A stretch of 62,988 nucleotides of DNA, filler included, from Bonamia ostreae (GCA_040357525.1; 22 parts of 22 records of this genome joined end to end with filler, not necessarily neighbours in it), one strand, 5' to 3'; counted from the whole stretch's first letter, positions 1-62,988 are shown. The notes: generated by a model not told the origin, from the letters alone. Made by a program: numbers and translations.

Positions 1-53
1 TTGCAATTTGCAATTTGATATTTTGAAGAACATAAGAAAAAAGTAACTGAAAT

Positions 54-1676
54 TTAGGCATTCTCTATCCAAACATAAAAAGTTTCCACTTCTTCAATTT
101 CCATCTCTTTCGAGCTAATGCTCGACGTGTATGCGCCCATTGACGTAAAATACAAAAGTGCTCCAATTTTTAGAAACGGCATTTTTTGATCCCTTTTATC
201 AGAAAAAATCTAAACCAACTGACCAAATCTTCTTCCGAACGCGTCGGTCCGTAAAAATAACTGCAACGCTCGGCTCCAAAATCCATTTCCGCTAAATTTT
301 GATTTAGATCTAACTTTTCGTCTCCCTGCGACAGCAATTTTGGCTTAAAGTTAGTTTTGAGTAAAAAAGCGTCTTTGAATGCGCCGTAAACGCCGTGATT
401 TAAATAATATTTTATTTTGTTGTGCAAGATTTTCCGCGACACTACAGTTACTACTAATGTCTGACATGATTCAACAAAAAATCTCCCCTTAATATTTTCA
501 TTTTATTTAAATTTAGCCGTTTAAAGAAAAACGGGTTCTGAAATAACTGTCACATCCTTTAAAAACGAAAGAGAAGTATTCATTTTTTCATCAAAAACGT
601 TCCCAATCTCTTCCAAGAAAATTTTGTCATGTTCCCCGTTGACCATAAAACCGCCGTGTGAACCCCCCGGAAATCCGCCCCCGATATCCAATATTTTAAG
701 GGGCGAACAAAGTTGTTTTGCCTTTTGAAAAGCATATTTTGCGTTTTCGAGCACATTCACATAAGCGTTTGCGTCATAGCAACCCGAGCCGACATGGAAA
801 CTAATTCCCTCTAAAACAAGTTTTAATCTTTTTGTCTCTTCAATAATTTGGTCTATTGTCTCTAATGGCGCTCCATATTTTTCATTTAGTTTGTTAAGTG
901 CTTTTTTTAACGTTTTTGTTTCATTTCTGAAAATTGAACAATAGAAATGCATTTTTTAGTTAATAAAGATTTAATCAAAAAAGGACGAAAATTGAACAAT
1001 AAAAGAATAAAATTTTTCAAAATTTTACAATATTTTTCAAAATTAACAATAAATTTAAAATTTAATATTTTTCCAAAGATTTGTCATTTTTTATTGAAAA
1101 CCAAATTTGGAAAATTTTTCAAATTAAAAAACCTTTTGGATTATCCACTTTAATCCTTAAAACGATTCTAATTTTATTTAGAATATTTTCAAAGTTCTTA
1201 AAAGATTTTGCAGCGTCGACAATTTTGTGCAGTTCTTCTTTGCAATCGAAGGTCATCAGAAAGACTTTATTCGACAAAGCAAATTTTATTTCTTTCTGCG
1301 ATTTGTGCGGATTCGCAAAAATTATTCTGCGCGAATCAAAATTTTTTTTACGCAGCAGAAACTGCATTTCCGAACAGCTGGCACAATCGAAGTTGACCCC
1401 CATTTTTTCCAAGACCGAAACTATTTTTTCGTCCGGATTGCATTTCACCGCTTTTTGTAAAAAGTTAATGGAACCGTAAAATGGTTTAACGAACGGAAAT
1501 GTTTTTTCCCAATGTTTGAGTTTGCGTGATAGACAAGCCAAGTCTACAAGGAAAAAAGGATTTTGCTTTTCAGCGTTTTTGGTGCTCATTTCCAAAAGGG
1601 TTTTTTCTAATGTTTTTGAGTAATCGATTTTTATTCGAATTTTTTGTTCAATGTTGTTTGTGTTAAAAGTGTTCAT
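54..1676 (-). CDS. Ornithine decarboxylase-family (fold III PLP) protein, 5 exons, degenerate C-terminal active-site motifs
   Basis: PFY-AVKCNPD, FDCAS, IIFANPHK, FHVGSG, LDIGGGF, EPGR, GVYG, MGAYT motifs after removing GT-AG introns (e.g. 1451-1474). Confidence 0.9.
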
Positions 1677-1776
1677 TTTTGAATATATAAAAATGGCGAT
1701 TTTTTAATGCGATTTGGCTAAAAATGACAATTTTTAAAAATATTGTATAAGTACGCTAAATTTAGAAAAAATAATA

Positions 1777-1858
1777 GATCACGTGGCCGAGTGGTCTATG
1801 GCGCCAGATTAAGGATCTGGTCTCTTCGGAGGCGCGAGTTCGAATCTCGTCGTGATCA
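1777..1858 (+). tRNA. tRNA-Leu(AAG)
   Basis: GATCACG/CGTGATC acceptor stem, CCAGA-TTAAGGA-TCTGG anticodon arm, long variable arm, GTTCGAATC T-loop. Confidence 0.95.
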
Positions 1859-2217
1859 TTTTTATATCCTTTTTAATTAATCGTCGATTTATCTTTTCTG
1901 AATCCAAATTGAATTTCTGGGAGCCATTTATCTTTTTCAACAACTCGTTTAATCTTTTTTTCGTGACTTTCTCAAACATTTTATCTTGATAGACAATAAG
2001 AATTTTATCTTGATAGAGGTTTTGTATTGAAACTTTTGTTAATAAATTTCTAAAATTTCCGTCTTAACAATTCCTCTTCTTCCTTGATAATCCTCTCCAC
2101 TCGTCTAAGGCGCGTTTTGTTTGTCGTTTGTAGGCAATCTCCATTTATTGAGTAGAGAGTCCGTCATAATGTGCTTCTGCCTTTTTTGATCTGTTACTTA
2201 AAAATAAATTTTAAAAA

Positions 2218-2289
2218 TGGAGAGTACGGGTTTCGATCCCGTTACTTAACATTGCGGATGTTATGTGTTACCATTGACACCTACCCCCC
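2218..2289 (-). tRNA. tRNA-Ala(CGC), atypical
   Basis: GGGGGGT/ACTCTCC acceptor with G3:U70, A73, TAACA-TCCGCAA-TGTTA anticodon arm, ACGGG-ATCGAAA-CCCGT T arm. Confidence 0.85.
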
Positions 2290-2355
2290 GTTTCGATTTT
2301 AGAAAAAATAAGGTTTAAAAAGATTTTGTTTACAGTTTGTTCATAATATATAATA

Positions 2356-2799
2356 ATGTCTGATTTAAAAACAATCTACAAACTGCTCCGAAATAAAGGC
2401 TACACAATCACAAAACCAGCTTACGAAAAGCTTTGCCGATTTTTAAAAAGCCCGGAAAACTCGAAAAAGAATATGGTTGATTTGCTAAATGCAGTTCTCG
2501 AAAATATTCAAAAAGACAAAAAATGTAAAATGATCTTAGAAACAGACGATGTTTCTAGGGCTCTTGACAAATTGTACTCAAATTATAAAAAATCTTCAAC
2601 CATTTTTTTAAGCTCCAAAATCGGAGATGGAAGCAATCTATCAGATGAAAATTTTATCGAAAGAAAATTTTCTATATTTGCAAATAGATTCAACAAACTT
2701 TTAAAAATTGCGAAAAAAGGTTTTGCTTCTTCTAACGGCGATATAGAAAAGGTTTTGTTTAATAGCGGCAACTGTTTTATTTGCAATTTTATCTCAATT
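2356..2799 (+). CDS. Probable DNA polymerase epsilon subunit B N-terminus (partial)
   Basis: Helical N-terminus resembling Dpoe2NT and a KFSIFANRFNKL segment; truncated by contig end. Confidence 0.45.
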
Positions 2800-2899
2800 N
2801 NNNNNNNNNNNNNNNNNNNNNNNNNNNNNNNNNNNNNNNNNNNTTAATTAATTAANNNNNNNNNNNNNNNNNNNNNNNNNNNNNNNNNNNNNNNNNNNN
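2800..2899. other. Artificial contig linker (first of ~21 copies)
   Basis: N-run + TTAATTAATTAA (stops in all six frames) + N-run, recurring about every 2.9 kb. Confidence 0.99.
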
Positions 2900-3122
2900 A
2901 AATTAAACAAGCGGCGAATTAATGAGATTGGCGATCAATTCAGTCGCCTTGAAGGATAAAGGAACGCCATCAAAAATTTCAAATTTTATGAACGAATTGT
3001 ATTCCCTTTTTTTGGGAATCGATTCCGGAGAAATTTCAGATTTGGCCAAAAAAATGAACACAATGCGACAAAGTGTACTTAAAATAGAAACCGTTTGCTA
3101 CGAAATGAAGCTCAAAGAATAA
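2900..3122 (+). CDS. TSNAX: Translin-associated protein X (TRAX) C-terminus (partial)
   Basis: GELMRLAINSV...KKMNTMRQSVLKIETVCY matches the translin/TRAX C-terminus. Confidence 0.75.
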
Positions 3123-3201
3123 ATTAGTAATCAGACCATTTTTATGTTTTATAAAAATAGCAAATCATTCAAAATATAAAAAAAATGCGGAATGTCTTAA
3201 T

Positions 3202-4160
3202 TTAGTCAAAAATCGAATCCAATTCGTTTTTTGGTAAAATCGCCTCTTTTTTGTACTTTTTTGTTTTAGCTTTTGATTTCTTTCTTATTCTAAAAGCTTT
3301 CGCTTCTTTCAATTGAGCAATCTTCTTCAAGTCGTCTTTCTTGACTTGCCACAACGTTGCGCCATAAAAGCTTCCACTAATTAGAATTATATGAAAAAAT
3401 TTAATACTTGTAAAAAATTGCTAAAATTGAATTTTAGAAAATAAATTATGAAAACGAAAAAATTCTTTCTGGTTTCAGCACAAATCGGGGACCGATTTCG
3501 ACTAAAGAAGAAATTTTGTCTTTTACGTTTTCGTCGAAAACGAACTTTTTAAAATTAAATTTAAACTTGATAATTTCTAAACCAAATCCGCTTGTCCAAA
3601 AACGAAAAAGAAATTACGTGATCGAAAAACGGTTTGCTTTGCGAATGGTTTTTTGGTGTCGAAAATGTCTAAATTTTGATTTTTTTACTTGAACTAATAG
3701 TTCTTTCATCAGTTTCAAATGTTGATGATCGTCAAAAATTTTGTCAAATTTTAAAATCGGTCTACTTCCTTTAAGACAATTTCCCGATAATTTGAGTTCG
3801 CCCATCGTCGTCACTTTTTAATTTTTTGTTTTTGCCAAATTAATTTGCAAATTTTAGGAAATTAGGGCTTTTTAAGTTTTGACCGTTTTGTAGAGAAAAT
3901 TTGACGGAAGGGCCATTTGGGCTTTTTGAAAGCCAAACAAGAGAAAAATCTCTTTTCGCTTCAAGAAAGAGCACATTTTGGCAATTCCGCATTTCGGAAA
4001 TTTCGTTGATATCGGTCAATTTGCTTTTTGGATCTAATTTTTGTTCTTTTTTCGAATGAGGAATAAGTGACCGCAAATCGGCCAACAAATGTTTTTCTCT
4101 GAAATTTATTGATCGCGACGAAAACAATAACACATTGTTGTTTTTGTCGCTTTCCGCCAT
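3202..4160 (-). CDS. BRX1: Ribosome biogenesis protein BRX1 (Brix domain), multi-exon
   Basis: SSRSINFREKHLL, PHSKKEQKLD, PNGPSVKF, ELKLSGNCLKGSRPIL, EIGPRF, GSFYGATLW. Confidence 0.92.
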
Positions 4161-4681
4161 TTTTAAAGCTATATCGTATTAAAAGTTTAAGCAACTTTGA
4201 TATATTTTTTGCAAATGGTTTAAATGTTACCAAAACGAGATGCCTTCGAAAACGTATAAAAATCGTAATGGAAAGATTAAAGTGGAGAGATTAAATTTTT
4301 TTGTCAAAATAAGTTTTGGAATGTAAAATGCTGTTCTGGCCATTTTTTAAAAATGGTCGATTTTTATTTCTGTGGTCAGCGACTAGTAGAAGTCTCTAAT
4401 CTGAGACGCGCCAAATTAAACAAATCAATTTATAAAAACAATGATCTTTTTGTGATTTCTAATTACGAAAAAAAGTCATTCTTCTTATTTAATTTTGCTT
4501 AAAATTTCAAAATATTGGATATCCGCTAAAATTTACACTAAATATAATTTTCAGTTTTTTGACTTTAAAAAATCAGTTGAGCAGAAAAGAGATAAAATTA
4601 TAAGATGGCAATCGACTACTTTAAAATCTATTTCGAAGGCAAAATAAAATTTGGATTCAAAATCTGAGTAGGTATTTACAA

Positions 4682-5271
4682 TCAAAACTGCCTCAAGAAT
4701 TCTTGTGTCACCACACGAGATCTACTGTTGACACTTAGCTTCATCCCAGATATTTCTTTGTCCACCATCTCCATAAACTCGATGATGAAATCGACCACTT
4801 TATGTTTTATCATCTCTTCAGTGTGAAAATTCGTCACCAGAAAACTCAAATCGTATCTGCTCGAGAATAACATTTAAATTATTTCAAACAATTAAAAACT
4901 AAAAAGGCTATAAAAACTCGCCTACTGGTTTTCTCCTCAAAACCTCAAACTCTTCTGCTCGTTGCATGAGGAAGCGCATGAAGCGGTCTGCTAGCACCTC
5001 CTCGAGTTCGTCAGCTTTCTTTAATGCGATTGAAATGCGCACCGAATTGACAGATGGCTCTATCAACACCTTCTCGCGTGCAGTACGGGAGACTTCGATG
5101 GGATCTAGAAGAAGTTCTTTGTTCATTCTCGCTTCGACTTCTGGTTTGTTGTGTCGCTCTATTTTCTGACTGGGGAAATTGCGAAGGCACATTCCTTCGT
5201 TGAGCGCAGCGCGCACCTTTTTCAAATATGGCGCAAGCGTGTTTGCCTATTAACTTGAAAATTTTAACCAT
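4682..5271 (-). CDS. ARPC4: Arp2/3 complex subunit 4
   Basis: [44 protein letters not shown]; 22-nt intron 5247-5268 directly after the ATG. Confidence 0.96.
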
Positions 5272-5797
5272 TTTGTATAAATTTGTTTGGTTCTGTTTTT
5301 ATGATTTCTGGTATAATTAATAACTAATTAATCAAAATTTGGCAAAAAATTTTAATTGGAAAAAATTTAATTTATTTAGTTAATAAAAAATTTTAATACA
5401 AATATAGTTAATTCAAACAGATATTTAGAGAGGAAACGATCTAAAAATTTTTTAAAATTTTTAATTTTAAGGAATCTTCTATTAAGAAGCCTTCCCGAAT
5501 CATCGAATTTTTTAGACATCTAAAGAGATTTATTTAGATGTGTAACAATGGGAAAGTAATAGAAGATGGCGAGATCGCAGCTGATCTAATAACAAATTTT
5601 TCTAAAGTAGGAATATTTACAGTAAAACAAATGTGACGATGACGGAAATATTAACTGCCTTAAAATAATAAAAAGTTTCTACAAAAGTTGTCTACAANNN
5701 NNNNNNNNNNNNNNNNNNNNNNNNNNNNNNNNNNNNNNNNNTTAATTAATTAANNNNNNNNNNNNNNNNNNNNNNNNNNNNNNNNNNNNNNNNNNNN

Positions 5798-7177
5798 ATT
5801 ATAAATGTTGTCTCCCATATAGAGAACTCTCGACATGTTGTAGTTAGTAATCCGATCAAATTCGGCGAAACTTCCGCCGTAGTAAATCTAAAATGAGATT
5901 GGAAACTTTTCCTCTTTCAAAAGTGTTCACTGTGTTGATGCACAAACTTGCAGTGACCGGGTCATAAATTCTGAACGCGTTTTTAGCGTCGTACCAATCC
6001 GGTTTTTTGGAATGCATTATGATTACGTCAAATATCTTTATTTAAAGCGGTTGGCTTTTGCTCAAATGGAATGATTGGTCAAATTTTAAAATTCCGGAAC
6101 CTCTGACCAGTGCTTGATGCCGGAATCAGGGTCATCGACGATAGGAGCGAATATCTTCTCGCAGCCAAGATTTACGTAAAAATGGGTATTGTTGGTCAAC
6201 ATGAACATTTTTTTGCCGGATTTCATAATAGCGTTAACGAAGGAAATGAACTTTTCGCTTGAGCCGATGTACTTCTCCGGATTGGCGCTGATGTTCTTGT
6301 GGATCGTCTTATCGAGATGCACTGCGTCAAAGGCGTTTTGGATATCGATGTAGAGGTAATTGGAGTTAAACTCGATATTCTGTTCAGAGAAGAACTCGAT
6401 GATGTCACTTATCAAATCTTTCGATAAAATGTGCTAACTTGCTACCGGAAGGGCAAACAAATCGGACATCATTTTGAGGTTTTCGGCGGCGTAAATATCG
6501 CTGATCCTTCTTCCAGGATATACTTCCTCGACTTTCGATTGAGAAACTTGTTGTTTGCCATAGTAAACTGTTCCGTACTTTAAATGTTTTTAAAGCTGTT
6601 TGCAATATATTGATTTTGTTTAATGGCTGTAATCGATATATCGATTGTTTGTTACTGTGATTTAATGCCGACCAAGTTTACCGAAATGATTTTAATGCCA
6701 TTTATACAAATCGAAATAATATTGATATTAAGTCCGATTAGAGCTAAATGGTTTCGGAATATCGAACCTGTATCTTTGAAAACTGTGTTAATTTTAAGAG
6801 ATAGCCCGTTTTGATGTCGTAGTGGAGACCGACAATTGAAAATTTTGGGTTAAAAGCAAAATCCCTAATTTCCTTTGGATAGCTCATCTTGTCCACCAGA
6901 TAATTCCTTCCTTCCATGTACGTCATTACGTTAGTTTCTTTCGTATAATTAGCGATCGTGTAGTCATCTAAATATTTGATATAATTTTTAGCTTACAGTC
7001 AAATCCGAAGACTTGGATGTCGTTCAAATGGACGTCGCTGTTGGCGTAAATTTGGCCTAGCTTGGTATCCGCGTAATCGCCCAAATCTTGGCCGCGTTGC
7101 ATTTTCATCTCCAATTCCTCATAGAAAAGTTTTATTTTCTCAATATCTGATTTTTTCAATTTTTTATTGTAAGCCAT
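5798..7177 (-). CDS. 5'-nucleotidase domain-containing HAD protein (NT5DC-like), partial
   Basis: IQVFGFD-YDYT, GLHYDIKTGYLLK, FMLTN, FDVIIMHSKKPDWY motifs. Confidence 0.85.
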
Positions 7178-7455
7178 TAAACGAAGCGTTATGTTTAATC
7201 TTTTAAACGATAATTTTGTAAATTGGAAAAATGCTAAAAATAAATTTATCCTGAAATGCAGTTGATTCCGAAAATTAAACGTTAGAATTTGTTTCATTTT
7301 GGTCAAGTTTGTCCTAAATTTCAATTACAGTTTAGTGATGACATTAATATCGCCATTATTTATATTTTGTTTTGCTTTCACAAATTATATTTTATTTCGC
7401 TTTCTTACAATTCCAAATGTTGAAAAATATTTTTAACGGGAATATAAAAATTTAA

Positions 7456-8591
7456 TCACCAATTCAAATCACTGGAAAAGCAGTAAGATTTGTTTGGATC
7501 GGAAAACTGTTTTCTTATTTTGGCGGCGCAGTTTTTTATTGAAATATTGTTATCCTTCAACGAACTGATTTTGAGCATTTGTTTTTTCCATTTACTTAAT
7601 TTTAAAACGAGAACCAAATGAGCGGAAATTTAAGTAGAGAATAATCAACGAACTGCAAATGGTCGATTATGACGAACAAAGTTACATCCGCCAATGTAAA
7701 CTGCTCCAAAACCACAAACAAATTTTCTTTTTTTAAATCTTCTTCTTCCAAAACCAATTTGGATTCGCCCATTTTTTTATCTGTCCATTTGATTAACGCC
7801 TTTTACAATTCAAAAATTAACTTCGACGGAATCTAAGCTGTCATTGTACCCCAAAACGTTTGCAAGTTTTTCTAAAGTGCTTTCATGGCAATTATTCAAA
7901 CAAGGCGGGGAAATGGGCGTGAACTGGAAAAAGTCTTGAGTTACGGAAAGATTTCCGACGTTAAAAAAAGTCGCTTTATTTTTCGCGTAAAAACATTTTT
8001 CGGTCTTTTTCTTGTTAGCGGAGATCGACGAAAATTTACAAATCGGCGCGCCATTTTTATCCCTAAAATAAAACTGCTCGATGTAGCGCAGATAAATTTC
8101 GATCTCGTTCAAATATCCCTTTTGATTATTGTTACAGTTTTTTTCGTTTTTTATGTGGTTTATAAAGAACGATTTTTTGTTAAAGTTTAAATTTGTTCTC
8201 GTTCAATCAAAAAACATCAGATTCGGCTCTAATAAAACAGTCCTCTTTTTCCAGCTCACATTTTTTGCAGAAAAACGGGCGGAAAATTTTACAGTAAATT
8301 AGTTTTGCGACACTTTTTCGAAGCGTGGAAATTAAGTGTTCGAAAGCCTGATCGACGATGGATTGTTCTTTGGGGTCGGACGGGATCAAAATACTGCCCA
8401 GAAACTTGTTGTTCAGATAACGGATTATGGCGCCGATTTCGAAAAGAAGAAATCCGTTGTCCTCTAAAGCGGGAACTTTCGAACGAGAATAATTGTTCGA
8501 AGATCTGTCAGTATCGTCAAAAAGTTTGACATTACCTTTTCGAAATGTTTTATGAGAATAATTGTTGCGTTACAAAATTCGGACTTATTGC
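7456..8591 (-). CDS. Glutathione S-transferase-fold protein with C-domain insertion (5' partial)
   Basis: KVPALEDNGFLLFEIGAIIRYL...PSDPKEQSIVDQ and C-terminal FTLADV N-capping motif. Confidence 0.7.
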
Positions 8592-8691
8592 NNNNNNNNN
8601 NNNNNNNNNNNNNNNNNNNNNNNNNNNNNNNNNNNTTAATTAATTAANNNNNNNNNNNNNNNNNNNNNNNNNNNNNNNNNNNNNNNNNNNN

Positions 8692-11200
8692 GACCGACCT
8701 TTTTGTGCTGAACGCCACGGCTTTGGTCTTTGATTGCGAGAACTTCAATCTGAGTTTTTCTGCTTCGGACAGGACTACTTTCATATCTTGTGATAGTTTT
8801 TCTCTTAGCGTATTGAAATTTGTCCCTGTTTCGTATATTACAATGTCGTCTGCGTACATCAACGTTTTACACTTGTTGTTAGCAAGTGTGTTTGAGTAGA
8901 TGTTGAAGAGAACGGGCGAAAGAGGACTGCCCTGTGGAACTCCTTTGGGTACGCAGTATAACTCGCTTTTGTTTCGATTAACTCTTATTCTTGCGTTCCT
9001 TCTGCCCAGAAAGTGTCTCAGGAAAGACATAACTGTCTTGTTCTTCGTTATCTGTGACAGCTTTGATATGAGTTTCGGCCGGTCGACGGAATCGTACGCT
9101 TTCGAAAGATCGAAGAACACTGCAAGGGTTGTCTTTCTTTTCTTCAATCCTGCCAAAATGTCCGATCTTAGTATTTGCAGTGGTTCTCTTGTTGAACAGC
9201 CTTTCACGAACCCGAACTGGTTTTTAGGGACGTTGTCCATAAATAGCTTCGAACCAGTGAGTTGTTTAAGGATTATTCTCTCAAACACTTTTGCTATTGT
9301 TGGTAGCAACGCTATCGGTCTCAGATTTTCTGTTCTCAAGGGTTTACGGTTCTTTGGTATCGGCACAATAATTGCTTCATTCCATTCTTGTGGGAACCAA
9401 CCTGAGTTTAACATCATGTTGAACAGCGTCGTCAGTATATCAATGACACTTCTTCCTCCATAAATGAGCATGAAATTGCAAATTCCGTCGTGTCCCGGCG
9501 CTTTGACAATTGGAAGGTCTTCTATAATGGAAGCGACTGCATTCGGAGCTATGATTTGGTTTTTTGGAATGTCTTTGATTTTCGGAGCATTTGAAAGAGC
9601 GAGGTTTGCAGTTTTACTGTAGTTGAATTCTGAAGCAATGTCTGCGGCTTTTATTTCCGTGGGTAATATTTTCTGTGATTTTTTGTTGCCGGAGATACAT
9701 CTGAAAATCTTGTGAGCTTGTTTGCATTCTACTTTTTCAACTTTCTGCCAGAACTTTTCTTTAGCAATTCTGCATCGTTTTTTTATTTCTTTGTTGAACT
9801 CTTTTAGTAGTATTTTCAGCGATTTCGTGGGTTTTTTCTTCATTGCTCTTCTGACTTTGTTCCTTGAGCGAATCAGTTCCCTTATCTTCGGGTTCCACCA
9901 TCCGGTGTTGTTTTGGTGTGTTCTGTTTTTGTTTTCATGAAAGTGGCAACATTCTTTGCTTGTCGATATTAGGCACTTTTTGACTGTTTTGTAAAACTCT
10001 TCGATGTTCGAGTGGCTCTTTTTGTTGAAGAGTCTCAGAAAGTGATTCTCAAATACTTGTTTCTCAGTGTGTTTGAAGTCCCATATTCCATTGGGTGCAA
10101 AGGATGTTCGTGGTGTGGACTCTATGTCAACCAACAATGCGCGATGATCTGAGTTCATGTTCTCTTTTATGGTTTCTTTTTTCTTTATTTTGATTCCCTC
10201 GCTATAGAATAGGAGATCGATCTCTGAGGTTTTCCCATTTGTGCTAACAATAGTTGGCGACATTTTGTTATCTTCGTAGAGTTTTAGATTAGTAGTTTTC
10301 ATGAGATCTTTCAGATTTTTGGCTCTGTACACGCGAAGAGTGTAGCCACAGGTGTGTACAGGCTTCTTTATTGTCGACGGATCTGTGTTGACATCTCCAA
10401 GCATTACTGTTTTTTCGTTTTGTAGTCTGTCTAGTTGGGCTAAATCGTTTCCCGAGTATTTGGGCGGGATATAGACACTGATTATAAGTATTTCTTTTTC
10501 GTCTGTATTTACGAATCTCCCGATTATCTCGGTTTTTTTCATTTCAGGAGGGGTCCAGCTGCGGGAAATAATAGAAGATTTCACATAAATCGCGACGCCT
10601 CCTCCTTTTTTTGTTTTTCTCGGGCGACTGTAAGTATTGTACCCGTTAATGTGTGTTGTTTTCGTGTTCGAGAACCATGTTTCTTGGAGAGTTAGAACGT
10701 CTGGCTTTGATAGAGCATCGAAATCGCGCTGCTCGTTGGCTTCGACAAATATTGTTGTTTTCTCGCTTTTGGGGTTGAGAACATTGCATATTTTCAGTCC
10801 GATATTGAGCTCGGTTTTGATGTAATCAGTCAATTCCTCTTCGGATACCGAGGTTGGGTAACCGTAAATTGCGAAAGTTCTCTTCGCGTCGTGCCATTTT
10901 GTTACTTGAGCTTTTTCTCCGAAGAGTTCTTGTGCGTTTTTTAAGGTGCACGCTTTCTGTGCTTCTGCTTCGGATTTGAAGCTTATCAGGACATCTTTTG
11001 ATGGGAGTTTCCTGCACCCAGCGACCTCGCCGAAATAGCTCTTCATTGCCATCCCTAGTTTGATTGGATGACGCATATCTAGCTTTCTTTCGTCAATGTT
11101 CTGAATCAGAACGGCGTGAAGAAATTTTTGATTTCTGGATTTTTGACCACTTTCGACGTTGTATGAATCGAATTTTTCTTGTGGTTGGACGCTCGCATTT
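8692..11200 (-). mobile_element. Non-LTR retrotransposon (LINE; APE endonuclease + reverse transcriptase), 3' truncated
   Basis: APE motifs QETW, GGGVAIYVK, VYIPP, GDVN, SDH; RT motifs KAPGHDG, RPIALL, QFGF, DLSKAYDSV, GVPQGSPLSP, YADD. Confidence 0.96.
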
Positions 11201-11218
11201 TTATTTTAGCTAAATAAA

Positions 11219-11479
11219 CCGTCTATACCGATGATGAGATCATTAATGAGCTCAACAATTCGGATTTAAAACTTTTCGTTAAAAAAATAAAGTATTTCAA
11301 AAAAAACCGAGACAAAAGTACAGTACTCATTGAGTTTAATTCTAAAGAGAAGTTTAACGTTGCCATCAGTAAAAAATTCCTAGAAGTTGGATGGCAGCGT
11401 TTTCGTATTAAAAAGTATGTTAGAAAGTCACCAATAAGGTGCTTTAATTGTCAACGGTATGGACATTTCTCAAAACTTT
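11219..11479 (+). mobile_element. Fragment of a second LINE gag-like ORF1 with CCHC zinc knuckle
   Basis: Translates ...YTDDEIINEL...STVLIEF...GWQRFRIKKYVRKSPIRCFNCQRYGHFSK; no start codon. Confidence 0.75.
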
Positions 11480-11579
11480 NNNNNNNNNNNNNNNNNNNNN
11501 NNNNNNNNNNNNNNNNNNNNNNNTTAATTAATTAANNNNNNNNNNNNNNNNNNNNNNNNNNNNNNNNNNNNNNNNNNNN

Positions 11580-13984
11580 ATAAAAGAGCATGAATAAGTT
11601 CCTAGACATCCTCTTCTTCCAATTGCTTCTTTTATTTCGTAATAATTTTCTAAAACAAAATTTTCTTCGTTTTTCGGAACCGCTTCAACAAAAAATTTAA
11701 ATTTCTTTTCTTCTACAAAATTCTGTGAACTGTCTTTAAGAACTGCTTTGCAATTTAATAATTCTGTTTTGTTACTTTGAACTGTTATTTTGAATATAAA
11801 AATTTCACTAATATTTGCTCTTATGTTTTTTGTTTGTTGTTGTATTGGTGACAAAATGGCAGGTTTGCAATTTATTGATATCTATTTAATCAAATTTTAT
11901 CAATCTTTTGATTTTAATTTACTTCAAAAAAAAACTGTAAAAAGTGCATTGACATAACCAATGTTTTTGACATTTACACTAATTTCATCAATTTTAAAAG
12001 CGGTTACATTTTTATTGTTAACAACAGCGCTCAATATTTGTCCTTTGGCACTAAATTTTATTTAATTTACATGTTTTTATAATATCTGTACTGATTTGCG
12101 CTCAATGTTATAGAAACTAAAGATTTTACATTTTCTTTTAACTCTTTTGAAAGACAAAACTTGTTTTCTTTTAAAAATTTTAATTTTTTTAAGATTTGGC
12201 ATTTTTAAAATTTCTCCTTTTCGTCAAATGATAAAATTGCCGTTTTGTTTCAAATAAAAATTGTAAATTAATTTAAAACTTTTAAGATCATTTCCAAATT
12301 TGTTAAATCCATATTTGTCAACAAAATTGTTTCCTCTGTTGTGAAAATCATCGATTTGATTTCTAAAGCAGTTATTCGGTTTTGCAGAACATTTTAAAGG
12401 TTCATGTCTGTGAGCACTAAACGAAGATCCAATTTTGCCACATTGTTTGGGATCCATTGTTACCGCTATAATTAAAAAGGGTTTACCGTTTTTGTCAATG
12501 ATCATCCAATTTTTTATTCCCTTTGAAACTCTTTGTGATTTTTCGGGTTCTGTTTGATTACAAAATTTAACTTTCCGCAACAAAAAGCAATTTGTCTTCG
12601 AAAGATTGGGGTGCCCCCAAATTAGCGAAATCGCCTTCAATCGATATTTTAATTCCTTCCAAAAAAATTTTTGATTTTTCAGACGGGGATAATTTGGCGA
12701 CAACCTAATTTTTTTTGAATTTACAATTTTTTTGTTTCTGCTTTTTATCTCAACTTTTATTTCGTAAAAGATTTCAGGTGAACTAATTTCGTACGAAGAA
12801 TAAATATATTCGCCCATTACTGGGCAAACTGCAACAGATTCAAACCTCAATCCGCATTTTCTATTTACTCTGTTCAGTTTTTTTCTTGAAAATATATCAC
12901 AAGAACAACAAAATCCCTTTTGAGATACAATTTTTATCGCTTTTAATTGAAGCCAACCAAAATTAATTTTCACATTTGTTTAATTTATTTATCTAGAATT
13001 AAAAGGTTTTTAATTCGAAAATTTATTTTAGAATTTTTATTGCAAAATTTAACGTTTTTTGGAAAATTATTATTAAAAATTTAACGTTTTTAGAAATTTT
13101 TATTGCAAAATTTAACGTTTTTTGAAAAATTATTATTAAAAATTTAACGTTTTTAGAAATTTTTATTGAAGATTTAACGTTTTTTTGAAAAATTATTAAT
13201 AAAAATTTAACGTTTTTAGTAATTTTAATTCCCAAATTTAACGTTTTTAGAAATTTTTATTGAAGATTTAACGTTTTTTGAAAAATTATTAATAAAAATT
13301 TAACGTTTTTAGTAATTTTAATTTCAAAATTTAACGTTTTTAGTAATTTTAATTCCCAAATTTAACGTTTTTAGAAATTTTTATTGAAGATTTAACGTTT
13401 TTTTTTGACAAATTGTTATTGAAAATATAACGTTTTTAGAAATTTTAATGCAAAAATAAAAAACTTGGCTGTCTGTAACAATATTATTGTTAAAGTCTTT
13501 ATAAAATCCACAAGTGGGAAAACTGCTAAAAGAATCATCGACACAATTTTGGAACAAAAAATGTGTTCCGGCGTGCACAATCCGTTCAGATGGATTGCCG
13601 TTAAACAGTTTGAAGAAATTGCATTTGTAGAAAACATTCAGAGGAGATTTAAATATGTTTATCGAAAGAGGGCTTTCAAGAATATGATCCTCGCCATTTT
13701 GTCGCCAATGACTTATATTCGTTGTTATTGTTTCAGTTGAGTTCTTTAAATATTAAATTTTCGCCATTCAGATATTTTTAAATTTAATTGCAATTTTTGA
13801 ATTTGCAAACGTTTGAATTTTCAACGGCCATTACAATAATAAGTTTTTCTTCGCAAGTAGATTTGGTTAAATCCTCTTTATCGCGTTGACAAAAATTTTT
13901 TAGATTGGTACTAGCAATAATTGAACTAATTGATTTTCGAAGGAAGATATTAATTGATATCAAGATTAATAAAATTGCGGGCAT
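11580..13984 (-). CDS. HAP2: HAP2/GCS1 gamete fusogen (3' partial)
   Basis: Signal peptide; SIIASTNLKNFC..C..KLII N-terminus; PTCG...DSQ|GFCCSC across intron 12917-13464; CGKIGSSFSAHRHEPLKC....NCFRNQ HAP2-GCS1 motif. Confidence 0.88.
13030..13450. repeat. Intronic minisatellite (~29-30 nt unit, core AATTTAACGTTTTT)
   Basis: About 14 degenerate copies inside the HAP2 intron. Confidence 0.9.
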
Positions 13985-14497
13985 TTTGTTTATATAATCT
14001 TTAATGAAACTGTTTTCAAATATGTACATAACATCATTATTTAAAAACAAATTGACAAATTTAGACATTAATGTCGCTTAAAACCGTTGTTTTGATAAAA
14101 ATTTTTTATAAATTTATGAATTTAGATCAATCAAAACGGCAAAACTTTGATTTAATAAGAAAAATCATTTTTTCAGTAATAAAATCAAAACCGTATAAAA
14201 ATAATTTTAACAAATGTTATTTTAAACGAAACAAAAATTGTAATTTTAAAAAATAAAAGTTGTAGATAATAAAAATAAATCCAACAGAAAAATTTTCTGT
14301 AATTTATTTTTTGGAATTAACAAATTTAATCAAATCTCTCCACTTTCCATCAAATAGCTCTGTGANNNNNNNNNNNNNNNNNNNNNNNNNNNNNNNNNNN
14401 NNNNNNNNNTTAATTAATTAANNNNNNNNNNNNNNNNNNNNNNNNNNNNNNNNNNNNNNNNNNNNCTTAAAATCCATTGTCTAAATTTTATAAATGA

Positions 14498-14882
<385 letters not shown>

Positions 14883-15212
14883 TGGATAATAAATGGCTTT
14901 GGCATTATTTTTAACCTTTTTTTAAAATTGTAACAAATAAAATTCCTTTTTAACCATTTTTTATTTCGCCATATTTTTAACCATTTATTTAACCAAATTC
15001 CTTTTTTTGTTACCAATTTTCGATTTCTGAAAATTTTTCTGTTTGTCAATATTTTTATTTTTGTCGTTTGCTTTTTTGAACTAAAAATATTTGTTCGCTT
15101 TAAAATTCCAATTTTTTTTGAATGCGAAAACAATAAAATCCATTTGAAATATTAAAGAATTGCGGAAATATTAATGAAAAATAGTTTATAGAAAAATTGG
15201 CAACAAATTTAT

Positions 15213-16671
15213 TCACATCTTCATCATTAGAAAACTCTTCATGCACTCACAGAAGGCTTTGATATACGCTTTTTCTTCCAAATTTCGTTCTTTGACGATA
15301 TCGAAAAGTCTGAGAATTTTCTGTCTGACGACAATGGCGTGTTCCATAACAGTCATCAGACCAACACTTTTTTCTCTTTGGTACCAAACATCGATTGCAC
15401 AAAAAGGGAAATCCAGCTGTTTTGGATGTTTGGACAAAATTTCCAAAAGTTGAGGATTTTCTTCGTCGATTTCGTCGTGGCTGTATCGCAAGCCATTTTC
15501 TAACAGTGAATTTGCCTTATTTTTACAATTTTAATTTTTCGAACAAAATTTATAAAATCTTTTTATAAAATAAAGTTCTTTTTCGAACAAAATTTAAATC
15601 GTTTTATAAAATAAAGTTCTTTTTCTAACAAAAATTAAATCTTTTTATAAAAATAAAGTTCTTTTTCGAACAAAAATTAAATCTTTTTATAAAATAAAGA
15701 TCTTTTTCGAACAAAATTTAAAAAATCGTTTTATAAAATAAAGTTCTTTTTCGAAATTAAAAAAAATCGTTTTGTAAAAATAAAGTTCTTTTTCGAACAA
15801 AAATTAAATCGTTTTATAAAAACCTCCTCAAACCAACCGCACTCGACAATCTTCTGCAACTGCACCGCAGTCAAAACCGGACTCACTTCTTTCAACCCAT
15901 CTTCGCCATCCGCCCCCAAAAACAGCGATTTCTCCGATATTAGGACTTTGAACAATTCTCGATCCTTTTTCTCGAAACACAGATTCAGAATTTTTGGGGG
16001 TAACATTTTGCCCTCCGACAACAATTCTTTGATTTTGCCAAAATTTCGCGATTCGCAGAGTTCGACGTACGCGCCATATTCCTCTTGTTGACGCTTCGCC
16101 GATTCGCTGAAAAGTTTTCCGATTTTTTTCATGTTTTCCAAAATCTTTCTTTCCGAATCGTCTTTTGGGCTGTTGGCTAAATCTTGTCGCGACTAAATTT
16201 TTTAATTTGAAAATTATTTTGGAAAATCGAAAAATTATCAATTTTGCATTTTCGCCAAAAATTATTTTTAGCCAAATTGCTAAATTTTAACGAGCAGAAT
16301 TTGCAAAGTTTGTGTGTCTTTGATGAAAAGGAAAATATTAATGTTGAAATGTGTGTTGATGTCCAGAAGATGTCTTACGATATCTCTGTGGCCTTCTTTC
16401 GCGGCTCTGTAAACACAAGCTTCGTCAGCGATTAATCCGCCTAAAATTTAGCAATTTTGGATTTTAGCCAAAAACTTTTGATGAGTTCTTTGACGCGGTT
16501 TAAGTCGCCTTGTTCGCATTGTTTTTTGAGATTGGAACTCGATTTTTTATGAAAAGCGTCGACGTCGATGACATCGCCGCCGCTTCCGCGTTTCCTTTTC
16601 GTTAAAATTTTGACGTCACCGTCACTTCCCGAATTGTCATTAAGTTCGATTGATTTATTGTCAGACATCAA
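15213..16671 (-). CDS. Hypothetical multi-exon protein (possible degenerate ankyrin-like repeats)
   Basis: ORFs joinable by GT-AG introns; CEQGDLNRVKELI and CESRNFGKIKELL motifs. Confidence 0.5.
15536..15822. repeat. Intronic minisatellite (~41 nt unit)
   Basis: About 7 copies of TTTTATAAAATAAAGTTCTTTTTCGAACAAAA-like unit in intron 15516-15823. Confidence 0.9.
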
Positions 16672-16893
16672 ATTTTGCGTTTTAGCAATACTAAATCTAA
16701 ATTAGATGTTCTTATAAAATATAATTTAATTTTTAGCCAAACAAGCTTAAATATCTTTTGCGATTTTACAAATTTGTGATTTTTCAACATTTTTGTGATT
16801 TTTAAATAAATTTGTAAAGCTATTTTTGTGATTTTAGAAAAGATAATTTATTGTACCCAATTTGTTAATTTAAACGTGTTGTGATTTAGCCAC

Positions 16894-17244
16894 ATGTTGA
16901 GAAAGAAGACATTCGACCGAATCAGTGAACGGCTATTCGTTATGGGCAAAAAAAGTTTTTGTAAAAGCGGTTACCGCGTCGAAAAAGACACAATGGGCGA
17001 CGTAAAAGTGCCGATTGACCGTTATTGGGGCGCACAAACTCAAAGGTCACATCGCTAAATTTTTATTTTGATAAAAAAATTTTCTGAAATGATTCAAATT
17101 TTTTAACAAATTTTAAAATGAAGATCGATTGAGAACTTTGACATTTGCAGAAAAACAGAAAAAATGCCGGTTGAAGTGATTAGCGCGTTTGCTGTTCTGA
17201 AAAGAGCGGCGGCCGAAGTAAACAAACAATTTGGCCTTTCCGAA
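16894..17244 (+). CDS. FUM1: Class II fumarate hydratase with N-terminal presequence (3' partial)
   Basis: [29 protein letters not shown]...LKRAAAEVN; intron 17046-17123. Confidence 0.95.
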
Positions 17245-17410
17245 NNNNNNNNNNNNNNNNNNNNNNNNNNNNNNNNNNNNNNNNNNNNTTAATTAATTAA
17301 NNNNNNNNNNNNNNNNNNNNNNNNNNNNNNNNNNNNNNNNNNNNGTAAAAACGTCTTTAATGCGTTTGTGTGGATATAAATGCATTTTATTAATTTTTGA
17401 ATACATTTAC

Positions 17411-18374
17411 TTAACATCTGCCTTTGCAATTACGACACAAAACAGTTACTCCAAAACCAATCCCAAAACCCACAAACGAGCCACCGATAAGAATCCCAGC
17501 TATCGCTTTCGTTAGCAAATTGCATCTCGGCGGGTTGGAGACAACATTGTCAGTACAAAAACTTACGCCGTTTCTTTTTCCTACTCTATTTGTGTAGAAT
17601 AGATTGCATTTGTACTGACAAATCCCGTCGAGCACATTTGATCTGCAACCAGAAATCACCACTCCGTTTTGAATCCTCGTTTCGTTAAAGCAACCTCTTA
17701 TTTTAGCGGGATTTACAACGATGGCATGTGGTTGTATCAACCCTCTGTAACAATAAGTTATAGTATCTGTTGTGAACTTACTCTGAAAATAGAATTTTAA
17801 GTCTTTCACCGAACTTTTAATTTGGTAATTGCATTGGTTATAAACAAAACGCCTCTCACTGGAGGAAAAGCAAGTTTGTCTCATATCTATTACTTTATCA
17901 TTTCCAAAAAAAGGATTTGGGCACCCTTTTGATTATGTACATGATTAACTCTGCACAAAATTTACATGATATCTATTCAAGTAGATATTATTAAGTGTTC
18001 AATATTGTGTCGAAACCTTTTACAGATCTGACATTAGTTTTGTCCGGTACACCCATTTGACATTGAACAGTAAGTTGAGAATGGAGTGTTTGAGTAGAAA
18101 TTCCCTCTGCAATAAGGTAACCACTCCTTGCTATAACAATACACATTCCAGTAAAACTTGCACCTTGCGTTTTACACTCATCCGATATATCAAGTCCAAT
18201 GTCATCTCGATATTTTTTCGAATCACAACCTTTTATTGTTAAATCGTTTACTGTTACATCATTTGGTATTTGAATCAAATAATTAAACTACTAAAAACGA
18301 TCTTCAAACTCTCGCTTCAATCCAGCAATATCAGTATTTATGATCGAAAAGAAGAATATTAATAAAAGTGCCAT
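17411..18374 (-). CDS. Type I membrane protein with Cys-rich, Sushi/CCP-like ectodomain
   Basis: Signal peptide MALLLIFFFSII, Cys-spaced modules (CQYKC..Y...C...PPRC), C-terminal TM helix. Confidence 0.6.
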
Positions 18375-18878
18375 TCGTATTAGTTTTTGGCTTTCTCTTA
18401 ATCTAAAATAAATTTCTAAACCGAACACGTTTTATTTCTAAAAATTGAACACTTTTAAACTTATTAATATAGTTTCTCAGATTAAACCAAACGTTAAATA
18501 TTGTTTTTTTGAAATTGTAAAATAAAACAATTTGCTACAATTTGCTACAATTTTAACACGTTTGATACGAGTAGATATACAGCAAAATCTTTTCTTCAAT
18601 TAAGCAACATTAAATTTAAATCTTTTCGGTAACTTACCAACTTTTTATTTCTTCAATTAAGTTATTTTCCTTCGAATTAAATTTTTTATGATTTACTGAA
18701 AATGCCTCTTTGTCAAGAGTAGCCTTTCCAATAATCAGTCATTATAATGGACTCCCGATTTCACGCAGGCGAATCCCGATTTTTACATAAAAAAAACTAC
18801 TTTTTATTATAACAAATGAATGCAGAATTAGTAGAATCTATAAAATTTAATCCAAGCAACAATAAGATATAACATTAA

Positions 18879-19969
18879 ATGAAGCCAAAATATAAATTGG
18901 AAACAAAAATTGTTTTGTTCTTGTTAATTTTGATCATTTTGACATCTTTATTTGGATCTGTACTGATTTTGGATTATATTTGTCAGAACAATTTTTTAAA
19001 TATTAACGAAGACACCTTTTCATTAATAGTTTGTGTGCTGGCTGGAATAGTTCTGATTTTTGTTTGTCTAGTTGTTTATGTTTTTTATAATTTTTATTAT
19101 TTTTTTAAACTAAAATTTACAAAAATATAAGGTAAAAGTATTGAAGCCAAAATTAGCATATTCAAGGAGATTGTTTAAATTTGTAAAAGAAGAAAACGTT
19201 TTTAACCCAAATTCACAACAATTGGAAAACTTGCTTTTAAGAGTAAGAACGAATAAGGAAAATTTTGATTTCCAAAATTTTTGTCAATTTTTTGAGGAAT
19301 TTGTCAATATAAAGGAAGTTTTTTATAATTGATGAATTTTTATTACCCAAAAATCTTTGTTACAACGAATAAATTCTTCAACTTAAAAAAGTCGGAAAGA
19401 AAAACAGAAAAAATACCGATAACATTAATAAAACTAGCGAACGCCATTAGAAACAGCGAAGAAGCACCGATCAATCTTTTCTTTGCAAAAAAATACGATT
19501 TTTATACTTTTGTCGATGTTTTAACAAACAATTTTAAAATGCGTACTTCACCATCTCAATATGCAACAATGTTCAATTTTTATTTGAAGTACATGTCTAG
19601 AAAATGCATTTCGGACAATTATATTCTCAAGAACATTGGAAACTTTGCAAAATTTTCGTTTTGTCATAAAATTTATTCAGTCCACAATTTTCAGAAGAAC
19701 TGGAAAATTCTGATGAAGTTAATCTCGCTTTAATAGATTTCATTGCTTCCTTTTTGATCAAACTAAATTTTGGCAAAAGTTTTGATAGAAGAGATTTGGA
19801 ATCTCTAGTTCCAAACCTCATTGATGTGGATTCTCTCCGGTCTCACTTTTATGATAATGGCCAATTTTTGGAAATATATAAAAATCTGATTTTGTTTATG
19901 AGCGATTTAATGGATTTTCGATCGAGAAATAATTTTTCAGAACACAAAAATAACGAAATGTTATATTAA
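18879..19969 (+). CDS. Hypothetical protein with two N-terminal TM helices
   Basis: Successive + strand ORFs linkable by short introns; hydrophobic N-terminus. Confidence 0.5.
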
Positions 19970-20222
19970 ATAACTTTACTTATCGAAATCCAAAATTGAC
20001 ATAAATTAGAAAATTTTAAAATTAAAAAGTCGATCTGTTTATTAACCAAAAATTCGTTTTCTGATTTTTTTTATTAAAAGGAAATTTTATAATGTTAAAA
20101 AGTTTTTAACAAAATGTCGTTTNNNNNNNNNNNNNNNNNNNNNNNNNNNNNNNNNNNNNNNNNNNNTTAATTAATTAANNNNNNNNNNNNNNNNNNNNNN
20201 NNNNNNNNNNNNNNNNNNNNNN

Positions 20223-22984
20223 CTCGTATTTCAGTGATCAATCAATACGTATTATATATAACATTGATGATTTCAACATGTATATGTTACTCCTTGTTAC
20301 TCCTAGGTCCAATCAAGATAAAAAGGGGAGAAAGTGAGCGTCAAACATTTTTCCAGTAGGCACATATATTACATTAACAATAATATCTTACATTATATTG
20401 AAGCCATATTATCTTGTCTATGGGTTAACTATCATACTGTGAGAAGTGCGGGGAAACGTTATTTCTCACATATCACAATATAAAAGCGGCTGTTAGAGTT
20501 AGAGGAATTTGAGATTAGGAATTAGCAATAGAAATGTTGAGCAATATTGATCAATGTTGACTAGAATATATATAAGAGTGCTAAAGCATAACTATTAACT
20601 GATATTGTCATTTAACTATACGAATTATCTAGAAGCTCCAAAGATAAAAAAAAATCTCGGCAATATCTACATCTAACTAAACACCAGACACTAACACTGC
20701 ACACTAATTCTGGAACCAGAATTGATAACAATTTCAAGATTATGAGGATCTTTTACCGAAATAATTCGTTGAAATCTGTTAAAATGTCATATTTCCAATT
20801 CACTAGTCTGTATTACAAATACCAGGAAATACATACCTTTAACATTAAGACAAATAAAACATACTTGATGTTATCATACATTTCTGTACGATGGAAAATG
20901 GTAACATGCGACTCAAATGAACTTTTGCAAGAAAATGTGAAATATACAATTTCAAGAACTCTTGCATACAATATACACATGTTACCAAATGACCTAAATC
21001 AGTTTTTTACAAAATGTGAAACANNNNNNNNNNCTGACTGAAAATAAACGAATAGAGTTAGCTTCAAACTTTATTCTCAACAAGACACACATATTACTTG
21101 GGTAATATAGATCCAGGGAAATATAGTTATCTCCCGTAGACTCTGAAAAAAATAGGTTACCTGCAATTCACCTCACTACATCTATCCCAAAACTGTTCCA
21201 CTTAATACAATGACAATTATAATATGTTGTAAGATTTGAAAAGAGAGATGACATCAGGTGTATTGAAACTCAATGTGTTATGGTATTCAAATTAATACGT
21301 TTCCTTTACAGGATATCTACCTTTTGATTGGTCATCAGATGTATATGATCCAAAACGTTCATACAATGATGTAGACTCAACACGTAAGTCTAAACGAAAC
21401 ACACAGGCATCAACAGTTACAATAGTATACATAAAACATAACAACGAATTGTCAATTTATTTCATCATCCGTGGAATCGTTGGATCACCCCCGGAAACTC
21501 TTACAACCAGATTTGAAAAGAACGTAATAGTTATTAATTGTCATTAGCAGAAAATGAATATGTTGACTGTTAATCTTTATGCAATATCTGCATAGATTAA
21601 TATACGGTGTAGATAATAATATGTATTACATTTCTACACAGCTAACTCAATATCGTAAGCGGAATTTGATCGACGTAAGTATGGACAAATCAAACAGTCA
21701 TCAACTCTCACTCTACGTTTAATTATCTTCCTCCGAAACATTGGATCAGTTCTGTCAAGATTTACAATCAACCTTCGTTGAAGAGAAAGTAATATTGAGC
21801 ATTATTCTACGATACGGTTAAATGTTTAAATGGAAAGAAACGGAACGATTTCGAGGTGTGGTGACACGTTTCATCATTCGTTGAAAAAGGTAGATACTTC
21901 CCTTCTTGTTTATCTAAAACAATGCTTTATTTTGCGTGAGTCACACGTTTACTAACACTAATATTCGACTGATTAATTGCATCAAGTGCATCTCCTCTAT
22001 TTCTCAAACATTGAAGAAATTCAGAGGGTTGGTGGAGAATATCGTAGACTAATATTTTCTTTTGAAAAAATGGATGGGAAAGTACAAAAGAGCAATTATC
22101 TCTTCCTGATCATCAAGAACTTTAAATCTACCAAATGGATAATACATAAAACATGATTGAAACCATCTTAACGTTATTACAATTTCCTTATATTTGGAAG
22201 AGTGATCATTCTTGTAGTTAGTTTTCTTTTAAATAAGTTTTGATATATATATAATTAAAAAATCTCGTATTTCGGTGATCAATCAATACGTATTAGATAT
22301 AACATATGTATAATACATCTGTAAATACAACTGAGGATTCCAAAATGTATATGTTACTCCTAGGTCCAATAAAGATAAAAAGGGGAGAAAGTGAGCGTCA
22401 AACATTTTTTCAGCAGGCACATATATTACATTAACAATGATATGTTACATCATATTGAATCAATCTTATATTGTCTATGGGTTAACTATTATACTGCGCC
22501 AAGTGCGGGGAAAAGTTATTTGTCACATATCACAATATAAAAGCGGCTGTTAGAGTTAGAGGAATCTGAGATAAAGCATAACTGTTAATTGATATTGTCA
22601 TCTAATTATAAGAAATATATAGAAGCTCCGAAGATAACAAATCTCGGCAATCTCTACCTCTAACCAAAAGACGGACACTAACTATGCGCACTAATTCTAA
22701 AACCAGTGTTGATAACAATTTAAAGATTATGATGATCTTTTTCCCAAATAATTCGTTGAAATCTGTTAAAATGTCATATTTCCAATTCCCTAGTCCGTAT
22801 TACAAATACCAGGAAATACATACCTTTAACATTAAGTCAAATAAAACATACTTGATGTTATCATACATTTCTGTACGACGGGAAATAGTAACATGCGACT
22901 CAAAAGCAATTTTGCAAGAAAGTGTGAAATATACAATTTCGAGCACTCTTGCATACAATATACACATGTAATGGGATAGCACTG
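20223..22984 (+). mobile_element. Decayed hAT DNA transposon, two tandem partial copies
   Basis: Stop-riddled remnants LIDVSMDKSNSHQLSLYV (21666), CFILRESH (21923) and dimerisation-like motifs; ~740 bp direct repeat; terminus ...GGGATAGCACTG. Confidence 0.55.
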
Positions 22985-23098
22985 CTATAGATGAAAAANN
23001 NNNNNNNNNNNNNNNNNNNNNNNNNNNNNNNNNNNNNNNNNNTTAATTAATTAANNNNNNNNNNNNNNNNNNNNNNNNNNNNNNNNNNNNNNNNNNNN

Positions 23099-24348
23099 TC
23101 GGACTTTTCGATATTGACAATATTTTGTTTTTGTTCGTCTTTTTTTGTTATTTCGGACTTTTCGATATTGACAATATTTTGTTTTTGTTCGTCTTTTTTT
23201 GTTATTTTGGACTTTTCGATATTGACAATATTTTGTTTTTGTTTTCCATTTATTGAACGAACAAAAGATGAAGAAAATGATTTTTTGTCTCGTATTTTGG
23301 AAATTTCTTCAGATCCGATTTTTCGCTGATCCATTTTCACATTTTCATTTTTCCCTTTAATTTTGTCGTCGAAATCTCCAAATTTCGATATTTTTTGATT
23401 TCGAAAAATTTCCGGTTCTGGTTTCGAAGGAAGCTCGTCCAAATAAACGATTTGTCCGTTTTGTTGGTCATTTAGAAGATTTTTTAATTTTAGAGCTGTT
23501 TTCAGCGATTCTTTTGCTTTTGCAAACATTTTTTGGGATTTGAAAATATTTCCTCTCTAAATTTTATTTTGGTGGAAATAACATTTTTGTAGATTTGAAG
23601 CATTTCTTTCAATTGAAACTCCGTCGCTTCTTTTCTTTCTTCGATTTTGATCTATTTTGTCAATTAGAGTTATTAAAGAACGATTTTAAACAAAAGTCCG
23701 AAAATAAAATCAAGCGAAAATATGAAATATCGAAAATCAATTTGAACGCAAAAAGTCTGAAAACGATTGATGTTGTCTTTACATATATTAATCTACAAAC
23801 AACAAAAGTCCGAAAATAAAAACATCAAATTTAAACGGATCTGCGAAATCTTTGACGTTCATTGGCTCATCTAAATCGATTTCGTTGTCCAATAACAAAA
23901 TTCCGCTTTCGTAAGAATGCACTAAATCTCTCAATTCTCTGAACGAAACTGCGTCTTTCGTCTCTTTTGCCAAAATCAACTGTTTTTTCGCATATTTATG
24001 ATATTCAGTGAGCACTTCTTTCAAAGGAATGTTCGTTTTTGCCGTTTCTGATTTTTTCTCCGGTTCTAAAAATTTGCTTTTTTCGGTCGATTTTTGAATG
24101 TTTTGGTCATCTTTTTCGCGGTTTATTTTAACAATTTTTTCGCCAAAATTATTTTCCGCAATTGGTTTTTGGAGTGGTTTGCCATTGTTTGGGATCGGTT
24201 TAGTTTCTTTGGGAGTTTTTTGATCGCTTGAATCTTCGCCGCTGTCCGAGAAAAATTTCTTTCCGTTGTATTCCAACATCTCGTCAATCTCTTCTAACAA
24301 ACCTTTTTATTAAAAAATTCCACTTTTGTCTACAAAGTCATTTTTCAT
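23099..24348 (-). CDS. Probable DM14-repeat protein (CC2D1/Lgd-like), 3' partial, with 18-aa tandem repeats
   Basis: Two DM14-like helical hairpins (AKETKD..R..V.SYE; AKESLKTALKL...NGQIVYLDELP); QKQNIVNIEKS repeats. Confidence 0.45.
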
Positions 24349-24536
24349 TTCGAGTTTATACGAGAAAGTTTTAAGGTTTTTATGGATTTTGAAAAATTAA
24401 AGTTAAATCGACTTCTGAAAATTAAAGTTTAAAGATCGATATAATGAATTTTGGAATTTCATCACTGAAAAAAATCCTCAATTAATTAAGCTTTATAATT
24501 ATATTCCGAATCCTTAAATATACTAGTTCAAGAAAA

Positions 24537-25639
24537 ATGGCAGAAAACCAAAATGATCAAATAAAAAAACTCGAAGCCAAACTCTCAGAAAAAGACAAAA
24601 CAATCGACATCCTTAAAGCTCAATTGGCGGTGTTTAATAAATCCGAAAAGCCATTATGTAAAAATGGCAATTGCAAACATTTTCAAGAGCTTGAATCTAT
24701 CAAAAGGGAATTGGAGCTTAACATTGTCGACAGCAAAGTTTCTTAAAATTATAAAAAGATAAAAATGGTCGACATCGTCGACCGCGTAAACGACTTGCAA
24801 TACAGAAACGACCGATTAGAAAATATTTTGGCCGGTTCGCCACAACGATACAAGCGATTAGTGGACGAGCTCGATCGAGCTTTAAAAAAAGCACCTTCTG
24901 AAAGTGAAGATATTCGGCGTTCGATGTTATTGATGCGGACTTTGTCCGAAAAGTTGAGCGTCCATGTCCCGGAAAGCCCTCCCGAATGCTATATGGCCAA
25001 CAACAGTAGCAGCAAAGACATTTTGTTCGAAGGGATAATAATGCGACTGGAAGAGTTCAGAAAGATTTTTGAGAGCTGTTCTGAAGAAACGATCGGAAAA
25101 AATTTTTGTGTTCTTTCAGCGTCGATTTCCAAATTGGTTAGCTCTATTGACATCGTTTTTACGAAAATTTTTTCAAATCTGTTTGTTCGACTAAATTTAA
25201 TTTTTTGGGAACAAAAATTTGCTTTTTCGTATAAAATTTTTTCCGCCCAAAATTTGCATTTCCAATAAAGACAATAAACGGATCGAAATATCTTCGCCAA
25301 AAGTTGTGTTTTATGAGAGCCAGCGGCACAGGCGGGTTAAGCAACATTTCATCCAGTCGACAAGACAAAGCCAGTTTGGCACTTTTGAAAAGTCTTTTTT
25401 GCCCAAGCACAGATTCCAATGCTCCGGACGAGCTAAAACTCGAAAAGGGCGATGACATTTATCACCCTTTTTTCTTTTGCCCGGTTTCCAAAGTCAATGT
25501 TACTGAACGTGTTTCTGAAAACGACATGAAAATTGTTTTCAGCGACAAAAAATTGAAACCGACCAAATTTGGTTTTATTATTTTCCAATTTGGTCTGTTC
25601 AAAATAAACAGAAAAATTAAAAAGGTGCGATTAGAATAA
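24537..25639 (+). CDS. Hypothetical coiled-coil protein, multi-exon
   Basis: Consecutive ORFs with intron-like gaps; 3' end uncertain. Confidence 0.5.
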
Positions 25640-26039
25640 ACAGAAAAATAAACGGATTTCGTTATGTGATAAAAAGTTTTTGTATGGAAGTCTTTCGTTT
25701 GTTCAATCAGATTTGGCGATTTAAAAATTACTTTTCCAATCAAACAACTCCGGAATTTTCTGTTTATGAAATTTTAGCTCTTGATAGCGATACTGGTTTT
25801 ATTTATTTGGCTTTTGACATTCGTTGCATTTTTTGACAAACATGAAAACATTTTAAGAGATCGATTTTTTGATANNNNNNNNNNNNNNNNNNNNNNNNNN
25901 NNNNNNNNNNNNNNNNNNTTAATTAATTAANNNNNNNNNNNNNNNNNNNNNNNNNNNNNNNNNNNNNNNNNNNNAAACGAAGCGAAAAGAATTAAATACA
26001 AGATGGAGAGAGATGATTAATTTTTACTAAAAAATTACA

Positions 26040-27047
26040 ATTAATCAGATTTATCAATTCGATAAAATTTACGCACAAGATGCAAAATCTCGAAGATATA
26101 AAAAGATATAAAAAGCACATTGCAGCATAAAAACGACCACAAAAGCGATGCATTCCTCCAAAGACATTTTTACTTTATATTTTTCTACAAATTCGTAATT
26201 TCTGTCACAGCAAAAAATCAAACTTTCAGTAAAAATTTTGATAATTCTGTCAAGATTTCTTTTTTCTGTTTTTTCGGCTGTTTTTGCCCAATTTGTGACA
26301 TTTAAGGAAAAATTGATATTGAAAAAGTGTGAAATTTTTTCATATTTTTCATTTTCTGTTTTGTATTGAAGAGAAAGAGCACATTTGTTTTTCGAGTATT
26401 TTAGATATTCTAAGTTTGACGTTGATGAAATTCTTTTTTTAATAACATCTTTTATTAAAATCGATGTTTGAAAAATTGTAAAACTGAACGATTTAAAAGT
26501 GCGTAAAGTGACAAAATAAGACGAAAAAGAATCTCCAAAAATTGTTAATCCGAAGATATTGAGAACATGATAAATTTTGTAAAATATTTCATCAATGTAA
26601 TTGCTATCGACGATGAAATAAATTGCAATTTTGCATTTTTTATGAAATTTGGTGAAAAATTGAACATTTTTTTCTTTTTCTAACTGTTTTTTTTACATTT
26701 TTATTGTCATTTTCGTCAGTATAATTATTATTTTTGTCGTTTTCATTATCGTTTTCGCTATCTTCGTTATCTCTTACATTTTTATCTTCATTTTCCCCAT
26801 TATTATTATTATTATCGCCGGGTTGAGGATTATCTCTACTTTTATTTTTTTTAATTCCTTTCATCTTGTAAAAATAGTCTGAGTTAAAGATTTTCACAGT
26901 GTTTGTGTATAAAAAGATAATATCTTCATCGGAATGCGAATAGATTTCATATGCTTTATTTTTGTCAGTGATTCCAATGAATTGGGATTTTATTTTACTG
27001 TTTTGGACACATTGCATAATCAGTAAAAAATAAATTGAAACGTTCAT
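26040..27047 (-). CDS. Hypothetical protein with Asn/Asp-rich low-complexity tract
   Basis: ORF 26640-27047 plus downstream coding-like segments; boundaries uncertain. Confidence 0.4.
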
Positions 27048-27287
27048 TTATTCGGTTGTTTTGCTCTTTTTTGAGTACACGTTAAAAATATTTAAAAGAG
27101 GATATTTGGTATTTTTAACAAAATATAGACAAAATCGATAAATAAAAAAATTAAGAATAAACACTCAAAAAAAACATCATTTATCGAGGCGCTTAGCCAG
27201 ACTTAGTAAAAACAGTAAAACAATATTTTCTTTACTTTTTGGCGATATAATCTTGGCTTGAATTCGCAATTATTCACATATTAGAAA

Positions 27288-28497
27288 ATGGCAAAAATCT
27301 TAAAAAATATAAATTCGCAATATTTGAAGTTTGAACAAAATGAATTGGGCACTTCCGAATTAATGGAATTACCTTCGATAAATATTGACAACGAAGAATA
27401 TATTATTATTATGTCCCCAGGTATTTTTTCTTGCTTCAATTAATTTATTTTCACTGTCTTTTTGTTAGAAAATTTATTGTATTTTTAAATTACGATACTT
27501 CAATTTTAAAAATTTTAAATACAGGAAATCCCGGGATTATCCAAATTTACCAAAAATTTTTGGAATCGATTTACAATTTATTTAATCAAAAATACAAGAT
27601 TTTTGGCCGTTTTTTATTTTTATAATAGTTGGTTATTTGGGACATTCGAAAATCGACTTGAACCGGCAAAAAATATACACTGTTGAAGACCAAATTAAAA
27701 ATTTGGAACTTTTCATTGAAAAATTAATAAGAAAATACACAAGAAAAGTAAAAATAGTTTTGATTGGACATTCGATGGGTGCTTATATAAATTTAAAAGT
27801 GATTGGAAATCGCCCCGACTTTCCAATAGTTTATTCTATGAATTTATGCGCTGTTCTCTGCAAATTTAGTTTAGCAATGCTCATGAAAGTTTAATTTTTT
27901 TTAGCAATTATTCGAAAATTTTTTATGTGTTAAAAAGAAAAATTATTGAGAATTTGCTGACTTAAAACGCCAAAAATTAATTTTTTTACAATTGAAAAAA
28001 TTTTAATAACAAAAATAATAGATATTATCTTTTCCTTATTTAAGAAGAATATCAAGTTTCCTAATTTCAAAAACTCCCGAATTCTTAAAATCAAATTTGG
28101 CAAGTTTTCTATTAAACGTTAAATCTTATGACGAAATAATGACGAGTATCGAATATTCAAACAACTTCTATTTCTTAGAAAATGCGCTTTGTACCAGTGA
28201 CAACATTCAAAATATTCTTAGAAATGACATCCCTTCTGAAATATCGGAAACTATTAAAAAGAACAACGAAAAAATCTTGTTTGTTCATACGTTAAATGAT
28301 TATTATGTCACCGATGACGTATTCGAATATGTTAAATACGCACTTCATTTTGGTTTTATTAAAATTTGGTTTACCAAAAAGATTTTTTTGTTAAAATGAT
28401 CAAAATCAATTTTAATTAAATAGCAAACTTCGTAATAATCCCAGAAGAAGAAAATGTCAATCACGCGTTTATCAAAAATGAAAATTATAAAAAAGTG
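27288..28497 (+). CDS. LDAH: Lipid droplet-associated hydrolase (alpha/beta hydrolase)
   Basis: PG|NPG..Y..F, GYLGHS, Y.VEDQI, LIGHSMGAY nucleophile motif, terminal HAF. Confidence 0.85.
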
Positions 28498-28849
28498 ACA
28501 AAAATCTGTTTTGAACATTTGAATAGAAAAGTATTAAATTTTTAAAATTTTTTTGTATTATCAATTTGTGTATCACAGCGAAACCGCAACGGACAAATAA
28601 GGTTACTAACAAGCAATGTTTCTTTCGATTTTTTTGAGATATCGAAAGTTTCTTATAAAGACGGGCGTTCTTTGATATCCGCAGAGTGCGTTCCCGAGAA
28701 CTTGTTGCATTTCTTATTCTTCTCCATGCAATTTTGTTCACTGTGACGGNNNNNNNNNNNNNNNNNNNNNNNNNNNNNNNNNNNNNNNNNNNNTTAATTA
28801 ATTAANNNNNNNNNNNNNNNNNNNNNNNNNNNNNNNNNNNNNNNNNNNN

Positions 28850-29400
28850 TTTGTAGTGCAGTTGTTGATAGACGCGGGGACAATAGAGGATTTGAATAGA
28901 TTGCACGAAAGGTTGAAAGGGCGCTACAGTGAATTGTCGAAAACAAAAGGAGCCACTTTTGCTGTCGAAAGGTTGATGGCTAATTCTGGTTGGAAGACTC
29001 GCGCAGGCAATTTATATTTTGCGAATATCAAATTTTTGATATTTTAATTTCGATTATTTTCCTTTTTTTGCAAATATCAAATTTTTTGGTAACAATAAAT
29101 ATCAAATTTGCTGATTTATTAGAAATTGTGAACGAACTGGTAGAAGACCCGAATTTGAATTTGCTGCTATCAGACAATGGTGGTAACTACGTTGTTCAAG
29201 TTTGATTGTAATTGTAGAAAATCTTGGCATATTGTCTTCGAACTCAAATACCGAAAGTGATCTCGGTATTGCAGCCGATGACAAAATTTTTGGACGAGAA
29301 GCTGCAAGAACGGTGGAGCGCCATTCTGAACGAATTGAGGAAACGTCTCTGTGTCCAAGACAAGTACGTTTCTAACTCACGAGCGCACAAATTTAAGTGA
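28850..29400 (+). CDS. Pumilio/PUF repeat protein C-terminus (5' partial)
   Basis: ELSKTKGATFAVERL and LLSDNGGNYVVQ PUF repeats. Confidence 0.8.
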
Positions 29401-29670
29401 TTCTGTAGTAAATTATTGTAATTTGTTGGCAAATGTTTGGTTTTGCCGGTAAGTTTTGGAGATCAAGTTTTGTCAAACATCGATTTGGGCAAATATCAAT
29501 CAGCAAAGGCAATTCTGCCACAACAACATTGATAACGTCTGAAGCGATGTTTGCAAAATTGTTCTTCGAAAATTATTGGCAAAATTGGATGTTTAGCCCA
29601 ACGAAATCTTTTACAAACTATTTTACAAATATTAAATGGAAAGTGGAGAGATTTAAATCTTTTTTAATTT

Positions 29671-29801
29671 GGAGGCGACGCTCATGCTTCTACAGGTGGC
29701 TGCCCTAGCGTATGCCGGACTCCTGGCAGGGTAGACACTCAGAGGCGTACGCGTAGCCGACGCAATGTAAACTCAAAGGATGCGTTGCGAGTGGTCGTCT
29801 T
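29671..29801 (+). ncRNA. Unidentified structured RNA candidate (~130 nt)
   Basis: GC-rich island in AT-rich intergenic DNA; ends pair, several internal helices with G-U pairs on + strand. Confidence 0.5.
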
Positions 29802-30082
29802 AAAAAAGCGATTACAAAAACAAATAACGAGAAATTTAAATAAATTAAAAAAGCGATTACACTTATTTCAAGAATGAAACTTAAATAAATAGAAAACAAA
29901 CTCAAGATTAATCAAACTCAAAATTAGGAGATTAATCCAATATATCAACAAACAAATCGAAACAAAACATGGGGAACTTATCAGCTTTGAAAGCTGACAA
30001 TATTTTTTAACCCCCAAAAACGGGGAACTCAAATTTATTTTCAAATTTAAAATCACTTTGAAAATTTTACTAAATGAAAAAT

Positions 30083-30596
30083 TTATTTTTGGATTTCGAA
30101 ATGCCGCCAACTGTTCTCCACGGACTCTCCGACGAGTCGATTGTACTCGGGGCGATTGTCTGTAAGCAATTTCGCTGCTCGGCCATTCGCAGGGGAACGG
30201 GGGTTCGGATCGCTGAGGAGGCTCTGGATAGAGCACAAAACAGTCAAAGCGTCGTAAATCGGACTCCAATTTTCTTGCAGAATGTCGAGACAGATGTTGC
30301 CGTCTTCGTAAACTAAAATTGTTCGAAAAACTGTTCGGGTGGAACATCTTTGTTACAAACTTAACTTTGGGCGGTTGAACGGGATATTTTTCGGAGAACG
30401 TCATTGACAGAACAAAAGTGCCGTCTTCCCATTTTGTCTCTTTCGGTCTGTTTTTTCAATAAAATTTTAACCCGAAGATAACAGCGGTCCATTCCAGAAT
30501 ATTGTCTTCGGACGGAGAAGCCATTATTCCATAGGACTCGTCTTTTTGGATATTCTCGAGATCCTTTATCAGCCTTCTTCTAGCTGGAGTAGACAT
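30083..30596 (-). CDS. RAD6: Ubiquitin-conjugating enzyme E2 RAD6/UBC2
   Basis: [44 protein letters not shown]; introns 30448-30471 (24 nt) and 30313-30331 (19 nt). Confidence 0.96.
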
Positions 30597-30636
30597 TAAT
30601 TTGGTCAATATAATTAGAAAACAAAAATTAGCCAAA

Positions 30637-31613
30637 ATGGCGCAAATTAATTTAGATAACTATATAGAGCTGACAGATGATAAATTAAGTTTTTGATAGA
30701 CATTTAAAGCTCGAAACATTAAAAATTTAATGAAAATAAAATCCTAAAGAAGAATGTATAGAAATATCGCCAGTTTTGATAAGAAGAATTGTCTTGGATA
30801 AGATTGATAAGATTGAATCGTCCAAAAAACACAAAAACGACGTCGTCTTTAATACAATTGAACTTTTAGCAAAAAGACTTGATCTCATAAAAGTTTTTAG
30901 AACAATATTTTTAACAGAAAAAAATTAATGTTTTGAATTTTAACAAATTTTAAAAAGGATGGGAAAACAATAAAAAAAGTGAGTTCGAAGAAGAAGAAAA
31001 AGAAAAATTTTCTTATTCAACCGATATCTGTGACTAAAGAAAATTTGATGAAGTTTAAAGAAATGGCTATCAATTTTCATTTGGATAAAAAACCTGAACT
31101 TTTAGATGTTTTCAACATTTTTTCGTTTTAAAAAATTTGTTCTAAAAAACATTTTTTCGTTTTAAAAAATTTGTTCTAAAAAACATTTAATTAAAAATTA
31201 AGCCAAAATCATTACAAATCCTCTCAAAAACAATCCTAAACAATTCAAACCCAAAAATTACAGAAAAATTTGAACAAATTTTATTTCAAAACATACACAA
31301 AAATCCAGAATCCGCCATTAATCACTTGTATTCCGTCTTTACTCTCAAAGACGAAAAAGAATATGAAAAATCGTTAGCAAAAGCGGTCCATTTTTTGACC
31401 CAAAACACAGAAAAACGAGACGAAGATGTAATAAAATATTTTTGTTTGTTGTTGCCAAAGCCGTCTACCTTCTTCTTTGAAGCTATCTATAACCAAATTT
31501 CCGCTGGTATGGAAAACGCTCAACATTTTCTGGATGCTTTTTTGGATTACGCTTTGCTTCGTCCTTTGCAAAGACAAAAAGCTTTAAACGTTCTTTTGGT
31601 TTTTTTTTTTTAA
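30637..31613 (+). CDS. Possible symplekin/Pta1-like protein (3' partial)
   Basis: LLRPLQRQKALNVLL resembles the symplekin RP..R...L.+LL segment; multi-exon. Confidence 0.4.
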
Positions 31614-31723
31614 TTTAAATATTNNNNNNNNNNNNNNNNNNNNNNNNNNNNNNNNNNNNNNNNNNNNTTAATTAATTAANNNNNNNNNNNNNNNNNNNNN
31701 NNNNNNNNNNNNNNNNNNNNNNN

Positions 31724-33641
31724 AATTTATTGTTCATCGCAAATCTTTTTCCAAAATCGCATTTGCAAAATAAGGTTCCGGTCATATTAGAACGATGCAT
31801 ACAAAAACGCAAAGAATGGAATGAAATAAAGCGAATGCTCTCCTATTACTGGAGACGACTTAGCGTCAACATGTGGCTGCACAGAACAATCAACAAAAAC
31901 ACCAAAAAGCACGTAAAGTTCCGTTCGACCATCGACAAAAACTGTTTTGAATCAAATTATGAAGATTTGCTTAACGAGCTAAGCAACGCATCTTGTTACA
32001 ATCACTGCTACTCCAAAGAACCGGTTCGATTCAGCGCAACCGGGGGCGCAGCAGAAGGCGGCCTGTCATCAGTGCTTCAAAAACATGAAAATTTTCTTTT
32101 CAACACAAATCCACCAAATCCGCCCAGTTTTCTCACTCCGATTGAAAAACTGCGCAAAGATCCCAAAAATTCCCACGAGATCAACCTGGGCGTTCCGAGA
32201 GAAATAGAGATAGTCCATGGAATCTTCTTAAATTTGGCGAACGCGTTTTTTAAACAAGAAAACGATAAAACCGAAAACTCTTCTCCGAAAAATCGCGTCG
32301 AAAGCGCCGACAAAATTTTTCAATCGGAAAACAGCATAATCCAAATTCCCTCGAAACCAAAAGTAACAGAAGAAAATGAAAACTTTGCCAAAAATGACGC
32401 AAATGAGAACAGCAAAACTTTAACGGAAACGAGAAAAAACAAAGTTGATCTGAACAACCTCCAAACCCGCAAAAACGAAGAAAGTCAAACCATTGGCAAT
32501 GACAAACAAAAAAGTTCCGAACAGCTTAAAACGAACAAAATAGAACAAACGGAAACTGACGATCAGAAACAAAAGGAAATTCTAAAATTTTACACAAATT
32601 TCATTAACTCGGAAAAGTTGGATTTGGCAAAACAAAACCCGCAGAAAAGTTTTTGGGACGAAGTCTTCGGGGTCTATTTTGGCATCGGCGCGGATTATAG
32701 CGAGAACTTGGAAAGTTTTGCAGCTCGAAGGAGCATCAGTAACGGCGCGCAAGAGGAAACTTCCGCAATGCGGCGTCTAGTTTTAAATTCGGATTGGTAC
32801 TATTTTCTGAGGCTGCTACATGTTTTTTTTTGTAAAGGTAGAAACTTTTGGTTTCCTTGGACAAACTTCGCGTCGGCGTCTATAATGTTTTTATGAAACA
32901 AGTTTAAGAGTGTTGGTGACGACGGAATGATAAGAGATATTCTGCAAATGGCGAAAGATGGCCCAAAGAAAATTTTCGAAGAACAGAGTCAAGTCAAAAG
33001 CAAAGAACTGTTTTGCCAGAGCTTAGTTCTGTTCTTCAAAACGCTAAAAGCGGTTTCGAATTTTAACTTGAAAAGGCTGAAATTCTAATTTCAGACAAGA
33101 CAAGTTTGAGATTAATGTCTCTCTGTAAAAGCTATGTTAGATGTTTGGTGACTTTGAATAGGAAAAAAGTGTACATGAACGACAAAGAAGAGTTTTTGAT
33201 AACTGCCAAATTTACTTTTTCGCAAATTTTAAGATGAAATTCCATTCTTTCTAATTCAAAATTTTTAAGCCCGGAAATATCGACAGGTTTGAAAAGTGTG
33301 CGAAAACTTTTTATGAAAAGGTGTGCAGACATGAACTCAAAAGAGACATTGATTTATCTCGAAAGCGTTTTTGCAAATTTTAACGAAATTAGAATATAAA
33401 TCAACACAAAATGTGCTTCGGTTATCTAAAAGAACCCGAAACGCCTGAAAAAATGTTCGAACAAAATTCTCCAAAGCAGAAAGAAGAAAGGATAAGCATC
33501 GACCAAAAGCAGCCTGAAATAAACACTGCACCGCAAATGAGACAGAATTTGAATGTTTTCTCGCGGATGTCGATAAATCAGTCCAAAGAAACAAACCCTT
33601 TTCTCATTTCGACTCCTGTCTCCCCCTCAGAAAATGTGTGA
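31724..33641 (+). CDS. Divergent Sin3-like corepressor C-terminal part (5' partial)
   Basis: VPVILERCIQKRKEW...YWR (HID-like) and NSDWYYFLRLLH (Sin3a_C-like). Confidence 0.6.
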
Positions 33642-34594
33642 AATAACAGAGATTAAAGACTTCATTTACATTTTTAATTTTTAAACTAGGTGTATTGCCT
33701 CAGTAGTTCGGACTAAGTGCATGCATTCGTGGGGTGTGAGCCCCCAAATTCAAAATTTAAAACCAAAATTTTTCTTTCGATAAAATTTTTGATTATGTCT
33801 AAAGCGAAATTTTTAATTTAAGGCTTTTTCTGTTTTAGAAAAATTGCAAAATTCAGAAGAATAATTCGTTTCAAAAAAATTTGTACGCAATACCAAGACT
33901 AACGAAAAAATCTCAATCCACCTAATGGCAGTAAGTAATATCAAATCACTGTTGCTAATTTTGGATATTTTTCCAAAAAGTATAAAAAGCATGATTCCAC
34001 CTGTTATAAGTGTCAAGAAAATATTATTCAATTTTACAACATTTTCGGTTTATGGCTTTAAACAGACTGGATAAAAAATTTCTGAATTGCCGGTAATGTT
34101 GAAAAAAATTTTAATCTTTTTATAAAAAAACAGATATAGTAAAGTTAAAATTTTTTGATAAAAATAGTTTTAAAATTATAAACGTAGTTGTATTATTTTT
34201 CATAATATATAAAAATTAGTTTTATTTAACGTAGTCAAATCTCTAAGTCCTTTATTATTTAAAATTTTTTATTAAAGAAATAGTAAAAATAGGCAAAGAA
34301 AATATATCTCGATTTGCAGACGTAAAAGTTTAGTGAGATCGATATTAGAATTCTCAACAGTTTTTTTTTCGGTGTGTGTACCAGGAAGTATCATTCCTCT
34401 ATGTTGACCCCTCAGGTTTTTAAACCATATTTGGGGAAGAGGAAATCTACTCAAGATATTAATTGAAGGACACAGTTTAAGGTGTCTTGAGAGGNNNNNN
34501 NNNNNNNNNNNNNNNNNNNNNNNNNNNNNNNNNNNNNNTTAATTAATTAANNNNNNNNNNNNNNNNNNNNNNNNNNNNNNNNNNNNNNNNNNNN

Positions 34595-35640
34595 AAATAT
34601 TCAATAACAACAAAATACAATTAAATGACCATATTTTTAATTTTAGTTCTTTCAATAACGTACAATACAAATCGAGAAAATACAAGCACATCTGAGAAAG
34701 AAACTTTTTATTCATGTTTTAATTATAAAAAACGATTCAATATATTTATTAATTTTTTAAATTATCTAAAGTTGATCAACTGCATATAAAAACACCTAAT
34801 AATGTTCCTAAATTGCCAGATTTGAGCATAACCCTCGATCAAATAAATTTATCTGATTATGAAAAATTAGATTTAGCAACGGACGAGGAAATATGTTTTG
34901 TTAAGAACAAATTTATACTTTTTTAAACTTTTGTCAACATAAAACTTAAAAAAATAATTTTAAGTCGATTTAAGTACTATTTCAGTTTACAGAGCATTCA
35001 CAAAAAATTACAATTTTGGTTTTCATGTTGCCTTGAAACCGAAGTTTATAGAAGGGATGAATCTTTACACGGAAAGTCTTAAAATAGATCTTAAACAAAT
35101 GAACTACATACTTAGAAAATTAATTGTTCTTTGTTATAACGAAAATAATCTTTTCAAATACAGAAGAAAATTGCTTATTGACTACTCTGTAATATCAACT
35201 ACATTTACATATTTTAAAGTCGAATTTAATACAGACATCAAATATGTAAAATTTTGCTATATCGACAATGAAAACAAAATTTGTACTTTGGATACAATGG
35301 ATGCGGATGCAAGTATAAATAGTTTTCTAAATATTTTTTAGATATTATAAAATCTGATTGTGTGAAAATAACAAATCCTTCAATTGTACAGGGAAATATG
35401 GACAAATATTATGTGGTAATGAAACAACTTAAAGACGATAAAAACAACTTTGTATTATTATATCCTTTCACTCACATTACAATGGTTATTAACAACGTTG
35501 ATACCTATGAAATTGCACTTGACAAGTTTAATAAGGGAGAGATCAAGATGTCACAGTTATTTCATTGTAAAACATATTCTTTTAAATATGATTCAAAAGA
35601 AATTACAGAACAACATCGATTAGTTGGAATACTGTATTAA
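34595..35640 (+). CDS. Hypothetical protein (5' partial)
   Basis: ORFs 35033-35341 and 35362-35640 joinable by a short intron. Confidence 0.4.
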
Positions 35641-36327
35641 CAATGTTGCAGATAAGTAAATGTCAAAACTTAAGTAAATAGTTTAACCAAATCAATGTCA
35701 TAGTCATTATAATGCGTACATGCTTTCAAATTCTAGAATTTGCATTTCCACAACTGCGAACTATATCCCGATGTCATCGCCTTTCTTTGTCTGCGCTGCT
35801 AGGTGCAAACGAAGTGGCCGGTCAACGAGTTGACAAAGGTTTAGTTGATAACGGCATAAATTCTCGTTGATACCGAGTTCGAGACATTGCTGCTATTACC
35901 GCCAGTAGATTGTTTCCTTCTTGACACAGGCTCCCGTCAGATAGGCGGAATATTAAAAATATAACCGCTCTAAAATTACTGGATCTTAAAAAATCATAAA
36001 AATGCGCAACACAAAAAAATCGTTAAAAACGCAGTTTCGTTGTTAATTCTATCATTTAAAGTTTAACAATTTGTTTAGTACATGTAACCAGAGCAACAGA
36101 CTAAACAGTACATAGGATATCAAAAACTTAATGATTTCTAAAGATGGATGAAATAGGACATCAATGCGACTTTAAAAACAATGGAAATTTTTTACGAAGA
36201 AAGTCAGTGATGATTGAAGCAGCGGCGAAAAGGAAAATGATTTTTAAGATTTTTCTGTCTCTGCAAAGAAACAGGTCAAGGAGGAAGCGCTATGACTCTA
36301 ACGGAAACAACAAATAAAAAAAATAAA

Positions 36328-37315
36328 TTAATCAAAGATCCACGGATACCAATCTCTCACACTAATCCGCGCGCTTTTCGTCAAAAGCTTTCTGTAGTGA
36401 TCCGAAACTCCCCCAAAAAAGGGGGCGAAAGCCCCTTCGTCAGAGCAAACCGCCCCGACAGCCAAATAAGAGTACATCAGCAATCTCGGAAACCGAATAT
36501 TAAAATAATTGTAAAATCCATTCGGATACTTCCCAATCAAAACTTTTAGTTCTTTTGGTATTTCGTTGTGATGAAAAGCTTTGTTTCTGATTATTCTCAG
36601 AAGGTCTTTTATCTTCGTGAAGTCGTATTTGCGGAACCGCCCCACGTCAGATATCAGCGCTTTGTCGATTTTGCATTTCCAACTGTCCCCTAGAACTTGT
36701 TTCGCGGCGCTTTCAAGCAGAGCCCTCGCCGCGGAGTCGGCCGACTCTTTTTCGAATCTGTTTGACACCGCGCACAGAAAACGGAGGCACTTTTCTTCTG
36801 CCCAGAAGAAAGGGTGCAACAGTGTGTCCGATATCCGCAAACGCGAATCGGGGTCTCTCTTCAACATGTTTTCCACCAAATGGACTGCTTCTGGCGCCAC
36901 AGAACATCCTTGCGGCAAGTTTAGAAGTCCCTTCGGCAATTCGTCTTTGTTTGTCGCCACTTCAAAGTTTCTGTTCAAAGGGCTTTTGTGGATTGGTTTG
37001 CAACAAAATGTCGTTTTGCGGATTAAGTGAAAACGGAGAAAGTTATCAAAGTTTGAAAATTAAAAAATGCGCAATCGCATTTTGTGTTAACAATTTTGTC
37101 AAAACGAAAACTCGTCGTCGAAGGGATGGTGTCCATTGGTCAAAATGTAGAAAATGATGCAACCGAGCGAAAAGATGTCGATCGCTTTCGTTTTTCTGCC
37201 GTCGCAGAGAACTTCTGGCGACTGCCAGCCCGAAGATCCTTTCGCCGCCGTATTGAATTCGCTCTGGTCAACTTCCAATCTTCTCGATAAACCCATATCT
37301 GCTACCTTCGCCCTT
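36328..37315 (-). CDS. IRE1: IRE1 kinase/endoribonuclease C-terminus (5' partial)
   Basis: ADMGLSRRL, GSSGWQSPE, DIFSLGC, GHHPF, HPFFW, KEN domain DLLRIIRNKAFHHNE..FPRLL. Confidence 0.95.
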
Positions 37316-37464
37316 TATTGTTTTTAAAAAATTATTTTTTATTGTTATCGAAAATCAAATTTTTNNNNNNNNNNNNNNNNNNNNNNNNNNNNNNNNNNNN
37401 NNNNNNNNTTAATTAATTAANNNNNNNNNNNNNNNNNNNNNNNNNNNNNNNNNNNNNNNNNNNN

Positions 37465-38107
37465 GAGTTGTATGACAAGGCGGCTTCGGCTTCGACGTTC
37501 TACAACTTCTCGAAGAAGACGAAGACCAGGATGAACTTTCGTCAGAACTACTATAGTCCGACGATGATGTCGATGAGGTCTCAGAGGAACTCTCTGTGTT
37601 CGAATCCGAAGTGTCTGTTGTGTCCGTACTCGAAAAAGATTCATCATCGTAACCGCCATAAACTGGAGGACGAGGAGGTAAAACCCCCGGTGGGCCCGGT
37701 GGCCCTGGCGGCCCGGGAGGACCCGTAATACCCATTAGTCCTCGAATGCCCGGAGGGCCCATGCCACCTCTCGGCCCTCTCGGCCCAGGCGGAGCAGTCC
37801 CAGACTTCCCCGGCTTTCCTGGAGGCCCTCTCGGCCCGGGATGGCCGGGAATGTTTAGTTGTCTTCCCGGCGGACCCGGGTAGCCAGGAAAACCTTTGAG
37901 GCCTTCGGGTCCGACGGGACCATCTATGACGAATCCACTCAATCCAGGGTTGCCCATGGGACCTTGAATACCGCTATCGCCTGGTTCGCCGGGCAGCCCA
38001 ACAGGTCCAGCTTTGGTTCCTCCGGAGAGACCGATGGAGCCTTGGAGGCCAGTTGGACCGGGAGGGCCTCTGTGATTACTTCTGCTTTGAGAATTTGGCT
38101 GGTTCAT
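37465..38107 (-). CDS. Collagen-like protein with Ser/Thr-rich tail (3' partial)
   Basis: About 40 Gly-X-Y triplets with short interruptions. Confidence 0.9.
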
Positions 38108-38242
38108 TGCTTTAGTTGATTTTGAAGAACACGAATCTACAACTTTATCAAATTTCGCTTTTTGTTATTACTTTCGTCCAAATCTCATTATATTTTACTC
38201 GATTTTGTAATATTTAGGTCAAAATTGGGCAGTAAAAACAAC

Positions 38243-39070
38243 TTAAGCCATTTTTTCAAACAAATTCTTTACTTTCGAAATTTTGTCTTCGGTTTCTTCG
38301 ATTTTTTCTTTCAACTTTAGAACCGTCTTGATCTTGCGTTGGCAATCGAATCCAAAATTCTGATAACATTTGTGCAACCCGTTTATAAATTTGTCGAAGG
38401 AACTTGTCATTTCCTTCTTGACAAAATCGTCCATTTTGTTCATCATAGCTGAAATGTCGTTCATTTTTAATTGGGAAAAATCCAAAATTTTTTCCGCTGA
38501 ACAAATTTTGCCCGTTTTAAATTCTCTTTTGGCGACGATAGTTTTGTTCATTGCCTTTCTCTTCAAATTTGTCTTTTTCACAAATTTTGTCGAGTTTTCT
38601 ATTTTTTGACCACTTTTCTCTTTTGAACGATCATTTTCTTTTGCTACAATATCCTTTCTGTTTATTGATGTATCTTTGTTTTTTGTGCTGCAATCGTCTT
38701 TTTTTATTTTGGCCTTTATGTTTTTGTCGATTTCTCCAACTTCAAAATCTTCATTATTGCTTATATCTTTTTGTTCGTTCAATGTCTGAAGAGCAGCGAA
38801 ATCGCGAGGATCGGCTTCGCTTTCAGAAAACAATTGGGAAACAAATTTTTCTTGCTCGGAATTGATATTTTTAAATTTCGGTTTCTGGAAGATTTTTTCG
38901 TTGTTCTTTTCGTTCAAAATTTTGTCGATTTCGGTCATCTCAGAGGAATTCGCATCTTTTATTTCAGCTTCGACTTCCGCTTTGTCGAAATCGAAGTCGA
39001 AATTTGAATTGGAAGAGCCAAAATCAAAATCGACTGTTTTTTCAAAATTGAAATCTGAAACTTTATCACT
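38243..39070 (-). CDS. Hypothetical Lys/Glu-rich protein with C-terminal coiled coil
   Basis: 231-aa ORF, open further upstream; start uncertain. Confidence 0.55.
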   Translation of the reverse strand, partial: SDKVSDFNFEKTVDFDFGSSNSNFDFDFDKAEVEAEIKDANSSEMTEIDKILNEKNNEKIFQKPKFKNINSEQEKFVSQLFSESEADPRDFAALQTLNEQKDISNNEDFEVGEIDKNIKAKIKKDDCSTKNKDTSINRKDIVAKENDRSKEKSGQKIENSTKFVKKTNLKRKAMNKTIVAKREFKTGKICSAEKILDFSQLKMNDISAMMNKMDDFVKKEMTSSFDKFINGLHKCYQNFGFDCQRKIKTVLKLKEKIEETEDKISKVKNLFEKMA

Positions 39071-39470
39071 ATTTTATCAAACTGCAAATTTTCCCGTCAA
39101 AAAATTGTAAAAAAATAAAGTGCAAAATGGCACTAAAATAAATTGAAAATTGCTAAATAGTTTAAACGTTTCAAGTTTTCGCTTTTGTTGTCTTCGAGTG
39201 TAGAGGGAATATCTATTTTAAGCAATGAAAACCAAAATCTTCAGGCATAAAAATCGCTTATTTTTTGCTAAAATTGCTGTTTTTACTAAATTTGTGTACT
39301 GAAATTCATAATCTAAAAATAATAATTTAAACTATTTTAAAAATAATTTAAAATTGCAAAAAATTTGAAAAAATAAGTTTGAACTGCAAATTAAAATAAT
39401 CAACAAAAATTTAACAGCAAAAATAAAAACGAAATATGATTTACTGTAATCAGGTAACAGCAGACAACAT

Positions 39471-39947
<477 letters not shown>

Positions 39948-40541
39948 TCATCATTTTCTCTTTTTTTTGATAAGAAGCTTCTCACTTTATCTGATTTTAT
40001 TGTGACGATAATTCTGATTTGTTTAAAATTGTTCGATGATGGCAAAATAATTAATTTTATCAATATTGAAAAACGGTCCAAATTGGGTATTTTCAACTTT
40101 TAAATTGAAAAAAACTACAAATCGCTTAAACTGTACAAAATTGCTCTATTTTTTGGTTAAATAAAATAATGAATAAAAACATAATAATCTACAAAACGTA
40201 AGAGATCTTTCAAAGTTAAAAAATTCNNNNNNNNNNNNNNNNNNNNNNNNNNNNNNNNNNNNNNNNNNNNTTAATTAATTAANNNNNNNNNNNNNNNNNN
40301 NNNNNNNNNNNNNNNNNNNNNNNNNNTAGAATAGTTTCCTATGGCGGAAGTCAAACAAATGGGTCTGAACTTTTCAAATTTAACATTTTATTAAACACAT
40401 TCTTTATTTTTTGCATTTAAATTCAAAAATCGTCTACGCAGAAAATTACTGTTTATTGTTACTTTCGAATAGATACAACGCGTTAGAAATTCAAAATATA
40501 CAACAATCAACAAATTATGCCATAAGTCAAATCAGATAAAT

Positions 40542-42233
40542 TTATTCTCCCGAAAGCTGTTCTCGTTCATAAATTTCACTCGCCCAAACATTCTCGCGAG
40601 CTTCAAAATCCCCCAAAGAAGACTCCGTTTTCTTAAAAAACTCAGCAACAGCAACTTTGAACAATGTAATTTCCTTATCCGCTTCATTCAACAATTCTTT
40701 TTCTCGCGCGCGCGCCTCTGCAATGCGCTTTTCTGTCGCAGCAATTTTGCTACGGATTTGTTCGACGCGCTGATCTTCCTCCGCCTTGGTTTTTTGGGCC
40801 GAGAGCTCTTTTTTATGCACTGAATCGAGTGCTGAAATCATTTCTTTTCTCTTTTGCTCGATTTCGCCTTGCAAATCGGTTTCTCTCTGTTTTTGGAATT
40901 CCTGAGAGCCCACCAAAGCGTTCTTATTTTCTTCGACAGTGTTTATTTTATGTTTCGTTTCACTTTTTTTATTGCAAAAAATTGCTAAAATCTGATTACA
41001 AATTTAGCCAAATTTCCCAATTTGGTTAAAATTAAGAAAATCTAATTTTTAAATTTTGAAACTTGATTTTGAAATCAATTTTCTTTAATTTCTTTTTAAG
41101 ACTTTTTATCGTCTTTAAATCAGATTCAATTTTGTTGCATTCCGCAATACGCGAATTTATTTTCTAAAGATTTAGCAATGGAAACATTCATCAACTTGTC
41201 TGCCATTCTTTCATATTCTAAACATTTTTTCAATTTTCGGTCGTTCATTTCTACCGTCTTTTTCGTCACATCGATTTTGCTCTTCAAATCACTCAATTTC
41301 TAAATTTTTGTAAACGTTTTTAAAACAAATTTGATTTTTTCCGGCGAACTGACAATTTGCTGTTCCAATTTAGCTAAGCGTTTTTTCTTTTCATGCAAAA
41401 CATTTTTGTTTTCTTTGAAATTTTGTTTATTCGTCAAGTATTTCTTTTTTCGCACTTCTTCGATTTTATCAAATTTTAAGAGCTCTTTTTGAAAGCTCTT
41501 TATTTCCATTTCATTTTTAGTAATATCTTCTTCTAATGTCTTTATTTCCCCTTCGTCGTTTTCCAATGTTTTACTTTTTAAAAATTTTTGAAATCGTAAA
41601 ATTTAAAGTTTTTCTTCGTCGTTTTCGCAATTAAAATTTAGCTTTTGAAAAAGTAACATTAGTTTTTGTTTATCGTTTTCTAATAAATTTCGTCTGTTTT
41701 TAGCTTCTTCCAGCGATTTTGAAATCTCGAAAGTTTCCGATTCGCACTGTAAACTAAAATCTTTAAGAGCGTTTGTGAATTTGAGCAGGTTCAGCAACCC
41801 ACTTAAAACCATAATCACTCTTCTTTTCGACGGTTTAGCGATATCCTTGATTTCGTCAAAGTCTTCAATTCCCGAATAGAGTATTATTTTCGGGCTAAAT
41901 TGTATAAAATTAAACAAAATTAGTGAGAACGCCCGATATGGAACGGAATGCTCATGCAATTCCGGGTTGGTAAAATCGTCTGTTGTGACGATGTTGTTGC
42001 CGAAGACGTCTTCAAAACTGCAATTTAGAAGACGGAGAATAATTTGCTGATAAGTATCCTAATTTTAAATTTAGCAATTTAATTTGAAATGGTTGCGGTT
42101 AAAAATGTGCCCTGGTGTTTTGAGAAGTTGGTTTTCTTAGAATGGCGGTTGTGTCGATAGAAAGACTGTTGTACGTTTCAATTAATTGATTCTCAGGCAA
42201 TATCGGGAAACTTAAGTTCTTTTTAAAGGGCAT
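40542..42233 (-). CDS. NUF2: Kinetochore protein NUF2
   Basis: N-terminal FPIL, DF..KDIAKPSKRR...LSGLLN..KF CH-domain motif, long coiled coil. Confidence 0.75.
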
Positions 42234-42689
42234 AATTTGGCTTTTTAATTATTGCTGTTATTTAGCCAGATTGGTAAAATTTATATGATTCTGATCAAAG
42301 GCCGAATAGCTAATTTATTGCTAATTTATATACATTTAACAGCGATTAGTAAATAAATTTATATCAGAAATCTAAATTTATTTAGCGCAATAAATTAAAG
42401 CAACTTCCACTAAATCGAATGGTTAAAATGGTTAAAATGCTAAAATGACATATCTTAAAAACGAAGAGATTTGATCAAATACGAAAAAGAGAGATTTGAT
42501 TAAATCTTTGTTGACTAAAAATGTAGCACTAAATTTTAGATGTGATTTCGATCACTAAAATAAAATGTCAAGAAATGTTTGGAAGAATATCCGAACAAAA
42601 ATAACAACAATCCGAAAATCCTAAATAGTTATAAAGCTTCATAAATAAACAAATGCCATATAATAATATCTCCTCATTTTAGACAGGAA

Positions 42690-43049
42690 ATGTATCACAA
42701 ACGCAAACCGAAAAAGCCCAAACAAGTTTTAAAATTAACACAAATAAATTTTTAGCCGCCAAAAAATTGGGCTTGCTTCATGGACAACCTCAACAGAATA
42801 TATTACCACAACCCGACAAACCAAGTTTTCCAATTTAGTACAATTTAGGAAACCTTTATGCAAACGATGCAAGGAATGCTCAACGTGAACGGCCCCTGGC
42901 GACAATTCAAAAATGAACACGGGAAAGTCTTTTACAAAAATAATTTTACCAAACTTGTCCAATGGGCAAAGCCTGACGGATTTGTTGATATCCACAGTCT
43001 TATCGAAGGTTTTTTTGTCAATATAAAGATTTTTGGCAATTCTTTTTAA
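42690..43049 (+). CDS. Tandem WW-domain protein (PRP40-like N-terminus), partial
   Basis: W....D...RIYYHN and W.QFKNEHGKVFYKN..TK..QWAKP. Confidence 0.7.
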
Positions 43050-43186
43050 ATTTTTACGGTGAAATAAAATTGTTAACTAAAAAATCNNNNNNNNNNNNNN
43101 NNNNNNNNNNNNNNNNNNNNNNNNNNNNNNTTAATTAATTAANNNNNNNNNNNNNNNNNNNNNNNNNNNNNNNNNNNNNNNNNNNN

Positions 43187-45451
43187 TTTGACAACAAAAT
43201 TAAATTTCAAACAAATCATTTTTAAATATCAGAAAAAGCTCGACTTCCGAATTTATAAAAAAAGCTTTCACTTATTTAAATCTCCAAATAACAGAAATTA
43301 AAATCGACAAAAGTAAAATAATCCACGGATTGTTGCGTGCTCCAAAATCTGATCAAAAAGAGAGTATTTTAATCGTTTTCAAATACGACGAAAACAAATC
43401 AAAATGTGTTTCAGAAATAACATTTTCTGCTTCTTCTTTGATTTTAAATTTGATTCAACACATTTCAAGTTTTAAAATTTTTTGACAATTCTTCGTTACA
43501 AAAATTTGTTTGTTCAAAGGACAAAAATGGATGAGCAAAGATCTTTTATTTGTTGCGATACCAAAATTGAACTCGGTCAAAGAAGAAACCATTTTAACGA
43601 GAAAATGGATAAACAAATATTATTCAAAAACAAATTTGACCGAACAAAGTTCAATTTTTTATTTTTAGACAAAAATATTTTTAAAAAAGGCGGGAAAATT
43701 TTGGCAGCTTTAGTTCTTGATATTCCGTGCACTTTCGAACCTCGATCTTTTCATCTTTTAACCGGTTTTTTCAATACCAAAAATTAAATCTCTAAAAGCT
43801 AAATTTTAAAAAAGCTAAATTTTAAAAAACTAAATTTTGATTTGATAAAAAGGAAGTAAATTAGGAACATTACCGAATATGGACATTTTTTCTTTTATCT
43901 CAAAACATTTTCGACTTCGCGATATTCCGCTGGCGACTTTTGAAACAATAAATTTCTTCGAAAGCGATTCATTTTTGACGAATTTTTATAATTTTGTTTT
44001 CGAAAAATCGAATTGGAAAATAAAAGATATTTTTGACAATTTTTGGAATATGTTGAAATTTGTCATTTATCAAGCCGGATCTTTCGATAAGCTTAATGAT
44101 GTTGATAGCGCGTTGTTGGAGTTTTTTATAATTTTTTGTAATTTTAAACATTTTTAGAAAAGGGATAGATTCCGTGACATTGAAATCGTTGCCACTAAAA
44201 ACGAAGACAATCAATTTTTTGAACGACAAAAATTCTAAACGACGTCATTTATTCAAGTTTTTTAAACAAATTTCGAAGTAAAAAAGCAATTTTAAAAATT
44301 TCGAACAAAATTAAAAATTAAAATTTTATAAATTTTGAACAAAAAAAAAGCAATTTCAAAAATTTCGAACAAAATTAAAATTTTATAAATTTTGAAAAAA
44401 ATTAAAAAAAAAGCAATTTTAAAAATTTCGAACAAAATTAAAATTTTATAAATTTGGAACAAAAAAAAAAGCAATTTCAAAAATTTTCGAACAAAATTAA
44501 AAAAAAAAGCAATTTTAAAAATTGCGAACAAAATTAAAAAAAAGCAATTTTAAAAAATTAGAACAAAATTAAAAAAATTTTTAAATTTCGAACAAAAAAT
44601 TGAAAAATCAATTTTAACAAATGATTAAAATTAAGCGTTCTGTTAAATTTCGTCCGCTCATTCAGCAACGTTCACGAAAAATTGCACCATTCTCTTTACA
44701 TGTACATCGTCTTATCTCCTTTCAAAATAATTCGCTTTTCTCTTTCCGAATTTTCACTTTTGTTCTTTCTTTTCCCAAATTTCATCTTTATCGTTGAAAC
44801 TTATTTGGAAAGAAAAAGTTCTCCCGAAAACGCCACAAATTTCTATCTCTTTTTTAATATTATTTTTTGCTGCATTTTGATGTGGTTACTTCCTTTTATT
44901 TTTCACCCGATTTCTTTGAATGTTTTTATCCAAATTTGAAAATTTTTAAATTAGACAAATTTGATCATCGCTGTCAATTTTGCTCTTCTTTTAATTTGTT
45001 TTTATGTTTGTTACAAGATCTTTTCTAAAAAAGGTTTACTTAAATAAATTCAGTGAATTTGGATGTTACCAATTCGCTGTTTACGTTATTTTTTACACTC
45101 AATGTCATCTGTCTCAGTTATATAAATTTTTCACTTGCTTTAGTCAATTCAATTGCAATAACGCCTTTTTTAAGCATTTCAAGAACAAAAACGAGCACTT
45201 GTAAAAAATTTGTTCTTTTTGTCTATTTATTTTTCTTGTCAAATTTCTTTTTCGGAGTGCTTTATTCGGTTTCAAACGAAAAAAGCCAGTTTGGAAAAAT
45301 GTGGGAGGATTTGTTGAAAGGATATTTGGATGTTACTACTTTTAGAAATATCAATTACTTTTGCTTTTTTGTACACTTCTTTCCGTCTTTGTTTCTTCTA
45401 CTTTTTCGGATAAATTTTCGATGTAAATTTGGGAAAGATAAAAAAGATTAA
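43187..45451 (+). CDS. GPAA1: GPI transamidase subunit GAA1/GPAA1 (5' partial)
   Basis: GLLRAPKSDQKES, G.LPNMD, RSFSNVHEKLHHSLYMY, multi-TM C-terminus. Confidence 0.85.
44275..44600. repeat. Intronic degenerate minisatellite
   Basis: Repeated AAAAAAGCAATTTTAAAAATTTCGAACAAAATT in intron 44257-44635. Confidence 0.85.
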
Positions 45452-45728
45452 ATAATTTGATTTTTTTATTTAATAAAAAGTGTTCAAAAACTTCAAAATT
45501 TAAAAATAATTTGTTCAAAAATCTGTTTTACAATCGCAAAAACAATATTTAAAATATTTTTGAAAATGGATAAAATAAAAATGGTCGAACTTTAAATTTG
45601 AAGACGGAAAACAAAATTGCAAATCGAAATTAAAAATTTTGTTAAAAAAAAGATAAAATTGTTTAAAAGTGTTCATAAAAATCGTGAAATCAATTTTATA
45701 TTAAAAAAATCACGAAATTAATCAATTA

Positions 45729-45946
45729 ATGTTGGAATCCTTTTTGCTGCTTATTTTGGTAGTTAACATTAAATCAGAGCAATGTCAATTGCCAGAAAAA
45801 ACTCAATTTTACAGTTTCAAAAAAACAGACGAAAAAAACATTTTTGTAACAACACACTGCAAATTTAGTGGAAATCCCGTTATGAACGCCTTAGAAAAAG
45901 TTGAAACAGAATTTTATTTGTATTGCGATGAAGCCAATAGTTCATT
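45729..45946 (+). CDS. Putative secreted Cys-containing protein (3' partial)
   Basis: Signal-peptide-like MLESFLLLILVVNIKS followed by C.LP. Confidence 0.5.
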
Positions 45947-46046
45947 NNNNNNNNNNNNNNNNNNNNNNNNNNNNNNNNNNNNNNNNNNNNTTAATTAATT
46001 AANNNNNNNNNNNNNNNNNNNNNNNNNNNNNNNNNNNNNNNNNNNN

Positions 46047-48454
46047 GACAACAACAACTAAAAAGTACTTTAAACAAAATGAGGCACAAACAAAAATCGA
46101 CAACAACAACTAAAAAGTACTTGAAACAATATAAAAAATTAAAGCACCGAGCGTCACGGGAAACATCTGCTGAACCGTGATAACATTTAGAGCAACAAGT
46201 GGTACCAAAGATGAAGTAGTTATCGAAGACGATTGGATTATAATCGTTATTACACAACCGACTAACATTCCGACAACCACATTTTTGAGCAAAGCTCTTT
46301 TTATCCAATTCGAAGTTTGTTTTTTCAAAGCGAATGACATCAATTTGGTCAAAGCGAACAAAGAACTAATTATCAAAATCAAAGAGATCGCAATGGCGAT
46401 TCCGGCCGAAGCAGAATCACTGATTTTGGAGCTCTTCAAGATGCCACTTTCAATCAAACTTTTGAAGTAATAGGAACAGCGAGGACATTTTGAGATTGGA
46501 ATGTTCGATTGAGAAGGATCGAAGTCGGAGGGACAGAGTTTGGAAGCGCAGTTTGCAATGCATCTTTGGAAGAAATTTGACTGATCCAAGTTTGTTCCTT
46601 CGATGTTGGCCAGTTTCAATAGACATTTATTGATCTTTTGGAAATTTATTGAAACAAGTACTTCTTTCAAAAATTGTTTTTAAATNNNNNNNNNNNNNNN
46701 NNNNNNNNNNNNNNNNNNNNNNNNNNNNNNNNNNNNNNNNNNNNNNNNNNNNNNNNNNNNNNNNNNNNNNNNNNNNNNNNNNNNNAATTTTCGAAAATAA
46801 ATATTTTATCGCATTGAAACAAGTACTTCTTTCAAAAATTGTTTTTAAATAATTTTCGAAAATAAATATTTTATCGCATTGAAACAAGTACTTCTTTCAA
46901 AAATTTTTTTTAAATAATTTTCGAAAATAAATATTTTATCGCATTGAAACAAGTACTTCATTCCAAAATAAATATTTTATCGCATTGAAACCTTCAAAAA
47001 TGAATTAACATAAGGTTCAGTCATGTGTTTTATAAAGTTCAGCTTTTTGGTAGTGTCGGAGTTGCTGTTTTTGGGGAGTGGCATGACAAGATAATACGAC
47101 AAAAGCTCCATCCACCCTTTCCCGTCGTAAATCGGAATCATTTGCGTCGGCAGAAAAATGAGCACGAGGAAAATGTTGAAGAAGTCGTGCACCGTGGCGC
47201 CTTGCATCGCGCGCCTGAATTGCGTCGCCTAAATTTTCATTATCGTTTGATGTAAACGCCAAACATCGTTGATGTGTCCCAAAGACACCAAGGTGTTGGT
47301 GACAGACGTTCCGACATTGGCGCCCATTATAATCGGAATCGCATATTTGACGGTTAAAACGTTCGAAGCCACTAAAGCGACCGTCAAACTAGTCGTCGTC
47401 GACGAAGACTGGAAAATTACTGTCGCGATAATGCCGATGCTCAGCCCTTCCCAAAATATCGATTAATTTGCTCATTTGCAAATTGCTATTTATTTGTCAT
47501 CGAACCATTTATTTTTGTTCGTCGAGCTTAACGGTCTTTAGACCCTGAAAGCCCAACATTTATTTGTCATTGAGCCATTTATTTTTGCTCGTTGAGCTCT
47601 TAACGGTCTTTAGACCCTGAAAGCCCGACAATTATTTGTCATCGAACCATTTATTTTTGTTCATTGAGCTTAACGGTCTTTAGACCCTGAAAGCCCAACA
47701 TTTGTTTGTCGTTGAGCCATTTATTTTTGCTCGTTGAGCTTAACGGTCTTTAGACCCTGAAAGTCCGACATTTATTTGTTGTTGAGCCATTTATTTTTGT
47801 TCATTGAGCTTAACGGTCTTTAGACCCTGAAAGCCCAACATTTGTTTGTCGTTGAGCCATTTATTTTTGCTCGTTGAGCTTAACGGTCTTTAGACCCTGA
47901 AAGTCCGACATTTATTTGTTGTTGAGCCATTTATTTTTGTTCATTGAGCTTAACGGTCTTTAGACCCTGAAAGCCCACTACTTAAAGACTTTATAAGACG
48001 TACCCACAAAGAAGCGTTTTAAGGCGATCAAATGTGATCAATTTTATAGCATCAAATTCGAATATTAAGAATTTACATATATTTGTAAAGCTTAAAACTA
48101 AATGTTATTTTAATTCGCATAATGGTTGCATGTAAAATTTAAATGATTGCAAAAACCAGCCATTTCGTTATTAGCGAATTCGAATATGTTTCTGGTATGA
48201 TAACCAGAGATGATTTTGATGCCAGCGCTCATCATAGAAATGTTGGCGAAAAATAAAATCAGCAACAAGAAGAAAGCGATAGCGATTAAGGCCACTTTCC
48301 CAACTTTTCTAAGGCGCTCTTTGTGACTTAATTCTCGCCAAGTTTTCTCTTTTAGAAATTTGGCTTTTAAATCTTTTTCTCCCAAATTAATGAACGTAGA
48401 AGATTTGGACGTTTCTGATTTAAAAGACGCCATAATCGAGTTTCGGATTTCCAT
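46047..48454 (-). CDS. SLC34/NaPi-II sodium-phosphate cotransporter (3' partial)
   Basis: QSSSTTTS, PIIMGANVGTSVTNT, GATVHDFFN, second QSSSITTS, P.TLGA. Confidence 0.95.
46647..46991. repeat. Intronic ~65 nt tandem repeat beginning with the donor sequence
   Basis: GTTTCAATGCGATAAAA...GAAGTACTT units on the - strand; scaffold gap inside. Confidence 0.9.
47488..47977. repeat. 7 x 70 bp tandem array inside SLC34 intron 1 (47447-48156)
   Basis: GAGCTTAACGGTCTTTAGACCCTGAAAGYCC at 47524, 47594, 47666, 47736, 47806, 47876, 47946. Confidence 0.97.
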
Positions 48455-48902
48455 TTTTATATAATTGGATTAACGAATTTGTAACTGGAAATTGTTATCA
48501 GCGTTTACAATTTAAGCAAAATTAATATTTGAATTTTGTTAGTTTGAGCTACCCGGACTATTTCATGATATAAAGCTTATAAGATAATCAAATTATATTC
48601 AGAAAACTTAATCGAGGTTATTGACTAATTGCAATGTCGATATTGATCTTAAATCGTTTAAATTTACTAATTGCAAATTTCTCCATGTCAATCCACAAAA
48701 TTGCCCAAAATTGCCCAAAACTCGAATCGATTTTGACAATTTTTAGTCGATAAAAATTTTAATCTTTAATTATTATTTCGACGCTTCGTTTTCGAAGATA
48801 TGNNNNNNNNNNNNNNNNNNNNNNNNNNNNNNNNNNNNNNNNNNNNTTAATTAATTAANNNNNNNNNNNNNNNNNNNNNNNNNNNNNNNNNNNNNNNNNN
48901 NN

Positions 48903-49847
48903 CCGACATTATCGAGGCCACGGGGTCGATTCTAGAAACCACAGCCAACACATCGACGAAGCTGTTTTCGTCGGCCGACTCCAAATCGCGCAGCGCCGAA
49001 AAGTTGTAATTCTCCTTTCCGATCCGCCTGTCGTCCACGACGACTTGCACTACAGATTCCGCGTCCAAGGTTATTTCGTAGTCGTTCCGAATGTGCGTAA
49101 ACTTTTTGTTCGCCAGCTTCACTCTTCCTCTCGCGATGACATAAACTTTGTCCTCCGCGAAGACGTCTCCGAAGCGGTCGACCGCTTCGTTGAACATCGT
49201 CGCTCTGATCTCTGTCCCGGATTCGTCCAGCAGATCGACGCTCATCACTTTCCCGGAGCCGGTCGACTTTTGCCACATTCGCACCGGCGACACTGCGGTG
49301 CACCGCACGCGGACTGCCCACTTGCCCCTGTACGGATTGAGGGACTCCAACGGGACGATGGATTGCTCGAGGTCGCTCAGCACGTTCGGGTCGCCGTTGA
49401 GTGGTTTGAACTTTTTCGGTTCTGTTTTGGGCGCTTCGGTCGGTCTGTGCTTTCTCGTTTCCGCGTCGGGGCTGTAGTCGGCGTAACTGACCGAACTGCC
49501 GATTTCGCTGCCGATCGCTCCGTTGACCAGTTCGCCTTTGAGGGCGACGATGACTCTTTTGATAGGCGATAAAACTTTTTTCCGTTTTTGGCCGTGTTGA
49601 CTCTGAACTCGTCGAGGCGGACGATGGCGAAATTTTTGATTCGGCCGGTTTTGATGGCCAGTCCCAAGTTGTTGGTGCAAACGCCTTCCATGTGGTGGCG
49701 GCCATCGGAGAGGATGATGATGTAGCGCTCGGCAGAGGCCGAGCCACGTTTCGTCATGTTTTGGATGTGGATGATTTGGAGGAGAGGTTTTGTGGTCGTT
49801 TTGCCGTTAGAGATGTCTATTATTGCGTTTTTGCTGAGGTTGTCCAT
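48903..49847 (-). CDS. RPA1: Replication protein A 70 kDa subunit (3' partial)
   Basis: RY.IILSDG, SLNPYRGKW.VRVR, DLLDESGTEIRATMFN, ANKKF...NDYEI; 20-nt intron 49556-49575. Confidence 0.96.
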
Positions 49848-50279
49848 TATTTAAATTTAGCAGTTGAGTCTGGGATTGTATCGGTTTGTGGTAAGTTTTT
49901 TTAAGTTTTAGGTTTTGTTATATTTGGCGATGAGTGGTTTTTTGATTGCAGATTTTTAATTTTTTAATATCGAATATCGAGCAAAAAATTGTAATTTCGT
50001 TTTTGTCCTTTTGGTGTAAGTTGTTGACCGTAAGTTGTTGGAAACCTCTTTTTGCGTAAGTTGTTGTGCTATAAATGGAAGAAGGAATTCAGAAATGTAT
50101 AGAAAAAAGAATAAAATTGTTTAAAATTGTGACTAAAATCAGAAAGTTGCCGTTCGAAAATCATGTTCCAAAAATTGTGCTGAAACGTTCCAAAAATTTT
50201 TTAAGTAAAAATGATGTTTTCGAATCTGAAAATCATGTTGTTTATGGAATCGTTTTTAGTTATAAAAATTTTACAAAAA

Positions 50280-51160
50280 TCACAATTTTTTCAAATCTTC
50301 CCTTATTTCGTTAAAAATGTTCTTGGAAAATATTCTGCCAAATTTTAACACTTCTTTTGCAAAATAAGGCGCGATTATCAATTTATCCAGATCTTCTAGT
50401 TTTGAATCAAGAAATTTGTCTGTTTGCTCATAATTTTCACTCAAATCGGTCGTTTGATATATTTCTAAAATTTTATCAAATCTATTGGAACTTAAAAATT
50501 ACAAAATTGAAAAATTATCTTTAAACAACTTTTTTCAAAAAGATCTTTAAACCTGTTGAAGACGTAATTAAAGATAATGCCATTCTCTTAAAATACCACA
50601 TCAACTTTAAATGTAATATGAGCAAACATCAGTACTGTCGTCTCCGATGACATGCCAAAGGTCATCCGAGAATTTTTTTATGGCTGATTTTGTTGTTTCC
50701 AAATTATCCAATTTGGCTCCGATCAACATCGCCTTTGTTATTGAATAACTAAAAATCCAACTTCTTGCCATCTGTGTGAATATGGCCTAAGTACTTTCAT
50801 TTTGGTCAATATTCCATATTTTAATATTTCTTTGGGACACAATTTCTTTAAAATTCAGAAAATGAAAATTCCAAATTTACAGATTTTAAGAGTTTTTAGT
50901 TAAAAATAATTTCTGAATAAAAAAATTTGTATTTGCGAAAATACTTTTTGGTTTTTGAGAATTTTGTCGATAGCGATGTCATGGGATTTTATTGTCAAAT
51001 AATTAATAACATCAAATACACCATTTTTTAGTATTTGTGATGTCACATCCGGAAATCCCAAATCGTTCGCCGCTTTTACCAAAATACGATTTGTCCAACC
51101 TTCTTTGTGTACATACTTTAACGACTGTTTACAAATATTCAATTTTATTTTTTCAGACAT
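50280..51160 (-). CDS. COQ9: Ubiquinone biosynthesis protein COQ9
   Basis: L.YV..EGWT...L..AA.DLG, DDLWHVIGDDSTD..WYFKR. Confidence 0.85.
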
Positions 51161-51290
51161 TTTTAATATTTTACAATATCTTAAACTATTTAGACATAGA
51201 GCTTTACATTTATGGATTTTTGACTTATTTATTTAGCAATATAATGATAATGGTTGCTAATTTTGCATATTTAAAATAAATGAACAAGAT

Positions 51291-51650
51291 TTATTTTACA
51301 AAAAAATCTTGGATAGTAAAATCTTCCGCTTCTTCATTTTTTTCTTTCGTAAACTGGTAAATATTCAGTCCCAACATGAAGATATTCAATCCCGAAAATA
51401 TTGAAAATAAAATTACGGGATCTTAAATTTTCAGTGTTTTATATAAATGTTGTCAAAAAGATAAGTTTAATAAGAGATTAAATTAAGTTTTTTTTTAATT
51501 TAACAACAAAAAAATTAACTTGATCTCGTCAGCGAAAAGCATTGGGGATAATTATCCCACCCTTTTTCGGTACATTTTATCTTGATTGGATCAGAATAAT
51601 ATCCAGGTTTGCAATAAACGCGACATTCCGCCATTAAGAATCTGTTTGAG
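51291..51650 (-). CDS. C-terminus of a Sushi/CCP-like type I membrane protein (5' partial)
   Basis: CRVYCKPGYYSDPIKIKCTEKGWDNYPQC followed by a TM helix. Confidence 0.65.
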
Positions 51651-51750
51651 NNNNNNNNNNNNNNNNNNNNNNNNNNNNNNNNNNNNNNNNNNNNTTAATT
51701 AATTAANNNNNNNNNNNNNNNNNNNNNNNNNNNNNNNNNNNNNNNNNNNN

Positions 51751-52110
51751 AAATAATTTTTCACTATTTTATAATTTAAAATGTAAAAATTCGAATAATT
51801 TGATTAAATAAATAAAACTTTTGAAAGAGCCAATGAAGTCAATGTTCGCTTTTCCATCTAAGTCGCAATGTAATTTTAATGTGCTGTTATAATAGACTTT
51901 CTGAGTCGAGTTAATTTTGTATGCGAGGACATAATTTCTAATTGCCCTCAAATTGCATTTACCTCTAAATTTTCGATCTCCATTAAAACAGTCGATAGTT
52001 AGAATGCGCATATCTTGCGTAAAGTTATCTAGGCATCCTTTTTTACGAAAAATTTTGACAAAAACCTGTTAAATTTGTTTCATAGAACAAAAGCATCAGA
52101 TAAAACAAAT
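51751..52110 (-). CDS. Cys-rich surface protein family member (partial), similar to 17991-18278
   Basis: GC...C....F.GKC...A...YVLA...L.LHC pattern shared with the 17.4-18.4 kb gene. Confidence 0.5.
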
Positions 52111-52311
52111 TTAAAATTTTCATTATTTTTGAAATTAAAAAGTTAATTTCTTTTTTTGAAAGTTTGATATATTGAATCAGAAAGTTTTTGATGTGTTTCT
52201 AATAAAAATTTAACGATTATGTCGAAAATAGAATGCAATAAAAATATAATTAATTTCTGCCATTAATTTAAAACAAATAAATTAGGAAATCACAATAAAT
52301 AGGAATTGGAA

Positions 52312-54260
52312 ATGGAAGATTTTAGTCCAAAAGACGACAAACTGTAATTATAATTTTGCAATTTTAGAATAAATTTCGAGCAAAAAATTAAAGGAAAATC
52401 AAATTTGCAAAAATTGAAGCTTTGGAAAACGTTTTTATTCTAAATTCGATTCCTTTATTATCAAAAAAGTTTTCTGAGAAAAGAGAAAGATAAAGAGAAG
52501 TACATTTGCTTTTTGGAAAAATGTCTGAATAGTCTCATCGACGCCAAAGATCTAAAGAACGATGCGACTTTTTTAAATTTATGGATTGAATATGTTTTCC
52601 ATTCCAATTTTAAAGACAATTGCGTTACCAAGTCAAGCAGCTTTGAAGATTTTTCGAATCTTGAAGCACAGAAAAATTGGAATTGTTTTAATAAATTACA
52701 AAAGGCAAATTCAATGTTCTATTTGGTATGGGCGGCCCAATTTTTGCGGTCGAAAAAGCGAAAACAAGCGATAAAAATATTGAAATTGGGAATGGATTTA
52801 AAGGCAACGCCATTTAATGCTTTAAAAACGCGTTACAAACAATTGACCAAAAAAAGCAAAAAGACAAAAACTTTAAATGAAATTTACAAAGAACTTGAAA
52901 GTTCTTATTCGTCAGAAATTGACGATATTCTGACAAAACGTTTAAAACTTTACAAATTTAAATTAGACATTTTAAAGAAATTTTTCAGACAATTTTTCTG
53001 GTTCTAGCAAATTTTTATTAGAAAAATTGATCAAATTTTTGTATTTGATAAATTTTCTGTTTCAATTAAACAATATTGATCAATTTTTTGCTAATTTTTC
53101 GTTCATTTTTTAAATTTTAAATGATAATCAAATTGTAAATTTTTTAAAATAAAGCAATTAAAGAAAATGACATTTTATCAAATTCGAAAAAATCGCTTTC
53201 ATGTGAAAAATATTTAGACAAAAACAATCCATTGACGGAAACACCAGTTCCAAACAGTGGAAAGTCAAAATCAAAAGGAAAAATTTTTGACAAATTTCAA
53301 ATTTGGAAAAAGTTTTTTCGTAAAAATTCGGCAAATTTAAATCTTAAAAATTAATTTTTTACCAAAAATATAAAAAGTTGTTTGGACTGGTCAATATCAC
53401 AAAATGATAAAAACTTTGAAAGTTTGGCTAAAAAATGTGTTGACGATTTTTGTCCAAAAATCACCAAAAACAAAGACAATTTTGAGCAATTTTCAAATTT
53501 GCTAAAAAATTACGTTTCAGAAATTCCTCCATTTTATTCCAAAATACTTTTATCCTTGTTACAACACCAAAACGCAAAAAATGGATGTTGCAACAATAAA
53601 AGAGACGAGAACAATAAAAAAGATGTTTTAAACGCAAAATCTATTTCTGAACTTTGCGAGGAACTTGAAGACTCTTATAGTTCAGCCATTATCGACGAAA
53701 ATTTAGCCAACACACAAAATTTTGATAACGAAGAAACTTTTGAGAACAACAAAGAAAATTTGACTAATCGACAAAATTTTGATAACGAAGAAACTTTTGA
53801 GAACAACAAAGAAAATTTGACTAATCGACAAAATTTTGGCGACAAACAAAATTTTGACGAAAAAAACATTGAAACTTTTACAGAAAGCAGTGGAAAGTCG
53901 AACAATTTAGACAAAACAGAAAAGCTAAATTTTAATAAAAATAGCATTGAAAATGTCGACACGTTGAGCATGCCGACAAAGACACTATCTTATAACATTT
54001 ATAATGAAAATTCTTTGATAAAAACGCCGATTCCGAAAAAATTGTTTGAGGCTAAATTTGGCAAAAATAAAATAAAATTTGGCCAAAATTCAGATACTTT
54101 TGTAATAAAAAGAAATCAGTTTCTTCAATCAACAAAAATTGCGAAAAAGAAAAAAATTTTTGAGAAGTTGAATTTTTTTAATTTAGACAAGATCGAATAA
54201 TTGATCCGTTTGGATGCACAGAAGAACACAAATTTTTTGTGGAAAAATATTGGGATGAAA
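52312..54260 (+). CDS. BUB1/MAD3-like spindle checkpoint protein N-terminal part (3' partial)
   Basis: LEKC...ND..FLNLWIEY, FYLVWA, AIKILKLG....A.P...L..RY TPR motif; KEN motifs. Confidence 0.7.
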
Positions 54261-54591
54261 GCAATTCCAAATTTAATCAATTTAATTTTGGATTTTTTGA
54301 TCACAACAAATTGTTAAAATTTAAATAAAACAATCTTTAATTATTAAATTGCAACAAAAAAATTATCGCTTTATTTGCAAAATTCAAAAAAATTGATAAA
54401 TTGCAAAAAAATTATCGCAACAAAAATCGATAAATTGCAAAAAAATTATCGCTTTATTTGCAAAATTTAAAAAAAAATCGATAAATTGCAANNNNNNNNN
54501 NNNNNNNNNNNNNNNNNNNNNNNNNNNNNNNNNNNTTAATTAATTAANNNNNNNNNNNNNNNNNNNNNNNNNNNNNNNNNNNNNNNNNNNN

Positions 54592-55754
54592 GATTTCAAT
54601 TATTTCCAAAAATAAAAAAGATAACCGAAACAATAAAGTCCCCAAAAACACAAAATCGTTCAAAGGTCAACACGACAGACCTCATTTGTCAGAAGAAGAA
54701 TTATCAGAATTGAAATGGCCAATTCTGACTTTGTACGCTTTGTTGGGCTGTGGAATGGTTGCGAATCTGAAATTCCTAGCAATGTTCTTGGCACATAAGT
54801 ACTTTGGTGACAATGAAGACAAATTTGGATTGTTAGAAATCATTTTGTCGATTGTCGTCGTTTTTTTCAAAGCAAACAGCATTTTGATCTTCGATTGGGC
54901 TTTGCGTATTTATACGAATCGACTTGTTCTGATGATCGATGCTTTCTCTTTTTCTATTGCTCTTTCTGAAGGTATTTTTTATTGTTACAATTTTTGATAA
55001 AACTATTTTTGTTGTTGTTTCATCGTTTAATTGATTTTTCCACATTTTTTCGTTCAACGAAATTTTTTTTGTTGTTGTTTCATCGTTTAATTGCTTTTTC
55101 CACATTTTTTCGTTCAACGTAAAAACAATTTTTTGTTGTTGTTTCATCGTTTAATTGATTTTTCCACATTTCTTCGTTCAACGAAAAAATTTTTGTTGTT
55201 GTTTCATCGTTTAATTATTTTTTAATGTGAAAAAATTTTAAAATAAAGTAATTTACATGACAACTTTACAACTTTACAAACTTTACGATCCCGCGATGAT
55301 GAATTTATTCTATATCGCAATAATTTTTTTGTTGCTCTGCATTTACAGTATGCGTTCTGGCGACAAAAAACCGATAAAAATCTGCTTGCTCGAGCAGTTG
55401 AAACATTGCCTCCAAAGTACTTGTTGCCGCAGAGACGCAAACCAAAAAATTTCGAGTAAAGAGGGATATCAAAGATATCCCAGTAAAAAGGAAAAAGGTT
55501 GCTGTTGTTTAGCTGAAAATGAAAAGAAATATCGATTTGGCAAACAAAAAAATATTAGTTCTATAAGTTTAAGTTCCAAAGAACTTCACAGTAAAAAATT
55601 TTACGGTGCAAATAATTTCGAAGAAATGCAATTTAATAAAATCGAAAACGAGTATATATATGACCAGAATGACAGAGATTTTGGTCAACTTGAGAATGAG
55701 AGAGGTCAAAATTATGACGTTAACAATGGCGAGATAGAAATAGCGTATTGGTGA
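54592..55754 (+). CDS. Hypothetical multi-pass membrane protein (5' partial)
   Basis: Several TM segments split by a repeat-filled intron. Confidence 0.55.
55005..55215. repeat. Intronic ~60 nt tandem repeat (about 3.5 copies)
   Basis: TTGTTGTTGTTTCATCGTTTAATTG..TTCCACATTTTTTCGTTCAACG. Confidence 0.9.
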
Positions 55755-56173
55755 TTATTAAATCTTTAAAGACTGTTCTCTAAAACATTTTAAGAAATTT
55801 TGTTGTTATAAAGAGCAAAAAATATTTTAAAAGATATAAAAAAATCATCTTGAAGAACAAAAAAATATAAAAAAAATTTGTTAAAAACGAACAAAAATGT
55901 TTAAGAACGAAAAATTATTTAAAAGATTTTGTTCAACAACGAAAAAATGTTAAAAATTTAAGAACGAAAAATTATTTAAAAGATTTTGTTCAACAACGAA
56001 AAAATGTTAAANNNNNNNNNNNNNNNNNNNNNNNNNNNNNNNNNNNNNNNNNNNNNNNNNNNNNNNNNNNNNNNNNNNNNNNNNNNNNNNNNNNNNNNNN
56101 NNNNNNNNNNNAATTTAAGAACGAAAAATTATTTAAAAGATTTTGTTCAACAACGAAAAAATTTTGCAATTTA

Positions 56174-57187
56174 TCAGAAAGCGCCAATTCTGCTGAAACA
56201 GCACACGACCAAAAGATAAACAAAGAAAATAGCAAAAATAATCGACACTGCCAAAAGACGCCAACTGTTATAGAAAAACATCACTACCCGAGCGTCCCAG
56301 CGATGCCAAGTACTTCCTCTCGTCTTTTTTAAAATCGTCAAAAAGTACTTCTGCGGCATCACTATTATCTGCCGGCGATAAAAATATCGCCAGTAAGCCC
56401 TGTTCAAAAACATCGGCCCAGTTGAGAACATGATTGAAGGGTACGGAAAAAGGTACCCGACGTCAGAATTCACTACTTCTTCAATCAGAAAATGGAAGAA
56501 TTGATGTTTAGGAGAAACAGCCATGAAGGCGTTTGTCAAACCGAACGGGTCAGTAAGTTGCATTAAAATCCCTTTGGCCATTAGCCCGTCGTCCCAGAAC
56601 TTTTTTAATGGTTGAATGCATTCGAAATCCAGGTCTGTGTAAATCCCACCGTATTTGTAGAGCAACAGATATCTTTCAAAATCAAAAATTAATGGCGGTA
56701 ATGACAATTAAAACATTTTGTAATATTAAACCTCCCAAGATCGACGCGTTGAATGGGGTACTTGTAATTATCAAAAATTTTTAAGAGATGTGGAAAATCG
56801 TCCCTGACCAAATTTCTCAAATCTTCATCGTCCCAGAAAACATATTTGAATTCAGGATTTATTTGCAAAAATGTTTTCTGGTTCTTTTCCCATTCGTACG
56901 GAAATTCTTTCTCGTTCTTTGTTTTGTACGTATGGTGGAGTATCTTTGGCACTTCAGCTTCCGAATTTGGTTTGAATCCTTTCAGAAACGAATTGAGTAT
57001 TTAATTTTCAAAATGAATTGCAGCAATGAAATAATTTTCAAATTAACGCTTAGATGATTGTAACAACAAAACCAGAAGGAGTGATAATATGGAGAAGGAA
57101 CAAAGATTCGATGACATAAATGCAACGGGAGACAATGGCGAATATAAGGATTGCTGCAACAAAATAAAGAATGGTTTTTTTAATCAT
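56174..57187 (-). CDS. GT32 glycosyltransferase (SUR1/CSH1 MIPC-synthase-like)
   Basis: PKILHHTYKT, FWDDE, YKYPIQRVD, YGGIYTDLD, MFSTGPMFL, GSTWHRWDA. Confidence 0.9.
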
Positions 57188-57705
57188 TCTGTGGAGAATA
57201 TAAAGGCTCTACTTTAATTAAATAGCCGTTTGATATTCTCAAAATTTCAATTTAAATAACCGCTGCCGATTTTGGTTTTAAAATTAATTTATAAGTAAAA
57301 TAAAAGTGGGAGGCAACAGAGATTGAAANNNNNNNNNNNNNNNNNNNNNNNNNNNNNNNNNNNNNNNNNNNNTTAATTAATTAANNNNNNNNNNNNNNNN
57401 NNNNNNNNNNNNNNNNNNNNNNNNNNNNGAATAAATATTCAATTTTTCTTTAATAAATATTCGATTTTTTTTATAAACTTTGTTAAATTTGAGGTTTTTT
57501 TCAAAATTTGTTATTTACAATTATTTTAAAATTTGCGATTTTTTTTAATAAAATTTGTTAAATTTGTGGTTTTTTTTCAAAATTTGTTATTTACAATTAT
57601 TTTAAAATTTGAGATTTTTTTATAAAATTTGTTAAATTTGAGGTTTTTTTCAAAATTTGTTATTAACAATTATTTTAAAATTTGCGATTTTTTTTTAAAT
57701 AAAAT

Positions 57706-58563
57706 TTAAAAACTAGAAAAATTATTAAAATTCTTTTTTTGCCCAATTTTCTCAAAATTTTGTTTTTCTGAAAAATTTTTGTCTTTCGAAGCAGTTTTGG
57801 TGTTTTGGACATTTTTCAAAGTTTTTTCTTTCAAATATTTCCATTTCGGCAAAAATTTTAAAATTTTCCCGTTTTTTCGATCATTTTCGACGCTTTCCGT
57901 TTTCACGTTTTTAATCCTTTTTTTCTCAAAATAATTTGTTCCAACCTTCTCTGCAAAATAGTTTTTTTCTGTTGTTCTTGTTTTCTTTTTAATATTTAGC
58001 TATTGCGATTTAGCCAGATTAAAACGATAATTTCTAAAAGATTTAAAACGTTTTTCGATTTCATATTGTTTGCTTTGATCTTGCTTGAAATGGCTTTGTC
58101 CCAAACGGAGTTTTCAGTTTTTTTGTTGCTGTGAGAGCCATTTGCAGAAATATTTTGCTTTCCGTTTTTTCGCGTTTGTTTCGCGACACTTTTTGCGGAA
58201 TTGGAAATTTTGTTCTGTTTGGAAGATTTTCCTTTCGGTTTGGATAGATTGAAAAAGGCCAATTTCGGATAGATTTCTTCAAAGTTGACATCTCCGATTT
58301 GCTGATTTTGCGATTTCGGAAGATTTTGTTTTGATGTAGAAGCAGCAGCGCCGTTTTGGACTGTTTTCCCGTTAAAAGAAGATTGTTTTCGCGACTTTGC
58401 GATTTTAATTACAAACATCGATTTTTTTGTTTCGGAAAGATGGTCCATCTTCCTCAAAGGACATTGCGTTGATGGATTCGAGCAGCTGAGAACCAATCAA
58501 ATCAAGTGCCTCGCTGTCGTCCAGAGTTGGTTCACCTTGAGTTTCTGCGTTTGTGCCATTCAT
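57706..58563 (-). CDS. Hypothetical Lys/Asn-rich protein (3' partial)
   Basis: ATG at 58563 and successive - strand ORFs. Confidence 0.45.
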
Positions 58564-58688
58564 TGTTTGGCTAAATGGATTTTTTAATATATTTTATAAC
58601 GAAATGTTAAAAAAATCGGACAGAAATCGATTTTTAAAACAGAAAAAAATTGTTAAAACGGAAAATAACAAAATCAAAAGATTTATTT

Positions 58689-59991
58689 TCACAAAATGAA
58701 ATTTAGTTGTTTCATCCGTTTTCTAATATCTGTTATTCTGTTGACAACATCGTTGCTTTTGCCATTTTTGTTTTTCTCTATTCGCTTTTTAACAATCTTT
58801 TCGTCTTTATTTCTGTCTTTATTTCTGTCCTTATTTGTGTCGTTATTTGTGTCGTTTTCTGTTTTGTTCGATATCGAACTTTCGATAAGTTTGTAGTCTT
58901 TGTTGAAATTTGTCGTTTTTTGTTTGTTTGTGTCTCCAAAATTGTTTTTTGCGTCGCTGTCCGAAGAATAGTCTTTGTAATTTGCTCCATCTTTGGAATT
59001 TCCGATGGCATTCTTTTTAAGGTCGTTTTCGTTAAATGACGCAAAATCATCCATTTTCAGCAATTTTGGCTCGATTTTCGCAAAATCGATTCTGAAGACG
59101 TCCGGCAAAACAAAATCAGCCGAAATTTCGCTTTTGTTAAAATTTGACTCGATTCGTAAAATTTTTCTTTTCGCAAAATATTGTTCTCTTTGACTCAATT
59201 CCGCCGTGTTCGCGATTTCCAGAATATTTTTCTCTCCAAAATTTTTAATGAAAAATCCGATGAAGCTTAAAATTTCATTTTCTTTCGACTTTTCTTCGAT
59301 TTCAATCTAATTTTTGTCAATAGAAACGGTGAACGCCGACAGAACAACGGAGAACAAATCGCTTTTGTCCGCTTTCTCCAAATTTTCGTCGTTTAATATA
59401 TTCGCTAAAGTCCGAATAACGACATATTTTGACTCAAAAAATTTTGCGATTTTTAGAGATTCCGCAGCGATTTTGACAAAATTGGCAAAATCGATTTTTG
59501 AAATTTGCGCCAAAAAGTTCAGATTTGAATTGACCGAATTGCCATTTTTGCAAAATTTGGCCAAAACAAATTTTACAAAATTTTCAAATTTTTGTTGTTG
59601 CAAATTTTGTGGCAAAATTTTGGTTAGAATTGAAATCGACATTGATCTGACGAGATCGGAATTTTCAGCTTTTTCGTTGGCAAATTTAATAATTTCAAAA
59701 ATAGACGAAAAATCGTTTTGGAATTTTTTCGGGTTCTTCGTTACTTCGGTTTCCAAAATTTTCAGATCGTCGAAGATTTTCTGTTTTAAAATTTGGATCT
59801 TATCAAACTTGTGGATCGTCGTCGCTAATCATTTTAATCGACTGTTTTTGGACAATTTTGTCCAAATTTGGCGGTTTTGTGGTTTCCTTCGATGACGGCG
59901 AAATTGTCTAAAAGTTTTGTTTTTTGTTGAAAATTATTTTTTTTCGGACGTTAAAAAAGCTAAATATGACAAAATTAGACTTTTTTGGCAT
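58689..59991 (-). CDS. Hypothetical HEAT-like helical protein (possibly CLASP C-terminal-like)
   Basis: Amphipathic helical repeats (LVRSMSISILTKIL; VIRTLANIL). Confidence 0.4.
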
Positions 59992-60259
59992 TCAATCTAA
60001 CGATTTTTGAGGTTCTGTGGATAGTGAAAGGAGTTGTTCTTTTGAGCGACGATAATAGTTTTGGTCTTTTGTAAAGCGAGGGCGTTTTAATGCCGTTGTG
60101 CGGTGCTGTTTTCAGTGATCTGATTTTATCTAAATTGAAGTTTAGCTTTTTGGTATTCCNNNNNNNNNNNNNNNNNNNNNNNNNNNNNNNNNNNNNNNNN
60201 NNNTTAATTAATTAANNNNNNNNNNNNNNNNNNNNNNNNNNNNNNNNNNNNNNNNNNNN

Positions 60260-61999
60260 TGGAAGATTTTCCCAAATTTGGACGTTTCTTCTCATATCTT
60301 CATTCTCCTCCAATTCTTGAAGAAATCTCTCTTCGTCCTTTTGTTCATCATATTCGCTTTTAATTTTTTGCCTTTTATGTTTCTTGTCGCTATTTTCATC
60401 GGTTTTATCCACTTCGATCGCCATTTTCTCTTTCGCCAATCGCCGCAATTTCCATCCACGGCGTTTTTTGCGTTCGAAAACTTTTCTCACCAAAATGACA
60501 TTTGGGAGCTTGGTCCTCTTCGCGCCTTTATTTTTTCTTCGTGTTCTTTTGTCCGATGTTTTGGCTACCTCTTCACCCAGATTGAGCGTTCGTAGATCGT
60601 ATCCAAGACATAAATCGCCTGGCCGCAGGATGTTGCCGAGGTGGGAATCTATCTCGATATAATTTTCCGGCTCGTTTACATCTTCGGATCGGACGCATTC
60701 GATTGCCGCTTTTCTGTATTTCGTTCCTTTTGGCTCTTTTGCTTTCTATTTTGTAATTTATTTGTCTTCGTTTAATGAAAGAGGTGGACTAAAGTGTTTG
60801 TCTCTGATCAAAGTTTTTGATTAAAGTTTTTCTGATTAAAGTGGACAAAACATCCATTTCTTGACAGAATTAGCAAAAACGGGCAGAAAACGGACATCGA
60901 TGACTAAGAACTCCACCATCGACCTCGAATTGCAAAGAACTTCGAGTCGGTTTTTAAAATACTCCGCCGGAGTTATTTTGACGCGGTGCAGTGTGAACGG
61001 GTTTACGAAAGTGAGTTGATTCGTCACTTTGACGCAAATCAGAAAAGGCGAATCGCCGCCGAGTTTTTTAGACAAGTTTTTGTTGTCGAAGAAGACGATG
61101 TCTTCTCTGCAGATCGGGGCAATCTCTACTGCGACGGTGTACTTGTACTTCGTTATGTTCGAGTGGAAATCTTGCGAAATCAGTCTTTTGCTTTCGTCTC
61201 TTCTTATCGGGACAACAGAGACGAGGAAGTCTACCAGGTTCGCAGCGAGGGATTTGTTTTCGAAGTAGAGATTGAGTCCTTCTGGCACTTCCTTCATCCC
61301 GGTTATGTTTTCCGCCAATCCTTGTTTCAATAACATCTTTATTTGAAAAATTAAAGTCTTCAACTTGTTCCAAATAGAAAAAGGTTCTTTTGTGGTCGAC
61401 TCTTTGGCGAATTTGGACACACGCGGTCCAAGTGTTTTCCGTGAAAGAGCGTTGGCAAATGTCGCATTGTTGGTTTGAAATAGTAAAGTGGACAACAAAG
61501 GACTAAAATTTTGGCTGAAACTTGCTGGACGACGCTGTTGTTGATGGATTCGCCTCTGGCGGTTATTTTTATCTCGAGTCGTTTCGAGTGAGGCTCTGTC
61601 CACAAAAAGACGGCGTCGACAAGTTTAAGTTTTTCGAGGCCATTTATTTTCTTTAGACAGAGCGACAAAAGTTCTTTTGACTAAATTTTGTCGTTTTGGC
61701 AAAAATCGATTTGTAATTTTTTTATTGGTCGCAAAAATCGATTTGTAATTTTTTGTTGATCACAAAATTTAACAATTTTTTAAATAAAACCTCCAAATGA
61801 CAAACAATCCATTTGGTTTTCTGTAAAAATCGATTGCAATTCCGACACTAAATTGATTTGTAGAAACTTGAAGAACAACGAACTGCCTCCCAATTCCTTT
61901 CGTAATGTCCACTTCGTTCTGAAGGCATTTGTTGCACATGTTCAACGAATTCGGGGCAATAGGAATTCCACAGAGACAACACAATATAGTTTTCTCCAT
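60260..61999 (-). CDS. NMD3: 60S ribosomal export adaptor NMD3 (3' partial)
   Basis: ILCCLCGIPIAPN..NMC..C, LVDAVFLWTEPHSKRL, SKRLISQD, VEIAPICRED, SHLGNILRPGD. Confidence 0.96.
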
Positions 62000-62069
62000 T
62001 TTAGCCAATACCGGAGATATTGTGTTTCAATACAATTATTAGCTTAACTAAAAATTAGCCAAAGCTTAA

Positions 62070-62988
62070 ATGTCTGACTCCAGAAAAAATCAAGTCTCGA
62101 AAATCAAGACAAACTCTGATTCTGATAATAACACGTTCAAAAGACAAATTGATAAAGGTCCATAAATTTAAAGTCTAAAATTTTATTCGAACCCTAAAAA
62201 CCCACAACACATTTTCATAAAAATGTAAAAATGTAAAAATGCAAAAAACAAAAAATCCAATTTGCAGAAACCGCCGAGAAAATCGACAAATCGGTCGAAT
62301 ACGAAGGCGACTGCAGTTGGTACAACGAAAGCAAAGGATATGGCTTCATAACATGCTCCGCTCTCCCCTGCGACGCTTGGGTCCACATCAGCAACATCAA
62401 CTCCAACGACACCGCCGATCCCGCCAACGCCAAACTTCACACGGGGCAACATTGCGCCTTCCAAGTTCAGCTCAAGCCCTGTCCCGGCGCAGAAGACTCG
62501 TTCCGCGTGTCCGCCGTGAACGTCTTCCCGGTCTTGAAGGACGGCTCCGAAGAACCGCCGAAGAGCGCAAAGCGCCTCAGCGGCGTTTGCGTGCGGTTCA
62601 ACGAACACAAAAAATTCGGGTTCGTCCAATGCGCCGAGAAAGGCTGCGAGCGGCTCTTCGTGCACAAAGACCAAATCCAGGGCGGAAAGCCGTTGAGAGA
62701 AGGGCAAAAGGTGACTTTGGAGTTGGCGACTTTCAAAGGTCGCACAAAAGCGGTGAACGTGATCGCTGAGAAGTTCGTGGAAGACCCGTTGAGCAAGGAC
62801 GTCAGAAAAGGCGTCGTCGCGATATTTTATGATGATCGCGCGTTCGGTTTCGTCCGAGAAGAAGATTGCGGCGAAACGCACTTCTTCCACAAAGAAAATG
62901 TGATCGGCCGGAAAGATTTGGTCGAGTTCCAAGAAGTTAAGTTCAAACTCAGAAAAAAGATGTTTATAAAACTTTTGATTTTGTGATA
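62070..62988 (+). CDS. Multi cold-shock-domain RNA-binding protein (at least 3 CSDs, partial)
   Basis: WYNESKGYGFI..WVH, RFNEHKKFGFV..LFVH, YDDRAFGFV..FFH; intron ~62158-62267. Confidence 0.88.

Follow-up and report, generated by a model that had tools for sequence, protein, structure and literature searches.

Mostly ultra-short GT-AG introns share a GTT(T) donor in conserved genes of Bonamia ostreae

Conserved protein-coding genes of Bonamia ostreae are interrupted by GT..AG units as short as 19 nucleotides (nt), raising the question of what kind of introns these are and by which signals they are recognised. With a probability of roughly 0.85, they are nuclear major-spliceosome GT-AG introns, ordinary in kind, unusual in signal, and mostly ultra-short. 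They share one lineage-specific signal set, consisting of a G-T-T-(T)-N-N donor, an (A/T)-A-G acceptor, and an A+T-rich body without a polypyrimidine tract. The window, i.e., the whole stretch of DNA that was analysed, is 62,988 nt long and consists of 22 short contigs of the B. ostreae assembly (Haplosporida, Rhizaria; GCA_040357525.1), joined by spacers of the form N44-TTAATTAATTAA-N44. The span 5247-49575 given in a sequence-only reading is not one locus but covers several spacer-joined contigs; none of the catalogued introns crosses a spacer. The window also holds collagen repeats and a LINE reverse transcriptase, which, with the tiny introns, could point to a dicyemid or orthonectid animal. 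This was rejected, as an RPA1 exon matches a B. ostreae protein with 100% identity, and identities of exon queries to NCBI B. ostreae proteins are 99-100%.

The catalogue of introns is small, homology-anchored, and covers conserved genes only. It comprises 27 introns in 11 genes, including 21 of high confidence (class A) and 25 when classes A and B are taken together. All 27 have GT..AG ends, with candidate listing limited to GT..AG, so that non-GT-AG introns would escape the catalogue. Removal of the catalogued introns restores the conserved reading frame, as seen from NCBI models, alignment with P0014, and Pfam continuity, and up to five introns are found per gene among the genes modelled. 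Frame-restoring dinucleotide pairs, in turn, number in the thousands and are uninformative due to overlapping open frames in A+T-rich DNA. A Viterbi gene finder based on a 3-periodic Markov model had a coding signal of just 0.046 nats per nt and resolved gene structures poorly, with NMD3 and others mis-modelled, and was used as a lead only. An ORF-junction screen of unique GT..AG candidates (T at +3 in 32/60) was too noisy to lend support, many candidates being antisense or spurious. Finally, a metagenome scan for haplosporidian NMD3 relatives gave nine loci with 26-39% identity, too distant for intron comparison, and RPA1 relatives in JGI and ENA were likewise distant. Introns from the catalogue are given below, gene by gene.

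5247..5268, minus strand: ARPC4 intron 1, 22 nt, GTTAAA..ATAG, immediately 3' of the ATG; Pfam ARPC4 begins at profile position 2, in exon 2, and the spliced protein (168 aa) equals P0163.
4857..4917, minus strand: ARPC4 intron 2, 61 nt, GTTTTT..GCAG, matching P0163; two residues separate Pfam profile positions 109 and 112.
1451..1474, minus strand: ODC intron 1, 24 nt, GTTCCA..AAAG, in frame and without a stop, directly 5' of the AVKCN motif.
901..1132, minus strand: ODC intron 2, 232 nt, GTTTTT..AAAG, excised identically in P0283; contains a 19-20 nt tandem array, with repeats at 1009-1077.
488..532, minus strand: ODC intron 3, 45 nt, GTTTTT..TAAG, absent from the NCBI model, which reads through to a stop and is truncated at this intron; the junction VISEP/GRFFVES aligns with AEPGR(Y/F) of the homologues.
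193..215, minus strand: ODC intron 4, 23 nt, GTTTAG..AAAG; spliced GPT...MGAYT is gapless against homologues.
6968..6996, minus strand: 5'-nucleotidase intron 1, 29 nt, GTAAGC..TTAG, the sole canonical-looking donor in the catalogue; single candidate linking FGFD to DYTIANY, with exon 2 starting from Pfam position 20.
6578..6767, minus strand: 5'-nucleotidase intron 2 (class B), 190 nt, GTTCGA..AAAG; Pfam 5_nucleotid 86 to 87.
6418..6438, minus strand: 5'-nucleotidase intron 3, 21 nt, GTTAGC..AAAG; one residue and a split codon separate Pfam profile positions 129 and 132.
6036..6100, minus strand: 5'-nucleotidase intron 4, 65 nt, GTTCCG..AAAG; sole candidate, Pfam profile 227 (+15 aa) to 239.
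5888..5906, minus strand: 5'-nucleotidase intron 5, 19 nt, GTTTCC..TTAG; Pfam profile 281 to 283.
14727..14784, plus strand: intron of a UBE2D-like ubiquitin-conjugating (UBC) E2, 58 nt, GTTTTT..AAAG, linking DPNP to DDPLV; exon 1 ends at Pfam UQ_con 113, and exon 2, too short for Pfam, is placed by what we take to be a motif match.
30448..30471, minus strand: RAD6-like E2 intron 1, 24 nt, GTTAAA..ACAG; single candidate.
30313..30331, minus strand: RAD6-like E2 intron 2, 19 nt, GTTTTT..TTAG; in Pfam UQ_con, exon 1 of this gene runs to 34, exon 2 covers 37-74, and exon 3 covers 76-137.
49556..49575, minus strand: RPA1 intron, 20 nt, GTTTTA..AAAG; the spliced protein (308 aa) equals P0001.
61848..61867, minus strand: NMD3 intron 1, 20 nt, GTTTCT..TTAG; gapless against P0014.
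61681..61790, minus strand: NMD3 intron 2, 110 nt, GTTTTA..TTAG; gapless against P0014, with 2.2 copies of a 32-nt tandem unit.
61503..61521, minus strand: NMD3 intron 3, 19 nt, GTTTCA..TTAG; gapless against P0014.
61337..61364, minus strand: NMD3 intron 4, 28 nt, GTTGAA..AAAG; gapless against P0014.
60746..60880, minus strand: NMD3 intron 5, 135 nt, GTTTTT..ATAG; identical to P0013.
56673..56731, minus strand: glycosyltransferase (DXD) intron, 59 nt, GTTTAA..AAAG; Pfam Gly_transf_sug 59 to 62.
27609..27628, plus strand: lipid-droplet hydrolase intron, 20 nt, GTTTTT..ATAG; Pfam LIDHydrolase 36 to 40, two candidates with one common donor.
12917..13464, minus strand: HAP2/GCS1 intron, 548 nt, GTTTTT..AAAG; Pfam HAP2-GCS1 114 to 115, mostly a 31-nt tandem array (13.7 copies at 13026-13455).
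47229..47264, minus strand: Na/Pi cotransporter intron (class B), 36 nt, GTTTGG..TTAG, placed by frame logic and presumably supported by a family motif at the junction; exon 2 gave no Pfam match.
36983..37111, minus strand: IRE1 intron (class B), ~129 nt, GTTTTC..AAAG, exact acceptor uncertain; 4/4 candidates start with GTTTT, and the Pkinase profile runs 198 to 225, with ~22 residues between.

The donors of these introns follow a consensus of their own. T occupies +3 in 20/21 introns of class A, in 24/25 of classes A and B, and in 26/27 overall, while +4 in class A is T in 14/21 and A in 4/21. A GTA donor is seen in 1/21 class A introns, as is A or G at +3 in general, G occupies +5 in 2/21, and T is found at +6 and at +7 in 8/21 each. 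The sequence-only reading had described GTA and +5 G as rare, which holds, and the donor as pyrimidine-rich and unlike GTRAGT. T-rich it is, but not just degenerate: instead of the GTRAGT consensus complementary to the U1 5' end, the donor is a positive consensus, GTT(T), and thus more than a weak or degenerate site. Two donors listed in that reading, GTCACA and GTCCAT, were not found in any homology-supported intron, and one GTCCAT candidate (7783-7837, plus strand) lies antisense to a GST gene.

It could be argued that there is no donor consensus beyond GT, and that the T-richness reflects A+T-rich composition in tiny introns that are recognised by length. Intron interiors are indeed 81% A+T (T 39%, A 42%), no base is clearly preferred from +5 to +10, and the 18-21 nt introns of the Bigelowiella natans nucleomorph are reported to be motif-free beyond GU-AG (PMC6009652). 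Yet composition predicts A and T to be about equally frequent, whereas the 21 class A donors have T in 20 and A in 1 at +3, and T in 14 and A in 4 at +4. Furthermore, nearby decoy GTs, taken from the last 90 exonic nt before each true donor, carry T at +3 in only 38/89 cases (43%), compared to 20/21 of the true donors (Fisher p=5e-6), and T makes up 46% of all GTN in the window (binomial p=2e-6). A 20-nt length ruler also cannot account for the same donor on introns of 45-548 nt. The reading of composition plus length is improbable. The acceptors show a preference as well, with -3 in class A being A in 10, T in 9, C in 2, and G in 0 introns, i.e., a consensus of (A/T)AG, and G at this position is found in 26/91 decoy AGs vs 0/21 true acceptors. 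The earlier description of acceptors as often A-rich and without a polypyrimidine tract is supported in that they are A/T-rich, with -3 being A or T in 19/21 class A introns, and in that no such tract is present.

The class A introns are 19, 19, 19, 20, 20, 20, 21, 22, 23, 24, 24, 28, 29, 45, 58, 59, 61, 65, 110, 135, and 548 nt long, and thus fall into bins of 19-29 nt (n=13), 45-65 nt (n=5), and 110-548 nt (n=3). The mode is 19-24 nt (11/21) and the modal length lies below ~25 nt. Rather than the single 1-4 nt length band of the uniform ultra-short-intron type, the distribution combines lengths of at most 29 nt in 13/21 introns with a long tail. Introns of several hundred nt are found beside the tiny ones, as the first reading had proposed, in HAP2 (548 nt, Pfam) and ODC (232 nt, NCBI model). 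Long introns are mostly tandem-repeat expansions, the longest being inflated by short tandem repeats, and the longer introns (45-65 nt and at least 110 nt; eight listed, class A or B) all start with GTT. As the GTTT donor also heads introns of 45-548 nt, length alone is not intron-defining, and the proposed recognition mainly by length is unlikely to suffice as an explanation.

The five introns of 19-24 nt from which the sequence-only reading started, in ODC, ARPC4, RAD6-like E2, and RPA1, are GT..AG units of these lengths, all on the minus strand. Their removal restores conserved proteins, and the ARPC4, RPA1, and ODC junctions are those of the NCBI gene models. More generally, spliced translations equal the NCBI models P0163, P0001, and P0013 and match P0283 for two of the ODC introns. 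For the funannotate run that generated these models, published transcriptome reads of B. ostreae served as training data (PMC11069148). At 12 further junctions, the Pfam profile runs on without a break, and spliced NMD3 aligns without gaps over four junctions to P0014 (59% identity, encoded on a 1573-nt contig). Judged from such comparisons, the catalogued units are spliced introns, with RNA-level support being indirect, through annotation and through the contiguous protein of a relative. That the short inserts instead stay in the RNA, as assembly or sequencing artefacts, small protein insertions, or by translational bypass, is very improbable. While the unit at 1451-1474 is in frame and stop-free and hence translatable in principle, 12/13 tiny class A units (19-29 nt) either cause a frameshift or bear a stop, and GT..AG ends are exact in all 13, whereas artefacts would give neither uniform ends nor lengths of 19-29 nt. 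Homologues have no insertion at any junction, and the transcriptome-trained NCBI models excise the units, including the in-frame one. Here, P0283 reads ...KPFYAVKCNPDE... without the eight residues that the 24-nt unit could encode, and PFYAVKCN is uninterrupted in P0283 as well as in five ODC homologues.

The branch region is less distinct. Among 22 introns, none of the motifs YTNAY, CTNAY, YTRAY, TRAY, and CTAAC exceeds its frequency in shuffled sequence, e.g., YTNAY is present in 10/22 vs 9.7 expected. CAA near the 3' end occurs in 14/22 introns vs 6.2 expected, a weak, post hoc signal that is missing from 8/22. The earlier claim of no evident branch consensus may need correcting, as the CAA may reflect a branch-region signal. 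U12-type introns are characterised by a /RTATCCTT donor and a TCCTTAAC branch box. That the introns belong to this minor class or another non-U2 class is the least probable explanation of all, as, despite a non-canonical donor and no polypyrimidine tract, 0/27 donors resemble /RTATCCTT, no TCCTTAAC-like branch box is present (CTAAC in 0/22), and the introns are frequent, with signals common to every intron examined in each gene.

For the major-spliceosome introns favoured here, the 5' splice site would be read via U at +3 and +4, and not via the usual A/G and A. This would need either a U1 snRNA whose 5' end has changed together with the donor into an A-rich complementary sequence, the Entamoeba situation, or recognition that is independent of U1 and leans on the ACAGA box of U6, in which case a wobble pair with G could form at +3 U and a pair with A at +4 U. 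As the 3' end, splicing probably takes the first fitting WAG that lies a few bases downstream of the branch region, which is weakly defined and may be situated near CAA. An Rfam scan at E<=1 within the 62,988-nt window found no snRNA, and for the altered snRNAs suggested by the sequence-only reading, the Entamoeba precedent serves as an analogy, not as evidence for B. ostreae.

Entamoeba has a GUUUGU(U) donor, with GUUUGN in 97-98% of introns and U preferred at +7, matched by a U1 5' end of ACAAAC and a gain in pairing with U6 ACAGA, and the authors rate their own case as the most direct available evidence for co-evolution of donor and snRNA (Roy and Bowser, 10.1101/2022.06.08.495308). The two organisms resemble each other in U at +3 and +4 (20/21 and 14/21 in B. 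ostreae), in A/U-rich introns, and in the snRNA co-evolution to be expected. However, Entamoeba keeps G at +5, found in 2/21 introns here, and prefers U at +7, where B. ostreae has no clear preference; it is also intron-poor. As B. ostreae does not have G at +5, the full Entamoeba-style pairing with U1 and U6 is not directly transferable, and as Entamoeba is an amoebozoan, the likeness would be convergent. Closer relatives are the mikrocytids Mikrocytos mackini and Paramikrocytos canceri (Ascetosporea), whose introns are all 16 or 17 nt long (217 and 7 of 224) and highly conserved in sequence, and whose spliceosome is drastically reduced, with only U2, U4, and U6 found (PMC10245619). Like B. 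ostreae, mikrocytids are rhizarian parasites of invertebrates, of the same class, with an A+T-rich reduced genome and ultra-short GT-AG introns that share sequence features with one another. Unlike theirs, the introns of B. ostreae are most often 19-24 nt long, reach 548 nt, and conserve only GTT(T) and WAG.

The B. natans nucleomorph has abundant 18-21 nt GT-AG introns that are described as efficiently spliced and without a discernible branch point or polypyrimidine tract (PMC6009652). They are similar to those of B. ostreae in being abundant, tiny, and devoid of a polypyrimidine tract, but have very narrow lengths and no motif beyond GU-AG, in contrast to the +3/+4 T consensus and long tail of B. 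ostreae, and reside in a relict endosymbiont nucleus rather than the host nucleus. In heterotrichs, the donor is of the GTA type. Introns of the heterotrich Stentor coeruleus are 15-16 nt long, with an apparently complete snRNA set, as cited in PMC13644364 and PMC10245619, and are thus tiny like those of B. ostreae, but of fixed length and in an unrelated lineage.

Taking these systems together, it could tentatively be speculated that 5' splice-site recognition has been rebuilt around GUU(U) in haplosporidians, possibly in Ascetosporea as a whole, either with an A-rich U1 or with U1 lost and U6/U5 doing the reading, and that introns of ~20 nt are intermediate towards the 16-17-nt introns and stripped spliceosome of mikrocytids. 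If true, this would be the second independent case, after Entamoeba, of a change at both +3 and +4, and one without +5 G in a genome with several introns in many of its genes. Natural systems in which to study the co-evolution of donor and snRNA, still an open question, are very few, and B. ostreae would provide a further one from an independent lineage, combining U at +3/+4, no +5 G, and multi-intron genes, with mikrocytid relatives at a more extreme stage.

In the open, non-subscription literature, no description of intron length or of a GTT donor was found for B. ostreae or haplosporidians. The GTT-start tiny introns vary, in a way not described in that literature, on two oddities that are themselves known, namely ultra-short introns and GUUU sites of the Entamoeba type. 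The genome paper terms B. ostreae introns "canonical" and gives ~2 introns per mRNA and a short mean CDS (PMC11069148). As gene models miss introns, both of these figures are probably affected, and gene-content comparisons based on current models may undercount domains, which is of relevance to the annotation of this notifiable oyster pathogen. Within the window, several tiny introns go unrecognised in the public models, and the NMD3 model is without four upstream exons.

The five introns of 19-24 nt singled out by the sequence-only reading are all GT..AG units of the claimed lengths, and the observation is here confirmed and sharpened:

5247-5268 (-), intron immediately 3' of the ARPC4 ATG
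30448-30471 (-), intron interrupting a RAD6-like E2 gene
30313-30331 (-), intron interrupting the same E2 gene
49556-49575 (-), intron in RPA1
1451-1474 (-), intron in ODC, stop-free and in frame

Excision of 49556-49575 joins ...AKNGKK to VIVALKGE..., and the whole spliced RPA1 translation is identical to the NCBI B. ostreae protein (P0001, MES1920503.1). Removing 5247-5268 and a 61-nt intron (4857-4917) from ARPC4 yields 168 aa, identical to NCBI P0163, with the Pfam ARPC4 profile running across two exons (2-109, then 112-166). In the E2 gene, the UQ_con profile is spread over three exons (1-34, 37-74 and 76-137), while the motif PFYAVKCN is uninterrupted at the ODC intron site in the NCBI model (P0283) and in five ODC homologues.

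Bonamia ostreae is a haplosporidian oyster parasite (Ascetosporea, Rhizaria), and exon queries against NCBI proteins return B. ostreae matches at 99-100% identity (RPA1, NMD3, ARPC4, ODC). The 22 contigs are sorted by length from 2,799 to 2,729 nt, with 21 identical spacers between them, each consisting of 44 N, TTAATTAATTAA and 44 N, for example:

2800-2899, spacer
5698-5797, spacer

Because the window joins separate contigs, adjacency of genes across pieces is not synteny, and the ends of pieces truncate genes. The source assembly is fragmented (12.24 Mb, N50 1417 bp, 33.3% G+C; Hiltunen Thoren et al. 2024, PMC11069148), and the same paper gives 'mean introns per mRNA 2' and writes that B. 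ostreae 'carry canonical introns'.

For 11 conserved genes, all GT..AG pairs able to link adjacent open frames were listed and the homology-supported one was retained, with exons checked against Pfam profile coordinates, NCBI models and homologues. The resulting catalogue holds 21 high-confidence (class A) introns and, at lower confidence, 4 class B and 2 class C introns. In class A the introns measure 19, 19, 19, 20, 20, 20, 21, 22, 23, 24, 24, 28, 29, 45, 58, 59, 61, 65, 110, 135 and 548 nt. The class B ODC intron 901-1132 is spliced at exactly the modelled ends in P0283, as seen after the class count, and spliced NMD3 aligns with a homologue (P0014) at 59% identity, gapless over four junctions, P0014 being encoded in one piece on a 1573-nt contig. 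The NCBI gene models are described as funannotate predictions trained on published transcriptome reads (PMC11069148); RNA-level support is indirect, coming from these models and from the relative's contiguous NMD3 protein. Tiny introns are under-called in the public models: P0283 reads through a 45-nt intron (488-532), meets a stop and lacks the C-terminal domain, and the NMD3 model (P0013, MES1920512.1) begins MLLKQ, with four upstream exons missing (61337-62026).

The donor of B. ostreae is a positive consensus, GTT(T). Counted from the intron G, position +3 in class A is T in 20 introns and A in one, compared with T in 38/89 decoy exon GTs (Fisher p=5e-6) and in 46% of all GTN in the window (binomial p=2e-6). 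The proportion is 24/25 for classes A and B and 26/27 for the full catalogue, the single exception being GTAAGC at 6968-6996. At +4, class A has T 14, A 4, C 2 and G 1. Since intron interiors contain about as much T as A (T 39%, A 42%, C 12%, G 7%), base composition by itself would give A and T in similar numbers at +3 and +4, contrary to these counts; the donor thus carries a positive signal rather than being a merely weak site. G occupies +5 in 2/21, and from +5 to +10 there is no preference apart from A+T richness. The non-canonical, T-rich donor proposed earlier holds. On the exon side, the final bases may show a faint trace of the canonical site (raw counts: -3 C/A 16/21, -2 A 10/21, -1 G/A 17/21).

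At the class A acceptor, -3 is A in 10, T in 9, C in 2 and G in none, compared with G in 26/91 decoy AGs, and -4 is A in 13/21. As had been suggested, the catalogued introns have no polypyrimidine tract. Standard branch motifs were not enriched over shuffles. Within the 18 nt at the 3' end, CAA, a motif picked after viewing the sequences, occurs in 14/22 introns compared with 6.2 in shuffles, and 18/41 C's in this region precede AA compared with 17% window-wide. It precedes the 3' AG by 5-14 nt, often as A/T-CAA-A/T, and may be a branch-region signal, albeit a post hoc candidate.

The longer introns bear on how splice sites are recognized. The HAP2 intron of 548 nt bridges Pfam positions 114 and 115, the ODC 232-nt and NMD3 135-nt introns are present in NCBI models, and the NMD3 110-nt intron is backed by the P0014 alignment. 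All four begin with GTTT, which argues against purely length-based recognition; a length-only model is unlikely. The earlier interpretation is supported in part: the unusual donor stands, recognition 'mainly by length' is probably an incomplete account, and altered snRNAs are a candidate explanation. Introns of at least 110 nt, and some probable introns, consist in large part of tandem arrays whose short units measure 15-65 nt:

13026-13455, tandem array
61684-61767, tandem array
60803-60842, tandem array
1009-1077, tandem array
46786-46969, tandem array
15535-15821, tandem array

Arrays overlap 4/6 class A or B introns of at least 110 nt (13.7 copies x 31 nt, 2.2 x 32, 2.8 x 15 and ~3 x 19-20). 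From their sequence, the long introns look like short introns inflated by minisatellites and read by the same machinery. In the orientation of the gene, the 31-nt unit of the HAP2 intron opens with a donor-like GTTAAA.

An Rfam scan of the 62,988-nt window detected no snRNA gene, whether at the gathering threshold or at E<=1. Among known systems, mikrocytids, which like B. ostreae are Ascetosporea with ultra-short introns and fall in the same class, are reported to have 224 introns, all 16-17 nt long and conserved in sequence; their spliceosome is reduced, the snRNAs found being given as U2, U4 and U6 only (PMC10245619). Chlorarachniophyte nucleomorph introns are described as 18-21 nt with a motif limited to GU-AG (PMC6009652), and heterotrich ciliates also have ultra-short introns. 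In Entamoeba, the donor is given as GUUUGU and U1 reads ACAAAC, with added pairing with the U6 ACAGA box noted (10.1101/2022.06.08.495308). This donor shares U at +3 and +4 with B. ostreae, which combines it with ultra-short introns and a long-intron tail but lacks the Entamoeba +5 G. The open-access literature searched yielded nothing on how long haplosporidian introns are or on a donor of the GTT type.

Finally, several other features were observed:

11531-13752 (-), homologue of the gamete fusogen HAP2/GCS1 (Pfam PF10699, best E 1e-24)
2218-2288 (-), second tRNA match, weak (31 bits), no ARAGORN call
1777-1858 (+), tRNA-Leu(AAG) gene adjoining the ODC gene
8647-11205 (-), 853-aa ORF combining an endonuclease/exonuclease/phosphatase domain with a reverse-transcriptase domain, a LINE-like retrotransposon
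37412-38164 and 39474-39947 (-), GPP-rich collagen triple-helix repeat ORFs

A sexual cycle is not known to have been described in B. ostreae. The contig of the LINE-like element has a higher G+C (0.36) and may be of parasite or host origin. The collagen ORFs, on the most G+C-rich contig (0.41), at first hinted at an animal origin.
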